Positions 1-64,000 are shown, counted from the stretch's first letter. The stretch is 64,000 nt of DNA from Deltaproteobacteria bacterium (GCA_040218735.1 JAVJQW010000055.1:32001-96000); one strand, 5' to 3'. Translations and numbers: made by a program. The notes: a model not told the origin generated them from the sequence alone.

Positions 1-607
1 CCTCCGTCGAGGCGGCGAGCGCGTCTTGAACCTTCACGGAGAGCCGGCGAATCAGGCGCCCGTAGAGCGCCGCGCCGACGGCAACCACCGGGACCACCGC
101 CATCGAGACCCCGGCGAGCACGGGGCTCATCCACACGAGCAACACGACGCCGCCGAGCGTGCTCATGGTGTGGCGGAGCACCATCGAGACGTTCACGGTC
201 ACCGCGTTCTGCAGGACCGTGGTGTCGGACGCGAGGCGGTTCGTGAGCTCCCCGGTCCGGCGCTCGTCGAAGAACGCGATGTCCTGCGAGATGATGGCGC
301 GGAACAGGTTCTTGCGGAGGTCGGCGACGATGCGCTCGCCCGCCACGGTGAACAGCCACGCGCGCAGCATCGAGAAGACCGACTGCACGACGAACGCGCC
401 GAGGAGGACGAGCGTCGCGAGGTCGACGGCCTCGAGTGACTCGCCCTCGACGACGGCGTCGACCATGTACCGAATGACCTGCGGGTACGCGAGCACCATC
501 GACGAGCTGATGAGCAGCGCGATGGTTGCGACGACGAGGCGGGGGAGCTCGGGCCGAGCGAGCGAGACGAGTCGGCGTGTGTCGAGCCGGCCGCTGGTCG
601 AAGCCAC
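1..607 (-). CDS. ABC exporter (ABCB/MsbA-like), transmembrane domain; partial, runs off the window start
   Basis: Not in the ORF track. Read manually from GTG 607: VASTSGRLDTRRLVSLARPELPRLVVATIALL...FTVAGERIVADLRKNLFRAIISQDIAFFDERRTGELTNRLASDTTVLQ, a typical ABC_membrane segment. Confidence 0.88.
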   Translation of the reverse strand, partial: MASTSGRLDTRRLVSLARPELPRLVVATIALLISSSMVLAYPQVIRYMVDAVVEGESLEAVDLATLVLLGAFVVQSVFSMLRAWLFTVAGERIVADLRKNLFRAIISQDIAFFDERRTGELTNRLASDTTVLQNAVTVNVSMVLRHTMSTLGGVVLLVWMSPVLAGVSMAVVPVVAVGAALYGRLIRRLSVKVQDALAASTE

Positions 608-647
608 TGCTCGCCACTGCTACCACGCGGGTATGGCGAGCGGCGAT

Positions 648-1799
648 TCAGTCGTTCGGGTCGGGGTCCGACAGCGCTGGGTTGCTCACGAACGCGGGGT
701 CGGTCAGCGATTCGAGGAAGGCGACGAGCGCGTCGATCTCCTCGTCGTCGGTGATGAAGCCCTGCACGAGCCCCGACTTGAGCGGGTTCGTTCGTCCGTC
801 GCCGGCGTCGGGGCCGGACTCGATGATGCGGCCGCCGCGCGCGTAGTGTTCGGTGATGACTTCGCGCAGCGTCGCGATGCTTCCGTCGTGCATGTACGGC
901 GCGGTCAGCTCGACGTTCCGGAGGCTCTGCGGTCGAAACAGGCCGCGGTCCTTCGGGTCGAGCGTGAGGTCGTAGAGGCCTTGGTCGCGGCTCGGGTAGT
1001 CGCCGTCGCCGCCGACGTTGTACAGGCCGGTGTTGAAGAACGGGAACTGGGTGCTGCCCGCGTCCGAGTCGTTGTCGCGGTAGGAGACCGTGAAGTTCAC
1101 GCCGTTGTGGCAGTGGAAACATTCGAAGCGTTCGCCGTTGAAGAGCCGAAGCCCGCGAACCTGCTGCGAAGTCAGCGCGGAGGTGTCGCCGGCGACGTAG
1201 CGATCGTACGGCGCGTTGCCGGTGACCATCGTCCGCAGGAAACTCGCGAGCGCGAAGATCACCTTGTTGAGCGTGGCGCCGGTGTCGCTCTCGGGGAACG
1301 CCTCGGCAAAGCGCGCGGCGTACGTCGGGTCGTCGTCGAAGCGCGCGAGGACCTCCTCGCGGACGCTGTCGGTGATGCCGAGCTCCACCGGGTTGTCGGC
1401 GGTGAGCGGCACGCGCAGCTGATCCTCGAGCTCTTGGAAGCCGTCGTTACTCCACGTGAGCGTGGAGTGATAGACGGCGTTGCCGAGCCCCTGGCTGTTG
1501 CGCACGAGGCGCTGCCCCGTGGAGCCCTCCGGGGTGTCGACGCCGTCCGCGAACGCGCGGGCCTGCTCGTGGCACGAGCTGCACGCTTGCGTCTCGTTCG
1601 CGGAGAGGCGCTTCTCGTAGAAGAGCCACCGCCCCAGCTCGATCTTCTCGGCGGTGGGGACGTTGAAGTCGGGGATGGGCGGGAGCGCCATGTGGTCCGG
1701 CACCCCCAAGAGCGCACGCAGATCCTCCTCCCCCGCGTCGACCGCGGGCGCGCCACCACATCCGGCGGCGAACAGGAGGAGGATCGCGAAGCGTCGCAT
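648..1799 (-). CDS. mbnH: MbnH-like di-heme enzyme (cytochrome c peroxidase/MauG superfamily), lipoprotein
   Basis: Two CxxCH motifs (CSSCH, CFHCH), KIELGRWLFYEKRLS, LRNVELTAPYMHDGS; lipobox LFAAGC; ATG 1799 overlaps the mbnP stop (TGATG). Confidence 0.85.
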   Translation of the reverse strand: MRRFAILLLFAAGCGGAPAVDAGEEDLRALLGVPDHMALPPIPDFNVPTAEKIELGRWLFYEKRLSANETQACSSCHEQARAFADGVDTPEGSTGQRLVRNSQGLGNAVYHSTLTWSNDGFQELEDQLRVPLTADNPVELGITDSVREEVLARFDDDPTYAARFAEAFPESDTGATLNKVIFALASFLRTMVTGNAPYDRYVAGDTSALTSQQVRGLRLFNGERFECFHCHNGVNFTVSYRDNDSDAGSTQFPFFNTGLYNVGGDGDYPSRDQGLYDLTLDPKDRGLFRPQSLRNVELTAPYMHDGSIATLREVITEHYARGGRIIESGPDAGDGRTNPLKSGLVQGFITDDEEIDALVAFLESLTDPAFVSNPALSDPDPND

Positions 1800-2746
1800 C
1801 AGCGCGCCGAGAAGACCGCGTTCGTTCCGGTGCTGTCGCCGGTCGACATGTCGAGGCCGAGGTTCGTGAAGATCGACATGCAGTCGTCTTGCATCGGCGA
1901 CGAGTGGCACGACACGCCGGGGCCCATGCCGATCACGTCGTGCGGCGGGTTCGGGTCGCGAACGGCGGTGATGAAGTCGACGCCGTCCAGCAGCTCGCCG
2001 ACGTCGATCATGACCTTGTCGTTCGCCGCGTCGAAGCTGCTCAACGTGATGTGCGGGTTGTTCACGAAACCGCAGCTGTCGCGGTCCGTCAGCGCGCGCG
2101 CGCCGTCACCGCCGCAGTCGCGGCTGCCGACGTGCACGTAACCTTCGCCGGCCGTCGTCCCCGTCTCGACCGTGAAGTTGAACACGAGGTGCCGGTAGCC
2201 GGAGGCCCACGACCAGTACAGCTCGCCGAGCGGGGAGGGGGCGTCCTCGGCCGAGTTGGTCGCGATGACGTCCTTCATGATCGCTTGCGGCAACCCGATG
2301 TCGAGCTCGACCGCGGCGATGTCGCCGTGGACCATGCCGGTGATGCGATCGTTCGTGCGCGCCGTGCCCTCGCCGCCCGCGAGCGCGGAGTCCGCGCACG
2401 TCCCGGACGTGTTGCCGGTCAGGTCGATCAGCGCGACCGACCCGGCGTCACTCGTGTACTGGAAGTCGTTGGTGTCGAGCGTCGCTTCGAGCTCGGTGCC
2501 GTCGGCGTCGAGGAGCCGGACGCCGCTGACGTAGAAGCGGATGTCGCTGATGCCGACCGCCGTCGCGCCGCCCGGGCCCATCCCGGCGATGTCGCTCGTG
2601 CAGTCGACTGCGTTGCCGCCGGCCATCGCGCCGAAGCTCAACGTGAACGCCTCCATCTCGTGGTGCATGTGGTCATCGCCGTCGGAGCCGGAGCAGGCCA
2701 CAAGGCCCACGGCGAGGGGGGCGGTGAGGAGGATGCGTCGAATCAT
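1799..2746 (-). CDS. mbnP: MbnP-family copper-binding lipoprotein
   Basis: C-terminal part of ORF 1799..5197 from ATG 2746; lipobox GLVAC, DIRFYVS, WxW motif (YWSWASGY), HVGSRDC, SCHS; His/Met-rich DDHMHHEM; adjacent to the MbnH-like gene. Confidence 0.82.
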   Translation of the reverse strand: MIRRILLTAPLAVGLVACSGSDGDDHMHHEMEAFTLSFGAMAGGNAVDCTSDIAGMGPGGATAVGISDIRFYVSGVRLLDADGTELEATLDTNDFQYTSDAGSVALIDLTGNTSGTCADSALAGGEGTARTNDRITGMVHGDIAAVELDIGLPQAIMKDVIATNSAEDAPSPLGELYWSWASGYRHLVFNFTVETGTTAGEGYVHVGSRDCGGDGARALTDRDSCGFVNNPHITLSSFDAANDKVMIDVGELLDGVDFITAVRDPNPPHDVIGMGPGVSCHSSPMQDDCMSIFTNLGLDMSTGDSTGTNAVFSAR

Positions 2747-2950
2747 GCCCTCCGTGATGCCGGCCGAAGCGCGGCGGCGGAATGCGGCACGATGACGCTG
2801 CGACGGTCTGCCGCAGCGGGAAAAGCCGAGCGTCTCGCCGTCCGCGTTACACCCGAACGCGGCCCTGCCTCCAACTCCCTCGAAACGCCGCGGACCGCGC
2901 GGGGAACCATCTGAGCGCCGCCTGGCGCCATCTTCGAGGAGCACAACACG

Positions 2951-4621
2951 ATGAACATCAACCTGACCTGCGCGGTCTCGCCGCGACGCCGTGGCCCGAC
3001 GCTGGCCTTGACCTTCGTGGCCGTGGCCGCATGCGGTGGTCCCGTCGACGGCGGGTCCGAGGCGCTGGGCCTCGATGACTCCGGTCCAGAGGTCGAGCTC
3101 GTGAACGCGTACCTGGCGCGGTCGGGCTACTTTCCGAACGACGAGATCGCCCAGCGTTGGTTGGACTGGGTGCCGGCCGTCGCCGAGGGACCGGCGGCGC
3201 CGGATGTCTTCGACGCGCGTACGCAGGAGGCCGTCGAGATCTTCCAGGCGGCCCATGGACTCGAGGTCACCGGCGTCGCCGACGAAGAGACGATCGCGAT
3301 GATGAACGCGCCCCGTTGCGGCAACCCGGTCCGTCACGCGGGCGCCGACGACGACAAGTGGCACCACGACGCGCAGTACTCGTCGCCCTACGCCTACGGC
3401 GCGACGTTCCTGTATCGCGTCGAAGGGATGCCGGGCCAGGGGTGGACCGTCGCGCAGCGCGATGCTGCGGTCGCCGCGGCGTTCGCGGTTTGGCACCCGC
3501 ACATCAGCGTGCGGTTCGTGCAGACCACCGGGAGCTCCCACGCCCTGATTCGTTTCCGGATGATCGATGGTCCGGGTGGGACGCTGGGCCTCACGTACAA
3601 CAACTACTGGGGCGGGTCCCGCCACTCGATCGACATGGACACCTGGGAGGGGTGGACGCCCAACGGCAGCGTCAACATGTCGAACACGTTGGTGCACGAG
3701 ATCGGCCACATGCTCGGCTTCGATCACTCCGGCATCGGCGGCGCCGTCATGTTCCCCACCGGCGGAACCTTCGGGACGGCGGTGCTGCACGACGACGACC
3801 TCGCGGCGACGACGTTCAGGTACCGACGTTGGAACACGACCTCGGGCCTGGCGCGCGACATCGACTCCGGTGCGGCGGGGACCTGGGTCGTGGGTGAGAT
3901 GTACGGGGGCCCGGGGGGCGCACCGATCTACCGTCGGGTCGGCAACGGGTGGTCGATGACGAACGGGCACGCCGTGCGGGTCGCCGTCGGTGACGTCCCG
4001 TGGGTGGTCAACGCAGGTGGCTACATCTATCGCCGCCTCGGCGTCACCTCCAGCAACCCGAGCGGCACGTCCTGGTACGACGTCAGCTACGGCCAGCGCG
4101 CGTTCGACGTGGGCGCGGGGTCGGCGCACAACGCTTGGATCGTATCGCGCACGCCGCGGGGCGCGGGTGGGTACGCGATCATGCGCTTCACCGGATCGAA
4201 CTGGGTCGAGGTCGGCGGCGCCGCGGTCCGTATCTCCGTCGGGGCCGACGGCACGGTGCACGTCGTCAACGCGGCCGGCTACGTGTACGAGCGCTCGGGT
4301 ATCACGGCGTCCAATCCGAACGGATCCTACTGGCGTCGCCTGACGAACCTCGCGCCGAACAGCTTCGGCAACGAGACGGGCGTCGCGGTCGACGTCTCGA
4401 CCTCGCGGACCGGCATCGCGTGGGCCGTGGGTACGGCCGACGGCGCTCCGTACACGTTCGTACGTCAGGAGCAGCCTTCCACCACGGCCGGGGGTGGCGC
4501 CTCCGCGTTCGACCGCTGGGTGCCGATCCCCGGGGGCGGCACGAACATCGGCGTCTACGATGCCCATGACCCGTGGATGGCGTACTCGAACTATGTGATT
4601 CGGCGCCGCGGGACGCAGTAG
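2951..4621 (+). CDS. Matrixin (M10) metalloprotease lipoprotein with PG-binding-like prodomain and tectonin beta-propeller repeats
   Basis: HEIGHMLGFDH zinc motif, Met-turn AVMFP, cysteine switch APRCG, FQAAHGLEVTG; C-terminal repeats GVTSSNPSGTSW and GITASNPNGSYW; GAGGAG upstream. Confidence 0.85.
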   Translation: MNINLTCAVSPRRRGPTLALTFVAVAACGGPVDGGSEALGLDDSGPEVELVNAYLARSGYFPNDEIAQRWLDWVPAVAEGPAAPDVFDARTQEAVEIFQAAHGLEVTGVADEETIAMMNAPRCGNPVRHAGADDDKWHHDAQYSSPYAYGATFLYRVEGMPGQGWTVAQRDAAVAAAFAVWHPHISVRFVQTTGSSHALIRFRMIDGPGGTLGLTYNNYWGGSRHSIDMDTWEGWTPNGSVNMSNTLVHEIGHMLGFDHSGIGGAVMFPTGGTFGTAVLHDDDLAATTFRYRRWNTTSGLARDIDSGAAGTWVVGEMYGGPGGAPIYRRVGNGWSMTNGHAVRVAVGDVPWVVNAGGYIYRRLGVTSSNPSGTSWYDVSYGQRAFDVGAGSAHNAWIVSRTPRGAGGYAIMRFTGSNWVEVGGAAVRISVGADGTVHVVNAAGYVYERSGITASNPNGSYWRRLTNLAPNSFGNETGVAVDVSTSRTGIAWAVGTADGAPYTFVRQEQPSTTAGGGASAFDRWVPIPGGGTNIGVYDAHDPWMAYSNYVIRRRGTQ

Positions 4622-4626
4622 TCTAC

Positions 4627-5715
4627 GTGCCTCGGGCGGGTTGGCGCGGTGCGGCGCTGGTGGCGTTCGCTGTGCTCGCCGCGTGCGGTGAGCCGGCGAA
4701 CGTCGAGCGTGACGCCCGCGGCGTGATCTACGGGGACGACGATCGGGTCGAGCTGATCGATCTTCCGAACCCGGTCGTCCGCCGCGTCGGACGCTTCTCC
4801 GTCGCCGCGCTCGTGCGTAGCGACCGGTTGGAGGCGGGTACGCTCGTGGGGCCGAGCTGGGGCGCCGTCGAGGCGCTGTGTCCCGACGTCCGCTTCCGCG
4901 AGCAGCCCGTCGTCGCGGCCTGCACGGCCGTGCTCCTCGGCGCCGACGTCGTCGCGACCGCCGCGCACTGCGCTCGCCTGTGCGCGCACTCGAAGATCGT
5001 CTTCGGCGCGTACTTCGTCGACGAGGACGGCGTGCTCGCAATCTCGGACGGGGACGTCTACGCCTGTAGCGACGTCGTCGCGGAGCTCCGCACCGACGAG
5101 GACGTCGATGTCGCGTGGCTGCGCCTCGATCGCCCCGTCGAGGGCGCCCTCGTCCCCGCGCGCGCGAGGAGCGCACCGGCCTCACGCGACGAATCACTCA
5201 CCCTCCTGGGGTTCGGCGGCGGCCTCCCGATGAAGGCGGCTCCGAACGGACGTGTCATCGATGTCGGCAACGAGGTCCTTCGGACGTCACACGATGCGTT
5301 CGCGGGGGGCTCGGGCGGTCCGCTCGTCGATGCCCACGGCGACGTCGTCGCGATCTTCGGCGGCGGCGCAAACGACTTCGAGTACACCCCAGACGGTTGC
5401 CGCCGGCCGGTCGTTCACGCCGATGGCGGCTTCGAACGCGCGACGTCGATCGCGACGGCGGCCTCGTCGCTGTGCCGCGCGGACGCCTGTGATCCGCTCT
5501 GCGCCCAGTTCGGGCTCCAGGCGCTCTGCGCGAATGCGTCGGGCGGTTGTTCCGCGCACCCGGGGGCGCGCCGCGGCGGGCTGGGCTGGATCCTCGGCTT
5601 GGGGCTGCTCGTGTGCGCGGCGCGCGCGGCGGGTGAGGTCAGAGGCCCTCGAGCTGCAGCGGCTTCTTCGAGACGAGGCCCGGGAACATGTAGAGCTTCG
5701 CGCCCGACTCGCTGA
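4627..5715 (+). CDS. Trypsin-like serine protease, lipoprotein, with MYXO-CTERM-like tail
   Basis: TAAHC, DVAWLRLD and AGGSGGPL catalytic motifs; VIYGDDDR; lipobox VLAAC; GGCS...GWILGLGLLV; start GTG 4627 chosen by eye. Confidence 0.8.
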   Translation: MPRAGWRGAALVAFAVLAACGEPANVERDARGVIYGDDDRVELIDLPNPVVRRVGRFSVAALVRSDRLEAGTLVGPSWGAVEALCPDVRFREQPVVAACTAVLLGADVVATAAHCARLCAHSKIVFGAYFVDEDGVLAISDGDVYACSDVVAELRTDEDVDVAWLRLDRPVEGALVPARARSAPASRDESLTLLGFGGGLPMKAAPNGRVIDVGNEVLRTSHDAFAGGSGGPLVDAHGDVVAIFGGGANDFEYTPDGCRRPVVHADGGFERATSIATAASSLCRADACDPLCAQFGLQALCANASGGCSAHPGARRGGLGWILGLGLLVCAARAAGEVRGPRAAAASSRRGPGTCRASRPTR

Positions 5716-6130
5716 TGTCGACCTGCACGAAGCCGTCGTCCCGCATGCGCTCGAGCTGCTTCTCCGCGGCGCGCATGCTCAGCGTGGTCTTCGCGGCGAC
5801 GATGTCGACGGTGACCACGCCCTCCTCTTCGTGGGCGACGCGCAGGATCTGTTGCTCGGGGCTGAGGTCCCTCATGCGCGTCGTGTAGGAAGGGAGCGCG
5901 CCCGCGGTCTTCGCGGTGGCGAGCGCCGCGCCCGCGTTCTCGGCCTCGACCATGGTCTGCATGCGGATCAGATCGACGAGGGTGCCAAAGCCGAACAGAC
6001 CCCAGGTCACGATCCACAGGATGCCGGTGAGCGGGCGGTTCAGATAGAAGCGGTGGAGCCCCGCGACGGGGGTGAAGAAGCCAGCGATCGCCAGCGCGTA
6101 GCTGACGTTGAGGTTCTTGGTCGGCTCCAC
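5639..6130 (-). CDS. TM2 domain membrane protein with C-terminal wHTH-like region
   Basis: GLHRFYL...GILWIVTWGLFGFGTLVDL is the TM2 signature; start GTG 6130 chosen by eye. Confidence 0.8.
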   Translation of the reverse strand: MEPTKNLNVSYALAIAGFFTPVAGLHRFYLNRPLTGILWIVTWGLFGFGTLVDLIRMQTMVEAENAGAALATAKTAGALPSYTTRMRDLSPEQQILRVAHEEEGVVTVDIVAAKTTLSMRAAEKQLERMRDDGFVQVDISESGAKLYMFPGLVSKKPLQLEGL

Positions 6131-6137
6131 CTGGCCA

Positions 6138-8681
6138 TCATGGTCCCACGGGGAGGTCGGACAAGTCGAAGGTGATACGCGCCCGCCCGAACAGCTCCGC
6201 GTACGCACGATCCGCCGCGGCGCGCACCTCGTCCTCCGAGCCCGACAGGAGCGTGTCGAGGGGCCCTTCCCGCTCGAGCGCCACCCGCGCGACGTGACCG
6301 GCGAAGGCCTCGGGCGTCCGATCGCGCTGCGCCGAGATCGCGAGGAAGTGCACGAGCGCGAGGCGCGGCAGGTTCGAGTGCGCGACCTCCGCGAGGTACG
6401 CGGACAGCTCCGCGGTCGCGAACGCGATCGCGTCCTCCGAGTAACCCGCCATCGTCGCGCGCAGCGCAGCCGGGGCTTCGAGCGAACGACCGTCGATCAC
6501 GTGCTGCACCTCGTGCACCTCGACCTTGCGCGCGAGCACCTCCACGATGACGGGCTCGATGCGTCGTCGCACGTCCTCACATTCGGCGCCGCCTTCGCGC
6601 TTTGCCATCGGGGCCGGCTCGATGCGCTGCGCGAGGATCTCGACCGGCTCGGATCGCCAGCCGCCTTCGTAGGTGAGGGTGCCGTCTTCGATGCACGCGA
6701 CGAGCGCGGCGAAGCTGTCGCCGTCGACGCGTGGATCCGCGTCGAGCGCGCGCATCAGGTCGGCGTAGAGGAGGTACGCGTAGTCTTCGTAGATGCGGGC
6801 GTAGTGGGAGAGCGTCCCTCCGGCGAGCGCGGGCGCGAGGTCGTCGCGCCAGTAGTCACGCACCACGTCGAGGATCACCATGCCGCGCGGCTGGTCGCGC
6901 TTCGTCCAGCCGAGCTGACGCTCCACGACGTTGGTGTGATCGAGGCGGTCGACCCACAGCGCGGCGTAGGAGGCGTCGCCCGCGCGTGCGATGCGCGTGC
7001 GCCGGATGCGGTACGTCTTGAGGTAGAAGATCCACTGGTCGCGGCGTCGGTTCCCGAGCACGTTGACGTCGACGTAGAACGGGAGCCCCGCCTCGCGCGC
7101 CGCGACGTTGATCGCCTCGCCGCTGCGTCGCAACGTGCGCGCGTTGTCACGGACGTCGCGCGCCGCTCCCCCCATGCGCTCGATCGCGGCGGCGAGATCC
7201 GGGTGCCCGTCGGCGGCGGTCACCGCGCGCGCGGTGACTTCGTCGAGTAGCGCGTGATCGTCCGGCGCGGACTGACCCGCGGCGATCGCGATGCGCGGGA
7301 GGTGGTCGCGGTAGAGCGCGAGCGCCCACCCGGTGTCGTCGACGATGCGCCACGGCGCGGCGTGCGGCGTCGTGAGCCGGGCGGTGACCGTCGCGCCTAT
7401 CGCGAGGGTGACGATCCCGATCGCCGCCATCGTCTCGACCCGACGGCCCTTCGCGATCCAGCGGGCGATCGGGCTCGAGGGGGGAGGCGCGCGCGGTGGC
7501 TCGTCCTCGGAGGGCGGACGCGAGACGTCACCCCACAGCAGGCGCAGGACGTCGTCGCGCACGAGCCAGTACGGCGCGAGGTGGGAGTGATGATGCGCGA
7601 CCTCGCTGAACAACGCCGCGAACCGCTCCCGCACGATGCGGCGGACGATCGGCCGGTACTCGGGGAGGGCCTTCGCGAAGTCCGGGGCGCTGTCGCCGGC
7701 CTCGAGGAGCGCGCCATACAGAAGCTCGTCGCGGAGGAGTCGCGTGGGGTGGTGACAATCGGCGCCGAGCGGATCGAAGAGCTGCTCCAGGATCCCGGAC
7801 ACCGAGAAGGCGATCGTCATCGTCGCGGCGACGAAGACGGCGGCGGTCCGCGCGCCGAGGAGGACGTAGCCGTCGTCCCCGAAGGTCGCGGCGCCCTTGA
7901 GCCCGAGCGTCAGGAGGATGGCGGGGGGCAGCGCGAGGATCCACCCCGTCGCGCTCGACGTCGTGCCGGTCCGACGTAGGCTTCGCCACGCACCGAACGC
8001 CACCAGCGCCAACGGTAGCGAAGACGTCACGAGCTGCGTGAGCGCGGCGCGGCGGTGGTCGAGCGAGACGTCGAGCGACACGGCCGCGGCCAGTCCGTCC
8101 CACCACAAGACCGCGACGGGCCCGCCCGGGGATGGCCAGCTGAACGCGGCGACCGCGGCGAGGGTCGCGAGCCCGACGAGCGCCGCGGCGATGCGCGCCG
8201 AACGCATCAGCCCTTCGATCCCCGCGCGCCACCGGGTCGCGGCGGCGATGAGCCCGACGGCCAGGACCATGAACGGCGCCGTGCTCTGCATCGCGAGCGG
8301 TACGAGCACGACGAGCCCGGACGCGAGCGGACGTGAAGTGAGGAGCGCGACGCTCGCCACGGCGAGGAGCGCGAGGCCGAGCAGCCCGGTGCTCAGGCGC
8401 GAGCGGCGGCTGCGACCGAGGAGGATCAACCCGACGCTCGCGAACAACAGCGCGATCGCGTGTGCGAGGAAAGCTGGGTCGTCGATCAGGTCGACCGGCC
8501 ACACCAACCCCAGCGCCTCCATCTGGACGGGCCCGAGCGCGACGAAGAGGAGGAAAGCCCCCGCCCAAGCGAGCGCGCGTTTCGCGGCTGGGCGGATCCC
8601 CCCCAGCGTTGGCTCCCCCGCGGACACCCCCAACGCTATCCTGCAGTCCTCGGGCGCAGGATGGAAACCGCGGTCGCCCAT
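6138..8681 (-). CDS. Large polytopic membrane protein with soluble C-terminal HExxH-containing domain
   Basis: 847-aa ORF; many hydrophobic segments in the N-terminal ~300 aa, one further TM, then VHEVQH...ELSAY; start uncertain. Confidence 0.65.
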   Translation of the reverse strand: MGDRGFHPAPEDCRIALGVSAGEPTLGGIRPAAKRALAWAGAFLLFVALGPVQMEALGLVWPVDLIDDPAFLAHAIALLFASVGLILLGRSRRSRLSTGLLGLALLAVASVALLTSRPLASGLVVLVPLAMQSTAPFMVLAVGLIAAATRWRAGIEGLMRSARIAAALVGLATLAAVAAFSWPSPGGPVAVLWWDGLAAAVSLDVSLDHRRAALTQLVTSSLPLALVAFGAWRSLRRTGTTSSATGWILALPPAILLTLGLKGAATFGDDGYVLLGARTAAVFVAATMTIAFSVSGILEQLFDPLGADCHHPTRLLRDELLYGALLEAGDSAPDFAKALPEYRPIVRRIVRERFAALFSEVAHHHSHLAPYWLVRDDVLRLLWGDVSRPPSEDEPPRAPPPSSPIARWIAKGRRVETMAAIGIVTLAIGATVTARLTTPHAAPWRIVDDTGWALALYRDHLPRIAIAAGQSAPDDHALLDEVTARAVTAADGHPDLAAAIERMGGAARDVRDNARTLRRSGEAINVAAREAGLPFYVDVNVLGNRRRDQWIFYLKTYRIRRTRIARAGDASYAALWVDRLDHTNVVERQLGWTKRDQPRGMVILDVVRDYWRDDLAPALAGGTLSHYARIYEDYAYLLYADLMRALDADPRVDGDSFAALVACIEDGTLTYEGGWRSEPVEILAQRIEPAPMAKREGGAECEDVRRRIEPVIVEVLARKVEVHEVQHVIDGRSLEAPAALRATMAGYSEDAIAFATAELSAYLAEVAHSNLPRLALVHFLAISAQRDRTPEAFAGHVARVALEREGPLDTLLSGSEDEVRAAADRAYAELFGRARITFDLSDLPVGP

Positions 8682-8804
8682 TCGACCGTTCGGACACCAC
8701 GTCGGGCCTCCGCGTTCCCCTGACCCGATCTGAAGGTAAAGGTATGTAAGTGTATTGTAATGTAGTCAAGTGCTGGATATCACTGCGCTTTTCTGCTTTT
8801 TTCG

Positions 8805-8833
8805 CGCAACGAGTGAGACGCGTGACCCGATAA
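8805..8833 (+). promoter_or_regulatory. sigma-28-like promoter candidate (CGCAAC-N15-CCCGATAA)
   Basis: -10 resembles the FliA consensus GCCGATAA; same architecture recurs at 24412-24441(-), 24457-24486(+) and 53903-53931(+). Confidence 0.55.
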
Positions 8834-8896
8834 GCTGGTCGTTGGTTTCGGGTGCCCAGGACGGCGCCTGGCCAACCACCGAAGGAGAAGCGTCCC

Positions 8897-9094
8897 ATGA
8901 GCTCGTTCATCCAGCAGTACAACCGTGACTCCGCCTTCATGCGCCTCGAGCGCGCGCGCTCGGCGACGCAGGAAGCGTCGTCGCGCTCGATGGAGGCCCA
9001 GCACATCATGGAGGGCCTCCTGAACATGGGCATGAAGCTCGGCGGGATGCTCCTCGGGATGCTCGGGAGCTGCGCGGGCTGCGCCGGCATGTAA
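8897..9094 (+). CDS. Small 65-aa protein, Met/Gly-rich hydrophobic C-terminus ending GSCAGCAGM
   Basis: Strong SD GAAGGAG at 8881-8887, ATG 8897, high-GC3 codon usage, TAA stop. Confidence 0.75.
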   Translation: MSSFIQQYNRDSAFMRLERARSATQEASSRSMEAQHIMEGLLNMGMKLGGMLLGMLGSCAGCAGM

Positions 9095-9119
9095 AGGCGC
9101 GCTAAGCTGACCGTCCCGC

Positions 9120-9626
9120 ATGAAGGACGACATTCTCGAGCAGATCGGGAAGTACAAGGCCCCGACCAAGCTCCCCAAGATCTCGCGGATCGCCCTCGCG
9201 CTCTACGAGGACGGCGGCTTCGAGCTGAACGAAGAGGCGGTGCTCGCGCTGCGCCTCGAGCTCGAATCCTACGAGGGCGACCTCAAAGCCCTGACCGACG
9301 CGAACATCGGCCTCGGTGTGTTCGCGCTCTACCTGCGCGACACCGAAAAGAAGCCCGAGCAGGCCGAGATGATCGCGGCGCTCATCCGCGAGACCGCGCC
9401 GAAGTACCAGTCGATCGGTGAGCGCATCGTCTCGGCCCTCCAAGACCTCGCGGTCAACGCGAAGGAGCTCCTCGATAAGTTCTCCGACCGCGACGACGCC
9501 GCGAAGGCACGCGCGCCGGTCTACGGCGAAGCTGGCCCCGAGGGGTCGCTCCCGCTGAAGAACCTGAAGCCGGTCGGCGAGCCGCCGCCGCGTCGCAACG
9601 TCAAGAAGCCGAAGCCGAAGTCGTGA
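9120..9626 (+). CDS. Hypothetical helical protein (168 aa)
   Basis: Clean ORF with host-like codon usage; stop overlaps the P450 start (GTGA). Confidence 0.75.
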   Translation: MKDDILEQIGKYKAPTKLPKISRIALALYEDGGFELNEEAVLALRLELESYEGDLKALTDANIGLGVFALYLRDTEKKPEQAEMIAALIRETAPKYQSIGERIVSALQDLAVNAKELLDKFSDRDDAAKARAPVYGEAGPEGSLPLKNLKPVGEPPPRRNVKKPKPKS

Positions 9627-10945
9627 AGCGAAAGCGCCCGCCGGGCCCCACGTGGTTCACCGAGGCCCGTCGCCCGTGGGACGCGATCGTCTCCGACCAC
9701 ACCCGCGGCCTGCTCCCGATCGTGCGCAGCCGCTTCGAGCGGTTCGGCGATCTCGTCTACGCGACCGACATCACCGGTAAGCCGCTCATCTCGATGCGGC
9801 ACCCCGACCACGTCCACGAAGTGCTCGTCACACGCGCCGCCGACTTCACGAAGCGGAGCAAGGACCTCGAGGTGTTCCTCGGCCGCGGGTTGCTCACGAG
9901 CGACGGGGAGTTCTGGCGAAGCCAGCGCCGCAAGATCCAGCCGGCGTTCCGTCACGAGAAGCTCGCGAAGTACGCCGAGATCATGGTCGACCGCGCGCGC
10001 CGCATGGTCGACGGCTGGGTCGAGGGCGAGCTGTACGATCTCAACCGCGAGATGATGGAGGTGACGCTCTCCGTCGTCGCGAAGGCGCTCCTCGACTACG
10101 ACACCACCGACGACAACGACCACGTCGCGCGCGCGATGACGATCATCCAGGAGACCGCGGGCTACCCGAGCATCCTGCCGCGCTGGGTGTCGACGCCGCT
10201 GCACAAGAAGCAGCAGGAGGGGCTCGATGCGATCGACGGCATCGTCTTCCCGCTGATCGACGAGCGCGAAGTACCGGGCGAAGACCTGTTGTCGCAGCTC
10301 AAGTTCCCGGAGGAGGGGGAGTCGATGGAGCGTCAGCAGCTCCGCGACGAGCTCGTCACGATGTTCCTCGCGGGCCACGAGACGACCGCGCTCGCGCTGA
10401 CGTGGACGTTCTTCCTGTTGTCGAATCACCGGGACCAGGAGGCGAAGCTGCACGCAGAGCTCGACGAAGTGCTCGGTGACCGAGCGCCGTCATTCGCGGA
10501 CCTCGAGTCGCTCGTGTTCACGAAGAACGCGGTGCAAGAGGCGATGCGGTTGTTCCCGCCGCTGTACTTGTTGCCGCGCGTCGCGGTCCGCGAGACCGAG
10601 GTCGGCGGTTATCCGCTCGCCGCGGGCGACAACCTCCTCATCTGGATCTACTTCATGCACCGCGACGAGCGCTGGTTCCCGGACCACGCCGAGTTCCTCC
10701 CCGACCGCTTCCTCCCGGAGTCGGGCGGCGTGAAGCACCCGCACGCGTTCATCCCCTTCGGCGCCGGGCCGCGCGCGTGCATCGGGCGCCACTTCGGGAT
10801 GGCCGAGGCGACGCTGATGCTCGCGGTGATCGCGCAGCGCTTCAAACCGCGGCTCGCGCCGGGGCAAGAGGTACGCCTGCACGCTCGCGTCACGCTCGCG
10901 CCGCAGTTCCCGATCGAGATGGAGCTGGAGCCGAGACACCCCTGA
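9623..10945 (+). CDS. Cytochrome P450
   Basis: AGHETT I-helix, EAMR (ExxR), PDRF, FGAGPRACIG heme-cysteine motif. Confidence 0.96.
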   Translation: MKRKRPPGPTWFTEARRPWDAIVSDHTRGLLPIVRSRFERFGDLVYATDITGKPLISMRHPDHVHEVLVTRAADFTKRSKDLEVFLGRGLLTSDGEFWRSQRRKIQPAFRHEKLAKYAEIMVDRARRMVDGWVEGELYDLNREMMEVTLSVVAKALLDYDTTDDNDHVARAMTIIQETAGYPSILPRWVSTPLHKKQQEGLDAIDGIVFPLIDEREVPGEDLLSQLKFPEEGESMERQQLRDELVTMFLAGHETTALALTWTFFLLSNHRDQEAKLHAELDEVLGDRAPSFADLESLVFTKNAVQEAMRLFPPLYLLPRVAVRETEVGGYPLAAGDNLLIWIYFMHRDERWFPDHAEFLPDRFLPESGGVKHPHAFIPFGAGPRACIGRHFGMAEATLMLAVIAQRFKPRLAPGQEVRLHARVTLAPQFPIEMELEPRHP

Positions 10946-11745
10946 TGCTGGAAGGTGTCTCGAAGACGGCGCTCTTCACGCTTCGCGCGCGCGCGGAGGA
11001 GCACGGGCGCGCCGACCGTCGCTTCGCGGATCCGGACGCGGTCGCTTGGCTCGAAGCGCTCGGGTGGCCGGACGAGTTGTCGAAGTTCTACTCGGCGTGG
11101 ATCCAGGCGAAGACCGCGATCCGCACGGTCCAGATCGATCGCATGGTGCGGCTGTGTCAGGAGCGCTTCGAGGTCACGCAGATCGTCGAGCTCGCTTGTG
11201 GGTTGTCGTCGCGGCGTCAGCGCCTGGGGTTCGAGGGGGCGTGGCTCGACGTCGACTTGCCCGCGGTGATCGCGGCGCGCACGTCGCTCGGGATCGAGGG
11301 GAGCGAACAGCTGGCTGCGTCCGCGTTGGATTTGTCTTGGATCGACCACGTCGAAGTGCCCGACCAGACGATCGTGATCGCGGAGGGCCTCGTCTACTAC
11401 CTGCCCATCGAAGATGTCGACGCGCTGTTCACGAAGATGCGCGAGCGCATCGCGGGTGCGGTCGTGGTGCTCGACGTGATCGGCGAGCTCGACTTCGACG
11501 CAGCGAAGCGCTTCTCCGCGCGCCTCGACGCGCCGATCCACTGGGCCGTCGCGCCCCCATTCGAAGCCGCGATGGATGCGATGGGGCTCGACACGATCGA
11601 AGGCCTCGAACCCGACGTGGTGCTCGACGAAGCGCTCTCAGAAATCCGAGGTTTGCTTCGGCCGGTGCTGTCGACGTTCGCCCGCGTCGGTGTGTTTCGT
11701 GATCGTCGAAGTGGAACCATGGTCGGTCGACTCCGCGCGACCTGA
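10945..11745 (+). CDS. Class I SAM-dependent methyltransferase (LCM/TcmP-like)
   Basis: VSKTALFTLRARA, FADPDA, IVELACGLSSR, DVDLPAVI, IAEGLVYYL; ATG overlaps the P450 stop. Confidence 0.85.
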   Translation: MLEGVSKTALFTLRARAEEHGRADRRFADPDAVAWLEALGWPDELSKFYSAWIQAKTAIRTVQIDRMVRLCQERFEVTQIVELACGLSSRRQRLGFEGAWLDVDLPAVIAARTSLGIEGSEQLAASALDLSWIDHVEVPDQTIVIAEGLVYYLPIEDVDALFTKMRERIAGAVVVLDVIGELDFDAAKRFSARLDAPIHWAVAPPFEAAMDAMGLDTIEGLEPDVVLDEALSEIRGLLRPVLSTFARVGVFRDRRSGTMVGRLRAT

Positions 11746-11852
11746 CGGCTGCACCCGTCACTGACGGATCGAACCCTCAGCGCCTTCGGGTTTCGACGTC
11801 GAGTCGCGACTGCGATCGGACGCTGGCCCCGGCGTTGCAATTCAACTTGCGC

Positions 11853-12161
11853 ATGGATGGACTACGCTTCCCGCTGCTCGCGGCCGTCTTGTTCACGGCC
11901 GCCGGCGCAATCACTACCGGCTGTCAAAATTCTGATGCAGAGCTCCAAGCGACCAAGCGCGCCGAGCTTCGGCGCAATTGTCTCGCTCGCTACGACGACG
12001 AGTCGATCCGCGGCGCACGGACCGAGCTCGCGGAGCTGATGCAGAAGGGCGAGCTCGAGCCCGAAGAGTGCCGAAACCGCGGCGAGCAGCTGGAGTCGAT
12101 CGACATCGTCGACTCGATGCTCATCGACGAGATGCCCGAAGAGCTGGAGGTCGAGCGATGA
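11853..12161 (+). CDS. Small putative lipoprotein
   Basis: Signal peptide ending ITTGC; stop overlaps the next ATG. Confidence 0.65.
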   Translation: MDGLRFPLLAAVLFTAAGAITTGCQNSDAELQATKRAELRRNCLARYDDESIRGARTELAELMQKGELEPEECRNRGEQLESIDIVDSMLIDEMPEELEVER

Positions 12162-13984
12162 AGACCATGCTGTTCACCATCGCCGCGCTGACGCTCGTCG
12201 CGAGCCAGGCCGACGCGCAGTGCCTCACCGCGACCGAGCGCAACGCGTTCGAGACCGACGTGCGTCGCCTCCTCGGGACGAGCACGCTCAACAACCACGA
12301 GCTCCACCAGCACGTGTTCTCGCGGCTCGGCTTCGGCCACAACCCGGTGCGCGGGGACGCCTACGACCGGACGTCGACCGCCCAGCGCGCCGCGCTCGCG
12401 GAGCTGATCGCCACGCGCCTGTACCAGGGACGGAGCCTCCGGAGCTGGGTCGCGCAGCGCCTCGCGGGGTTGTCGGATCCGGCGCGCAGCGCGCCGCACT
12501 CGTCGTTTGTGTATCGCGCCGCGGACCAGACGATTCACGAGGCGTACACGGAGGTCCGAAACGCGAGCCTCGAGATCTCTCGGCTCAAGACCGTGCTCGC
12601 GAACGAGACGGACCCGGCGCGGCAAGCGCGCTTGCGGGACCGGATTCGCACGGCGCAGCAGATTCGATCGCGCATCAACGCCGACTCGCGCAACGCCGCC
12701 GCCGCCTATCGCATCGCGCTGATGACGAGCGCGCCGAACGTGGCGATCGGCGACCAGATCCACGAGTTCTGGCGCAACCACTTCAACATCGACGCGACGA
12801 AGACGTCGTGGGCCTCCGTCGACTACGACCGCACCCTCAAGCGGAACCAGTGCGGCACGTTCTACGAGCTGCTCGAGGCGTCGGCGAAGCACCCCGCGAT
12901 GCTGATCTACCTCGACAACTTCCGTTCGCGCCGCGGGCGCATCAACGAGAACTACGGGCGCGAGCTCCTCGAGCTGCACACCCTCGGCGACGACACACTC
13001 CAGTTCTACACGCAGGAGGACGTCGTCGACGCGGCCAACGCGCTCACCGGATGGGGCATTCGATTCACGGAGGTCACGCCCGGCGAGCACACGGCGGAGT
13101 TCGAGTTCTACCAGGGCGGCCACGTCGCCCGGGAGCTCGTGCTGTTCGACACCGCGCCGAAGGGGCGCGCGTTGACGCTCCCCGCGATCGTCAACGGCAG
13201 CGGCAACCCCACCGACGAAGCCGTGCAGCGCGGCGAGGCGCTCCTCCGCTACCTCGCGAACCACGGCTCGACGAAGCGTCACATCTGCAAGAAGCTGTCG
13301 ACCTGGCTGCTCGGCTACCGCGACTCGACGTCCATTCAAGGCTGCGTCGACGTCTGGGGTGAGGACGGCGACCTCGCGGCGATCTACCGCTACTTCCTGA
13401 CGCGGCCCGAGCTGTTCCACAGCAACGGCGCCACGCGCACCACGTTCCAGAACAAACAGCGCAACGCGCAGGAGCTCGTGGTCGGTGCCTACCGTGCCGC
13501 GGGTCGCCCGGTGTTCGACCTCGCGAACATTCGCCGCATCATGACCACCTCCGCGGAGCTCGGCATCCCGCCCGCGCGTTACCCGCCGCCGACCGGCTAC
13601 GACGACGGCAACGTGCACCTCTCACCCGGCGTCTTGATCGCGTACAGCGCGTTCCTGCACCAGTACCTCGACCCGACGAACCTGAGGCTCGAGCTCGCGA
13701 GCGGCACCCTCCGCGGCGAAGCGCTCGAGCAGTGGGTTCGGGATCGGCTGGTCAACGCCAACGCCGCGCCGACCGGAGCCGAGCGCAACGAGCGACTCCT
13801 CGCGCTGAGCGATCGCCTCGTGCGCGACGTCTACAAACAGTTCGGGCTGCCGGGCCGGAAGGCGCGCGCGCTGCACTACGCCTTCAACGAAGCGGACGTG
13901 AAGGACGACGACGGCACGACGCCGGACCCGTTCCGCACGCACTTCCATCTGCTCCTGGGACATCTGTCCGCCATGAAGAAGTGA
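12158..13984 (+). CDS. DUF1800 family exported protein
   Basis: FWRNHFN, HPAMLIYLDN, INENYGRELLELHTLG, YTQEDV, ALTGW; signal peptide; GGAGG SD. Confidence 0.88.
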   Translation: MKTMLFTIAALTLVASQADAQCLTATERNAFETDVRRLLGTSTLNNHELHQHVFSRLGFGHNPVRGDAYDRTSTAQRAALAELIATRLYQGRSLRSWVAQRLAGLSDPARSAPHSSFVYRAADQTIHEAYTEVRNASLEISRLKTVLANETDPARQARLRDRIRTAQQIRSRINADSRNAAAAYRIALMTSAPNVAIGDQIHEFWRNHFNIDATKTSWASVDYDRTLKRNQCGTFYELLEASAKHPAMLIYLDNFRSRRGRINENYGRELLELHTLGDDTLQFYTQEDVVDAANALTGWGIRFTEVTPGEHTAEFEFYQGGHVARELVLFDTAPKGRALTLPAIVNGSGNPTDEAVQRGEALLRYLANHGSTKRHICKKLSTWLLGYRDSTSIQGCVDVWGEDGDLAAIYRYFLTRPELFHSNGATRTTFQNKQRNAQELVVGAYRAAGRPVFDLANIRRIMTTSAELGIPPARYPPPTGYDDGNVHLSPGVLIAYSAFLHQYLDPTNLRLELASGTLRGEALEQWVRDRLVNANAAPTGAERNERLLALSDRLVRDVYKQFGLPGRKARALHYAFNEADVKDDDGTTPDPFRTHFHLLLGHLSAMKK

Positions 13985-13994
13985 GGACGAAGCC

Positions 13995-15293
13995 ATGACC
14001 ATCGATAGACGACGATTCATTCAGCTCTCCGGTCTCGGCCTCGCGAGCCTGGGCCTCGGCGCCATCCCGCGGCGTGCGTTCGCCGCGGACAACGACCAAG
14101 TGCTCCTGACCGTGTTCCTGCGCGGCGGCGCGGACGGCATGTCGCTGCTCCACCCGCAGGTGGGGACACCGATGCGCGCGGTCTACGAGACGTGGCGCGG
14201 CAACGCGACGCGCGTCGCGAACAGCATCCCGATCGGGGGCCGCCTCGCGATGCACCCCGCGCTCGCGCCGCTGCAGACCGCGCTCGACAACCGTCACTTG
14301 ATGCTCCTCGGGGGCGTCGGCGGGGCGGCCTTCAACCGGTCGCACTTCGAGCAGCAAGATCTGGTCGAGACCGGCGCAGGCCCGGCGCAGACCCCGCGTC
14401 CCACCGGAGTGCTCGGTCGCGCGCTCGCGTCCCTCGGTCGCGCGGATGGCGTCCTCTCGGGAATCTCGCTCAACGCGACGCCGCCCGAGTCGATCAAGCA
14501 GGCCGGCAACCCGGGGCTGTCGATGCCGGACGTGCGGCGGTTCGGAGCGCTGCGTAGCGCGACCCACGCAAACGATCCGGACTACGACCTCGCGGAGCGC
14601 ATGCGGCGGCTCTACGTGCCCGGCAACGGCATGTGCAACCCAGGCGCGGTGATGTGTGAGAACGGTCGGCGCGCGTCGAGTGCCATCGAGGACATCGCGT
14701 CGCTGCGTGACACCGCGGGCGTGCCGAGCCGTGGCAAGGCGGCGAACCTCGGCGAGGTGCTGACGGACGTCGCGCAGCTCGTCGCGGCCGACAGCGCGAA
14801 CGCGTTCAAGTTCCTCACGCTCGACGTGGGTGGCTGGGACACGCACCTGGATCAGGGGAACGACGCGGTCTCGGGCTCGAGCTTCTCGGGCACGCTCGCG
14901 GGCAACCTGAACCGGCTCGCGGGGGCCCTGGCGACGTTCTACGGGGAGGCCCGGGACCTGGGCGTTTGGAATCGGATGAACGTGCTCGTCCTGACGGAGT
15001 TCGGTCGAACCACGCGGCAGAACGGGACCGGCGGTACGGACCACGGCTTCGGCGGGACGGCGCTCCTCATGGGGAGCGGTCTGTCGCGGAAGATCATGGC
15101 GCCCGGCTACTTCCCGAACAACACGTCCGCGGCGTTCTACGGCCAGGCAGAGTCCGAAAACGTGCTCCCGAGGCTGATCGAGCACCGGCACGTCTTCGCG
15201 GAGGTCCTCACCGAGCGGATGGGCGTCGACAACCTGGGCTCCGTCTTGTCGGGATTCTCGCTGGATCCGGCGATTCCGCGTTTCTACGGCTGA
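13995..15293 (+). CDS. DUF1501 family protein, Tat-exported
   Basis: DRRRFI twin-Arg signal, VFLRGGADG, NRSHF, GGWDTH, TEFGRT, GTDHG. Confidence 0.9.
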   Translation: MTIDRRRFIQLSGLGLASLGLGAIPRRAFAADNDQVLLTVFLRGGADGMSLLHPQVGTPMRAVYETWRGNATRVANSIPIGGRLAMHPALAPLQTALDNRHLMLLGGVGGAAFNRSHFEQQDLVETGAGPAQTPRPTGVLGRALASLGRADGVLSGISLNATPPESIKQAGNPGLSMPDVRRFGALRSATHANDPDYDLAERMRRLYVPGNGMCNPGAVMCENGRRASSAIEDIASLRDTAGVPSRGKAANLGEVLTDVAQLVAADSANAFKFLTLDVGGWDTHLDQGNDAVSGSSFSGTLAGNLNRLAGALATFYGEARDLGVWNRMNVLVLTEFGRTTRQNGTGGTDHGFGGTALLMGSGLSRKIMAPGYFPNNTSAAFYGQAESENVLPRLIEHRHVFAEVLTERMGVDNLGSVLSGFSLDPAIPRFYG

Positions 15294-15331
15294 AACGGCT
15301 TGGGGCGCGACAGCGCGAGCGAAGTTTGGGT

Positions 15332-16663
<1,332 letters not shown>

Positions 16664-16664
16664 C

Positions 16665-18164
16665 GTGACCGACCGCTACGCACAGTATCGCGTGGAGCGA
16701 ACGCTCGGTCGCGGCGCGACCTCCGAGGTCTACCTCGCGGTCGTCGCAGGTGAGCACGGCTTCGAGCCGCGCGTCGCCGTGAAGTGCCTGCGACCGGACG
16801 CGCGCGACGAGGTCCAGATCGATCGTTTCATCGCGGAGGTCCAGGTGACCTGTCACCTCCGGCACCCGAATGTGGTGAGCACGATCGACTTCGGCGTGCT
16901 CGACGGGACGCCGTTCTCCGTCATGGAGTACGTGGAGGGCGCGAGTGTGCTGGAGCTTCTGCAGCTCGCGCGCTCGCGGCGGGAGAACGTGCCGCCGGCC
17001 ATCGCGCTGCACATCGTCCGTGAGGTCGCGGTCGCGCTCGACTACGTGCACCACGCGACCGACGCGAAGGGGGCGCCGCTCCGCATCGTTCACCGGGACA
17101 TCGGTCCGCAGAACATCCTCGTCGCGACCACCGGGCACGTGAAGCTCGCGGACTTCTCGGTGGCGCGTGCGTTCCGGCGGCCGCGCCTCACGCGCGTGGG
17201 GCAGGTGCGGGGGACGCTCGACTTCATGGCGCCCGAACAGCTGAAGATGGAGCAGATCACTTCGCAGAGTGATCTGTTCGGGTTGGGGTGTGTGCTGCAC
17301 GCGCTCCTGGTCGGAGAGAGCCCGATGGGTTCGGACGTTCAGCGCAACGAGGTCGTCACCGGCGGCGAGGCGCCGGTCGACCCGACCATCGACAGCGACA
17401 TCCAGGCGATCATCCGCCGGGCGATTCGGGTGCGTCCCAAGGATCGTTTCCAGAGCGCGGCAGTGATGGCGGACGCCTGTTGGGCTGCGCTGCGTGACCG
17501 AGCGGACCGCGAGCCGCGGTTACAGACGGCGTCGTGGATCACGTCGCTCGAGAGGACGGAGACGCCGTTCGCCGATGCGGCCCCGCGGACGAAGTTGATT
17601 CGCCTGGCTTCGAACACCGACGGCGTTCGGATGTTCACCGCGAAGCAGCCGCGCGCGCACGACCTCGACGAGACGAAGCACCTCGGCAAGATCCCCGGCC
17701 TCGATCGCACGACGGACCTCAAGCCGATCGGCCCGGGCATGGGCGACGGGCCGACGTCGCTGATCGCCCCCGAGAGCAAGCCCCAGCTCGACGCGATCGT
17801 CGCGGAGGACATCGTCGACCCGGTGCTCGGCGGACCGACGCTCTCCGAGCCCTTGGACGAGCCGCGTCGCTCGATGCGAGGCCCCGCGGTCGCGATGATG
17901 CTCGGTGTGGTGCTCGGCGGCATCATCGCGTTGGCGTTGGTTCCGGGGCACTGGTTGGGCCTGTCGGATCCGCCGTCGGTCGCGTCCGCTCCGCCGACGA
18001 CGCAGGAGCTCATGCGTCGCATCGAAGCACTCCGCTCCCGCAATCAGCCCGCTTTGGCATCGAGGCTCACGGAGCTGGAGCGACGCCTCGCGACGGGGGA
18101 CGCCGCCGAACGACGCGCCGTCGCGACGGCGCTGACGACGATCGAGCGCGAAGTCACGCCCTGA
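16665..18164 (+). CDS. Ser/Thr protein kinase with one TM segment
   Basis: [25 protein letters not shown] in place of [19 protein letters not shown]. Confidence 0.92.
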
Positions 18165-19833
18165 CGCGCGGCGGCACGAGGCGGCCGGCGATCGCGGACT
18201 GCAGCTCGGGTCGACCGACCGGCTTCATCAGCACGTCGTCCATGCCGCACGCGGCGCAGAGTCCGATCTCTTCCTCGGTGACGCCGGCGGTGAGAGCGAG
18301 GATCGGAATGGTGAGGCCCGAGCTGCGGAGGCGTCGCGTCGCTTCGAAGCCGTCCATCACCGGCATCTGGCAGTCCATCAGGACGATGTCGAACGCTTCT
18401 TCCGCCGCGTGGCGCAGCGCATCTTCGCCGGAGCGCGCGGGGACGACGTCGCAACCCAGCTTGACGAGCATCTTGTGGGCCACGGCGAGGTTTACGGCGT
18501 TGTCGTCCACGAGGAGGACGCGGGTCCCGGCGGGGACCGCTTCGACCTCGGCGATGTCCATCGTTCTCAGCTCGCCGCGTGGCGCGTCGATTTCGAACGT
18601 GAAGACGCTCCCCACGCCGGGGGTGCTGCGGGCGCCGAGCGTTCCGCCCAACAGTTCGACGAGGCGGCGGCTGATCGTGAGCCCGAGCCCGGTGCCGCCG
18701 TGGACGCGCGTCGTGGAGACATCCGCCTGCGAGAAGGGCTCGAACAGCGCTTCGATCTGGTCTGCGTCGATGCCGCAGCCCGTGTCTTCGACTTCGACGC
18801 GGAGCCGGTCGTCCTTCCATCGCATCGCGACGCGGACGTGACCCTCCGCCGTGAACTTTACGGCGTTGCCCACGAGGTTGAGGAGGACCTGGCGCAGTCG
18901 CAGCGGGTCGCTCTCGATGACGTCGGGGACACCGTCGAGTCGGAAGCTCAGCTCGACGTCTTCGTCATCGCGGGCGGCGCGGATCAGCTCGAGGATGCCG
19001 CCCATCATCTCGTCGGGTCGGAACGGGATCCGCTCGATGGCGAGTCGCCCCGCCTCGAGCTTCGAGAGGTCCAGGATGTCGTTGATGATGGTCAACAGTG
19101 AGTGGCCGCTGTCGCGGACCACGCCGATCATCGAGCGTTGTTCTTCGTCGAGGTGGGTGTCTTCGAGGAGGCTGACCATGCCGAGGACGCCGTTCATCGG
19201 CGTTCGAATCTCGTGCGACATGTTCGCGAGGAAGGTTCGGCGCACTTCGAGGGCGTGTTCGAGGTGTTCGTTGTTCTGTGCGAGCTCGGCCGCCTGTACG
19301 TGCTGCGTCACCGTCGCGCGCACCAGCGGCACGTAGATCTGCGACACCGCGAAGGCGGTGAACGCCAGCGTGAGCAGCCCGGTGATCTGGGACTCGACGG
19401 TGGCGCCGGCGAGGAGGGACCCGACGATGATCCCACCGAATGCGCAGACGCGGGCGTAGAGACCGTGAAGTCGGGTCGGCATCAGGACGCTCGCGAAAGC
19501 GGCCGGGAGGGCGATGAGCCACGCGGGCGCGACGTCGCCCACGAGGAGGCCGATCGGAAAGATCGCGGCGAGGTTCCCGAGCGACCGAATGTGGCTGTCG
19601 GCGTCGAACGCGGGCTTTCGAATGATGGCCGCGGACAGTGCGATGTTGAAGACCACGTAGACGGCCAAGGCGAGGGCGGTCCAAGCCTTCGCTTCGGAGA
19701 GCCACAGCAACCAGAGGCAGAGGATGAACACGGGCACGGGCGTGGCCTGGTTCATTCGAATCAGCCACCGTCGTCTGAACGAGGCCTCGACGGCCTCCCG
19801 GTCGACTACGGCGTTCGTGAGCTGCTCCGACAC
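18154..19833 (-). CDS. Membrane hybrid sensor histidine kinase / response regulator
   Basis: [16 protein letters not shown]-box [17 protein letters not shown], receiver VDDN...LMDCQMP...KP; N-terminal TMs; start uncertain. Confidence 0.93.
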
Positions 19834-19924
19834 GATCGCTGTTGAGATCGGTCGAACGAATGGCGGGCTACACTCACGCCTCGACGTGAGCCGCCCGGTC
19901 GTATCGGCCGGGTCACGGCGTGCC

Positions 19925-21184
19925 TCAATGTGAAGCAGGCGGGGGGGCGTCGCGGTGATCGAGCGCCGCCTCGATCGCGTCCACGGCGCGGTTCGTGCCG
20001 TCCTCCGCTTCGACCTGGGGCCCCAGCGCACGCGCCGCTTCGACGTACTTCGGTTTCAGCGCGTCTTCGATTCGACGCGCGAGCCGCCTCGCCGTCAGGT
20101 CCTTGCGGAAGATCGGCTTCGGCGCGACGCCGCGCTCGTGGAGCATCCCGGCCCAGTAGTACTGGTCGAAGAGGTGGGGCACCGGGACCGACGGGACACC
20201 CGCGCGGCACGCGGCGGTCGACGTCCCGGCGCCGCAGTGGTGCACGATGCAGCCGGCCTGCGCGAACAAGAAGTGATGGGGTACGTAGCCGACGGAGAGG
20301 ATCGCGTCGCCCTCCGCGGCGAGACCCGAGTAGCCGCTCTGCACGATCGCGGGGCGCTTGGTCCTTGCGAGGGCCTCCATCACGATGGCGCTCGTCGCTT
20401 CGGCTTCACTGCCGCCCATCGATCCGAACGTGACGACGACCGGGCGCGGGTTCGCTTCGAGGAACGCGGCGAGCTCGGCGTCGGGTGTGTAATCCGGCGC
20501 GGCGTCGAGCCAGGCGCCGGTCATCTTCACCTGCGGCGGCCAGTCGCCGCGTTCGTGGCCGATGTGCGGTGAGGCGCCGACCAGGTGGAGTCGATCCGCG
20601 ATCGCCCCCGCGACGCCGAGGCTGCGGCGCGGCGCGCCGAGCGGTTCGAGGACGAGGCGCGTGCGGCGGTTGATGTCCTGCGCGAGCGCGTAGAGCGTCT
20701 TCCACGTCCCGCGGATCCACCAGTCGCCGAGGTTCGGGAGCGGGTACACCGGCGCTTCGTCCGTCGGGATGAGGTGCGGCATCAGCGTGACCGACGCCCA
20801 CGGAACGTCGTTTCGGATGGCGCCCTCTTGCCCGAGGAAGTCGAAGCCGTTCGACACCACGAAGTCGGCCCCCTTCGACGCCTCGACGTGGCGGTTGAAG
20901 CGCGGCTCGGCGCGTCGCAGGAAGAGTTTGTTGAGGAGGAGCTCGAACTGCTTCAGCGGCTCCTTCGTCACGCGCACTTCGTCGAGTACGGCGTTGAAAC
21001 GCTCCACCGTGCAGAAGTCCGACTCCGCGAAGAACTCCACGCCCTTCGAGCGCACGAGCTGCTCGTGCATCGCGTGGGTGACGAGCAGGGCATCGTGCCC
21101 CCGCGTGACGAGGGCGCGTGCGAGCGCGAGATACGGGACGACGTCGCCCGTGGTCCCGACCGTGGTGATGACGATGCGTGCCAC
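19925..21184 (-). CDS. Glycosyltransferase family 1 (sterol glucosyltransferase / GT28-N like)
   Basis: [31 protein letters not shown]. Confidence 0.9.
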
Positions 21185-21241
21185 GACGCTGTTTCTTCGA
21201 GTGCGTCGCATCGAGGCGAGCGTCAAGGGTAGGATCGGGGC

Positions 21242-22054
21242 GTGACGTCACCGTTCGTCCTGGAGCTCGACGGTCTCGAGCTGGAGTGCATCAACGACAT
21301 GGAGGGCGGCTTCCTGCGCGCCGACGTCGAGACCTACTTCATGGGGGGCATCGAGCTTTCGTCGGGCGCGACGGTGTTCGACGTGGGCGCGAACATCGGC
21401 GCCTTCACCGCCGCGGTGTGGTCGCGGTTGGGCGGTGACGTTCGGGTGTTCAGCTTCGAGCCCATGCCTCCCATCCGGGAGGTGCTGGAGCGCAACGTGG
21501 CGTCGCAGATGTCGGACGTCGTGACGGTGATGCCGTGTGGGCTCGGCGCCGAGGCGGCGACGCTCGACTTTTCGTACTTCCCGGGGATGACGGTGCTGTC
21601 CTCCGCGCTGCGGGACGAGGCCGCGCTCGAGGCCGAGCGGGTCCGCCTCGTGAAGACGGTGATGACGATGATCGACGAGGGGCGCGCGTATCCGTTGCTG
21701 CGCCCGCTCCCGCGTGAGCTCGTCGAAGCGATCGTGGAGGGGCACGTCATGCACATGACGCAGCCGCGGAAGTACCCGGCGACGATTCGCACCTTCGAAG
21801 AGGTGCGTTCCGAGCTCGGCGTGGAGACGATCGACCTGCTGAAGATCGACGTCGAGGGCGCGGAGCTGTCGGTGCTCGAGGGGGTCGACGACTGGAGCGT
21901 CGTGCGCCAGGTCGCGATGGAGGTGGAGCACTTCGAGGAGCGTTCGCCGATCGTGCAGGCGCAGCTGAGCGCAGCGGGCTTCGAGGTGTCGCTCCGCCAG
22001 GACGCCGTGGAGCGCTCCGGCGACTACGGCATGGTCTACGCTAGGCGCGTTTGA
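21242..22054 (+). CDS. FkbM family methyltransferase
   Basis: VFDVGANIG, SFEP, IDLLKIDVEGAE. Confidence 0.92.
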   Translation: MTSPFVLELDGLELECINDMEGGFLRADVETYFMGGIELSSGATVFDVGANIGAFTAAVWSRLGGDVRVFSFEPMPPIREVLERNVASQMSDVVTVMPCGLGAEAATLDFSYFPGMTVLSSALRDEAALEAERVRLVKTVMTMIDEGRAYPLLRPLPRELVEAIVEGHVMHMTQPRKYPATIRTFEEVRSELGVETIDLLKIDVEGAELSVLEGVDDWSVVRQVAMEVEHFEERSPIVQAQLSAAGFEVSLRQDAVERSGDYGMVYARRV

Positions 22055-24401
22055 TCGCGACCGAGCCGAGCGGCGCGAGCGACACTTCGATCGAGTACGG
22101 CTTGCCGTGCCACGGCGTCTTCTCCGCGGTGATCGCGGCGCCGTCCGGCTTCACGTGTCCGCCGTACTTTTGGTCGTTGGTGTCGAGCACGACGCGGTAG
22201 TCGCCCGGGCGGTCCACGCCGATGCGGTAGCGCTGGTGCTCGACGCCCCCGACGTTGTGTACGAACAACATCGGGTCGTCCTTGCCGCGCGCGAGGCCCA
22301 CCACACCATTGTCGGTGTCGCGGAACGTGTTCGCGAAGGCGGCCGGATCGAACTGGTCTACGTGGAGCGCCGGCTCGTCGATGTACAGGCCGTTGAGGTC
22401 GGCGACGAGGCGCTGCATGCCGCGTTGACGATCGTCGAGGTGCTCGGTCTGGAGCCCCTGGCGGAAGTCCCACTCGCTGCGCTGCGCGTGCTCCTGGCCC
22501 ATGAACAACAGCTTGTGCCCCGGGTACGACCACATGAAGCCGTAGAGGAGGCGGAGGTTCGCCGCCTTCTGCACGTCGTCGCCCGGCATCTTGTTGAAGA
22601 GCGAGCCTTTCCCGTGCACGACCTCGTCGTGGGAGAGCGAGCAGACGAACTGCTCGGAGTGGGCCCACATGAAAGTGTTGGTGAGGGTGTCGAGCTTGCC
22701 GCCCCGCCACATCGGGTCCTCTTTGAAGAACTCGAGCGTGTCGTGCATCCAGCCCATGTTCCACTTCGTGTCGAAGGCCAGGCCGTCCTTCGAGGTTACG
22801 CCGGGGAACGACGTCGACTCTTCTGCGATGCGCATGACGCCGGGGAAGCGCGCCTGCACGAGGTTGTTCGCCTTCTGGATGAAATCGATGGCTTCGAGGT
22901 TTTCGTTGCCGCCGAATTCGTTGGGGATCCATTCCTCGCGGGAGTAGTCGCGGTAGAGCATCGACGCGACGCCGTCCATGCGGACGCCATCGAAGTGAAA
23001 CTCCGAGAGCATGTGCTGCAGGCTCCCGAGCAGGAACGTACGAACTTCATTGCGTCCGTAGTTGAAGACTCTGGTATTCCAATCGCGCTGCTCGCCGAGG
23101 CGATCGTCTTCGTGGTCGAACAGGTGCGTGCCGTCGAAGCGCGCGATGCCGCCGCCGTCCTTCGGGAAGTGACCCGGCACCCAGTCGAGGACCACGCCGA
23201 TGCCGGCGGCGTGGAGTTTGTCGACGAGGTACTTCAGGTCGTCGGGCGAGCCGTGACGCGAGGTCGGCGCGTAGTAGCCGGAGACTTGATAACCCCATGA
23301 GCTGTCGAGCGGGTGCTCCATCAGCCCGAGGAGCTCGACGTGCGTGAAGCGGTGCTCCTCGAGATACGGGACGAGCTCGTCCGCGATCTCGCGGTAGCTC
23401 ATCGTCCGCTCCGCGGGGACCTCGTGGAGCTCGCGTGGGACGTCGTCGAGGTGGTTCAACGACTCGTGCGGTTTCTGGCGCCACGACGCGAGGTGGAGCT
23501 CGTACTTGCTGACGGGGCTGTGTTTCGGGTCCGTCGTCCGGCGTGTCTTCATCCACGCTTCGTCGTTCCATTCGAACGAATCGGCGCCGACGGTGACCGA
23601 GGAGGTCTCGGGGCGGACGGCGCTCTGTTTGGCGAACGGATCCGACTTGTAGTTCACGCCGCCCTGGCCATCGACGACGCGGAGTTTGTAGCTCGCGCCC
23701 GCTCCGACTCCCGGGACGAAGACCTCCCAGAGGCCGGAGTCACCGAGGCGACGCATGGCGTGTTGGCCATCGGCCCAGCCGTTGAAGTCACCGACGACCG
23801 AGATGCCTTGCGCGTTGGGCGCCCAGGTCACGAACGAATAACCGTCGACGCCGTCGACCGTGCGCGCGTTGGCGCCGATGTGTTTCGAGACGTTCTTGAG
23901 CGTGCCCTCGTTGAAGAGCCAACGCTCCTGCTCGCCGATCGTCACTTCGAAGCGGTAGGCGTCCTCGACCCGAACCGTTCGGCCGTTGGCGCCGAGGGTT
24001 TCGAAGCGGTGGTCCGCGGGGCGCTGGCGGCCGGTGAGGACGGCTTCGAACAGCCCGCCGCCGAGGTGGGCCATGGGGATACGTTTGGTCGTCCCGCCGT
24101 CGGCGTACGCGAGCGCGCACACCTGCTTGCCGGGGAGCATCGTGCGGACGACGGTACCCGTCGTCCCGTCGGGCAGCGCGATGTCGTGCACGCCGAGCTG
24201 GGTGTGCGGATCCGGGTGCCGCCCCTCCGCGAGCTGCGCGCGCGTCACCGCGTTCAGCGTGCCCTCGCCCTGAATCGGCAGGTGGCGCTGCGGGGCGATC
24301 GGTCCGGAAGGGGCGGAGGTCTTCTGTGGACGGGTTCGCCCTAGGCCCGCGGCTGAGGACCGGACCAGAAACCCTTGTCCCTGAGGGATCCTCCGTAACA
24401 T
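22041..24401 (-). CDS. glgB: 1,4-alpha-glucan branching enzyme with short N-terminal extension
   Basis: WAPNA..VGDFNGW, SWGYQ, DWVPGHF, RMDGVASML, AEES, KWNMGWMHD, SHDEVVHGK; ATG 24401. Confidence 0.95.
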   Translation of the reverse strand: MLRRIPQGQGFLVRSSAAGLGRTRPQKTSAPSGPIAPQRHLPIQGEGTLNAVTRAQLAEGRHPDPHTQLGVHDIALPDGTTGTVVRTMLPGKQVCALAYADGGTTKRIPMAHLGGGLFEAVLTGRQRPADHRFETLGANGRTVRVEDAYRFEVTIGEQERWLFNEGTLKNVSKHIGANARTVDGVDGYSFVTWAPNAQGISVVGDFNGWADGQHAMRRLGDSGLWEVFVPGVGAGASYKLRVVDGQGGVNYKSDPFAKQSAVRPETSSVTVGADSFEWNDEAWMKTRRTTDPKHSPVSKYELHLASWRQKPHESLNHLDDVPRELHEVPAERTMSYREIADELVPYLEEHRFTHVELLGLMEHPLDSSWGYQVSGYYAPTSRHGSPDDLKYLVDKLHAAGIGVVLDWVPGHFPKDGGGIARFDGTHLFDHEDDRLGEQRDWNTRVFNYGRNEVRTFLLGSLQHMLSEFHFDGVRMDGVASMLYRDYSREEWIPNEFGGNENLEAIDFIQKANNLVQARFPGVMRIAEESTSFPGVTSKDGLAFDTKWNMGWMHDTLEFFKEDPMWRGGKLDTLTNTFMWAHSEQFVCSLSHDEVVHGKGSLFNKMPGDDVQKAANLRLLYGFMWSYPGHKLLFMGQEHAQRSEWDFRQGLQTEHLDDRQRGMQRLVADLNGLYIDEPALHVDQFDPAAFANTFRDTDNGVVGLARGKDDPMLFVHNVGGVEHQRYRIGVDRPGDYRVVLDTNDQKYGGHVKPDGAAITAEKTPWHGKPYSIEVSLAPLGSVAIKRA

Positions 24402-24411
24402 GGCGAATTCA

Positions 24412-24441
24412 TTATCGGCGGGTCCCACCTGATGATGTGCG
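24412..24441 (-). promoter_or_regulatory. sigma-28-like promoter candidate for glgB (CGCACA-N16-GCCGATAA)
   Basis: Perfect GCCGATAA on the minus strand at 24412-24419, 10 nt before the glgB ATG. Confidence 0.6.
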
Positions 24442-24456
24442 ATATTTCGCGCAAAG

Positions 24457-24486
24457 CGCACACCTAGACCGACGCGGAACCGATAA
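24457..24486 (+). promoter_or_regulatory. sigma-28-like promoter candidate for glgA (CGCACA-N16-ACCGATAA)
   Basis: Mirror of the glgB-side site; 11 nt before the glgA ATG. Confidence 0.58.
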
Positions 24487-24497
24487 CGCTCTTTGCC

Positions 24498-26633
24498 ATG
24501 AACCCGCTTCGTCTGGGGCGTAGGAACGCCACCCGCCTGGAAGGCGGCACAGATGAGACCCCACGCACGCAGACCGGACGTCGCGGTCCCCACCTCGCGG
24601 TCACCGACGCGTGGACGCGCGCCGGCGGTCCGCAGATCGTCCGTTCGCTTCAAAAGAACGTCGGCGAGGCGGCCGGCGCCGCGGCGGTCCTCGCGCAGGC
24701 GCAGTTCAAGCAGTCGACGCACGTCGAGATCCCGAAGTCGGGGCCCGTCACGGACCAGCTCCTCGCGTTTCACCAGACGCGTCCGCCGGCGTCGGTGCGC
24801 AAGCAGCTCGATCGCCTCGCGTCGACGGAGCTCCATCGCCTCTTCGATCACCCGGTGCGCGACGCCGCCATCCGCGAGCACGCCGAGCTGGACCTCCGCA
24901 CGGTGCACGGCGCGTCGGACGCCGAGGTCGCGGCGGCGAGTGGTCGCCCGGAGATCGCGCTCCGTGAGGAGCAGAACCAGCGGCGCAACGCGCTGATCGT
25001 CGCGCTGTCGCGCCCGCGGATCTCCGACGGGTTCGTGAAGGCCGCGATCGAGAAGCTAGGTGAGGTCGGTCTGGTCGATGACGTCGCGCTCATCGCGAAG
25101 GCCGCGCGTCGCCGCGGGCCCGAGGTCGCCGAGGCAGCGAAGGTCGCGAAGACGAAGATCGAGAAGGCCGGCCGCATGACGATCGTCCTCGCCGCGTTCG
25201 AGTCCAAGCCGTACGTGAACGGCGGCGGGCTCGGTAACGTGATGAAGGAGCTCCCGCCCGCGCTCGCGCGTCAAGGTCACAAGGTTGTGGTGGTGATGCC
25301 GCGGCACTCGGTGATCGATCGCAGCCAGCTCGAAGAGACGGGCGAGGTCGGCACTGTCTACGGCCCGAAGACCGAGCAGTTCGGCCTGTTCAAGGACCAC
25401 CGCGAAGGCGTCGACTACTACTTCGTCGAGAACGACCGCTACTACTCGAGCGGGCGCGACGGCGTGTACCGCGACTCCTACGGCGACTACGGTGACCCCT
25501 TCGAGCGCTACGACTTCTTCGGTCGCGCGCTGCCGGTCGCGATTCGCCACATCCTCGGCGACGAGGCCCCAGACGTCGTGCAGCTCAACGACGCGCACAC
25601 CGCGTCGGGCGCGATGTATCTGAAGCGGGATCCCGCCTTCAAGGACACCGCCACCGTCATGGCGATCCACAACCTCGGTTGGGCGTACCAGGGGCGCTAC
25701 GAGGGGGCGAAGGCCGAGAGCTCACCGATCGGCGACCTCGGGATGTACTACCCGACGGGCCCGGCGGAGGCCTACGGTCAGGTCAACCTGATGAAGCTCG
25801 GGCTCGCCGAGTCGGACGGTGCGATCACCGTCAGCCGTCAGTACATGCAGGAGACGTTGACGGAGGCCGGCGGCGAAGGTCTGCACGGCGTGCTCCAGAA
25901 CATGCGCGCGAACGACAAGTTCTGGGGGAACCTCAACGGCATCGACAACGCCGCCTGGAACCCGGAGACGGACCCGCAGATCGCGGCCAACTTCTCGTTC
26001 GAGGATCAGTCCGGCAAGGCAGCTTGCAAGGCTTCGCTGCAGCAGCAGTACGGCCTCCCGGAGCGGTCCGACGTCCCGCTGTTCGGGGTCGTGGCGCGCA
26101 TGTCCGGTCAGAAGGGCATCGACGACATCATCGGTACCGCGCGTCGCGCGCTGGAAGCCGGCAAGGACCTGCAGCTCGTGGTGTGCGGGGAGGGCGAGGA
26201 AGCCATCCGCGATCAGATGAAGCAGCTCGCGGCCGACTTCCCGAAGAACGTCGCCTACGACGGCAAGTTCGCGCCCGAGAAGGAGCACACGATCCTCTCC
26301 GGCAGCGACTTCTTCCTGATGCCGTCACGCTTCGAGCCGTGCGGCCTCCCGCAGATGTACGCGCTCCGCTATCTGACCGTGCCCGTCGTGCGCGGCGTCG
26401 GCGGTCTCGAGGAGAGTATCTCCAACTTCGACGCGAACACCGGCGAGGGGAACGGCTTCAAGTTCACGGACGATCTGTTCGGCACGGTGGAGCGCGCGCT
26501 CGACTGGTACGGGCAGGGCGAAGAGGCGCGGCAGCCGCTGCTCGCGAACTGCGCTGCGTCCGACTTCTCTTGGGACAACGCGTCGGCGCTGGAGCAAATC
26601 GCGTTCTACCGGAAGATCATCAACGAGCGCTGA
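24498..26633 (+). CDS. glgA: Glycogen synthase (GT5) with ~225-aa N-terminal extension
   Basis: GGLGNV, IHNL..YQG, LNGID...WNPETD, ARMSGQKG, MPSRFEPCGLPQ, VGGL; GT5 domain starts near MTIVLAAFE. Confidence 0.9.
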   Translation: MNPLRLGRRNATRLEGGTDETPRTQTGRRGPHLAVTDAWTRAGGPQIVRSLQKNVGEAAGAAAVLAQAQFKQSTHVEIPKSGPVTDQLLAFHQTRPPASVRKQLDRLASTELHRLFDHPVRDAAIREHAELDLRTVHGASDAEVAAASGRPEIALREEQNQRRNALIVALSRPRISDGFVKAAIEKLGEVGLVDDVALIAKAARRRGPEVAEAAKVAKTKIEKAGRMTIVLAAFESKPYVNGGGLGNVMKELPPALARQGHKVVVVMPRHSVIDRSQLEETGEVGTVYGPKTEQFGLFKDHREGVDYYFVENDRYYSSGRDGVYRDSYGDYGDPFERYDFFGRALPVAIRHILGDEAPDVVQLNDAHTASGAMYLKRDPAFKDTATVMAIHNLGWAYQGRYEGAKAESSPIGDLGMYYPTGPAEAYGQVNLMKLGLAESDGAITVSRQYMQETLTEAGGEGLHGVLQNMRANDKFWGNLNGIDNAAWNPETDPQIAANFSFEDQSGKAACKASLQQQYGLPERSDVPLFGVVARMSGQKGIDDIIGTARRALEAGKDLQLVVCGEGEEAIRDQMKQLAADFPKNVAYDGKFAPEKEHTILSGSDFFLMPSRFEPCGLPQMYALRYLTVPVVRGVGGLEESISNFDANTGEGNGFKFTDDLFGTVERALDWYGQGEEARQPLLANCAASDFSWDNASALEQIAFYRKIINER

Positions 26634-26645
26634 GGGGACACGAAG

Positions 26646-27026
26646 ATGACCTGGGACTTCTCGATCAATCTGCCGCCGCTTCCGCCGCCGGAGCTCCCGG
26701 ACCCGCGCGTCGAGCAGGCGCGCCAGGCGCCGGGCACCCAGGGGCTCTCCGACAACGTCCTGCGCATGGTCTCCAACATGGAGGACATCGCGAACGCGCA
26801 GGCCTTCATGGCCGACTTCCAGCTCGGGCAGGGGCGCGAGGATCGCGCGGTCGCCGCGTTCGGCCAGGCGATCGTCGCGCTCTCGCACATCGCGGACCCG
26901 CGCGAGCGCTTCCACGCGCAGACGCGTGTGTTCAACCGCGTCGATCGAGACGCGCAGCAGTACGGCGCACGTCGTCTCGCCGACGCCGTCCGCCAGGCGC
27001 GCGTCGCGCGCATGAGTCAGCAGTAG
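26646..27026 (+). CDS. Hypothetical protein (126 aa), Pro-rich N-terminus
   Basis: GAGGGG SD, 12 bp after the glgA stop, host-like codon usage. Confidence 0.7.
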   Translation: MTWDFSINLPPLPPPELPDPRVEQARQAPGTQGLSDNVLRMVSNMEDIANAQAFMADFQLGQGREDRAVAAFGQAIVALSHIADPRERFHAQTRVFNRVDRDAQQYGARRLADAVRQARVARMSQQ

Positions 27027-27027
27027 G

Positions 27028-28158
27028 TCAGCGCTGGAACGCCGCGACGAACGCGGCTTCGATCTCGGGATCCGACACGTAGACCTCTTCGACGTGGTCC
27101 GAGTCGAGGAGTGTCTTGCACAGGCGCTTGATCGCGTGGCGCGGTGAGTTGGCGTCGAGCGCCGCGAGCGTGAGCTCTTCGACGAGCGCCTTCTTCGACG
27201 CAGCCTCGACCTCGATTGCGCCGGCCTCTTCGAGCTTCGCGAGGACTGCGTCCACCACACGCATCAGCGCGCCCTGCATCGTGTCCTCGGGCGGCGTGTC
27301 GTCGGCGTTCTTCGCCTGCTCGAACCGCGCGAGCCACTCCCGCGCCTGCTGGGCGATGGCGGCGTCACTCGACTCGACCGCCTTCACGACGACGTCGGGC
27401 GCACGGTCCAGGCTCACCGCTGCGGTCAGGTCTTCGAGGTGCGCGAACAACGCGCGGTGTGCGTCGCTCATCGTCTCGGGTTTGCGACGCAACGCGACCC
27501 GCTGCGTCTCGAGCACCTGCATGACCGCCGAGAGCATCCCCACGCGCTCCGCGCCGGGGGCGTCGGGGGCGAGGTCGTCGATCACGAAGACCTCGATGTT
27601 CGGCCAGGTCTTGAGGGACCACGCCTGATAGGCGGCGTGCAGCGGGAGGTCGATGAAGTGCCCGAACACTTCGGCGCCGGACCAGCGCCAGTCGGCGGGC
27701 TCGGCGAGACCGTTCTGCACGGCCTCGACCTCGTCCTTCGTCGCGTCACCCTGTTTGTGCTGGATGATGACCGTCATGAAACGCAGCGCGTCGTCGAGGC
27801 TCGCGATGTCCTGTGACGGATAGCCGTCCGAGAACGGGTAGACGCGGTGCTCGCCGGCGGCGTCCGCGACGGTGTCGACGTACAGGACGTACGGTTCGAG
27901 CGCGGGCGACGCGATCGGCACGAGCTCGGCGACCTGCGCGGCCCACGTCTCCAGCGCGTCGTCCGGTTCCGGCGCGACGGCGATGACCGGGTACGGATCC
28001 TCGACGGCGAACGGGACGCGCGAGAACGCGACGTCGGACTTCGCGCCGTCGACCAGCGCGAGGAAGTCGGTCAGCGCTTCGCCGGTGGACTCCGGCGGGT
28101 TGGAATCAGGTGCGACGGCGGCCCAGTACGCTCGGGCCAACTCTGGATCGATCGGCAT
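27028..28158 (-). CDS. Hypothetical acidic protein (376 aa)
   Basis: Long ORF with host-like codon usage; no confident family. Confidence 0.7.
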   Translation of the reverse strand: MPIDPELARAYWAAVAPDSNPPESTGEALTDFLALVDGAKSDVAFSRVPFAVEDPYPVIAVAPEPDDALETWAAQVAELVPIASPALEPYVLYVDTVADAAGEHRVYPFSDGYPSQDIASLDDALRFMTVIIQHKQGDATKDEVEAVQNGLAEPADWRWSGAEVFGHFIDLPLHAAYQAWSLKTWPNIEVFVIDDLAPDAPGAERVGMLSAVMQVLETQRVALRRKPETMSDAHRALFAHLEDLTAAVSLDRAPDVVVKAVESSDAAIAQQAREWLARFEQAKNADDTPPEDTMQGALMRVVDAVLAKLEEAGAIEVEAASKKALVEELTLAALDANSPRHAIKRLCKTLLDSDHVEEVYVSDPEIEAAFVAAFQR

Positions 28159-28315
28159 GACGGGAGAGGTGCGCGTGCGGCGCGGTGGCGTCTCTAGCGC
28201 GCGTCGGTCGACCTACGCAAGCACAGAGGCCGAACAGCAGCACGACGGTCCCGACGAAACACGCGGGGGCGACACCTTCGAGATCGAGGAGGGGAATCAT
28301 CCACGGGCTGAGCAT
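28106..28315 (-). CDS. Putative small Cys-containing membrane peptide
   Basis: Directly downstream of a sigma54 -24/-12 element; hydrophobic PACFVGTVVLLFGLCACVG; tail overlaps the next gene. Confidence 0.35.
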   Translation of the reverse strand: MLSPWMIPLLDLEGVAPACFVGTVVLLFGLCACVGRPTRARDATAPHAHLSRHADRSRVGPSVLGRRRT

Positions 28316-28327
28316 GGCCTGGGGGAG

Positions 28328-28344
28328 AGCACAGGTCGGGCCAA
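28328..28344 (-). promoter_or_regulatory. sigma54 -24/-12 promoter
   Basis: Minus strand TTGGCCCGACCTGTGCT has GG-N10-GC spacing; divergent from a sigma54 activator gene. Confidence 0.65.
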
Positions 28345-28416
28345 GGCTTCGGAGCCGCCCGAGCGGGGCCGACAGGGCTTGAAAGAGCGCCCCTGAGGAC
28401 TCCGATGTACATTGAG

Positions 28417-28432
28417 TGCACAGCGGTGTGCA
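28417..28432. promoter_or_regulatory. Inverted repeat TGCACA-gcgg-TGTGCA, candidate enhancer (UAS)
   Basis: Perfect 6-bp IR 70-90 bp upstream of the sigma54 promoter, with a related TGTACA half-site at 28406-28411. Confidence 0.5.
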
Positions 28433-28462
28433 TCAGATGTCCGAATCGGCGATGATGGCTCG

Positions 28463-29983
28463 ATGCCTCTCCTCACGGCCCGGGACCGACGCGCGGCCCG
28501 CGCGATTGCCCACCTGACGACCGCAAACCCCTTCTCGGAACGTCGTGTCGAGCTCGAGCGCGAGGCCCTGAAGAAGCAGTTCGTCGGGCCCGCCGTCGCG
28601 TGGTCTTTCGACCCGCTCGCGAAGGAGGTCCGCCCCAACGTGGCCGCGCTCGATCGCCGCGCGGAGGATCTGCTCGCGAAGATGAAGGCCGCGCTCGCGA
28701 CCGGGGCGCGCTTCGTCGACGACGAGGCGCGCCTCTTCGACGACCTCGCGTTGCACCTCGCGTTCGGTCGCTACGAGGACGCGTTCTTTCGGGTGCTCAC
28801 CGAGGGGGCGCCGGTCGACTTCTTCGACGCGTTCGAGACCACCCTCCGCGACGACCGCGCCGCGCCCGGCGTCGCGCCGTACGAACGCGCGGAGGTCACG
28901 CACCTGTTCAGCTTGTTCTTCCAGCTCCGGCGCGCGTTCCACTTCACGTACCGGCGAATCCTCGGCGCCTCGGCACCCGCGGCGCGACTCCGGGAGGAGG
29001 TGTGGCAGTCGATCTTCACGCACGACCTCGACCGCTACCGCGCCGTCCTCTACGACCGCATGCAGGACGTGCCCACGCTGGTCGTCGGCCCCTCGGGCAC
29101 CGGCAAGGAGCTGGTCGCCAACGCGATCGGCCGCTCGCGTTTCATCCCGTACAGCCGCGAGAAGGGCCGTTTCGAGGCCGACTACGACCAGATCTTCCTC
29201 GCGCTGAACCTCGCCGCGCTGTCGCCGACGCTGATCGAATCCGAGCTCTTCGGGCACCGCCGCGGCGCGTTCACGGGGGCGATCGCCGATCGCGAAGGGT
29301 ACCTCGAACGCCCCGCGCCCTACACGACGGTGTTCCTCGACGAGATCGGCGAAGTCGACCCCGCCGTGCAAGTGAAGTTGCTCCGCGTGCTCCAGACGCG
29401 GAACTTCCTTCGCCTCGGCGACGGCGCCGAGCGCACCTTCGGCGGAAAGATCGTCGCGGCCACGCACCGCGACCTCGCCGAACGAATCGCGGACGGGGCG
29501 TTCCGCGAGGACTTCTTCTATCGCCTGTGCGCCGACCGCATCGAGACACCGACACTCGCCGAGCAGCTCGCCGACGATCCGGACGAGCTCGCGCGCGTGG
29601 TTTTGGCCGTGGCCTATCGCGTCGCGGGCCCGCAGATCGCGGAGTCCCTCGCCGACGAGACGGTGGCGACCATCGGCCGGGATCTCGGCCTGGCCTACGC
29701 GTGGCCGGGCAACATGCGGGAGCTCGAGCAGTGTGTGCGGAGTGTCCTCGTCCGCCGCAGCTACCGGCCGTCGGTCGCGTCGCCCGACGACGGTCTGTTC
29801 GCCGACGCCCTCCGCGGTACCCTAACCGCGGAGGAGCTCCTCGTGAGGTACTGCACGCTCGTTTACGTGCAGACCGGCAGCTACGAGGCGGCGGCACGGC
29901 GGTTGCTGATGGATAGGCGTACGGTGAAGCGGAAGGTCGACGCTGAGTGGGCCGAACGCCTCCGAGAAGAGATCCATCCATGA
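28463..29983 (+). CDS. sigma54-interacting transcriptional activator without receiver domain
   Basis: GPSGTGKE, ESELFGH, GAFTGA, FLDEIGE, WPGNMRELEQ, C-terminal HTH. Confidence 0.92.
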   Translation: MPLLTARDRRAARAIAHLTTANPFSERRVELEREALKKQFVGPAVAWSFDPLAKEVRPNVAALDRRAEDLLAKMKAALATGARFVDDEARLFDDLALHLAFGRYEDAFFRVLTEGAPVDFFDAFETTLRDDRAAPGVAPYERAEVTHLFSLFFQLRRAFHFTYRRILGASAPAARLREEVWQSIFTHDLDRYRAVLYDRMQDVPTLVVGPSGTGKELVANAIGRSRFIPYSREKGRFEADYDQIFLALNLAALSPTLIESELFGHRRGAFTGAIADREGYLERPAPYTTVFLDEIGEVDPAVQVKLLRVLQTRNFLRLGDGAERTFGGKIVAATHRDLAERIADGAFREDFFYRLCADRIETPTLAEQLADDPDELARVVLAVAYRVAGPQIAESLADETVATIGRDLGLAYAWPGNMRELEQCVRSVLVRRSYRPSVASPDDGLFADALRGTLTAEELLVRYCTLVYVQTGSYEAAARRLLMDRRTVKRKVDAEWAERLREEIHP

Positions 29984-31875
29984 GTCAGTGGAAACTCCTG
30001 AAACGCCGCGGCTTCTCGTCGCTCTTCTTCACGCAGCTCCTCGGCGCGTTCAACGACAACCTGTTCAAGAACGCACTGGTCATCGCGATCACGTATCGCG
30101 CAGCGAGCGTCGCAGGCCTCGGACCGGAGCAGCTCGTCGCGCTGTCGGGGGGCGTCTTCATCCTGCCGTTCTTCTTGTTCTCCGCGACCGCCGGGCAGAT
30201 CGCCGACCGGTTCGCGAAGTCGCGGGTCATTCGGTTCGTGAAGATCCTCGAGATCGGGATCATGTCGGTGGCCGCGTACGGCTTCCTCACGGATCAGCTC
30301 GTGCTGCTGCTGGTGGTGCTGTTCCTGATGGGGTTCCAGTCCGCGATCTTCGGCCCCGCGAAGTACAGCGTGCTGCCGGAGCTGCTGGAGGAGCGTGACC
30401 TCGTCGGCGGCAACGCGATCGTCGAGACCGGGAGCTTCGTCGCGATCCTGTTGGGCACGATCGCAGGCGCGCTGCTGATCTCGATCGAAGGCACCGGGCC
30501 CACGATCCTCGCGGTGGCGGTCGTCGTCGTCGCGGTGCTCGGCTTCGTGACGTCCACGTGGATGCCGAAGCTCGCGCCCGCCGCTCCGGATCTGGAGATC
30601 ACGCCGGACCCGATTCGCCCGACGCTGCAGACCTTCTCCGTCACGCGGAAGAACCGGCCGGTGTTCCTGTCGATCCTCGGCATCAGCTGGTTCTGGTTCC
30701 TCGGCGCTTCACTGATCACGCTGTTGCCCGCGTACTCGAAGGACGTCCTGCACGGCGGCGAGTCGGTGGTGACGACGTTCCTCGCGCTGTTCTGCGTGGG
30801 CATCGCGGTGGGGTCGCTGCTGTGCGAGCGCATGAGCCACCGGATGCTCGAGCTCGGGCTGGTGCCGTTCGGATCGATCGGCATGTCGCTGTTCCTCTTC
30901 GATCTCTTCCTCGTCGGCGCGCCGGAGCTGTCCGGGACCGAGCTGCGTTCGATCGGCACGCTCCTCGGCGAGGGGACCTCGGTGCGCATCGTGTTCGACC
31001 TCGCGGGCCTGTCGATCTTCGGCGGCTTCTACACGGTGCCGCTGTACACGATGATCCAGCAGCGGTCCGCGGCGTCGGAGCGGTCACGCGTCATCGCGGG
31101 CAACAACGTCCTCAACGCGGCGTTCATGGTCGCGGCGTCGCTGATGCTGATCGGCCTGTTCGCGGCCGGTTTCAGCATCCCGCAGATCTGGGGCGTGCTC
31201 GCGCTGTTGAACGCCGCGGTCGCGGTCTACATCTACACGGTCATCCCGGAGTTCCTGCTCCGCTTCGGCGCGTGGATCCTCGCGAACGTGATGTACCGCG
31301 TGCGCATCACCGGCCGCGACCACATCCCCACCGAGGGCCCGGCGGTGTTGGTGTGCAACCACGTCACCTTCATCGACTGGCTGATCGTCGCCAGCGCGTG
31401 CCCGAGGCCGGTGCGCTTCGTGATGTACCACGGCTACTTCGATCGCCCGGTGATCCGCACGCTCTTCCGTGACGCGAAGGTCATCCCGATCGCCCCCGCC
31501 CACGAGTCGGAGGCGGTCCTCGACGCCGCCTTCGATCGCATCGCCGCCGAGCTCGAGGACGGCGAGATGGTCTGCATCTTCCCCGAGGGCAAGCTCACGA
31601 AGGACGGCAAGATGAACCCGTTCCGGAGCGGCGTCGAACGCATCGTGCAGCGCACGCCGGTCCCCGTGATCCCGATGGCGCTCGGCGGCATGTGGGGGAG
31701 CTTCTTCTCGAAGGGCGGAGGCAAGGCGTTCTCGCGGATCTGGTCGAGGGTGTCGCTCGCGATCGGCGCGCCGGTCACGGCGGAGCAGGTGAGCGCCGCC
31801 GATCTGCAAGCTCGGGTGGGCGTTCTCGGCGCGGAGCACGACGAGCGCGGCGCGCCGCAGCCCGCGCAGAGCTGA
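29980..31875 (+). CDS. MFS transporter (LplT-like) fused to PlsC-type acyltransferase
   Basis: TQLLGAFNDNLFK, FGPAKY; acyltransferase motifs CNHVTFID and IFPEG. Confidence 0.9.
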   Translation: MSQWKLLKRRGFSSLFFTQLLGAFNDNLFKNALVIAITYRAASVAGLGPEQLVALSGGVFILPFFLFSATAGQIADRFAKSRVIRFVKILEIGIMSVAAYGFLTDQLVLLLVVLFLMGFQSAIFGPAKYSVLPELLEERDLVGGNAIVETGSFVAILLGTIAGALLISIEGTGPTILAVAVVVVAVLGFVTSTWMPKLAPAAPDLEITPDPIRPTLQTFSVTRKNRPVFLSILGISWFWFLGASLITLLPAYSKDVLHGGESVVTTFLALFCVGIAVGSLLCERMSHRMLELGLVPFGSIGMSLFLFDLFLVGAPELSGTELRSIGTLLGEGTSVRIVFDLAGLSIFGGFYTVPLYTMIQQRSAASERSRVIAGNNVLNAAFMVAASLMLIGLFAAGFSIPQIWGVLALLNAAVAVYIYTVIPEFLLRFGAWILANVMYRVRITGRDHIPTEGPAVLVCNHVTFIDWLIVASACPRPVRFVMYHGYFDRPVIRTLFRDAKVIPIAPAHESEAVLDAAFDRIAAELEDGEMVCIFPEGKLTKDGKMNPFRSGVERIVQRTPVPVIPMALGGMWGSFFSKGGGKAFSRIWSRVSLAIGAPVTAEQVSAADLQARVGVLGAEHDERGAPQPAQS

Positions 31876-31882
31876 CGAAGTC

Positions 31883-32260
31883 CTAGGTTTCGGAGAGCTC
31901 GCCACCCTCCGACGGCGGAACGGAGAGCTGCCCGGCTGCGCGCTCGACTTCCTTCGTTCGGATCTCATCGTACTGGCGCTGCAGGTGTCGCGCGTCGGAG
32001 CGGTCGCCGAGACCCTTGAGCACGAGCCAGCTACCCACCACGAAGAGCCCGATCCAGAGGCCCTGTGCCTGGATGGCGAACAGCGCAACGGTGAATCCGG
32101 CGGCGCCGACCCCCACCGTCATGCGCTGCCAGGATCGTGTGCGCAGCCCCGCGATGCGGATCGCGCGCTCCTTCTGTGCGTCGCCGTTTCTCAGGTCGAA
32201 GCCGCATGCGCAGAAGCGCACGTGTGGCTCGCTGATGAGATCGCAGCGAGCGCACCTCAT
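31883..32260 (-). CDS. Small zinc-ribbon membrane protein
   Basis: MRCARC...FCACGFDL followed by two TM segments; ATG overlaps the upstream stop. Confidence 0.65.
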   Translation of the reverse strand: MRCARCDLISEPHVRFCACGFDLRNGDAQKERAIRIAGLRTRSWQRMTVGVGAAGFTVALFAIQAQGLWIGLFVVGSWLVLKGLGDRSDARHLQRQYDEIRTKEVERAAGQLSVPPSEGGELSET

Positions 32261-34374
32261 CGGCGGCGCCTCAAAGCTATGAGGACGACGATGAGCCACC
32301 CAGGCGAGCCGCTCCGCTCCGTCGCCGTGCACCCGCACCCGTCTTCCGCGTCGCGGTGGCCCGTCACCTCCACGTCGAAGTACAGGCTCGGCCCGAGCGC
32401 GGCGTTTTTCTTCACCATCACCGCCATCGTGTTCTGACCGACCACCAGGAGGTCCTCGGGCACCGCGATCTCGACGCGACGGATCTCCGCCGCGAGCGCC
32501 TCCGGGTCCGCCAAGGCTTCGAACGAATCGTCGTCGATCGATCGCGCGTAGACCTCGCGACCGTTGATCCAGATCTTCGCGCCGACCTCGTGCACGAGCT
32601 CGAGGGTCAACCGATCGAACGGCGCCTCCACGTTGAAGTCCTTGCGGAAGTACACCGTCGGCGCGAGCAGCGCATCGAGCAGGTACGTGCGGCACGCGCA
32701 CTCCCACGGCAGACACGCGCAGATCGAAAACGGCCCCTGACCGCGCTCCCAATCGCCGTCGCGGTACCCCGGCGAGGTCCAGTCCTCACCGTCCAGGGAC
32801 TCCACGTGGTAACGCCACGACACGCCGGACCGAATCAAGCGCACCGGCGCCTCGGCGAGCACTTCGAGCGTTTCGCTCTCGTCCGCCGCGGCCCCCGACA
32901 CCACCCGCACGCGCACGGTTTCCGCCTCCGGCACCGTCCATTCGTAGCGCCCCGAAGCCGCGGGCACGGTGGTCACCCGCTCCCAGTCGTCCTCCGCGCG
33001 ATACTCGATCGTCACTTCGTCGATCCCCGCCGAAACCCAAGTCACCGCGACCGTGCTCCCCTCGACCAAGTCATCCGCCGCGGTGGGGCCCGTCAGCGCG
33101 AGAGTCTCCCCGCGGGTGATCGAGAACGCGTCACTCACCACGCCGTCCATTCGCACGTTCTTCACGCGCATGAGATCGCCGTCGACCGAGACGATCACGG
33201 ACCCGTTCACCAGCTCCGTCATGTGCATCAACACGTGCTCTTCGTCGCCGTCGCGTCCCACGTTCGTCCCGCCGTGACCGGCGACGATGCAGACGTTGCC
33301 GTCGTCGGGGTTCGTCTTCACGTACGGCCGGTTCTCCTCGCCGTCCCCCGAGTCGACGATGTGCCCCTCCGCGGTGGTGGGTGTGTCGTACGCGCCCTTG
33401 ATGAGGTACGAGCGCTCGTAGATGTGCGAGTGACCGCCGAGCACGAGGTCGACCCCCGCCGCCTCCAACATCGGCATCACGCGCTCGCGCATCTCGATGT
33501 GTCCGATCTCGGTGTCGGAGTCGTGGCTGCCCTTCGTGTACGGCGGGTGGTGGAAGTAGACGACGAGCCAGTCCGCGTCCGTCGACGCGAGGTCCATCTG
33601 TAGCCACGCGAGCATCGCGCCCTCCGTCGCACGCAGCTCCGCGCGGTACGACTCGAGCGCGATGAAGTGCACGTTCGCCCAGTCCCACGAGTAGTAGGCC
33701 TCCGTCCCCGACGCGACGCCGCCGACCTGCGCCTGCGTCGGCAGCACGTACGCGTCGTAATACGGGCCCGTCGCCGTGAGTGAATCCGAAGCGCCCCCTT
33801 CGTGGTTGCCGATCGCCGGGTACGTCGGCGTGTTGCGCAGGATGTTCTGGTACATCGCGAAGAAGCGGTCCTGGAACTCCTGGTCCGTGCCGTCCGAGTA
33901 CGCCATGTCGCCCACGTGCAGATACACGTCCGGCGGCGACTGCCCGCTCTCGCGGAGCATCGCGTCGCGCACCCGCGCCTGCTTCGCCGTCGCGACCCCC
34001 GAGTCACCGACGACCCAGAACGTGAACGGCTTCGCCGCCCCGACTTCGGGCGCCGTGACGAAGAAGTGGTCCTCGTCGCCACCCGCCAGCGACGCGTCCG
34101 CCGGGCCGACCGCGTAGTAGTACTTCGTGTCGGGCTGTAGGCCCGTGATCTCGACCTCGTGCTGCGTCGCCGTCGAGCTGTCGGTCAGCGTCGCGTCGAG
34201 CGCGTCGGGTGAGGAGCCGTAACGGAGCGTCGTCGTCGACGCGCCGTCCGTCCGCCAGACCACCGTCGCCGACGAGGGCGTGGTCAATTGAATATAAGGG
34301 CCGCGGAGGGGGCGCGCCGCGGTCGTCGCCGTGACCAGGCACCCGAGCATCAGCGCTCTCGAGAACCACCTCAT
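32257..34374 (-). CDS. Purple acid phosphatase-type metallophosphoesterase with MYXO-CTERM-like anchor
   Basis: FN3-like N-domain, GDSG, GDMAY, GNHE, FHHPPY, GHSHIYER; C-terminal GCGC...WLIVVLIALRRRR. Confidence 0.92.
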   Translation of the reverse strand: MRWFSRALMLGCLVTATTAARPLRGPYIQLTTPSSATVVWRTDGASTTTLRYGSSPDALDATLTDSSTATQHEVEITGLQPDTKYYYAVGPADASLAGGDEDHFFVTAPEVGAAKPFTFWVVGDSGVATAKQARVRDAMLRESGQSPPDVYLHVGDMAYSDGTDQEFQDRFFAMYQNILRNTPTYPAIGNHEGGASDSLTATGPYYDAYVLPTQAQVGGVASGTEAYYSWDWANVHFIALESYRAELRATEGAMLAWLQMDLASTDADWLVVYFHHPPYTKGSHDSDTEIGHIEMRERVMPMLEAAGVDLVLGGHSHIYERSYLIKGAYDTPTTAEGHIVDSGDGEENRPYVKTNPDDGNVCIVAGHGGTNVGRDGDEEHVLMHMTELVNGSVIVSVDGDLMRVKNVRMDGVVSDAFSITRGETLALTGPTAADDLVEGSTVAVTWVSAGIDEVTIEYRAEDDWERVTTVPAASGRYEWTVPEAETVRVRVVSGAAADESETLEVLAEAPVRLIRSGVSWRYHVESLDGEDWTSPGYRDGDWERGQGPFSICACLPWECACRTYLLDALLAPTVYFRKDFNVEAPFDRLTLELVHEVGAKIWINGREVYARSIDDDSFEALADPEALAAEIRRVEIAVPEDLLVVGQNTMAVMVKKNAALGPSLYFDVEVTGHRDAEDGCGCTATERSGSPGWLIVVLIALRRRR

Positions 34375-35237
34375 CGCGCACCCCCTTCGATGCGCTCCAG
34401 GAGCGTTTGCGCCCGGGTGAACGATGGCGCCCGCCGGAGCGCCCGCTGCAGATCCGCGACCGCGTCCTTACGACGCCCCACCGCGACGTACGCGGCGGCG
34501 CGCTCCGTCAGCGCGAGCGGCGTCGGTCGTCGCGCCACCAACCGCTCGGCGTCCGCGACCGCCGCGCGACGATCCGCCGCCGCGGCCGACGCGTCCGACT
34601 GGACCTCCGCCCGCAACAACAGCCACCGCGTCTTCACCCGCGCCGAACGCAGCCGCGCGTCGATGAGCGCTTTCGCCCGGGACGGATCGGGCTCCACCCG
34701 CGCGAGCTCCGCGACGAGGAGGTCGGAGCCCGTCGCCTCGACCCCACGCGCCAACCACGCCACCGCCTCGACGCGCCGCCCCGCGTTCACCAGGAGCCGG
34801 CCGCCCTCGTAGAACGCATCGACGCCGGGGGCCGCGTCGACCGCACCCGCGTAGTCCGCCATCGCCGCGACCGCGTCCCCGAGCGCCACGCGCGAGCGCG
34901 CCCGGAGGAGCCGCGCGCCGTACACGTCTCGTCCGTCGCGCTCCAGATACTTCGTGAACGCCGCGACCGCCGCCGAGTGTTGCCCGCGGTCTTGCTCGAG
35001 GCGCCCGCGCTCCAGCCACACCCGCGTCTCATCCGGGTGCAGCGCCTGCACTAGCTCCAGCGCGACGAGCGCGTCGTCGACGCGCGACAGGTTTCGGTAG
35101 GACTCCGCCCGCTCGAAGAGTGTGCTGGCGTTCGTGGCATCGGAGAGTCGCGACAGCGTCAGCGGCGCCCCCTCGTGTGCGTCGGCCTCGCTCACCACGA
35201 GCAGGGCGCAGACGAACCACCCGATTCGGATTCGCAT
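34371..35237 (-). CDS. Exported TPR protein
   Basis: Signal peptide ending ADA-H; repeated TPR-like helices; 4-bp overlap with the phosphatase gene. Confidence 0.8.
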   Translation of the reverse strand: MRIRIGWFVCALLVVSEADAHEGAPLTLSRLSDATNASTLFERAESYRNLSRVDDALVALELVQALHPDETRVWLERGRLEQDRGQHSAAVAAFTKYLERDGRDVYGARLLRARSRVALGDAVAAMADYAGAVDAAPGVDAFYEGGRLLVNAGRRVEAVAWLARGVEATGSDLLVAELARVEPDPSRAKALIDARLRSARVKTRWLLLRAEVQSDASAAAADRRAAVADAERLVARRPTPLALTERAAAYVAVGRRKDAVADLQRALRRAPSFTRAQTLLERIEGGAR

Positions 35238-35280
35238 CCGCCCGTCCTCGCCCGGCTGACGCTTGCTGACAATACGTCGG

Positions 35281-36318
35281 CTACCGGCGCGAGGGGGGCA
35301 GGCGCCGGGTGCGGAGGAGCGCCTCGGCCACGTCCTGGCCGACGTCCCGCGCGTCGGACTTCGAGGGCTCCGCGGTGTGCTTCAGATCGTCGCGCAGCGC
35401 CACCAGCGCTGCTCGCGCATCGACGTAGTCCCAGACCGCGTCCAGCAGCGGCTCCATGTCCACGTCGCTCAGCGAAGCAGGCAGCTCGTCGGGCCGATAC
35501 TCGAACGAACGGCGCCGGCCGGAGGCGAGCTCGACGAGCGCGTCGACGCCGCGTTCGTCGCGCGGACCGAAGTAGGCATCGAACGACGTCTTCGACTCGA
35601 TACGGTCGAGCGCGCGCTTCGCTTCCTCGCGCCGCGGTGGGTGGGCCCCGTACGGTCGGAGGGGATGAAAGTGCGTCGTCGCCACGATGTGGAACGCCCC
35701 GCCGCTCTGCAGCGTCGCGTGCCGGATGCGACTCGGGACACGACCGAGCGTGGCGTGCGGCGTCGCCAGGAACTGCTCGACGTCCCGCTGGATCCCGTCG
35801 ACGGGGTCTAGGTGCCAGCCGCGACCGATGGTGATGGTGTTGATCGTCTGGAGCGCGTGCACGACGACGCGCTCGCGCTCGGCGCGATAGACGACCTCTT
35901 CGATCGTTCGCCGACTCCCGCCGCTCAACCCCAAACCGCCGGCGACCAACAGCAGCCGACGCTCGGCGCCGGGCGCCCACTTCACCGCATCCAGGGTCGA
36001 GTCGATCAGGTCCGCGGTCAGCGCCGCACGCGTGAGCTCGCCTCGACGGCGGAGCGCATCGGCGCGCGCCACGGCCGCGAGGAGCGCGTCCTTTAGCGAG
36101 CCACCATCGAACGCGAGATCCTCGACGATCTCCCCGGGGCCTCCGTGGACGACCGCGATTCGAACGCCGCGGTCTGCGAGCCGTTCTTCGGCGCGCACCA
36201 GCTCGTGAATCGTACGGTCCGCCAGCCGCTCGGCGCCGAGGACGACGACGACGTCCGTTCCGGCCCAGGCCGTCGCGGACACGAGCAGGGTGATAGCGAC
36301 GATCAGCGGACGAAGCAC
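35281..36318 (-). CDS. Exported hypothetical protein, possibly degenerate vWA fold
   Basis: Signal peptide ATAWA; DVVVVL / RIAVV / W..GAERRLLLV pattern without a MIDAS DxSxS; start uncertain (36318 or 36354). Confidence 0.55.
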   Translation of the reverse strand: MLRPLIVAITLLVSATAWAGTDVVVVLGAERLADRTIHELVRAEERLADRGVRIAVVHGGPGEIVEDLAFDGGSLKDALLAAVARADALRRRGELTRAALTADLIDSTLDAVKWAPGAERRLLLVAGGLGLSGGSRRTIEEVVYRAERERVVVHALQTINTITIGRGWHLDPVDGIQRDVEQFLATPHATLGRVPSRIRHATLQSGGAFHIVATTHFHPLRPYGAHPPRREEAKRALDRIESKTSFDAYFGPRDERGVDALVELASGRRRSFEYRPDELPASLSDVDMEPLLDAVWDYVDARAALVALRDDLKHTAEPSKSDARDVGQDVAEALLRTRRLPPSRR

Positions 36319-36347
36319 TCGCTCACCATGCACGGTCGGGCTCGCGA

Positions 36348-37484
36348 TCACCACCCGAGCTGCCGGGCCGCGAGCTCCTTCATGATCTCCTCGGCGCCCC
36401 CGCCGATCGCCATGACCTTCGTCTCCCGGTAGATGCGCTCCGACTTACATCCCCGCAGGTAACCGGCGCCGCCGAGGATTTGCACGGCCTCCTTCGCGCA
36501 CAGCTCCATCGTCTGCGTCGCTTGGTTCTTCAGCAGGCAGATCGGCCCGACCGGCGACTCCCCCTGCTGCATCGCGTACGCGATCTGCTCGAGGAACGCC
36601 TTCGTCGCGTGAAGCGCCTGCGCCATGTCGACGAGTTTGTGCCGGATGACCTGGTGCCCGATCAGCGGCTTGCCGAACGTCTCGCGGTCCTTCGCCCACG
36701 CGAGCGCCTCCTCGAAACACACCTGCGCAAATCCGTACGCCCCCGCCGCGAGGGACAGGCGCTCGTTGTTGAAGTTGAGCATGATGCCCATGAAGCCGGC
36801 GTTTTCGTCGCCGACCAGGTTCGCCGCCGGGACGCGGCAGTCGTCGAAGTAGAGCGTCGCGGTGTCGGACGCCCACCACCCCATCTTCTCGAGGGGCGTG
36901 CGCGTGAAGCCGGGGGTGTCCGCGTCGACGACGAAGATCGAGATGCCGCCCATCCCCTCGTCGCCGGTGCGCGCGGCGACCGTTACGAAGTCCGCGCGCA
37001 TCCCGGAGGTGATGAAGGTCTTCGACCCGTTCAGGACGTAGTGGTCGCCGTCCTTCTTGGCGGTCGTCTTCATCCGCGCGACGTCCGAGCCCCCGGACGG
37101 CTCGGTGATCGCGAGCGCTGCGATCTTCTCCCCGGCGAGCACGGGCGGCACGACCCGCGCCTTCAATTCGTCCGATCCGAGCGCGACGATCGGGGGCAGG
37201 GCGATCGTGTGGCTCATCAGCCCCGCGCTGACGCCGCCCGAGCCGCCCCGGGCGAGCTCCTCTCCGCCGATCAGGACGCCGAAGGGGTCCCCCTCTACGC
37301 CGCCGAGCGCCTCCGGGAAGCCCATACCGAGGAGCCCGATCTCGGCCGCGTCGACGTAGAGCTGGCGAGGGAACTCGGCCGCTTCGTCCCAAGCGTCCGC
37401 GAACGGGGCGATCTTTTCGCTCACGAAGCGCCTCAGGGTGCGCCGAAAGGCCTCGTGCTCGTCCGTATAGTAGGGGCTGACCAC
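36348..37484 (-). CDS. Acyl-CoA dehydrogenase
   Basis: LAITEPSGGSDV, NGSKTFITSG, KMGWWASDT, FNNER, QILGGAGY, AIGGGAEE. Confidence 0.96.
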   Translation of the reverse strand: MVSPYYTDEHEAFRRTLRRFVSEKIAPFADAWDEAAEFPRQLYVDAAEIGLLGMGFPEALGGVEGDPFGVLIGGEELARGGSGGVSAGLMSHTIALPPIVALGSDELKARVVPPVLAGEKIAALAITEPSGGSDVARMKTTAKKDGDHYVLNGSKTFITSGMRADFVTVAARTGDEGMGGISIFVVDADTPGFTRTPLEKMGWWASDTATLYFDDCRVPAANLVGDENAGFMGIMLNFNNERLSLAAGAYGFAQVCFEEALAWAKDRETFGKPLIGHQVIRHKLVDMAQALHATKAFLEQIAYAMQQGESPVGPICLLKNQATQTMELCAKEAVQILGGAGYLRGCKSERIYRETKVMAIGGGAEEIMKELAARQLGW

Positions 37485-37585
37485 GGCAGATGGTCCTAAC
37501 AGGCCCGACCACGCGTGGCGAGCCGCCGCCCCGAGGGTGCGCTTTTCTCGCAGTCTGGCGGCGGTTCTGGCCTGATAGGGGCGGC

Positions 37586-38929
37586 GTGTACATCGTCGTG
37601 ATCGGTCTGGGCGAGGTGGGTCGCCACCTCATTCGTGTGCTCGAGCTCGAAGGGCACGACGTCGTCGCGGTGGACCAGAGCCCCGACGCCGTCCGCTACG
37701 TCGAGGAGCACCACGACGTCATGACCCTCGTGGGTTACGGGGCGAGCGAGGAGATCCTCGAGAGCGCCGCCGTCGCGCGCGCGGATCTCGTGGTGGCGGT
37801 GACCGACCACGACGAGGTGAACCTCATCGCCGCGCTCGCCTCCCGGCAGCGGGGCGCAAAACGGGTCATCGCGCGTACCGAGGGCAACGAGTGGGCGCGC
37901 TCGCGCCAAGGTGTTCGTTACAACCTCCTGGGGGTCGACGTCGCGATCAACCCGAGTGTCCTCATCGCGACGGAGCTCGTGAAGATCGCGCGCTCCCACG
38001 GCGCGGTGGAGGTCATCGATCTCGCGCAGGATCGACTGGAGCTGGTGCAGGTCGAGATCACGGAGAAGACCCGCTTCATCCACCGCCCGATCTCCTCGAT
38101 CCCGATGCCGCGCGACACACTCATCGCGGCCATCGTTCGCAAGAACGAGCTGTTCGTCCCTGGCGGCGCCGACGTCGTCATCCCCGATGATCGCATCTAT
38201 CTGTTCGGGCGCCCGTCCGACGTCCCCGACGCCGAGGACCTCTTCACGACGAGCCGCGAAGCACGCCGCGCCTGCATCGCGGGCGGCGGCCTCACCGGAG
38301 AGATGGTCGCGCGCCAGCTCGCGGAGGAGGGCACCGAGGTGCTGCTCATCGAGTCGCAGCGCGACCGCGCGGAGGAGCTGTCCGCCGCGCTCCCCGACGT
38401 CGCGGTCCTGCACGGCGACGGCACCGACACCCGCTTGCTCGAAGAGGAGGAGGTCGGCACCTACGACCTGTTCGCCGCCGTCACCGCGGACGACGAGCTC
38501 AACCTGATGGCCGCGCTCCTCGCGCAGCGCCTCGGGACGCAGCGCACCGCCGCCATCGTGCAGCGCCCCGACTACCAGCCGATCTACCGGCAGCTCGGCA
38601 TCGACATCGTGGTGTCGCCGCGCACCGTCGCGTCGGACCACATCCTGCGCTTCTGCCGGCGAACGGAGCTCAAGAGCCTCACCGTCCTCCAGAACGGACA
38701 GGCGGAGGTCCTCGAGCTGGACGCGCAGCACGGTAGCCGCGTCGTGAACACACCGCTGCGTCAACTCAGCTTGCCGCGCGGTGCGATCATCGGCGCCATC
38801 CTGCACGAGGACCAGGTGATCGTGCCGCGGGGTGACGACCGCGTGATGGAGGGGGACACCGTCGTGGTGCTCACGACGATGGCCGCGCGCGCCACCGTCG
38901 AGCGGCTCTTCCGACCGGGGCTTCTGTGA
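37586..38929 (+). CDS. trkA: Trk system K+ uptake regulatory subunit
   Basis: Two RCK_N (GLGEVG; GGGLTG) and two RCK_C domains; GTG 37586. Confidence 0.93.
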   Translation: MYIVVIGLGEVGRHLIRVLELEGHDVVAVDQSPDAVRYVEEHHDVMTLVGYGASEEILESAAVARADLVVAVTDHDEVNLIAALASRQRGAKRVIARTEGNEWARSRQGVRYNLLGVDVAINPSVLIATELVKIARSHGAVEVIDLAQDRLELVQVEITEKTRFIHRPISSIPMPRDTLIAAIVRKNELFVPGGADVVIPDDRIYLFGRPSDVPDAEDLFTTSREARRACIAGGGLTGEMVARQLAEEGTEVLLIESQRDRAEELSAALPDVAVLHGDGTDTRLLEEEEVGTYDLFAAVTADDELNLMAALLAQRLGTQRTAAIVQRPDYQPIYRQLGIDIVVSPRTVASDHILRFCRRTELKSLTVLQNGQAEVLELDAQHGSRVVNTPLRQLSLPRGAIIGAILHEDQVIVPRGDDRVMEGDTVVVLTTMAARATVERLFRPGLL

Positions 38930-40422
38930 GACGCAACCTTCGCGACTATCGCGGCGTCTTCAAACCCGTCGGCGCCGTGGTCATGGGGCTCGGCGTGTGC
39001 ATCGCGCTGTGCGCGCTCGTCGGCTTTGGTTTCAACCTGGTCGACCCGCAGCCTTTCAAGGGACCGCCCGGCGGCGAGCTCGCGTTGGTGCTCGCCGCGG
39101 TCTCGACGATCGTCACCGGCGCGTCGTTCTTCGTCTACGGCCGCCGCTTCGAGAGCCCGACGCTCACCCGCCGCGAGGCGATCCTCTCCGTCGCGATGAT
39201 CTGGTTCGCGGCCGGAATCTTCGGCGCGATCCCGTTCATGTTCGGCGCGCGGATGTCGTTCGCCGACGCGTTCTTCGAGTCGGTCAGCGGCCTCACCACC
39301 ACGGGCGCCACCGTCATCACGCAGATCGAGTCCGGCCTCTCACGACCGCTGCTGTTGTGGCGCTCGCTCATCCAGTGGTTGGGCGGGATGGGCATCGTCG
39401 TCCTGTTCGTCGCGGTGTTCCCGAACATCGGCGCCGGCGGCAAACACATGTTCGGCGAGGAGGTCCCCGGCACCACCGCCGAAGGCCTCAAGCCGCGCAT
39501 CGCCGAGACGTCGCGGACGTTGTGGAAGCTCTACGCGCTCTTCACCGCGCTCGAGGTGCTCGCGCTGTGGCTCCTCGACATGTCCGTGTTCGAGGCGCTC
39601 TGTCACGCGCTCACCACGATGTCGACGGGCGGCTTCTCCACGCGCGACGCCTCCGCGGCGGCGTTCGAGAGCGCGGCGATCGAGCTGACGCTCGCCGCGT
39701 TCATGCTGATCGGGAGCGTGAACTACGGCCTCTACTACGCGTTCCTCCGGAACCGCACCCTGCGCGCGTTCACGCGCTCGGTGGAGTTCAAGGCGTACTT
39801 GGTCATCGTGTTCCTCTCCACGTGTGTCCTCACCTTCGGGCTGTTCGAGGTGCACGACCGCAACCTCTTCGACGCCTTCCGCTACGCCATCTTCATGGTG
39901 GCGACGACCATCTCTTCGACCGGCTACGGCACCGACGACTACATGGCCTATCCGCAGCCGCTGTTGTTCGTCGTCATCATCATCATGTTCGTCGGCGGCT
40001 GCGCGGGATCGACGGCCGGCGGAATCAAGATCGAGCGTATCGTCCTCATGGGTAAGGCGATCTGGGGTGAAATTCGTCGCTCGTTTCGCCCGAACCTCGT
40101 CCACGTCCTCCGCATGGGCAGGAACGTCGTGCCGCGCGAAGCGATCACTGACGTGCTCGTGTTCTTCGTCGTCTACATGATCGCGCTCGCGCTCGGCATC
40201 GCGCTCACGACGACCATCGAAGACCGCCCGATCATGACGTCGTTCGGCGCGGTGCTCACCTGCCTGTCGAACATGGGCCCGGCGCCGTTCTACATGGGCG
40301 CCGACAACTTCGCCTCCTACTCGTCGGTGATGAAGATCGTCTTCGCCGTCTTGATGCTCCTGGGGCGCCTCGAGTTCTTCGCGCTCCTGTCGCTGCTCGC
40401 CGCGGGGTTCTGGAAGCGATGA
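38926..40422 (+). CDS. trkH: Trk system K+ channel subunit
   Basis: FESVSGLTTTGATV, QWLGGMG, STGGFS, STGYG, GSTAGGIK, SNMGP, GRLEF. Confidence 0.95.
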   Translation: MRRNLRDYRGVFKPVGAVVMGLGVCIALCALVGFGFNLVDPQPFKGPPGGELALVLAAVSTIVTGASFFVYGRRFESPTLTRREAILSVAMIWFAAGIFGAIPFMFGARMSFADAFFESVSGLTTTGATVITQIESGLSRPLLLWRSLIQWLGGMGIVVLFVAVFPNIGAGGKHMFGEEVPGTTAEGLKPRIAETSRTLWKLYALFTALEVLALWLLDMSVFEALCHALTTMSTGGFSTRDASAAAFESAAIELTLAAFMLIGSVNYGLYYAFLRNRTLRAFTRSVEFKAYLVIVFLSTCVLTFGLFEVHDRNLFDAFRYAIFMVATTISSTGYGTDDYMAYPQPLLFVVIIIMFVGGCAGSTAGGIKIERIVLMGKAIWGEIRRSFRPNLVHVLRMGRNVVPREAITDVLVFFVVYMIALALGIALTTTIEDRPIMTSFGAVLTCLSNMGPAPFYMGADNFASYSSVMKIVFAVLMLLGRLEFFALLSLLAAGFWKR

Positions 40423-43400
40423 CCACCAGCGACGACATCCGGACGCAGCCGCCGCCCATCCCGGACACCACCGGCTCCATCTGGACCGCCGCGCTCGAGA
40501 TGCAGCAGGCGTGGGGCCTCCCGGTCGACACCGAGAGCGAAGAGCTGAACCAGGCGGCGCTCGAGCTGCAAGCTGACTTGCAGGCGCTCGTCGAAGACAT
40601 CCGACAAGGGCCGCTCGGCCGGTGGCGCTCCGCCGCGAGTGACTTCCTGCTGGAGCTGCGGCGTGAGTTCCTGCGGCACCACCGCCGCCTGGTGGTGAAG
40701 GCGCGCAACGAGTTCGAGGACTGCACCGCCGCCGAGGCCGCGGAATGGCTGCGCTCGGAGCTCGCGGAGCTCGCGGACCGCTTCCACACGATCGCGCTGA
40801 GTCGTTCGTCGCGCCTCACCCACGGCGGGTGGTCGCCGCTCGAAGTCGTCGACGCCGTCGACGCGAGCGTCCGCGTGATGCGCTCGCAGATCGTCGCGCC
40901 GTACGAGGCGCAGTCCTACGAAGACCCGGCGCACCAATCGCTCTACCGCTGGTTCGCGCGGCGTGCGCTGCGGTTCGACCGCTGGTCGCGCCGAATGGTG
41001 GGCGAGGAGCCGCGCACCCGTGTCGTCCCGTTCCGGTCGCTGGTGAGCTACCACCTCGCGAAGGCCTCTGCGGCGCGCGTCGAGGGGCTCGCCGCCGTGT
41101 TCCTCCAGTCGGAGGCGCAGCTCGCGGTCCGCGCGCGATTGATCCTCGACGGCATCGTCCGCGGGTGGGACGTGCTCGTCGAGCAGGTCGACGCGAAGGA
41201 CTTCGAGGACATCCTCGGTCGCTTGCGCACGCAGGTGGAGGAGGAGTTCTCGCTCGCCGACGAGGCGCTCCAGGAGATCGTCGACGAAGGGAGCCGCCGG
41301 GCGACCCGGCTCTTCTCCGACAGCCTCCGGGACATCAAGGCGGACCTCGCGGTCATCGACACCCTCGACCTCCCGGTGCAGCGCCGCACCGAGCGTCGGC
41401 TGATCGAGAATCGCGATCTGGAGATCCAACAGATCGCGACGCGGCTGGAGCGGTCGAAGGACACGGCGGCCGGGCAGTACGTGATGCTCGCGCTGCACCT
41501 CGAGTTCGTCGCGTTCAAGGCGAAGGCGAAGCGGCGCCTCGACGAGCTGCTCCTCGCGCTATCTCACGACATCCGCGGGCGCTCCCACGTGCACGTCGAG
41601 CGTGTGCTGCAGGTGCTCGACGAAGCGCTCGAAGTGCTCGGCGCCCCGCCGAAGGAGGACGAGGACGGCGACCTGGAGGACTGCCTCGAGCCGGTCGAGC
41701 ACGTCCTCGCGGAGGCGCAGCGCTCGGCGATGCAGCTGATGGATCAGTTCGGCGCCGACCAGTCGGTGGCGCCGCTGTTGGAGGCGCTCAACAAGGAGGC
41801 GACGTCGCTGACCGATCGCTACCGGGTGCCTTCGTCGCGGTTGCCGCACGCGGAGTACAAGCTCCCGCCGCCCGCCGTGATGGTCGAGGTCGCGTTCTCG
41901 GATCTGGTCGCGGCGTACATCCAGACGGACGTCGCGCCGAAGGTGCTCGGGGTCGCGGCGCAGTGCGGTGAGAAGCTGCGCCCGCTGCTGATGGCGCTCG
42001 AAGAGATCGAGCGCGTCGTGAACTTCTCGACGGAGCAGTTCGACGAGGAGATCGCGTACAAGGACACGCAGACCCTCGACATCGGGCGCGGTCAGATGCG
42101 CGAGGTCGTCGTCGGTTCGCTGAAGCGGAGCCGCGACGCGCTCGTGGAGCTGTCGAAGCAGACCGAGCTGTGGCCGAACGAGATCGCCGCGGCAGTGCGT
42201 CAGGCGGTGATCGACGAGCTCGCGGTGCTGCGCGACCAGCTCGGCGAGGCGGAGATCGCGGCCGCGCGGTCCGAGCGCGGCGCGGCGGCGCGCGCGTTGG
42301 ACCTTCAGGTCACGCGGTTCACCAAGCTGATCGAGAAGGCGTCGGAGGAGGGCGGTCGGACGCTCCGCCGCGTGGTCGGCGAGGACCGGCTGGAGGGCAT
42401 CTACACGCGGCTGGGGCTGGAGCCACCCGAGGAGGGCGGCCCGGATCTCGCGCTGCTCGAGCGCCCCGACAAAAACGAAGGCGTCCCGATTTATTACCGC
42501 CGTCTGTTCTCGCCGCAGGCGCACTGGGCGGGGGACGTCGTCGCCGCCCACGGCACGGCGATCGAACGGGTGCGCGGCGCGCTGGCGGGCGGGAGCGGCT
42601 CGCTGCGGACCGCGGCGCTCGTGGGCATCGAAGGCGTGGGGCGCGGCGCATTCCTCGGCGCGGCGGCGCGAAGCGATCGGTGGAGCGCGGTGAAGCGTGT
42701 GGCGTTCTCACGTCCTACGGAGGTGGCCGAGGTCGAGGCGGCGTTCGATGAGACGCCGCGCGGTGGGTTGATCGTGGTGAGCGGCCTGTCGTGGTGTGCG
42801 TCGCCGAAGGCCGGCGGGTTCGAGCCGCTGCGTCGATTCGTCGACCTCGTGGTCGCGGACCGCGGGCGCTCGGCGTGGCTGTTGGAGATCGACTCGATGG
42901 TGTGGCGGTACGCGTGTCAGTGCGCGCCGCTCGGCGATGTCTTCTCGGAGGTGGTGCACATCGAGCCACTCGGCGAGCCCGAGCTGCGCGAAGGCATCCT
43001 CGCGCGCCACCACCTCAGCGGCCTCGACCTGGTGTTCCGCCCCGACGACAGCGACGCGGACCGCGACCGGTTCTTCCATTCGCTGCACCTTTCGTCGGGC
43101 GGCATCCTGCAAGTTGCGTTGACATCGTGGATTGCGGCGGTGGGTCGCTTCGACGAGAACAATCGCGTCGTGACGATTGCGGAGCCGCCGCCGTCGCCGA
43201 TGGACGCGCTGCGGGCGCTCCCGAACGAGATCACCCACATCGTGTACCTCGTGGCCCGCCAGGGGTGGATCGACGCGGACGGCTTGGCGGCGCTGTTCCG
43301 CATCCCGCGGACGGCGGCGGAGGGGCGGCTGTCACGGCTCGTCGCGCTCGGTCTGCTGGAGCGCCCCGCCGGGCGCACGTTCGTGATTCGTCGGCACCTG

Positions 43401-43448
43401 CGCGGGACGGTGGAGCGCATGCTCGCGGAAGGCGGGTGGACGCAGTGA
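40419..43448 (+). CDS. Large (1009 aa) helical protein with degenerate P-loop domain and C-terminal wHTH
   Basis: Coiled/helical N-region, ALVGIEGVGRG Walker-A-like segment, SGGILQVALTSW, RLSRLVALGLL; 4-bp overlaps on both sides. Confidence 0.7.
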   Translation: MTTSDDIRTQPPPIPDTTGSIWTAALEMQQAWGLPVDTESEELNQAALELQADLQALVEDIRQGPLGRWRSAASDFLLELRREFLRHHRRLVVKARNEFEDCTAAEAAEWLRSELAELADRFHTIALSRSSRLTHGGWSPLEVVDAVDASVRVMRSQIVAPYEAQSYEDPAHQSLYRWFARRALRFDRWSRRMVGEEPRTRVVPFRSLVSYHLAKASAARVEGLAAVFLQSEAQLAVRARLILDGIVRGWDVLVEQVDAKDFEDILGRLRTQVEEEFSLADEALQEIVDEGSRRATRLFSDSLRDIKADLAVIDTLDLPVQRRTERRLIENRDLEIQQIATRLERSKDTAAGQYVMLALHLEFVAFKAKAKRRLDELLLALSHDIRGRSHVHVERVLQVLDEALEVLGAPPKEDEDGDLEDCLEPVEHVLAEAQRSAMQLMDQFGADQSVAPLLEALNKEATSLTDRYRVPSSRLPHAEYKLPPPAVMVEVAFSDLVAAYIQTDVAPKVLGVAAQCGEKLRPLLMALEEIERVVNFSTEQFDEEIAYKDTQTLDIGRGQMREVVVGSLKRSRDALVELSKQTELWPNEIAAAVRQAVIDELAVLRDQLGEAEIAAARSERGAAARALDLQVTRFTKLIEKASEEGGRTLRRVVGEDRLEGIYTRLGLEPPEEGGPDLALLERPDKNEGVPIYYRRLFSPQAHWAGDVVAAHGTAIERVRGALAGGSGSLRTAALVGIEGVGRGAFLGAAARSDRWSAVKRVAFSRPTEVAEVEAAFDETPRGGLIVVSGLSWCASPKAGGFEPLRRFVDLVVADRGRSAWLLEIDSMVWRYACQCAPLGDVFSEVVHIEPLGEPELREGILARHHLSGLDLVFRPDDSDADRDRFFHSLHLSSGGILQVALTSWIAAVGRFDENNRVVTIAEPPPSPMDALRALPNEITHIVYLVARQGWIDADGLAALFRIPRTAAEGRLSRLVALGLLERPAGRTFVIRRHLRGTVERMLAEGGWTQ

Positions 43449-44224
43449 ACGGCACGGGGAGCAGCACGACGGCGATCGTCGATCGCCTCCAGCACCTCGA
43501 ACCCGTCGAGGTCGTACGCGAGCTCGGCAACCCGTGGTCGCTCGCGTTCCTGATCCTGCTGTTCTTCGTGCTCGTGCGCCTGTCACGCCGGCTCGGGCGG
43601 CGCCTCGCCGAGCGCGGGTTGTTACCGTGGCTCAACCGCGCGTCCCGGGTGGTGCTGCGCATCGGCATCGCGGTGTTCGGGCTGTGGCTGCTCGTGGTGC
43701 TGGTGCCCGCGTGGATGGGGCCGGCGCTGCCGTGGCTGCTGCTGGGCCTCCTCGTGATCGTGGTGTGGTCCGCGCGCGACGTGCTCCCGGACCTCATGGC
43801 GGGGCTCGTGCTGCGGCTCGAGCGGCGGATGCGCCTCGGGCGTCGCGTGCAGCTCGCTCAGGTCGCGGGTGTGGTGCAGGCGGTGGGGTTCCGGGTCACG
43901 ACGGTCCTCGACGTGGGCGGTCGCCTCGTCGACGTCCCGAACCGTGCGCTCCTCAACCAGACGGTGGCGAGTGATCCGGGGCCGTGGCCGGTCCACGAAG
44001 CGACGGTGTCGCTGCGTCGCGACGTCGACGTGGAGCGCGCGCGCCGCGCGCTGAAGGACGCCGCGTTGGCGTCGGCGTGGACGCCGCTGGAGCCCGACCC
44101 GGTGGTGCGCCGAGACGGGGTGACGCCGACGAAGTGGATCGTGCGCGTCCGCCTGCGCGATCTCCGTGACTCGGCGCGCTTCGACGGGGAGCTCGCGGAG
44201 CGCGTCGACGAGCTGCTGCGTTAG
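43445..44224 (+). CDS. MscS-family mechanosensitive channel protein
   Basis: Three TMs, DLMAGL, GRRVQL...GVVQAVGFRVT...VDVPN; GTG 43445. Confidence 0.82.
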   Translation: MNGTGSSTTAIVDRLQHLEPVEVVRELGNPWSLAFLILLFFVLVRLSRRLGRRLAERGLLPWLNRASRVVLRIGIAVFGLWLLVVLVPAWMGPALPWLLLGLLVIVVWSARDVLPDLMAGLVLRLERRMRLGRRVQLAQVAGVVQAVGFRVTTVLDVGGRLVDVPNRALLNQTVASDPGPWPVHEATVSLRRDVDVERARRALKDAALASAWTPLEPDPVVRRDGVTPTKWIVRVRLRDLRDSARFDGELAERVDELLR

Positions 44225-44428
44225 CGGCAATGCCGTTCACTTGGCGGACGGGCCTGCCTCGCGGCCCCAATCAGGCGCCGAGGGGCGCCTCGACGTCGGG
44301 CAGCGCGCCGGCGCCGCGGAGCGACTCGTCCCTCGGCCGCCGTTTCGCCGGGCTGGTGAAGGCGGGGGTCCGCGGAGCGCAGTACTCCCAAGGAGGCCCG
44401 CGCTCTCGAACACCGGCTGGTATCGCTC

Positions 44429-45391
44429 TCACGAGCTGCCCTCCGCACGTGTCGGCGGCGTCGGATGCGCTTCACGCCGAGGACGCTCGGGACCCGAGCC
44501 TGGCCTGGGCTGGGTGGAGCGGCGCTCGTGAATCCTCCGCTCGATGAGGGCGCGACCCAACACCTCCCGCGCCGCGTGAAGGTTGTGCGCGCGACACAGC
44601 AATCGCAGCTCGCCGACCACGCTCTTGGCGCCCAGCGCGCGCCCGCCCACATGATCGAATTCGAGGTTCGACCGTTCGCTGCATCGCCGACCGTCCGAGC
44701 TCACGTACGTGCACTGCGCGCCGTCGCGTTCGACCACCGCACGTCGCGTTGCGGCCGGGACGTACGCTGCGCCCGCTGGCGCATCCTCGGCGGGTCTCGA
44801 TCGCGGACGACTCGTCATTCCGTTCCGCCTCTTCTCCAGCCTTTCGACGTACAGCGCGAGCGCCGCTTCGAAGATCTCCCCGATGTCCGTCCCAGGCGGG
44901 GTGAGCTCCTTGGCTCGATCCAAGAGCGCCTTCGCTTCTGCGCTGCCGTCGAAGTGAAAAGCGAACGTCTCGGCGGTCGTCGCCTCAACGCGATCGTCAC
45001 TGCTCTTCGCACCTGGGAACTCGGTAGCGATCAGCATCTCGACCTCGGCCTTGGACTTGTTCTTCGCCTGCTCGACGAGAGTGTGGGCGTTGTCGTCGTT
45101 CATGAACTTCGAGAGCTTCGCGACGCCGGTCATGTGCAGCTCTCCGGTCGCGAGCATCCCGAAGACCTCGGGCACCCGCCGCGCCGCGCGCACCACGGCG
45201 ACGCGCCGGCACGCCTGGTCCTCGGTCAGCCCGAGCCCCTCGACGCAGAACCGGAACAGCGAGCTGAAGCCCCGCTCGACGTAGACCTTGCGCCGCTCGA
45301 CCTCCGCCATGAACCGGAGCGCCTCGACACCGCTCTTTAGCTCCGCTCGAAGCGCTTCGCGAAGTCCGCTCAGGAGATCGCTCTGGGTCAT
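44429..45391 (-). CDS. DUF222-like / HNH endonuclease domain protein (myxobacterial type)
   Basis: AEVERRKVY...GFSSLFRFC; RRAVVERDGAQCTYV..DGRRC...LEFDH...LRLLCRAHN. Confidence 0.85.
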   Translation of the reverse strand: MTQSDLLSGLREALRAELKSGVEALRFMAEVERRKVYVERGFSSLFRFCVEGLGLTEDQACRRVAVVRAARRVPEVFGMLATGELHMTGVAKLSKFMNDDNAHTLVEQAKNKSKAEVEMLIATEFPGAKSSDDRVEATTAETFAFHFDGSAEAKALLDRAKELTPPGTDIGEIFEAALALYVERLEKRRNGMTSRPRSRPAEDAPAGAAYVPAATRRAVVERDGAQCTYVSSDGRRCSERSNLEFDHVGGRALGAKSVVGELRLLCRAHNLHAAREVLGRALIERRIHERRSTQPRPGSGPERPRREAHPTPPTRAEGSS

Positions 45392-46025
45392 GCAAGACAG
45401 GTTGCAAGGGTCCGGGCTCACGCATCGAAGGTATCATCGAGCTCTCGAAACGCGATTTGGCGCAGCTGGAGGATGACGGTCCGACACGTGCGAGGACGCG
45501 CAATACGGACCGTCAGCGTCCGAAGACGAGTCCAAGTCCAAGAACTTCGAAATGCGCTGCGTTCGTCGAGCAGATGGCCCGGACAGGGCCCTTGATTCCG
45601 TCAACCCCCAAGAGAGAAAAAGAAACCGCTTCTGCAACTCAACTTGCGCGACCGGCCATCCCCCTTGACCAGCCGGCGAATCTCACCGGTTCATCGCAGC
45701 CCTCGACCGCCGCCGGCGCAATCCTCCGACGCTCAATCCGGTGGTCTCGTGAACGCGTCGAAGTCGGCGTGGATTACTCGCGGGCAAAGCCGCGAAGATC
45801 CATCTGGAGGATGACCGCGCAGCGAGCGCGACGTGGGGAGCATGGCGAGTGCCGCCGACCATCGAGCGGAGCCTCCCGCCGTCCTCGTGCCTACGTGGAG
45901 CGCGGAGCGCGCGGGCCGGCGCGGCACTTCGGTTTCGGGCGATGGGTCCAAGGCGCGTCGGGCGCTTCCTTCCCCGCCTACGGCCTTTCCATGTGGTCAG
46001 GTCCGCTAAATGAATGGCCTTGGCG

Positions 46026-47555
46026 CTAGCGGCACACGTACGCGCGATACGCCACGCGGATCTCCGCCTCGTACTCCGGGGTACCAAACGGCGAGAAGCG
46101 CACGGCGTTCGTCGGGACGTCGAAGACCCAGTTCACCGTGCCCGCCGCGCTGATGCCGGGGACGCTCACGCCGTTCACGAACACCGCGACGGTCGACGGG
46201 ACCGCGAACCCGCTCAGCGCGAACCGCCTTTCGGGCTCGGCGGCGAACGGGCTCGGGCCGCCCGTGGTGATTGGCGCTTCCCACCACGCTGCGTTGCAGA
46301 AGTTGGTGAACCACTGCGTCGTCTCGCGCGCGGCCGTCTCCAGACGCGGGGCCGGGGTCGCGAGCAGCGGCCCTTCCCGGCAGCCGTCCGGCGAGGGACC
46401 CGCGGCGACGATCAGGGCGATCGTGTTCTGCACCGCCGGGTCCGTGAGCGCCTCGAGCTCGGCGACGTACTCCGCGACCGCGCGCGGGGAGGCGTCGTCC
46501 GAGTCCGCGAGGATCGCAACGAACTGCGCCGCGCCGGGGCGAGGGAAGTCGGGGTGGTCCGTCATCGCGCGCACCGCCGTCGCGAGGGGCTCCACGCGTG
46601 CCCCGTTCGTCCCGAGCTGGAGCGCGGCGGTCAGGGTCGCGAGCGCATCGGGATCGTCGCCCCGCACGATCCCCGGCGCCGCGAAGGCGCCGCCGAGCCC
46701 GTCCGGGTCCGCGTCGGTGACCGCGTACCTCGCGTCGCTACCGCTCACTTCGACGTAGCCGAGCAGGTTCTGGAGAGGTCCGGCGGCCATCGCCTGCGCA
46801 GCGCCCATCGAGGACGCGGTGCTGACGACGAAGAGGAAGTCGAGGCTCAGCGGGGGCACCTGCGTGAACGCGTCGGTGCGGTGCGTGCCGGGGCGCCCCG
46901 AGCCCGCGAGCGTCGCCGCGACTTCGAGCTCCACACCCGCGGCGCGGACCACGACGGACGCTTCGACCGTCGACGTGTCGACCGGACCGAACCCGACATC
47001 CACCATCGTGCTCGCGCCGGGCGCGATGACCAACGACGTCGGCGCGACGGTGAAGGGCGCCTCGACTTCGACGCCGTCGAGGACGATCTGTACGGACTCT
47101 TCGTTCACCAGCTCGACGCGCTCTGTCGCCGGTGCGCAGCCGATGTCCACCGCGCCGAAGTCGACGGACGAAGGCACGAACGAGATCCGCGGCGGACGTG
47201 CGCTCCCCGACAATGTCATCGAGGCGTCGCCGATCGACAGCGTCGCCTCGTGAGCGCCGATCGTGTCCGGTGTGTACCGCACGACGAGCTCGTCGCCGAC
47301 GCCATCGAACGTGAAGTATCCCGTGAAGTCGACGGGCGTGCGGGCGTCGAGGCACGCCGCGGGCCCCGCCAGCAGCCGCACCTCGAGCCGTTCGATCACT
47401 TCGACGCCCACCAGCGTCTCCCCGAGCTCGAGCTGCGTGGGCAGCTCGACGCGGCAGGGCGTGGGCGGGTCGGGCTCGTCCAGCGTCAGCGCCGACTCCG
47501 CGCACGCCGCCATCCACAGAGCCAGAACGCAGGGCACGAACCGGAACACGCGCAT
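46026..47555 (-). CDS. Lipoprotein with Ig-like (ASH / choice-of-anchor D) domains and vWA-like C-terminal domain
   Basis: Lipobox WMAAC; PSSVDFGAV, DAFTQ, LDFLFVVSTASSM, ILADSDDAS. Confidence 0.72.
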   Translation of the reverse strand: MRVFRFVPCVLALWMAACAESALTLDEPDPPTPCRVELPTQLELGETLVGVEVIERLEVRLLAGPAACLDARTPVDFTGYFTFDGVGDELVVRYTPDTIGAHEATLSIGDASMTLSGSARPPRISFVPSSVDFGAVDIGCAPATERVELVNEESVQIVLDGVEVEAPFTVAPTSLVIAPGASTMVDVGFGPVDTSTVEASVVVRAAGVELEVAATLAGSGRPGTHRTDAFTQVPPLSLDFLFVVSTASSMGAAQAMAAGPLQNLLGYVEVSGSDARYAVTDADPDGLGGAFAAPGIVRGDDPDALATLTAALQLGTNGARVEPLATAVRAMTDHPDFPRPGAAQFVAILADSDDASPRAVAEYVAELEALTDPAVQNTIALIVAAGPSPDGCREGPLLATPAPRLETAARETTQWFTNFCNAAWWEAPITTGGPSPFAAEPERRFALSGFAVPSTVAVFVNGVSVPGISAAGTVNWVFDVPTNAVRFSPFGTPEYEAEIRVAYRAYVCR

Positions 47556-47637
47556 GAGTGGCCGGTGCGCGTGAAATCCGTCACGTGAAAGCACCCCGTA
47601 ACTGCCACGCGCCGCTGCGCTGCGCACCATCGAAGCC

Positions 47638-48771
47638 GTGAAGCACCGAGCCCTCGTCATGCTCCCGTTCCTCGTAGCTGCGTGTGGCGGTATCGAAGAC
47701 CTGTCCTCCACCGAGGCCGCGGCCACGGCGGGCGGCGTGATTCCGAACCCCAACCTGCGCTTCCCCGCGCCGCCGAATACGACGCTCTACCGCAAGGACT
47801 GGAGCTCGCCGATCCGGTGGTCGATCGAGAACATCTGCTACCCGAACAAGTACGCCAACGTGGATCCGATCGTCGCCTTCGGTCGCCCGGGCTTCGGACA
47901 CGAACACGAGTTCCTCGCAAACGAGATCGTCGAGCACGACACCACCATCGACGATCTCATTCGCAGCCAGTCGGTCTCCTGCACGTACATCGCCGACCAG
48001 TCCGCGTACTGGTTCCCGTCGGTGATCGTGAACGGCCGACGCGTCGACGCCGACCACGCGAAGATCTACTACAAGGCCGCCGTCACGCCGGAGCGCATCC
48101 AGAACATCCCGACCGGCCTCCGGATGATCGCGGGCGACGCGACGCTGCAGAGCACGCCGCCCGCCAACGTCGGGTTCTGGTACGAACACGGCAACTACGA
48201 CGACAACAACACACGCGGCCGGAACACGATGATCACCGCGAGCTCCGGTCGCCTCGGTTTGCAGATCTACTTCCCGGACTGCTGGAACGGCCGTGATCTC
48301 GACAGCCCCGATCACAAGTCGCACATGGCGTACTCGGTCGGGCGCTTCGGCTCGCGCACGTGCCCGGGTTCGCACCCCGTCGCGCTCCCCCAGCTCTCCG
48401 CGAACGTCATCTACTTCACCCGCGCCGGCAGCACGATGCAGCTGTCGTCGGGCAAGTGGACGTCGCTGCACGGCGACTACATCAACGCCTGGAACCCCGA
48501 CACGCTGCAGGGCGCGATCGACGCGTGCCTCAAGACCCGACAGAACTGCCGCACGCACCAGACCGGCGACCTCGCGCAACGGCACGCCGTCGTCGTGCGT
48601 GGGTCCGCGCGTCTGCCGTACATGCCGCAAGGCGGGAGCACCGAGCCGCCCCCCGGGCCCACGCCGACCGTCGACCCCAACGGCTGGTACACGCCCGCGA
48701 GCGGCGGCAACCCGTGCAACGTTCATTGGAATCGCATCCCGAATCGCTGTCAGCCGGTCCCCGCGCACTGA
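47638..48771 (+). CDS. DUF1996 domain lipoprotein
   Basis: DPIV...H.HEF, DQSAYWFP, GLRMIAGD, FPDCWNG..LDSPDHKSHMAY, CPGSHPV, LHGDYINAW; lipobox LVAAC. Confidence 0.88.
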   Translation: MKHRALVMLPFLVAACGGIEDLSSTEAAATAGGVIPNPNLRFPAPPNTTLYRKDWSSPIRWSIENICYPNKYANVDPIVAFGRPGFGHEHEFLANEIVEHDTTIDDLIRSQSVSCTYIADQSAYWFPSVIVNGRRVDADHAKIYYKAAVTPERIQNIPTGLRMIAGDATLQSTPPANVGFWYEHGNYDDNNTRGRNTMITASSGRLGLQIYFPDCWNGRDLDSPDHKSHMAYSVGRFGSRTCPGSHPVALPQLSANVIYFTRAGSTMQLSSGKWTSLHGDYINAWNPDTLQGAIDACLKTRQNCRTHQTGDLAQRHAVVVRGSARLPYMPQGGSTEPPPGPTPTVDPNGWYTPASGGNPCNVHWNRIPNRCQPVPAH

Positions 48772-48809
48772 CGTTGCGCGCGACGTCGCTCCGCTTGGAC
48801 AATGATCGC

Positions 48810-49982
48810 GTGCTGCGCTTGCTGCACATCGCGTTCTTCTCCATCGCGCTCTGGTCGCCGGCGACGGCGCGCGCGCACATCTTCCCGGAGGTCTACGGCG
48901 TCGCCGCGTACGACGCCGAAGGTGTGCCGGTCGCGATCGAAGCGAGCCACGGTCTGATGCTCCGCGAGGGCGAAGCCTGGCGCTACGTTTGCCCGGTCGC
49001 GCACGGCGGCCCGGACACCCCCCGTACCGTCGCGCCGCGCGCCGATCGCATGTGGGTCAGCACCGTGGCCGGGCTCCGTCTCTACGACGCTGCGCTTAAA
49101 CCGCTGACGCCCGCGTTCCCCGACGTGCTCTACGCCGACGTCCCGGTCCTCGCGACCGGATCGGCGGGGACGTTCGTCGTTGCCCAACGCGAAGAGGACA
49201 CCGCGCTCTACGCATTGTCGCCGTCGGGGGTCACGTACCTCGCGCGCTTCGAGGGCCCCTGGCGCACGATCGCCGTCGCCGACGCGATCTGGATCGCGCG
49301 CACCACGTCCACCGGCATCGACCTTGTCGAGCTCGAGCGCGACGGGCGCGTCACGACGACCGCGACCGTCGCGTTCGAAGCGCGCGACGTCGCGCTGCAC
49401 ACCGCCGCCGGCCGGGTCTTCGCGGCGGCGAGCGACGGCTTGGTGTCACGGGTCTGGGAGGTGTCCTCCGGCGGCCTCGAGCTGCTCGTCCAGTACGAAG
49501 GATCGATCGTCGGCGACGTCACCGTGGTCGACGGTGCGGTGTACGTCGCGCTCGATCGATTCCTTCACCGCCTCGAAGGTGGGCGCGCGATCCCCACGGA
49601 TCCGATCGAACCCGTCTCGTGCCTCGCGAACGGTCCGACGGGGCCCTACCTGTGCTCCAACCTCGCGCTCTACGCCGTCACGCCCGAAGGTGTGATCGGC
49701 GCGCCGGTGTTCCTGCTCGATCAGGTCGAGCCGCCCGACACGTCGGCGCTGTCCCTCGCCGACGCCGCGACGTGTGAAGCGCAGTGGGCGGACTTCGAGC
49801 GCGAGTCCGGGCTCGATCCCCTCACGCGGCCCGTCGACCCGCCTCCGGATCCCGGCGGGTGCCGCTGTGTCGGGACGCGACGCGGAGGGCTCTGGCTCTT
49901 CGCGTTCGTCCTGCTATCATCGTTCGCGGTCCCGCGATGCAGATCAGCCCGTACCACGGCAACTTCGCCGCGTTCGCTCTGA
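48810..49982 (+). CDS. Exported beta-rich protein with MYXO-CTERM-like tail
   Basis: Signal peptide ARA-H; WRYVCP; C-terminal PPPDPGGCRC...LWLFAFVLL. Confidence 0.68.
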   Translation: MLRLLHIAFFSIALWSPATARAHIFPEVYGVAAYDAEGVPVAIEASHGLMLREGEAWRYVCPVAHGGPDTPRTVAPRADRMWVSTVAGLRLYDAALKPLTPAFPDVLYADVPVLATGSAGTFVVAQREEDTALYALSPSGVTYLARFEGPWRTIAVADAIWIARTTSTGIDLVELERDGRVTTTATVAFEARDVALHTAAGRVFAAASDGLVSRVWEVSSGGLELLVQYEGSIVGDVTVVDGAVYVALDRFLHRLEGGRAIPTDPIEPVSCLANGPTGPYLCSNLALYAVTPEGVIGAPVFLLDQVEPPDTSALSLADAATCEAQWADFERESGLDPLTRPVDPPPDPGGCRCVGTRRGGLWLFAFVLLSSFAVPRCRSARTTATSPRSL

Positions 49983-51388
49983 TCCTCGTCATCCCGTTCG
50001 CGCTCTACATGTTCGCGACGAAGAAGCCGCCGAAGGCGGCGATGATCGTCTGCGTCGGCGTGATGATGTGGGGCCCCGAGAGCGTGTGGATTCGCATCCC
50101 GAGCACGCCGATCCTCAACTTAGTGAACGTCCCGGCCCTCGGGGGGCTCCTCGGCGTGTTCCTGTTCATGAACAAGGCGTTCATGAAGGCGCGGCCGGGC
50201 CGCGGACCCGAGGCGTTGATGTGGCTCAGCCTCCTCGCGTCGCTCGCGACCTGGAAGACGAACACCGACGTGCAGATCTTCGGCACGTGGATCCAGACGG
50301 TGCTGCCGGGCCTCACGTTCGTCGACGGCATGTCGATGGGCCTCGACCACGTCTACCGGCTGATGTTCCCGTTCCTGGTCGGGCGCATCGTCTACCAGAA
50401 CGGCGACGACCTGGAGACGGGCCTGAAGCTCTTCGTCGTGATGGCGCTGATCTACGTGTTCCCGATCCTCGTCGAGCTGAAGATGAGCCCGCGGGTGCAC
50501 GAGTGGATCTACGGCTACGCGGCGTCGAGTGACTTCCTCGCCGTCCTCCGTTGGGGCGGTTACCGCCCGATGGTGTGCATGCCGAACGGCCTCGCGCTGT
50601 CGCTGTTGATGCTGCAGATGTTGATGGCCGCCGCCGCGTTCCAGCGCGCGGGGATTCGCGTCACGAAGCGCATGAAGAACAAGACGGTGACCGCGGTGCT
50701 CTCCGTCATCCTCGTGCTCTGCAAGTCGACCGGCGCCATCATGTACGGTCTCGTCTTCATCCCCCTCATCCTGAAGGGGAAGCTGAAGAGCCAGCTCCGC
50801 CTCGCGACGATCCTCTCGGTCATCGCGCTCAGCTACCCGACACTCCGCGCCGCCGACCTCGTCCCCGTCGACGACATCCTCGCGGTCGCCGAGTCCATCA
50901 GCAAGGACCGCGCAGGTTCACTTGCGTTCCGTTTCAAGAACGAGAAGCTCCTCGGCGACAAGGCGCGCGAGCGGTTCTGGTTCGGTTGGGGGAGCTACGG
51001 GCGCAACTCGATCTACCACGACGAGATCGGCAAGGAGATGACCATCGCCGACGGCTACTGGGTCATCCTCCTCGGCGTGCGCGGCTTCGCGGGGTTTGCG
51101 TTGTCGTTCGGGCTCGCGCTGTGGCCGGTGTTCGTCGCACGGAAGGTGGTGCCGCGAATCGAGAACCCGAGGGATCAGTGGTTACTGGGCACGCTGTCCC
51201 TCATCGTGGCCGTGTCGATCTTCGACCTGATCCCCAACGGCCTCTTCACGAACTACAACTACTTCCTGTCGGGGATGTTGTACGGCGCGTGTAAGGCGCT
51301 CGATCCGAAGGGCCCGATTCAGCGCCGTCGCCGCCGCACCAGCCGGCCGTCGCCGGCGGCCGGGACGCCCGCCGCGCATCGCGGTTGA
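49937..51388 (+). CDS. O-antigen ligase / Wzy-like polysaccharide polymerase
   Basis: Many TMs; GGYRPMV, CKSTGA, RAGSLAFRF.NE, FGWGSYGRN, DGYWVI. Confidence 0.75.
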   Translation: MQISPYHGNFAAFALILVIPFALYMFATKKPPKAAMIVCVGVMMWGPESVWIRIPSTPILNLVNVPALGGLLGVFLFMNKAFMKARPGRGPEALMWLSLLASLATWKTNTDVQIFGTWIQTVLPGLTFVDGMSMGLDHVYRLMFPFLVGRIVYQNGDDLETGLKLFVVMALIYVFPILVELKMSPRVHEWIYGYAASSDFLAVLRWGGYRPMVCMPNGLALSLLMLQMLMAAAAFQRAGIRVTKRMKNKTVTAVLSVILVLCKSTGAIMYGLVFIPLILKGKLKSQLRLATILSVIALSYPTLRAADLVPVDDILAVAESISKDRAGSLAFRFKNEKLLGDKARERFWFGWGSYGRNSIYHDEIGKEMTIADGYWVILLGVRGFAGFALSFGLALWPVFVARKVVPRIENPRDQWLLGTLSLIVAVSIFDLIPNGLFTNYNYFLSGMLYGACKALDPKGPIQRRRRRTSRPSPAAGTPAAHRG

Positions 51389-52204
51389 TCAGCGGTCGGT
51401 GAGGAGGCGCTTCAGGCCCTTCTTCGCACCGTGGTACGCCTTGCGCAGCTCGCGCTGCGTCTTCTCGATCGGCATCAACACGTTGCCGCGGAACTTCTCC
51501 TCCGGGCGCGCCTTGAAGACCGTCGTGTGCGCCTCGCCGGTCCAGCTCGCGGGCGCTTCCTTCGTGTAGTAGTACGCCGCGAACGACTTGCGCTCGACGC
51601 CCGGCGGCGTCGTCACCGGCTGCACGCCGTGGAAGCTGATCTCGCTCGTCTCGAAGATCAGGCAGTGGTTGAGCTTCGGCGGGATCGCGGCGTGCCGGTT
51701 CTGCACTTCCTTGTCCCACAGCTCGACCGCGCCACCCCAGGCGTCGTCCCACTCGGGGTTGAGGTAGATGAGGATGTTGAGCCGTCGGTGCAGCTCGTCT
51801 TCTTCGATGTAGTTGAAGTCGACGTGCACATCGAGCCGCCCGCGCGGCCCCGTGACGTGGATGCCGCCGCCGCGGAGCGCGTCGTCGGCGAGGAGGTTGT
51901 CGATGCCCGTGATGCGCTCGAGCTTGCCGAGGAACTCCGGTCCGGAGATCGCGTCGCTGAGTTTCTTCACCGCCTCGGGGAAGCGATCGGATTCGCAGAG
52001 CTGGACCTTGCCCATCTCGTTGACCGCCGTGAACGCGCGGCCGCCCTGGTTCTTACTCCATTCGAAGGACGGCATCGCGGCCGCGACCTCTCGGGCGAAG
52101 TCCTCTTCGAGGAACGGGTGGATGTGAATCCACGGGAAGGGCTCGGCCGAGCGAAACTCCTGCGTGAGGCGGTCGACATCGAGCGGCTTGATCAGCGTGC
52201 TCAT
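51389..52204 (-). CDS. 2OG-Fe(II) oxygenase
   Basis: AEPFPW, GGGIH, LDVHVDFN, RRLNILIYLN, WGGAVELW, SFHG, RKS. Confidence 0.9.
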   Translation of the reverse strand: MSTLIKPLDVDRLTQEFRSAEPFPWIHIHPFLEEDFAREVAAAMPSFEWSKNQGGRAFTAVNEMGKVQLCESDRFPEAVKKLSDAISGPEFLGKLERITGIDNLLADDALRGGGIHVTGPRGRLDVHVDFNYIEEDELHRRLNILIYLNPEWDDAWGGAVELWDKEVQNRHAAIPPKLNHCLIFETSEISFHGVQPVTTPPGVERKSFAAYYYTKEAPASWTGEAHTTVFKARPEEKFRGNVLMPIEKTQRELRKAYHGAKKGLKRLLTDR

Positions 52205-52302
52205 CGGTTGCACCAGGGTGTTGCAGTCGCGTCGTCAAAGCAACCGGGTTCGTCACCGCGGTCGCTCGGAATACAAGCGCCTGTGCTACGGTCCCGCCCC
52301 GA

Positions 52303-53766
52303 GTGAGCGAGACCGCGAGCGTTCCGGATCCCTCGTCCGACAAACCGAGCATGAGGCGCCGCGCGATCCGCGGGAGCGTCGTCGCGGCGGGCGGGCAGGG
52401 CGTGAGCATGGTGCTCCGGTTCGCCTCGAACTGGATGGTCGCGCAGCTTCTGCTGCCGGACATGCTGGGCCTCGCGGGCACCGTGAACGCCGTCGTCCTC
52501 GGTCTGCAGATGATCTCCGACATCGGTGTTCACCAGAACATCGTGCAGCACGAGCGCGACGACGACGCCTTCACCGACACCGCGTTCTCCGTCAGCCTCC
52601 TCCGCGGCATCCTCCTGTTCCTGATGGGCTGCGCGCTCGCGTACCCCGCAGCCTGGTGGTACGAGCGCCCCGAGCTCGCCGCGCTGCTCCCCTTCACCGC
52701 GCTGAGCGCGCTCCTCAACAGCGCGATGCCGACCAAGTACGCGCGTTTGTCGCGCGACATGGAGCTGGTGCGCCTGACGCTCCTCAACCTCGGCTCCCAC
52801 GCGATCGGCATCGCCGTGATGGTGGCCTACGCCTACGTGTTCCGGTCGGTCTGGGCGCTGGTGCTCGGCGCGGTCGTGACCGCGGGGGCGAAGTGGTTCC
52901 TCTCCGTCGTCGCGATCCCCGGCCGCATGAATCGGTTCGCTTGGGAGCCGGAGGCGGTCCGCGACCTGATCAACTTCGGCAAGTGGGTCTTCCTCAGCAC
53001 GCTGCTGATGTACGTGTCGCGCCACTTCGATCAGCTGGTGATCCCGAAGCTCGAGAACATGGGGGTGGCGGGGGTGTACGGCATCGCGGTGAGCCTCGCG
53101 ATGACGCCGCTGTTCCTCGGCGGCGCGGTGATCGGCCAGGTGTTGTTCCCCGCGCTCGCGGAGTCGAAGCGTGTCGACGCGGAGACGTTCCAGCGACGCT
53201 TCGACAAGGCGCGCAACGTGATGCTGCCGCTGCACATCTACGTCTGCGCGGGTGTCGCGCTCGGGTCGGCGCCGCTGATCCGCATCTACAAACCGGTCTA
53301 CGCCGACGCCGCGTGGATGTGTCAGCTGCTCACGCTGTCGATGTGGTTCCAGTATCTGCAGGAGGCGTGGACGCAGGCGCTCGTCGCCGTCGGTGATACC
53401 CGCTCGCAGGCGATCTCCAACGCGGTGCGCGTGGTGATCATGGTGCCGCTGATCCTGATCGGCTTCGAGGTCGCGGAGGTCCCCGGGTTGATCCTCGGCG
53501 GCGCGCTCGGTGCGATCTCCGGGTACGCCGTGGTCGGGTGGCGGATCCGACGTCTCGGTTTGCGAGTGTTCGGTCCCGATACGAAGGCGTTCTTCGTGTT
53601 CGTCATCCTCGCGGGCGGCGGTGCGTACGCGCCGTACGTGATCGCCGAGCAGACCGGCGTCGACGCGCTCTGGCCGCAGCTCGGCATCGGCGGCGCCATC
53701 GGGGTCGCCCTCAGCGCGTACCTCTACGTGAAGGTTCTCCCGCGCCTCCGCGGCAGCGCGGCGTAG
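52303..53766 (+). CDS. Oligosaccharide flippase (Wzx/MOP family)
   Basis: RAIRGS, QLLLPDMLGL, SDIGV, FGKWVFLS, FDQL, GVYGIA; many TMs. Confidence 0.88.
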   Translation: MSETASVPDPSSDKPSMRRRAIRGSVVAAGGQGVSMVLRFASNWMVAQLLLPDMLGLAGTVNAVVLGLQMISDIGVHQNIVQHERDDDAFTDTAFSVSLLRGILLFLMGCALAYPAAWWYERPELAALLPFTALSALLNSAMPTKYARLSRDMELVRLTLLNLGSHAIGIAVMVAYAYVFRSVWALVLGAVVTAGAKWFLSVVAIPGRMNRFAWEPEAVRDLINFGKWVFLSTLLMYVSRHFDQLVIPKLENMGVAGVYGIAVSLAMTPLFLGGAVIGQVLFPALAESKRVDAETFQRRFDKARNVMLPLHIYVCAGVALGSAPLIRIYKPVYADAAWMCQLLTLSMWFQYLQEAWTQALVAVGDTRSQAISNAVRVVIMVPLILIGFEVAEVPGLILGGALGAISGYAVVGWRIRRLGLRVFGPDTKAFFVFVILAGGGAYAPYVIAEQTGVDALWPQLGIGGAIGVALSAYLYVKVLPRLRGSAA

Positions 53767-53902
53767 ACGTCGCAGGTCACCAACCCACGGCGGGCGCAAA
53801 CGCCAGGACGGGGAGGTCGAACGTCGCGCCCGTCGTTCGAGCTGGTCATCTCACGCGGCGCCGCGAGAAGCGCAGGTTGTCTTGCGAAGCGCGCGAAGGA
53901 GC

Positions 53903-53931
53903 CGCAACTCGAGCGCCCCCGGCGCCGATAA
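53903..53931 (+). promoter_or_regulatory. sigma-28-like promoter candidate (CGCAAC-N15-GCCGATAA)
   Basis: Perfect GCCGATAA at 53924-53931, 7 nt before an in-frame GTG. Confidence 0.6.
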
Positions 53932-53938
53932 CGTCGAT

Positions 53939-54493
53939 GTGGGGTCTGGCGCGCGCATCGAGAACGTTCGAGCGCCTTCCCCGCTCCGTTTCGAGGAGAT
54001 CGGCACGACCGACGCGTCGCGCAAGTACACGCTCCCCGATGCTCCGGCCGACGTCCCGAAGCGCACCAACGCGGCGCGTCACCCGGGCGCGGGGTGGCAG
54101 CTCCTTCGGAGGCTGAAGACGATGGCGGTGGTCGGCGCGGTCGCCGCGCTCTCGCTCGGCATGACGACCGGCGCCGCGCTCGCTGACTCCTGCGACGTCC
54201 CGGCCGCCGAAGCACGCACGATGGAGCGCGAAGAGGTCGTGTTGCGCGAGAGCCTGTGCCGCTACGTGCAGTCGGACTTCGGCGGAGACTGGGACGCCGC
54301 CTGGCGCCACCACGCGGGCGCCGACGATCGCGTCGACCGCGGTGAGCTTCGGCAGTTGTTGAAGGACGCGGACGTCGGCGGAGGTTTCACACGCGGGTTC
54401 TGGGTGAACGGCGTGCTCGAGAAGTTCGACGGCGTCGGTGGCCCGCAGAACGGAGCGATCGATCGCAGCGAGCTCGACGCCGCGCTCGACTAA
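53939..54493 (+). CDS. EF-hand-like protein with internal hydrophobic/signal segment
   Basis: DDRVDRGEL and NGAIDRSEL EF-hand-like loops; AVVGAVAALSLGMTTGAALA hydrophobic stretch; start GTG 53939 or ATG 54122. Confidence 0.65.
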   Translation: MGSGARIENVRAPSPLRFEEIGTTDASRKYTLPDAPADVPKRTNAARHPGAGWQLLRRLKTMAVVGAVAALSLGMTTGAALADSCDVPAAEARTMEREEVVLRESLCRYVQSDFGGDWDAAWRHHAGADDRVDRGELRQLLKDADVGGGFTRGFWVNGVLEKFDGVGGPQNGAIDRSELDAALD

Positions 54494-56157
54494 CCCATCG
54501 CCACGAGCGCGGTGTCCTCCAGCGACACGTCGTCGCGGATCATGTCCACGCCGCGCTGCGCGAACCGGTTCGCCACCGCGATCGCGCGCCGCCCGTGTTT
54601 GTTCGCTCGGCACCAGTCGGCGTGCTCGATCATCAGCGCGAGCTCCAACGTGCGTCCGAGCGTCATCGCGAAGCGGCGCGCGCCGCCTTCGAGACCGTCG
54701 CGCGAAGCGAGGTTCGCCTCGAGCCACGACTGCGCGTGTTGCATCGAGCGCTTCGCGGTGTCGACGGCGCCCTTGAGCTCGGCGTCGCTTGCGTTCGACA
54801 CGCGGCGATCGATCGCCTGCAGCACCACGCCCAACGAGTTGTCCTTCGCGAGCGCGCGCAGCGTGTCGAGGGACAGCACGTTCGTCGTGCCCTCCCAGAT
54901 CGGGAGCACCTGCGCGTCCGCGAGCAGCCGCGGCAGGCCCGTGTCCTCCACGTACCCCGCGCCGCCGAACGCCTCCAGCGTCTCCGACGCGACCGCGACG
55001 CCCTGCTTCGCGGTGGTGAGCTTCGTGATCGGCGTGAGCGCGCGAAGGAGCTGCCGGTCCGCGTCCGTCCCGTCGCCGTGTTCGAGCTGGCCGATCAACG
55101 TCACCGTCGCAAACGCGAGGTGGAACGCCGCCTCCGCCTCCGCGGCCATGTCCGCGAGGGTGTCGAGGTGCAGCGGCTTCTTCTCCAGGTACGCGCCGAA
55201 GGCGTGGCGGCGCTTCGCGTAGTCCCGCGCGAGCGCGAGCCCTCGGCGCGTCCCCCACGCGGCCGCAACCGCGTTCCACGTGCGGGTGATGTTGAGCATC
55301 GAGGAGATGTTCTTGATGCCGTCGGTCGTGCCGATCACCGGCGTCGCGAAGCAGCGGTCGAGCGTGAGCTCGGCGGTCGGGACCTTCTTCGTCCCGAACT
55401 TCTCTTTGAGCCGATTGATCTGGATGCCGTTGAGCGCGCCGCGATCGTCGCGCGTCTCCACGTAGAACAGCGCCAGCCCACGACCCCCCTCCGGGTTGCC
55501 CTCGGGGCGGCCCAGCGTCAGCGCCATCTCGGACGTCGTCGCGCTCGTGAACCACTTCGTGCCGTACAGGTGAAAGCCGCCGTCCGCCGCCTTCGCGATC
55601 GTCTCGGACTTGCCGACGTCCGAACCGCCCGTGCGCTCCGTCATCCACTGACCGGACGTCCACATCGTCGCCGGGTCGCGTGACAGCAGACGGGGAAGGG
55701 CGCGCTCCATCACCGCTTCGTTGTTCGTGTCGCGCAGCGTGCGCGCCGCGCCGTCGGTCATCGCGAGGGGGCAGGAGTAGATGTCGAGCGACGCCTGCAC
55801 GAGGTAGTTCATCAAGAACTGGTGCACGCGGTCGAAGCGACCGTGGCTCCCCTCATAACCCGCCGCCACCAGGCCGTGCTCCGCCGACAGCCGCTGCGCG
55901 CGCTGCCAGAGCGGGGTGAGCTCGATCTGGTCGATCCGGTTGCCCCACGGATCCCACTGCACGAGCGTGGGTTCGTTCGTGCGGTCCGCGAGCATCGCCT
56001 CGTAGAGGTCGCCGCCGGCGAGATCTCCGAGGTGGCGGTACTCCGCGTCGACCTTCATCCGCACGTCGTCCGGGAGCACACGTTGGACGAATTCGCGGGC
56101 GAGGGGATCCTCGTCGAACTGGTTGCCGAGCCTCGGGGGTGCCTGGAAGAACGCCAC
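54490..56157 (-). CDS. Acyl-CoA dehydrogenase (AidB-like clade)
   Basis: SCPLAMTDGA, SGQWMTERTGGSDV, GTKWFTS, RLKEKFGT, FGGAGYVED, IWEGTTNV. Confidence 0.93.
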   Translation of the reverse strand: MAFFQAPPRLGNQFDEDPLAREFVQRVLPDDVRMKVDAEYRHLGDLAGGDLYEAMLADRTNEPTLVQWDPWGNRIDQIELTPLWQRAQRLSAEHGLVAAGYEGSHGRFDRVHQFLMNYLVQASLDIYSCPLAMTDGAARTLRDTNNEAVMERALPRLLSRDPATMWTSGQWMTERTGGSDVGKSETIAKAADGGFHLYGTKWFTSATTSEMALTLGRPEGNPEGGRGLALFYVETRDDRGALNGIQINRLKEKFGTKKVPTAELTLDRCFATPVIGTTDGIKNISSMLNITRTWNAVAAAWGTRRGLALARDYAKRRHAFGAYLEKKPLHLDTLADMAAEAEAAFHLAFATVTLIGQLEHGDGTDADRQLLRALTPITKLTTAKQGVAVASETLEAFGGAGYVEDTGLPRLLADAQVLPIWEGTTNVLSLDTLRALAKDNSLGVVLQAIDRRVSNASDAELKGAVDTAKRSMQHAQSWLEANLASRDGLEGGARRFAMTLGRTLELALMIEHADWCRANKHGRRAIAVANRFAQRGVDMIRDDVSLEDTALVAMG

Positions 56158-56236
56158 GGGCCCCAGCGTTATCCACTGCGACGCGCCGCGTCCAGCGACT
56201 CGGAACCGACGGCGTTGTATCCTCTGGGACCTTCGG

Positions 56237-59200
56237 ATGACGCCCCGCCGCCTCAGCCCCGTCTTCGCTCTGCTCGCGCTCGCTTGCGCGGGCCAACCCA
56301 AGACGGGCGGGCCGACGACGGGGGGCGACGCGCTGCCCCCGCTCCCGACCACCGCGCCGACGGCGTTCGAGGGCATACCGGTCGAGGTCACCGCCGAGGA
56401 GGCGCGCTACACGTTCGACGGCAAGGGCCGCAAGACGTTCACCTACCGCCTGACCTACCGCGTCCGTAGTGTCGCCGCGCTCGAGAAGTGGGGCACGATC
56501 TCCGCCGACTGGACGCCGTGGTACCAGGACCGCCCGCTGCTGAAGGCGACCGTCACCACCGCCGGCGGAAGGACGTTCGAGCTCGACCCCAAGAGCCTCG
56601 CGGAGCAACCCGTCGGGTCGCGCGATCGCCTGCTGTACTCGGACCGCCGTCGCCTCGTCGCGCCGCTCCCCGGATTGGAGGTCGGCGCGCTCGTCGAGCA
56701 GACCACCATCGTGAAGGACCGCATCCCGTTCTTCGCGGAGGGGGTGCTCGGCCGCTTCTACTTCGGGCTCGCCGTCCCGGTGTTCAACTCGCGGTTGATC
56801 CTCGACGCTCCCGAGGACACCCCGCTCGCGTTCGAGGTCCGCGGCAAGGAGCTCGTCGCCGACGACACCACCGAGGGAGGCCGTCGCGTCGTCACCTTCG
56901 AGACCGGGTTGCTGCTCCCGCAGGGGGCGTTCGAGCCGCTGCTCCCGCCGGAGGCGCCGCGGTACCCGTACGTCGCGTTCTCCACCGCGCGCTCCTGGCA
57001 GGACGTCGCCGCCCGCTACGGCGCGCTCGTCGAGCGGCAGATCCTCGGCGCGAACGTGACGGAGCTGGTCGAGGGCATCGACGTCGAAGCGATGCCGCGC
57101 GACGAGGTCATTCGTCTGCTCGTGCAGCGCCTTCACAAACGTGTGCGTTACACGGGCATCGAGTTCGGCAAGCAGGCGATCGTTCCGTGGCGGCCCGCGG
57201 AGACGCTCGGGCGCGGCTACGGCGACTGTAAGGACAAGAGCGCGCTGCTCGTCGCGATGCTGCGCGCGAAGGGGATCGAGGCGAACGTCGCGATCCTCAA
57301 GGCGGGCTACGGTGAGGACGTACGCCCCGCGCTGCCGGGGCTGGAGGCGTTCAACCACGCGATCGTCCACGTGCCCGGGGAACGCCCGCTGTGGATCGAC
57401 GCCACCGCGAACCTCACCCCCGTCGGCGAGATCCCGACGTCGGTGCAGGGGCGCCGCGCGCTGGTGGCGTCGTTCGACTCGACCGAGCTGGTCGAGGTGC
57501 CGGAGCACCCGGTGTCTCACGCGCGGTACCTCGAGGAGCGCACGATCAAGATGTCCGAGTGGGGCACCGCGACGATCGTCGAACGCACGACCGCGACCGG
57601 CGCGATGCAAGACAAGTTGCGCGTGCAGTACAGCTCGGCGCCGCGTGAGGGCATTCGGTCGGCGCTCAACAAGTACGTCACGAGCACCTACAAGGCCGTG
57701 GGGCTGACGCGCTTCGCGATGTCCGAGCCGATGGACGTCGCGACCCCGTTCGAGCTGGAGGTCGAGGCGATCGGCGCGCGTGTCGCGTCGACCGACGCAC
57801 GCAAGGCCTCCGTGCAGCTCCGCACCGCCGTACTGTTCTCCTGGATCCCCGAAGAGCTACGGCTCGCGGCGCTCGCGGAGGTCGATGAAGCCGATCGCGA
57901 CCGGCAGGTCGCCGCCGAGGCGATCCTCGGCCGCAAGAACGACCTCGAGATCTTCGAGCCCTACGTGGCGCAGATCCGTTACGTGGTGAAGGTCCCGAAG
58001 GGGTTCGAGGTCCGCGAGGTCCCGCAGGACCGGCGGTACGCGATGGGGCCGGCGTACTTCGACGCGAAGTACGAGGTCGGCGCCGAGGAGATCGTCGCGA
58101 CCTTCACCGTCGACCTCGCCAAGCGGCGCTACTCCGCCGACGAGGCGCGGGCGTTCGTCACCGGGCTGTACACGGTGTTCGACAGCCCCATCGAGCGCCT
58201 CGAGCTCGTACACCGCGGCGCACGCCTGCTCGCCGACGGCGACAACAAAGCCGCGCTCGAAGCCTACCGGGGCCTGATCGTCGCCGAGCCCGACGTCGCC
58301 TACCACCACGCGCGCCTCGCCGACGCGTACCTCTCCCTCGGCCTCGGTGCGCCAGCGCGCGAAGCGGCCGAGGAGGCGCAGCGGCTCGGGTCGGGTTCGG
58401 CCGAGGTGATGTACGCGGTCGCGCGGGTGTTCGCGCACGATCTGTTCGGACGCCCCTACGCACCCGGCTTCGACAAGGCGCGCGCCACCGCCGCGTACCA
58501 GCGGGTGCTCGACCTACAGCCCGACCGCCACGAAGCGCGCTTCGCGCTCGCGGTGACGATGGAGCACAGCGCGGACGGCGTTCGTTACGGCGACATCGAA
58601 GGCACGAAGGAAGCGGTCGAGCTGTACCGTCGACTCCCGCGCGGCGACGGCCATCCGAACCACGACAACAACCTCCTCATCGCGCTCAACGAAGCGCAGG
58701 ACTACGAAGGCCTCCTCGAAGCCGCGTCGATCGCCGAGCGATCCAAGCTCCGCGACACCCTCCTCGTCGCGGCGACCGCGATGACCGACGGGACCCGCGC
58801 AGCCTTCGAAGCGCTCGACGGGCTCGGCCTCGACCCCGACACCCGGCAGGCGATCGCGTCCGAAGTTGCGACGTCGCTCTCGCACAAACGCCACTACGAA
58901 GAGGCGCGCGCGATGTTGGAGCGCTTCGCGCGCAACGCGAAGGACCCGATCGCCATGCAGCAGCGCATCGCGACGCTCGCGCGGCTGCGTCGCCACGACC
59001 TCCCGGACGGACCGCCGCGCACACCGGTCGATGTCGTGCAGCGGGTGCTGTCCGCGATGTTCCATCCGACCGTGGATCGCGAGCGACTGAAGACGTTGTT
59101 CGCGGACCTGCAGGACGACGGCGCGCTGGAGTCCGAGGTCGAGCGGCTGACGGCGGGCTCCGCCGCGTTCACCAAGGCGGCGCGGACATCCGGGCTTCCG

Positions 59201-60346
59201 GCGCCGATGATGCGCGACCACGTCCTCGCGATGACGAAGTTCTTCGTCGAGGGGGACGACCGCACCGGTTACCGCGTGAGCGGCCGGGTCGTCGGGTCGG
59301 GCGGCCAGCGCACCACGTGGTGGTTCGTCGTGAAGGAGAAGGGCGCGTACCGGCTGCGCGCGAGCGAGGCGAGCCTGTCGTCGGTCGGTGAGGAGGCGCT
59401 GCACCTGTTCCGCCGCAAGAAGACCCGCGCCGCGCGTCAGTGGTTGAACTGGGCGAAGGAGGTCGTCCCGTACCGCGGGGGCGCCGACGTCCTGGAGCGC
59501 CACCCGTTCCTCGCGTTGTGGAGCGCGGGGCGTGGGCCGCTCGCCGCTTCGGCGGCGGCGCTCGCTGCGACGGGACCGCGCGGACACAAGGTGGTGGACG
59601 AGCTGGAGAAGGCGCGCCGTCGTCACAACGCGCCCGAGGTTCGGCGCCACATCGATCACGCCATCCTGATCGCGCTCGCGGAGACGGACCGGCACCAGGA
59701 GCGCTTGGAGGTTGCGCAGCGCCTCTACCGTCAGCTCCCCACGTCCGCGCTGGCGTTCGACTACTACTGTCGTGCGTTGCTCCAGGCGGGGCAGGGCAAG
59801 AAGGCGAAGAAGCTCCTCGCGCAGCGCGTCGACGAAGAACCGCGTGACGCCGTCGCTCGCGCTCGCCTCTCCGACACCCTCCTGGAGCTCGGCGAGACGA
59901 AGGCCGCCGACGCCTTGATGCGCGAGACCATCCGCCTCGGTGTCGCGACGCCGAGCACGTACAACAACCTCGCCTGGTTGCAGCTGTTCACGGGCGCCAT
60001 CGACGCCGACGACGTCGAGCTCGCGGTCGAAGCGAACACGATGACGCAGTTCGAGACGCCGAGTTTCCTGCACACCCTCGCGGCGCTCTACGCGGAGGTC
60101 GGCAAGACGACCGAGGCGTACTCGCTGGTGCTCCGGCGCATGGACCTGAACGGACAAACGACGCCCGAGAGCGCGGACTGGTACCTGATCGGGCTCGTGA
60201 TGGAGTCCTACGGGCTGACGCGCTGGGCGAAGGAAGCGTACGAGCGCGTCGAGGACGACGAGGCGCGGAGCCTCGACTCGACGTTTGCTCTAGCGCAGAA
60301 GAAGCTCGACCGGCTGCGTCGGGTCGGCGCGGGAAAACGAATCTGA
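56237..60346 (+). CDS. DUF3857 / transglutaminase-like domain lipoprotein with TPR repeats
   Basis: Lipobox LALAC; GDCKDK, FNHAI, WIDAT catalytic triad; TPR-rich C-half (YNNLAW, LHTLAALYAE). Confidence 0.88.
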   Translation: MTPRRLSPVFALLALACAGQPKTGGPTTGGDALPPLPTTAPTAFEGIPVEVTAEEARYTFDGKGRKTFTYRLTYRVRSVAALEKWGTISADWTPWYQDRPLLKATVTTAGGRTFELDPKSLAEQPVGSRDRLLYSDRRRLVAPLPGLEVGALVEQTTIVKDRIPFFAEGVLGRFYFGLAVPVFNSRLILDAPEDTPLAFEVRGKELVADDTTEGGRRVVTFETGLLLPQGAFEPLLPPEAPRYPYVAFSTARSWQDVAARYGALVERQILGANVTELVEGIDVEAMPRDEVIRLLVQRLHKRVRYTGIEFGKQAIVPWRPAETLGRGYGDCKDKSALLVAMLRAKGIEANVAILKAGYGEDVRPALPGLEAFNHAIVHVPGERPLWIDATANLTPVGEIPTSVQGRRALVASFDSTELVEVPEHPVSHARYLEERTIKMSEWGTATIVERTTATGAMQDKLRVQYSSAPREGIRSALNKYVTSTYKAVGLTRFAMSEPMDVATPFELEVEAIGARVASTDARKASVQLRTAVLFSWIPEELRLAALAEVDEADRDRQVAAEAILGRKNDLEIFEPYVAQIRYVVKVPKGFEVREVPQDRRYAMGPAYFDAKYEVGAEEIVATFTVDLAKRRYSADEARAFVTGLYTVFDSPIERLELVHRGARLLADGDNKAALEAYRGLIVAEPDVAYHHARLADAYLSLGLGAPAREAAEEAQRLGSGSAEVMYAVARVFAHDLFGRPYAPGFDKARATAAYQRVLDLQPDRHEARFALAVTMEHSADGVRYGDIEGTKEAVELYRRLPRGDGHPNHDNNLLIALNEAQDYEGLLEAASIAERSKLRDTLLVAATAMTDGTRAAFEALDGLGLDPDTRQAIASEVATSLSHKRHYEEARAMLERFARNAKDPIAMQQRIATLARLRRHDLPDGPPRTPVDVVQRVLSAMFHPTVDRERLKTLFADLQDDGALESEVERLTAGSAAFTKAARTSGLPAPMMRDHVLAMTKFFVEGDDRTGYRVSGRVVGSGGQRTTWWFVVKEKGAYRLRASEASLSSVGEEALHLFRRKKTRAARQWLNWAKEVVPYRGGADVLERHPFLALWSAGRGPLAASAAALAATGPRGHKVVDELEKARRRHNAPEVRRHIDHAILIALAETDRHQERLEVAQRLYRQLPTSALAFDYYCRALLQAGQGKKAKKLLAQRVDEEPRDAVARARLSDTLLELGETKAADALMRETIRLGVATPSTYNNLAWLQLFTGAIDADDVELAVEANTMTQFETPSFLHTLAALYAEVGKTTEAYSLVLRRMDLNGQTTPESADWYLIGLVMESYGLTRWAKEAYERVEDDEARSLDSTFALAQKKLDRLRRVGAGKRI

Positions 60347-60789
60347 TGGGACAGCTCGATGCTCGCCGCGCCGCGGAGCGCGCCGACCGCGACCGGCGCG
60401 CGGTGCTCGCGTTCTTCACGGCCTTCGCGTCCGCGCGCTTCGAGGCCGCGCGAGAGAAGACGGCACCGGGCTTCACGTGGTTCGGCAAGGCGATCAACGC
60501 GGCCGACTGGGCGGGGGACAAGCTGAAGCGCTACGTCGCCGACGCCGCGCTGACCGCGCAGACCGCACGCGAGGTGCCCGCGGACATCGTCGACCGGTGG
60601 GTACGCGCCGACGCGGAGCGACTCTGCGACGGTGCGCTCGACGCCGAGGATTCGTTGGTGCTGGTCGACATCGACCGCGGTGGCGCGAGTTCGACGTGCG
60701 GCGTGGTCGTCACCCGCGACGCCCGGGTGCGGCGGGTCTTCGACCCCGAAGCGCTGCGGGCCGCGCTCGCGAACGCGAGCCCGAATTGA
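60346..60789 (+). CDS. Hypothetical protein (147 aa)
   Basis: ATG overlaps the upstream stop (TGATG); host-like codon usage. Confidence 0.65.
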   Translation: MGQLDARRAAERADRDRRAVLAFFTAFASARFEAAREKTAPGFTWFGKAINAADWAGDKLKRYVADAALTAQTAREVPADIVDRWVRADAERLCDGALDAEDSLVLVDIDRGGASSTCGVVVTRDARVRRVFDPEALRAALANASPN

Positions 60790-60829
60790 TTTCGGCGCGC
60801 GGCGCGGGCACGCTGACGCCGCGCTCGCC

Positions 60830-61237
60830 ATGGACTACCTCATCGTCGACATGACGCGTGTGCTGCGCGAGACGGACCACGGGAAGGCGGCGCACAGCTC
60901 GCTGGAGAAGCTCGTCGAGCGGACCCAGGCGCAGGAGGCGACGTTGAGGGAGAAGGTCGAGCAGGCGACCGGCGCCGCCGCCGCGCGGGAGGCGAAGACC
61001 AAGTACCTGGAGTTCACCCAGGCGCGCGGCCAGGAGCTCGAGCGGCGTCGTGCAGCGCTGGAGAGCGCGCTGGTGCGGGTCGCGAACGCCGCGGTGCGGA
61101 GCATCGCAGAGGAGCGCGGCGTCGAGCTGGTGCTCGAGCGCGCTTCGGTCCTGCATTTTCCAGAGGATGCGGATGTCACCGAGCTGGTGATCGCGAAGGT
61201 GAATTCGGTGAAGTTGGGCGCCCGCGAAGCGGGTTAG
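60830..61237 (+). CDS. OmpH/Skp-like protein lacking an evident signal peptide
   Basis: IVDMTRVL...GK.A, coiled-coil middle, IAEERGVELVL...DVTELVI. Confidence 0.72.
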   Translation: MDYLIVDMTRVLRETDHGKAAHSSLEKLVERTQAQEATLREKVEQATGAAAAREAKTKYLEFTQARGQELERRRAALESALVRVANAAVRSIAEERGVELVLERASVLHFPEDADVTELVIAKVNSVKLGAREAG

Positions 61238-61509
61238 CCGCCGATGGTCTCGCGACGCCGCACGGCCTCGTGGAAGAGGGCCAGCTGCTCGGCGGCGCGG
61301 TCGAGGGCTTCGAAGGCCTCCGACAGCTCTTGGTACTCCGAGGTCCACTCGGTCTCGAAGTAGCGGTTCTTGCTCGCGGCCTCCACGGCTCCGCGCGCTC
61401 GCTTGGCGAGCTGCTCGAGCCAGCCGCGGACGACGTCACCCTCGAAGAAGATCCCGTCGGCCCGGTCCAGGAGGTCTTTCGCGTTCACTCGTTCGGTTCG
61501 TCCGGCCAT
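61234..61509 (-). CDS. Hypothetical helical protein (91 aa)
   Basis: AAGGAG SD upstream on the minus strand; host-like codon usage. Confidence 0.68.
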   Translation of the reverse strand: MAGRTERVNAKDLLDRADGIFFEGDVVRGWLEQLAKRARGAVEAASKNRYFETEWTSEYQELSEAFEALDRAAEQLALFHEAVRRRETIGG

Positions 61510-61795
61510 GGTTGTCTCATTGCTCCTTTGGGGTCTTCGAATCGCCGCGATGGGCGCCGACCCACGTGATTGGTGGGATCAAGATGCGGGCTACGCGTGA
61601 GGACGTCAAGGCCCGAAGGCCCATATGTGGGGGGGCACGGGCGCTCGACCCCCCATATGGTGGAGTAGGCCTTCGACCTTCATCGGGGAAACATCGCAGA
61701 TCGATCCACCTCAGATCCGTTCCGTAAGTCTTCGAGATCCGTTCGTGATCGTTTGTCTCACCCCACGGAGCCGACTAACGTCCGCGGCTCGCGTC

Positions 61796-62575
61796 GTGAG
61801 CACGCATTATTTCGTCGGTTGGAGCGTCGGGTCGTGGAACTGCGACGACGCGAAGCGCAAGGACGCGCTCGTCGTCCTCCACCAGCACGACGGAGCGCTG
61901 GAGGTCACGGGGATGCCGCTGCGCACCAACGTGCGCAGCGTGCTCGTGTCCACGCACCGCGAAGAGCTCATCCGACGTCTGCTCGGCGTGTGCAGCGTGC
62001 GCGTGCAAGCTGGCTTGCGCGTGACCCTCGCGGTCGATACGCCGCTCGGTTGGCCGGTCGCGTTCGTCGACCTGTTCACGACACGCCGAGCGCGCGACGT
62101 CCCCGAGGCCGCCGACGACAACCCCGTCCTCTTTCGCACCACGGAGCGCGCGCTCCTCGACCGAGGTTTCAGGCCGCTCTCCGCCGTGCGCGACATGATC
62201 GGCAGCCCGTCCAGCAAGGCGCTGCACTTCCTCAAACGCGTCGGATTCGCGCCGGTCGAACCCGGCGTCTTCCGCGTCGTCTCGCCGCGCACGTCGTCGG
62301 TCTACGAGGCGATCGAGACCATCCCGTCGATCGCCAAACGCAGCGCCACGCTCGCGGAGGCGTTCGCGCCGTTGATCGCGGACCCGCGCATCGAAGCGGT
62401 CGTCGAGGACGACAAACACGCCGCGCAGGACTTCACGAGCGCGGTGTGGTGCGCCCTCGTCGCGCGCCGCTACGTGACCATGCGCGACACACTCTACGTC
62501 CCCGAGGTCGACGTCCCGCCGAACGAAGGCTGGATTTGGATCCCGCGCGACGCCGAGCCGCCGAAGAAGCGCTAA
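61796..62575 (+). CDS. DUF429 family protein (RNase H-like fold)
   Basis: YFVGWSVGSWNCD, LAVDTPLGWP, LFRTTER, PLSAVRDMIGS, EGWIWIP. Confidence 0.75.
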   Translation: MSTHYFVGWSVGSWNCDDAKRKDALVVLHQHDGALEVTGMPLRTNVRSVLVSTHREELIRRLLGVCSVRVQAGLRVTLAVDTPLGWPVAFVDLFTTRRARDVPEAADDNPVLFRTTERALLDRGFRPLSAVRDMIGSPSSKALHFLKRVGFAPVEPGVFRVVSPRTSSVYEAIETIPSIAKRSATLAEAFAPLIADPRIEAVVEDDKHAAQDFTSAVWCALVARRYVTMRDTLYVPEVDVPPNEGWIWIPRDAEPPKKR

Positions 62576-63039
62576 CCCAGGCGCAGATCGGCGGACATGC
62601 GCAGGGCGTCTTCACGCCCTTGGTAGTAGCCCCGCAGTCGCGCGGTCACCGCGTAGCCGCGGGCGGCGTAGAACGCCCGGGCGCCGGTGTTCGACGCCCG
62701 CACCTCGAGCTGAATCGTGCAGATCCCCGCGGTGCGCGCCATCGCCTCCAGGTACCCCATCAACACCGTCGCCAGGCCCCTTCGCCGCGCGCCGGGGCTC
62801 ACCGCGAGGAGGATGAGGTGCGCCTCGTCGGCGTCGTAACGCATCACGCCGAAGGCCACCGGGTGACTCGTTTTGGCGCGGATGACGACGACCTCCGTCT
62901 CCGGGTCGCGCATGCACCGCCTCAGGGCTTCGGGGGTCCAACGCCAGCCCAAGCCGTGTTCGACGAGACGGCGCGACATGTCGGCCAGCACGGGCGCCTC
63001 GCGGATCCGCGCGAGCTCGACCTGGGCCTGCGTCGCCAC
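62572..63039 (-). CDS. rimI: Ribosomal-protein-alanine N-acetyltransferase (GNAT)
   Basis: EAHLILLAV.PGARRRGLA, LEVRASNTGARAFY, GYY...EDALRM. Confidence 0.82.
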   Translation of the reverse strand: MATQAQVELARIREAPVLADMSRRLVEHGLGWRWTPEALRRCMRDPETEVVVIRAKTSHPVAFGVMRYDADEAHLILLAVSPGARRRGLATVLMGYLEAMARTAGICTIQLEVRASNTGARAFYAARGYAVTARLRGYYQGREDALRMSADLRLG

Positions 63040-63112
63040 CCGAACAGGATACACGACCCGCACCGAGGCGGCTCGATTTGGCGCGCGATCCGCCGATGTG
63101 CCTCTTCGGGTC

Positions 63113-64000
63113 ATGGCGAGCTCCGGCGAAGAGATTAGCGATGTCGTTCTGCGTCGCCTGAAGGAGCACGGAGACTTCCCCGCGATGGCCGAGACCATCG
63201 TGAAGGTCAACTCCGTCACCAACGACGAAGACTCTTCCGCGTCCCAGCTCGCGACCGTCATCCTCGAGGACTACTCGCTCACCAACAAGGTGCTGCGCGT
63301 CGTCAACAGCGCCATCTTCGCGCAGACGACGGAGGTCACCACGATCTCCCGCGCGATCGTCGTCCTGGGGTGGAAGTCGATTCAGCGTCTGGTGCTGACC
63401 TTGAAGCTCTTCGACAGTCTGCCGGACGGCGCCGACGCCGAGACCGTGAAGAAGCGACTCGGCACCTCCTTCCTCAGCGGCGTCCTCGCGCGCAACGTCG
63501 CGAACGGAAGCGCCTCCGCGCTCCCCGAGGAGGCGTTCATCTGCGCGCTGTTCCACTCGTTCGGCGAGACCCTCGTGACGTTCTTCCTCCCCGAGAAGGA
63601 CGCCGAGATTCGGCGCCGCGTCGTCGAGCTGAAGAAGGCGCTCGCGCCGTCGGTGCGGCGCGTGCTCGGGATGAGCTACTCGGACGTCGGACGCATCGTC
63701 GCCCGCGAGCTCAACTTCCCCGAGCTGGTGCTCGAGGGCATGAAACCTTCGCCGCGACTGAGGAACCACGGGCAGCCGACGCGCGCGGAGGCCACGACCG
63801 GAATCGCCGCGCTCAGCGGCGCGATGGCGCAGGTGCTCATCGAGGAGGACCCCGACGCGAAGAAGAAGCTCAAGCAGATGATGAAGAGCTTCGAGTCCGC
63901 GTACGGCAAGGTCAGCATCCCGATCGACGACCTCGTCGAGAAGAGTGTCTCGGAGTTCGAGGAGCACGCGGCCGCGATGAACCTGCCCGTGTCGCCGAAG
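63113..64000 (+). CDS. HDOD domain signalling protein; partial, runs off the window end
   Basis: Not in the ORF track. Read manually: MASSGEEISDVVLRRLKEHGDFPAM...ILEDYSLTNKVLRVVNSA...TTISRAIVVLG...EEAFICALFHSFG. Confidence 0.9.
   Translation, partial: MASSGEEISDVVLRRLKEHGDFPAMAETIVKVNSVTNDEDSSASQLATVILEDYSLTNKVLRVVNSAIFAQTTEVTTISRAIVVLGWKSIQRLVLTLKLFDSLPDGADAETVKKRLGTSFLSGVLARNVANGSASALPEEAFICALFHSFGETLVTFFLPEKDAEIRRRVVELKKALAPSVRRVLGMSYSDVGRIVARELNFPELVLEGMKPSPRLRNHGQPTRAEATTGIAALSGAMAQVLIEEDPDAKKKLKQMMKSFESAYGKVSIPIDDLVEKSVSEFEEHAAAMNLPVSPK

Follow-up and report, generated by a model that had tools for sequence, protein, structure and literature searches.

Introduction

Promoters of the sigma-28 family (FliA/SigD/WhiG) have the layout TAAA-N15-GCCGATAA, and the -10 consensus GCCGATAA is given in excerpts of PMC12784957 and PMC8325347. 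Of the two halves, the -10 is the dominant one and the -35 is less strict. Among the Escherichia coli FliA sites tabulated in a ChIP-seq excerpt (PMC4183435), the -10 is strong and the -35 loose, and some sites are bound with a non-TAAA -35. The -35 of the Pseudomonas fliC promoter is placed at -36 to -30 in the excerpt of PMC12784957. Sigma-28-type specificity is also used outside motility. In Bdellovibrio bacteriovorus, a flagellated bacterium formerly placed in Deltaproteobacteria and with an identified fliA gene, a sigma-28-type box in the arrangement TTAAG-N16-CCGATA was reported in 92 of 140 attack-phase promoters, forming a large, stage-specific regulon that includes many non-flagellar genes (PMC3627812, excerpt). 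In Streptomyces, WhiG controls sporulation, and in Rubrobacter it controls type IV pili; a link to glycogen has been proposed; its promoters keep TAAA (PMC8325347, excerpt). A preliminary description of the DNA analyzed here had pointed to such non-motility programs driven by sigma-28-clade factors, and the latter two sources bear this out. During glycerol-induced sporulation of Myxococcus, sigB and sigC are upregulated 50-fold and 140-fold, respectively, and the gene for ADP-glucose pyrophosphorylase is upregulated as well (PMC2875238, excerpt).

Here, we describe a recurrent two-part motif in a 64,000-nt stretch of DNA (the window) that looks myxobacterial, and compare it with these systems. 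A Gram-negative host is indicated, since the window contains sigma-54 activators and a Skp/OmpH protein.

Results

We first searched both strands of the window for the heptamer CCGATAA. Exactly four copies were found, at 8827-8833 (+), 24418-24412 (-), 24480-24486 (+), and 53925-53931 (+), referred to below as sites 1 to 4. These are the same four positions that the preliminary description had listed. Read as 8-mers, sites 2 and 4 have GCCGATAA, site 1 has CCCGATAA, and site 3 has ACCGATAA; compared with the sigma-28 consensus, all eight positions agree at two sites and seven of eight at the other two. CGCA lies upstream of the heptamer, 18 nt away at sites 1 and 4 and 19 nt away at sites 2 and 3, which corresponds to the architecture CGCA-N17/18-nCCGATAA claimed earlier, and it extends to the hexamer CGCAAC at sites 1 and 4 and CGCACA at sites 2 and 3. 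This upstream element was defined post hoc, from four sites only. The distances from the end of the box to the start codon were 63, 10, 11, and 7 nt at sites 1 to 4, again in agreement with the preliminary description.

On our own gene map, built from GC3 frame plots and Pfam searches, all four copies are intergenic and oriented toward a gene, as had been claimed, the orientation being informative at site 4 alone, as sites 1 to 3 are located between divergent genes. Site 4 is intergenic only when GTG 53939, and not TTG 53882, is taken as the start of the downstream gene; the GTG is preferred because homologues support it.

The upstream element departs from the sigma-28 pattern. In the slot of the sigma-28 -35, 15 nt upstream of the 8-mer, the four sites read CAAC, ACAT, ACAC, and CAAC, and the two sites of a related contig, L001, read ACAT and ACAC. 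The conserved upstream block occupies the place of the Pseudomonas fliC -35. The proposal of a sigma-28 (FliA/WhiG)-like regulon is upheld as to a non-random, oriented, promoter-like motif in two parts with a -10 matching at 8/8 or 7/8 positions; with the defining TAAA absent from the -35, a sigma-28-clade factor is a candidate only.

Conservation was assessed in L001, the sole related locus compared, whose GlgA is 82% identical to that of the window. In the glgB-glgA intergenic region, which contains sites 2 and 3, 69 of 96 alignment columns were identical. Both boxes were intact (7/7 each, 14/14 positions in total), and the leader at site 2 was identical throughout (10/10). The -35 hexamers were identical at 10 of 12 positions (6/6 at site 2 and 4/6 at site 3), the spacers at 23 of 32, and the segment between the two -35 elements at 8 of 15. 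If columns are taken as independent, we estimate the chance of 14 conserved box positions at ~0.72^14 = 0.01; with a close relative at 72% intergenic identity, this conservation is only moderately informative. Across the window and L001 together, the -10 was invariant in six of six sites (four plus two), and the -35 was variable.

We next asked how far the four sites could be explained by chance, that is, by four AT-containing heptamers coinciding in AT-richer intergenic DNA. The motif had been chosen by eye, and its overall copy number is unremarkable (4, compared with a shuffle mean of 1.97; at least four copies in 10 of 100 shuffles). The placement, however, is not. All four copies fall in the 2,750 nt that are intergenic on the GC3-based map (4.3% of the window), compared with 0.164 expected under a model of intergenic composition (Poisson P for at least four, 2.6e-5). 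Among all 7-mers of the window, CCGATAA (with its complement) is the only one with at least four copies that are all intergenic. When the four upstream 30-mers were shuffled, a common 4-mer of any sequence at the same offset (±1) arose in 0 of 20,000 trials, and the two-part pattern at fixed spacing had 2 matches compared with 0.01 expected. A weight-matrix scan of the window yielded no fifth site; the four sites scored 22.5 to 26.6 bits, values that are circular as the matrix was trained on them, the next match scored 17.2, and the maxima of 20 shuffled windows ranged from 13.6 to 19.9. Together with the retention of both glg boxes in L001, these results make a chance origin very unlikely, and the least probable account of the four sites considered here.

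The genes downstream of the sites were then examined. Site 1 (8805..8833, +; CGCAAC, 15 nt, CCCGATAA) precedes a gene for a conserved 65-aa protein (8897..9094, +; GC3 of 0.9 to 1.0, with small homologues aligned). The predicted transcription start, G 8841, would place ATG 8897 behind a leader of 56 nt that contains a GGAG Shine-Dalgarno sequence; a hairpin in this leader was not significant (z, -1.77). Pfam and NCBIfam searches with the 65-aa protein gave no match. The homologues, four small ones of 65 to 71 aa and one 493-aa match, share an invariant C-terminal GSCxGCxG motif in the alignment. Downstream on the same strand are genes for an unknown 168-aa protein (9120-9626), a cytochrome P450 (9623-10945), and an SAM-dependent methyltransferase (10945-11745), the latter two assigned by family searches. 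These genes probably form one transcript because they overlap or are closely spaced on the same strand, and the 65-aa gene likely heads the operon.

Sites 2 and 3 lie in the 96-nt divergent region between glgB and glgA, where the two boxes form a distant inverted pair. Site 2 (24412..24441, -; CGCACA, 16 nt, GCCGATAA) precedes glgB (22041..24401, -), encoding a 786-aa 1,4-alpha-glucan branching enzyme with a basic N-terminal extension of ~50 residues; its start is supported by an N-terminal MLR common to homologues of 82% and 70% identity. Site 3 (24457..24486, +; CGCACA, 16 nt, ACCGATAA) precedes glgA (24498..26633, +), encoding a 711-aa glycogen synthase. Both enzymes were identified by Pfam and NCBIfam. 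GlgA carries a lineage-specific N-terminal region of 228 residues, found in only two clusters, and is conserved from residue 1 in two relatives. This region had been described as low complexity; instead, its 228 residues are well conserved and predicted to be all-helical, with pLDDT values of 70 to 90 for residues ~150-225 only. An unknown 126-aa open reading frame (26646..27026, +; GC3 of 0.92), without a match in Pfam and NCBIfam searches, begins 12 nt after glgA and is possibly cotranscribed with it.

Site 4 (53903..53931, +; CGCAAC, 15 nt, GCCGATAA) precedes a gene for a 184-aa protein (53939..54493, +), the start of which is supported by four aligned sequences; an internal Met is not conserved among them. 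Site 4 is separated from the polysaccharide-biosynthesis gene upstream of it by a hairpin (53814..53843, +) with 13-nt arms of 85% complementarity, a 4-nt loop, and no T run, which may mark a transcript boundary. The 184-aa protein has an N-terminal region of ~60 residues, followed by a signal-peptide-like hydrophobic segment (residues ~62-82) that closes with an Ala-x-Ala-type site, and a C-terminal domain for which a weak AF2 model (mean pLDDT, 50.6) shows two helix-loop-helix units. It had been named an EF-hand protein. No EF-hand profile in Pfam matched, and the label gained no support: the product of 53939-54493 gave no Pfam or NCBIfam match even at an E value of 0.1, and the modeled resemblance is only a lead. 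The non-flagellar character of the targets was supported by the family searches, the targets being glgB, glgA, the operon of the 65-aa protein, and the small exported protein of site 4. The window contained no genes for flagella, chemotaxis, or type III secretion, and none of its open reading frames matched a sigma or anti-sigma factor in Pfam or NCBIfam.

Finally, we compared the sites with the translation starts. At glgB, glgA, and the 184-aa gene, where the starts are supported by homologues, the -10 box lies within ~12 nt of the start codon and there is no Shine-Dalgarno sequence (no GGAG-like sequence), a sequence that several other genes of the window have. With the published sigma-28 geometry, which puts +1 some 7 to 8 nt past the box, the predicted start at site 4 coincides with the first base of GTG 53939. 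At site 2, the prediction is G 24404, for a leader of 3 nt ahead of ATG 24401, and at site 3 it is T 24494 or G 24495, for a leader of 3 to 4 nt before ATG 24498. The predicted +1 is the G of GCCATG, 3 nt before ATG, at three of the four glg sites of the window and L001, and at site 3 of the window it falls on a T one nucleotide further upstream; overall, it is a G in five of six sites. A strictly leaderless start at sites 2 and 3 would require initiation 3 to 4 nt downstream of the published geometry because the start codon is located 10 to 11 nt past the box. Three of the four genes therefore appear to be set up for leaderless or near-leaderless mRNAs, with transcription predicted to begin on the start codon or 3 to 4 nt before it. 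This arrangement had been overlooked in the first reading. It resembles leaderless-mRNA promoters of Actinobacteria and Deinococcus in that the -10 abuts the start, a Shine-Dalgarno sequence is missing, and ATG or GTG serves as the start codon. It differs in that those promoters use the housekeeping -10 TANNNT in place of an alternative-sigma box, and in that two of the three leaders here would be 3 to 4 nt rather than zero.

Discussion

The four copies probably represent one promoter class (probability of roughly 0.6), recognized by an alternative sigma-70-family factor with a sigma-28-type -10 and a different -35. The likeness to sigma-28 promoters lies in the same 8-mer -10, the same distance between element and box, and the dominance of the -10 over a looser -35; the differences are a -35 of CGCAAC or CGCACA where sigma-28 promoters have TAAA, targets that encode glycogen enzymes and small proteins rather than flagellar or chemotaxis functions, and the position of three of four boxes next to the start codon.

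Promoters of extracytoplasmic function (ECF, group 4) factors share the two-part layout and a -10 core beginning with CG. At sites 1 and 4, GCAAC could serve as an "AAC"-type -35 with the CGA 17 nt downstream as the -10 core, and the sequence GCAAC, 17 nt, CGAT fits the general layout GnAAC-N16/17-CGT. Large myxobacterial genomes encode dozens of ECF factors, and many would be expected here, in a myxobacterium-like genome with an 11.5-Mb contig. However, AAC is present in only two of the four window sites and is absent from sites 2 and 3 and from both L001 sites (CGCACA or ACACAC). All 7 nt of the -10 block are invariant and the -35 is the weaker of the two elements, whereas in ECF promoters the reverse is usual. 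No sigma/anti-sigma pair adjoins any site or occurs in the window, although members of a regulon need not be adjacent to it. Moreover, four promoters in 3 of the 13 intergenic segments that are 40 nt or longer would imply, if the window is typical, a regulon far larger than those of most ECF factors. We regard an ECF factor as rather unlikely.

Two further explanations would place the promoters elsewhere or assign them to the housekeeping factor. CCGATAA might serve a DNA-binding regulator as an operator half-site, or act at the RNA level within a short 5' untranslated region, as the inverted pair in the divergent glg region and a box position suited to a translational operator would allow. 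Yet the heptamer is non-palindromic and its orientation toward the gene is fixed, a second conserved element lies at promoter-like spacing, no Rfam match was found in the window, and the box of site 1, 63 nt from the start and ahead of a normal Shine-Dalgarno sequence, is not tied to a translation start. The glg region also offered no other promoter-like sequence, and this explanation is improbable. It is highly improbable that the sites are housekeeping promoters serving leaderless genes, in which GATAAN would stand in for TATAAT as an imperfect -10. Site 2 does read GATAAT, identical to TATAAT at five of six positions, and in leaderless genes of high-GC bacteria the -10 typically lies directly 5' of the start codon. 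Against this, the last hexamer position, where T is critical, is occupied by G, T, C, and C at the window sites and by T and A at those of L001, the conserved stretch continues upstream into CC, a feature of sigma-28 boxes, the -35 does not resemble TTG, a consensus scan found no sigma-70-type promoter in the intergenic regions of sites 2 to 4, and the motif is confined to those 3 of 13 intergenic segments.

If the four copies do form a single promoter class, a true sigma-28-clade factor is plausible, at somewhat less than even odds; the remainder falls to other group-3 sigma factors, for example, relatives of the sporulation-induced SigB and SigC of Myxococcus. The factor would read nCCGATAA at -15 to -8 as the -10 and make a weaker -35 contact around -37 to -31, where CGCAAC or CGCACA would take the place of TAAA. 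At glgB, glgA, and the 184-aa gene, transcription from a box adjoining the start codon would produce mRNAs that have no leader, or almost none, and no Shine-Dalgarno sequence, and the 65-aa gene would be translated from its 56-nt leader with a normal one. When active, the factor would jointly switch on glgA and glgB, the small-protein/P450/methyltransferase operon, and the 184-aa envelope protein, in a program that may be specific to a stage or stress such as stationary phase or dormancy. The suggestion that the products are substrates of type III or flagellar-type export gained no support: GlgA and GlgB are cytoplasmic by family, and the 184-aa protein has a signal-peptide-like segment.

A close parallel is the attack-phase regulon of Bdellovibrio, with a sigma-28-type box before many non-flagellar genes, although its -35 is A/T-rich (TTAAG) and its host is flagellated with an identified fliA gene. 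WhiG regulons likewise serve a non-flagellar program in high-GC bacteria, and a connection with glycogen has been proposed for them; they differ in the retained TAAA and in phylum, and the window showed no anti-sigma gene resembling RsiG. At the level of titles and abstracts, we found no comparable regulon in Myxococcota, and the sole paper found on FliA and Myxococcota concerns Peredibacter. A broader scenario is speculative and, on balance, doubtful: in this sparsely sampled lineage, probably Myxococcota, a sigma-28-derived factor whose -35 was re-specified from TAAA to CGCAMM may govern, as a Gram-negative counterpart of WhiG, a large non-flagellar, largely leaderless regulon that ties a resting or developmental stage to glycogen storage, the small-peptide/P450 operon, and envelope proteins.

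If the factor proves to be ECF or SigB/SigC-like, the sites would define an ordinary but well-defined new promoter consensus. If the regulon is real, it would be a further case of flagellar-type sigma specificity re-used outside motility, and it would establish a direct tie between an alternative sigma factor and both leaderless translation and, in a large myxobacterium-like genome, glycogen synthesis. At four sites per 64 kb, and if the window is typical, several hundred such promoters would be expected in the 11.5-Mb genome. The four defined promoters provide a handle for finding the sigma factor and the conditions that induce it.

Distribution of the two-part motif in the window

We searched the window, exactly and on both strands, for the heptamer CCGATAA. 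Four copies were found and no others, at 8827 (+), 24418 (−), 24480 (+), and 53925 (+) (sites 1 to 4), in agreement with the preliminary description, whose coordinates for the four copies were all correct. Each heptamer is a candidate −10 box with a candidate −35 hexamer upstream. This hexamer reads CGCAAC in the outer pair (sites 1 and 4), where CGCA and CCGATAA are offset by 18 nt, and CGCACA in the inner pair (sites 2 and 3), where the offset is 19 nt. The two-part motif can be written as the pattern CGCAMM-N15/16-NCCGATAA, and the distances from box to start codon are 63, 10, 11, and 7 nt at sites 1 to 4, respectively.

The total count of CCGATAA was ordinary (4 versus a shuffle mean of 1.97; at least 4 in 10 of 100 shuffles). 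The gene map, drawn from GC3 frame plots and Pfam matches, leaves 2750 nt (4.3%) of the window intergenic. All four copies fall within this fraction, compared with 0.164 expected under an intergenic composition model (Poisson P 2.6e-5). Of the 13 intergenic segments that measure 40 nt or more, 3 contain them. Among all 7-mers in the window, CCGATAA and its complement alone reached at least four copies with every copy intergenic. When the four upstream 30-mers were shuffled, a 4-mer common to the same offset ±1 arose in 0 of 20,000 trials. We conclude that the motif is real.

A weight matrix built from sites 1 to 4, whose own scores (22.5–26.6 bits) are hence circular, revealed no fifth site in the window; the next score was 17.2 bits, compared with peaks of 13.6–19.9 bits in shuffled windows (n = 20). 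With a single mismatch tolerated over the whole pattern, the scan added one match only, which lies within the gene at 5639-6208 and was taken as chance. Two further candidates were rejected: CCGATAC at 19907 (−), by the beginning of a histidine kinase gene, lacks a correctly spaced CGCA, and a second TGACCCGAT copy at 8721 is without a matching −35. ACAGGGC is present in three copies, all intergenic, yet is below chance overall (3 versus 5.96 expected).

Genes downstream of the four sites

Site 1 precedes a 65-aa ORF (8897-9094, +; GC3 0.9–1.0) equipped with a GGAG Shine-Dalgarno sequence. The protein has four small homologues (65–71 aa), in which a C-terminal GSCxGCxG is invariant, and a protein atlas search gave a chance-level match alone (0.76). 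The hairpin in the site-1 leader was no better than those of shuffles (z −1.77). Downstream on the same strand (+), to 11745, lie in order the genes for an unknown 168-aa protein, a cytochrome P450, and a SAM methyltransferase. The layout of 8897-11745 (+) resembles small-peptide/P450/methyltransferase clusters of myxobacteria, for example those of the cittilin type, but the peptide is without an aromatic C-terminal core.

glgB (22041-24401, −) and glgA (24498-26633, +), both confirmed by NCBIfam matches, are separated by 96 nt, within which sites 2 and 3 point outward. Site 4 precedes the gene of a 184-aa protein (53939-54493). The three start codons were upheld by comparison with homologues: the N-terminal MLR of GlgB is common to homologues at 82% and 70% identity, conservation of GlgA extends to its first residue in two relatives, and the N-terminus of the 184-aa protein is common to four aligned sequences. 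The internal Met at 54122 of the latter gene has a good Shine-Dalgarno sequence but is not conserved. A Shine-Dalgarno sequence is missing at glgB, glgA, and the 184-aa gene, and several other genes in the window carry one.

The N-terminal extension reported earlier for GlgB was borne out (~50 residues, basic). That of GlgA had been described as low complexity; instead, it is a region of 228 residues (24498-25181, +) that is well conserved (3 sequences) and predicted to be all-helical in a weak AF2 model (mean pLDDT 56.1), with confident values at residues ~150-225 only. This region was found in only 2 clusters among the 8000 best candidates scored from a set of 5.8 billion proteins. The EF-hand label given to the 184-aa protein was not sustained, as no EF-hand profile matched. 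This protein, for which the AF2 model is weak (mean pLDDT 50.6), contains a signal-peptide-like hydrophobic segment at ~62-82, preceded by a partly conserved N-terminal region of ~60 residues (53939-54122, +). The segment is either part of a signal peptide with an unusually long N-region or a signal anchor. The suggestion that the products are type III or flagellar export substrates is unsupported, with nothing in the window pointing there.

The window has a GC content of 67–71%, and the nearest named homologues derive from MAGs and carry the label "Deltaproteobacteria bacterium." The longest contig of the genome measures 11.5 Mb. The genes present, among them those for an HDOD protein, a Skp/OmpH protein, a DUF1800/DUF1501 pair, FHA-type sigma-54 activators, and a Ser/Thr kinase, suggest a Gram-negative source resembling myxobacteria. 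At 11978-15293 (+), genes for an FHA-domain sigma-54 activator and a Ser/Thr kinase come after the DUF1800/DUF1501 pair. No Rfam families or tRNAs were found in the window. A di-haem cytochrome c peroxidase (MauG/MbnH-like) and a copper-binding protein of the MbnP family (TIGR04052, E 1.5e-58) are neighbours at 648-2746 (−), a pairing that is already known. A stretch of ~630 nt (45392-46025) is without coding frame signal, Rfam match, or tandem repeat. It is flanked by an ORF of 320 aa, for which the IscB/HNH-like match is weak (E 0.0023), and by an Ig-like-domain protein of 575 aa.

Conservation of sites 2 and 3 in a relative

A scan of the genome collection returned two loci. The single useful relative was L001, a 4.6-kb MAG contig whose GlgA is 82% identical; the other (L002), from an organism at 32% GC, has CCGATAA within coding DNA and was irrelevant. 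Across the whole glgB-glgA intergenic region, 69 of 96 columns are identical between the window and L001. The two CCGATAA boxes are identical throughout (14/14), followed by the two −35 hexamers (10/12) and the two spacers (23/32), with the segment between the −35s at 8/15; the glgA leader retains 4 of 11 positions and the glgB leader 10 of 10. In this alignment with one close relative only, the conservation reads as a footprint. GlgB homologues in more distant relatives are 61–70% identical.

Geometry of the putative promoters and predicted transcription starts

The sigma-28 open complex reported for Pseudomonas aeruginosa fliC has GCCGATAA as its −10 element (−15 to −8) and TCTAAAG as its −35 element (−36 to −30) (PMC12784957). 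With this numbering, the predicted +1 is G 8841 at site 1 (56-nt leader), G 24404 at site 2 (3-nt leader, GCC then ATG), T 24494 or G 24495 at site 3 (3–4-nt leader), and 53939, the G of the GTG start codon, at site 4 (leaderless). At both sites of L001, the predicted +1 is the G of GCCATG (3-nt leader). The CGCAAC/CGCACA block lies at about −37 to −31, the place for a −35 element. The sigma-28 −35 is absent because the TAAA slot holds CAAC, ACAT, ACAC, and CAAC at sites 1 to 4. Neither the glg intergenic region nor that of site 4 yielded a sigma-70-type promoter.

Near site 1, the stretch 8730-8800 is AT-rich, with a GC of about 0.45 compared with 69% for the genome. The minus strand here carries a sigma-70-like promoter (GTGATA, 18 nt, TACAAT), directed at an unknown 847-aa gene (6138-8681) and away from the gene of site 1. 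Directly before TTG 28412 of a sigma-54 activator gene, CTTGAAA, 17 nt, and CCGATGT are found at 28377-28411 (+). This element, which we take to be sigma-32-like in look from its CTTGAAA −35, has CCGAT in common with the four boxes. The case is isolated, and the TTG start is uncertain.

Candidate sigma factors

The reading of sites 1 to 4 as promoters is well grounded. The main rival to a sigma-28-type reader is an ECF sigma factor: GCAAC, 17 nt, and CGAT at sites 1 and 4 follow the general ECF layout, but the other sites lack AAC, and none of the four adjoins a sigma/anti-sigma pair. A SigB/SigC-like group-3 sigma factor is a serious alternative; SigB and SigC of Myxococcus are sigma-32-like. 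During glycerol-induced sporulation of Myxococcus xanthus, sigB and sigC were reported to rise 50-fold and 140-fold, respectively, and the ADP-glucose pyrophosphorylase gene was upregulated (PMC2875238), and such a factor is therefore an alternative identity.

Sites 1 to 4 most likely represent one promoter class, read by an alternative sigma factor whose −10 specificity is that of sigma-28. Among sites listed in the E. coli FliA ChIP-seq table, the −35 is variable (TAAAG, TCAAC, TGCAG, and others), and the strong −10 with a looser −35 seen here matches the sigma-28 pattern of those sites (PMC4183435). A sigma-28-clade identity, as proposed in the preliminary description, is plausible. The literature searched, mostly abstracts, contained no account of a CGCA/CCGATAA motif or a sigma-28-type regulon in Myxococcota.

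Non-flagellar programmes under sigma-28-clade factors have known precedents. A sigma-28 motif was reported at 92 of 140 attack-phase promoters of Bdellovibrio (PMC3627812), and WhiG is reported to direct Streptomyces sporulation and the type IV pilus genes of Rubrobacter (PMC8325347). In the organism studied here, a factor of this −10 specificity would read all four sites, and three of the four promoters would be placed for leaderless or near-leaderless mRNAs.
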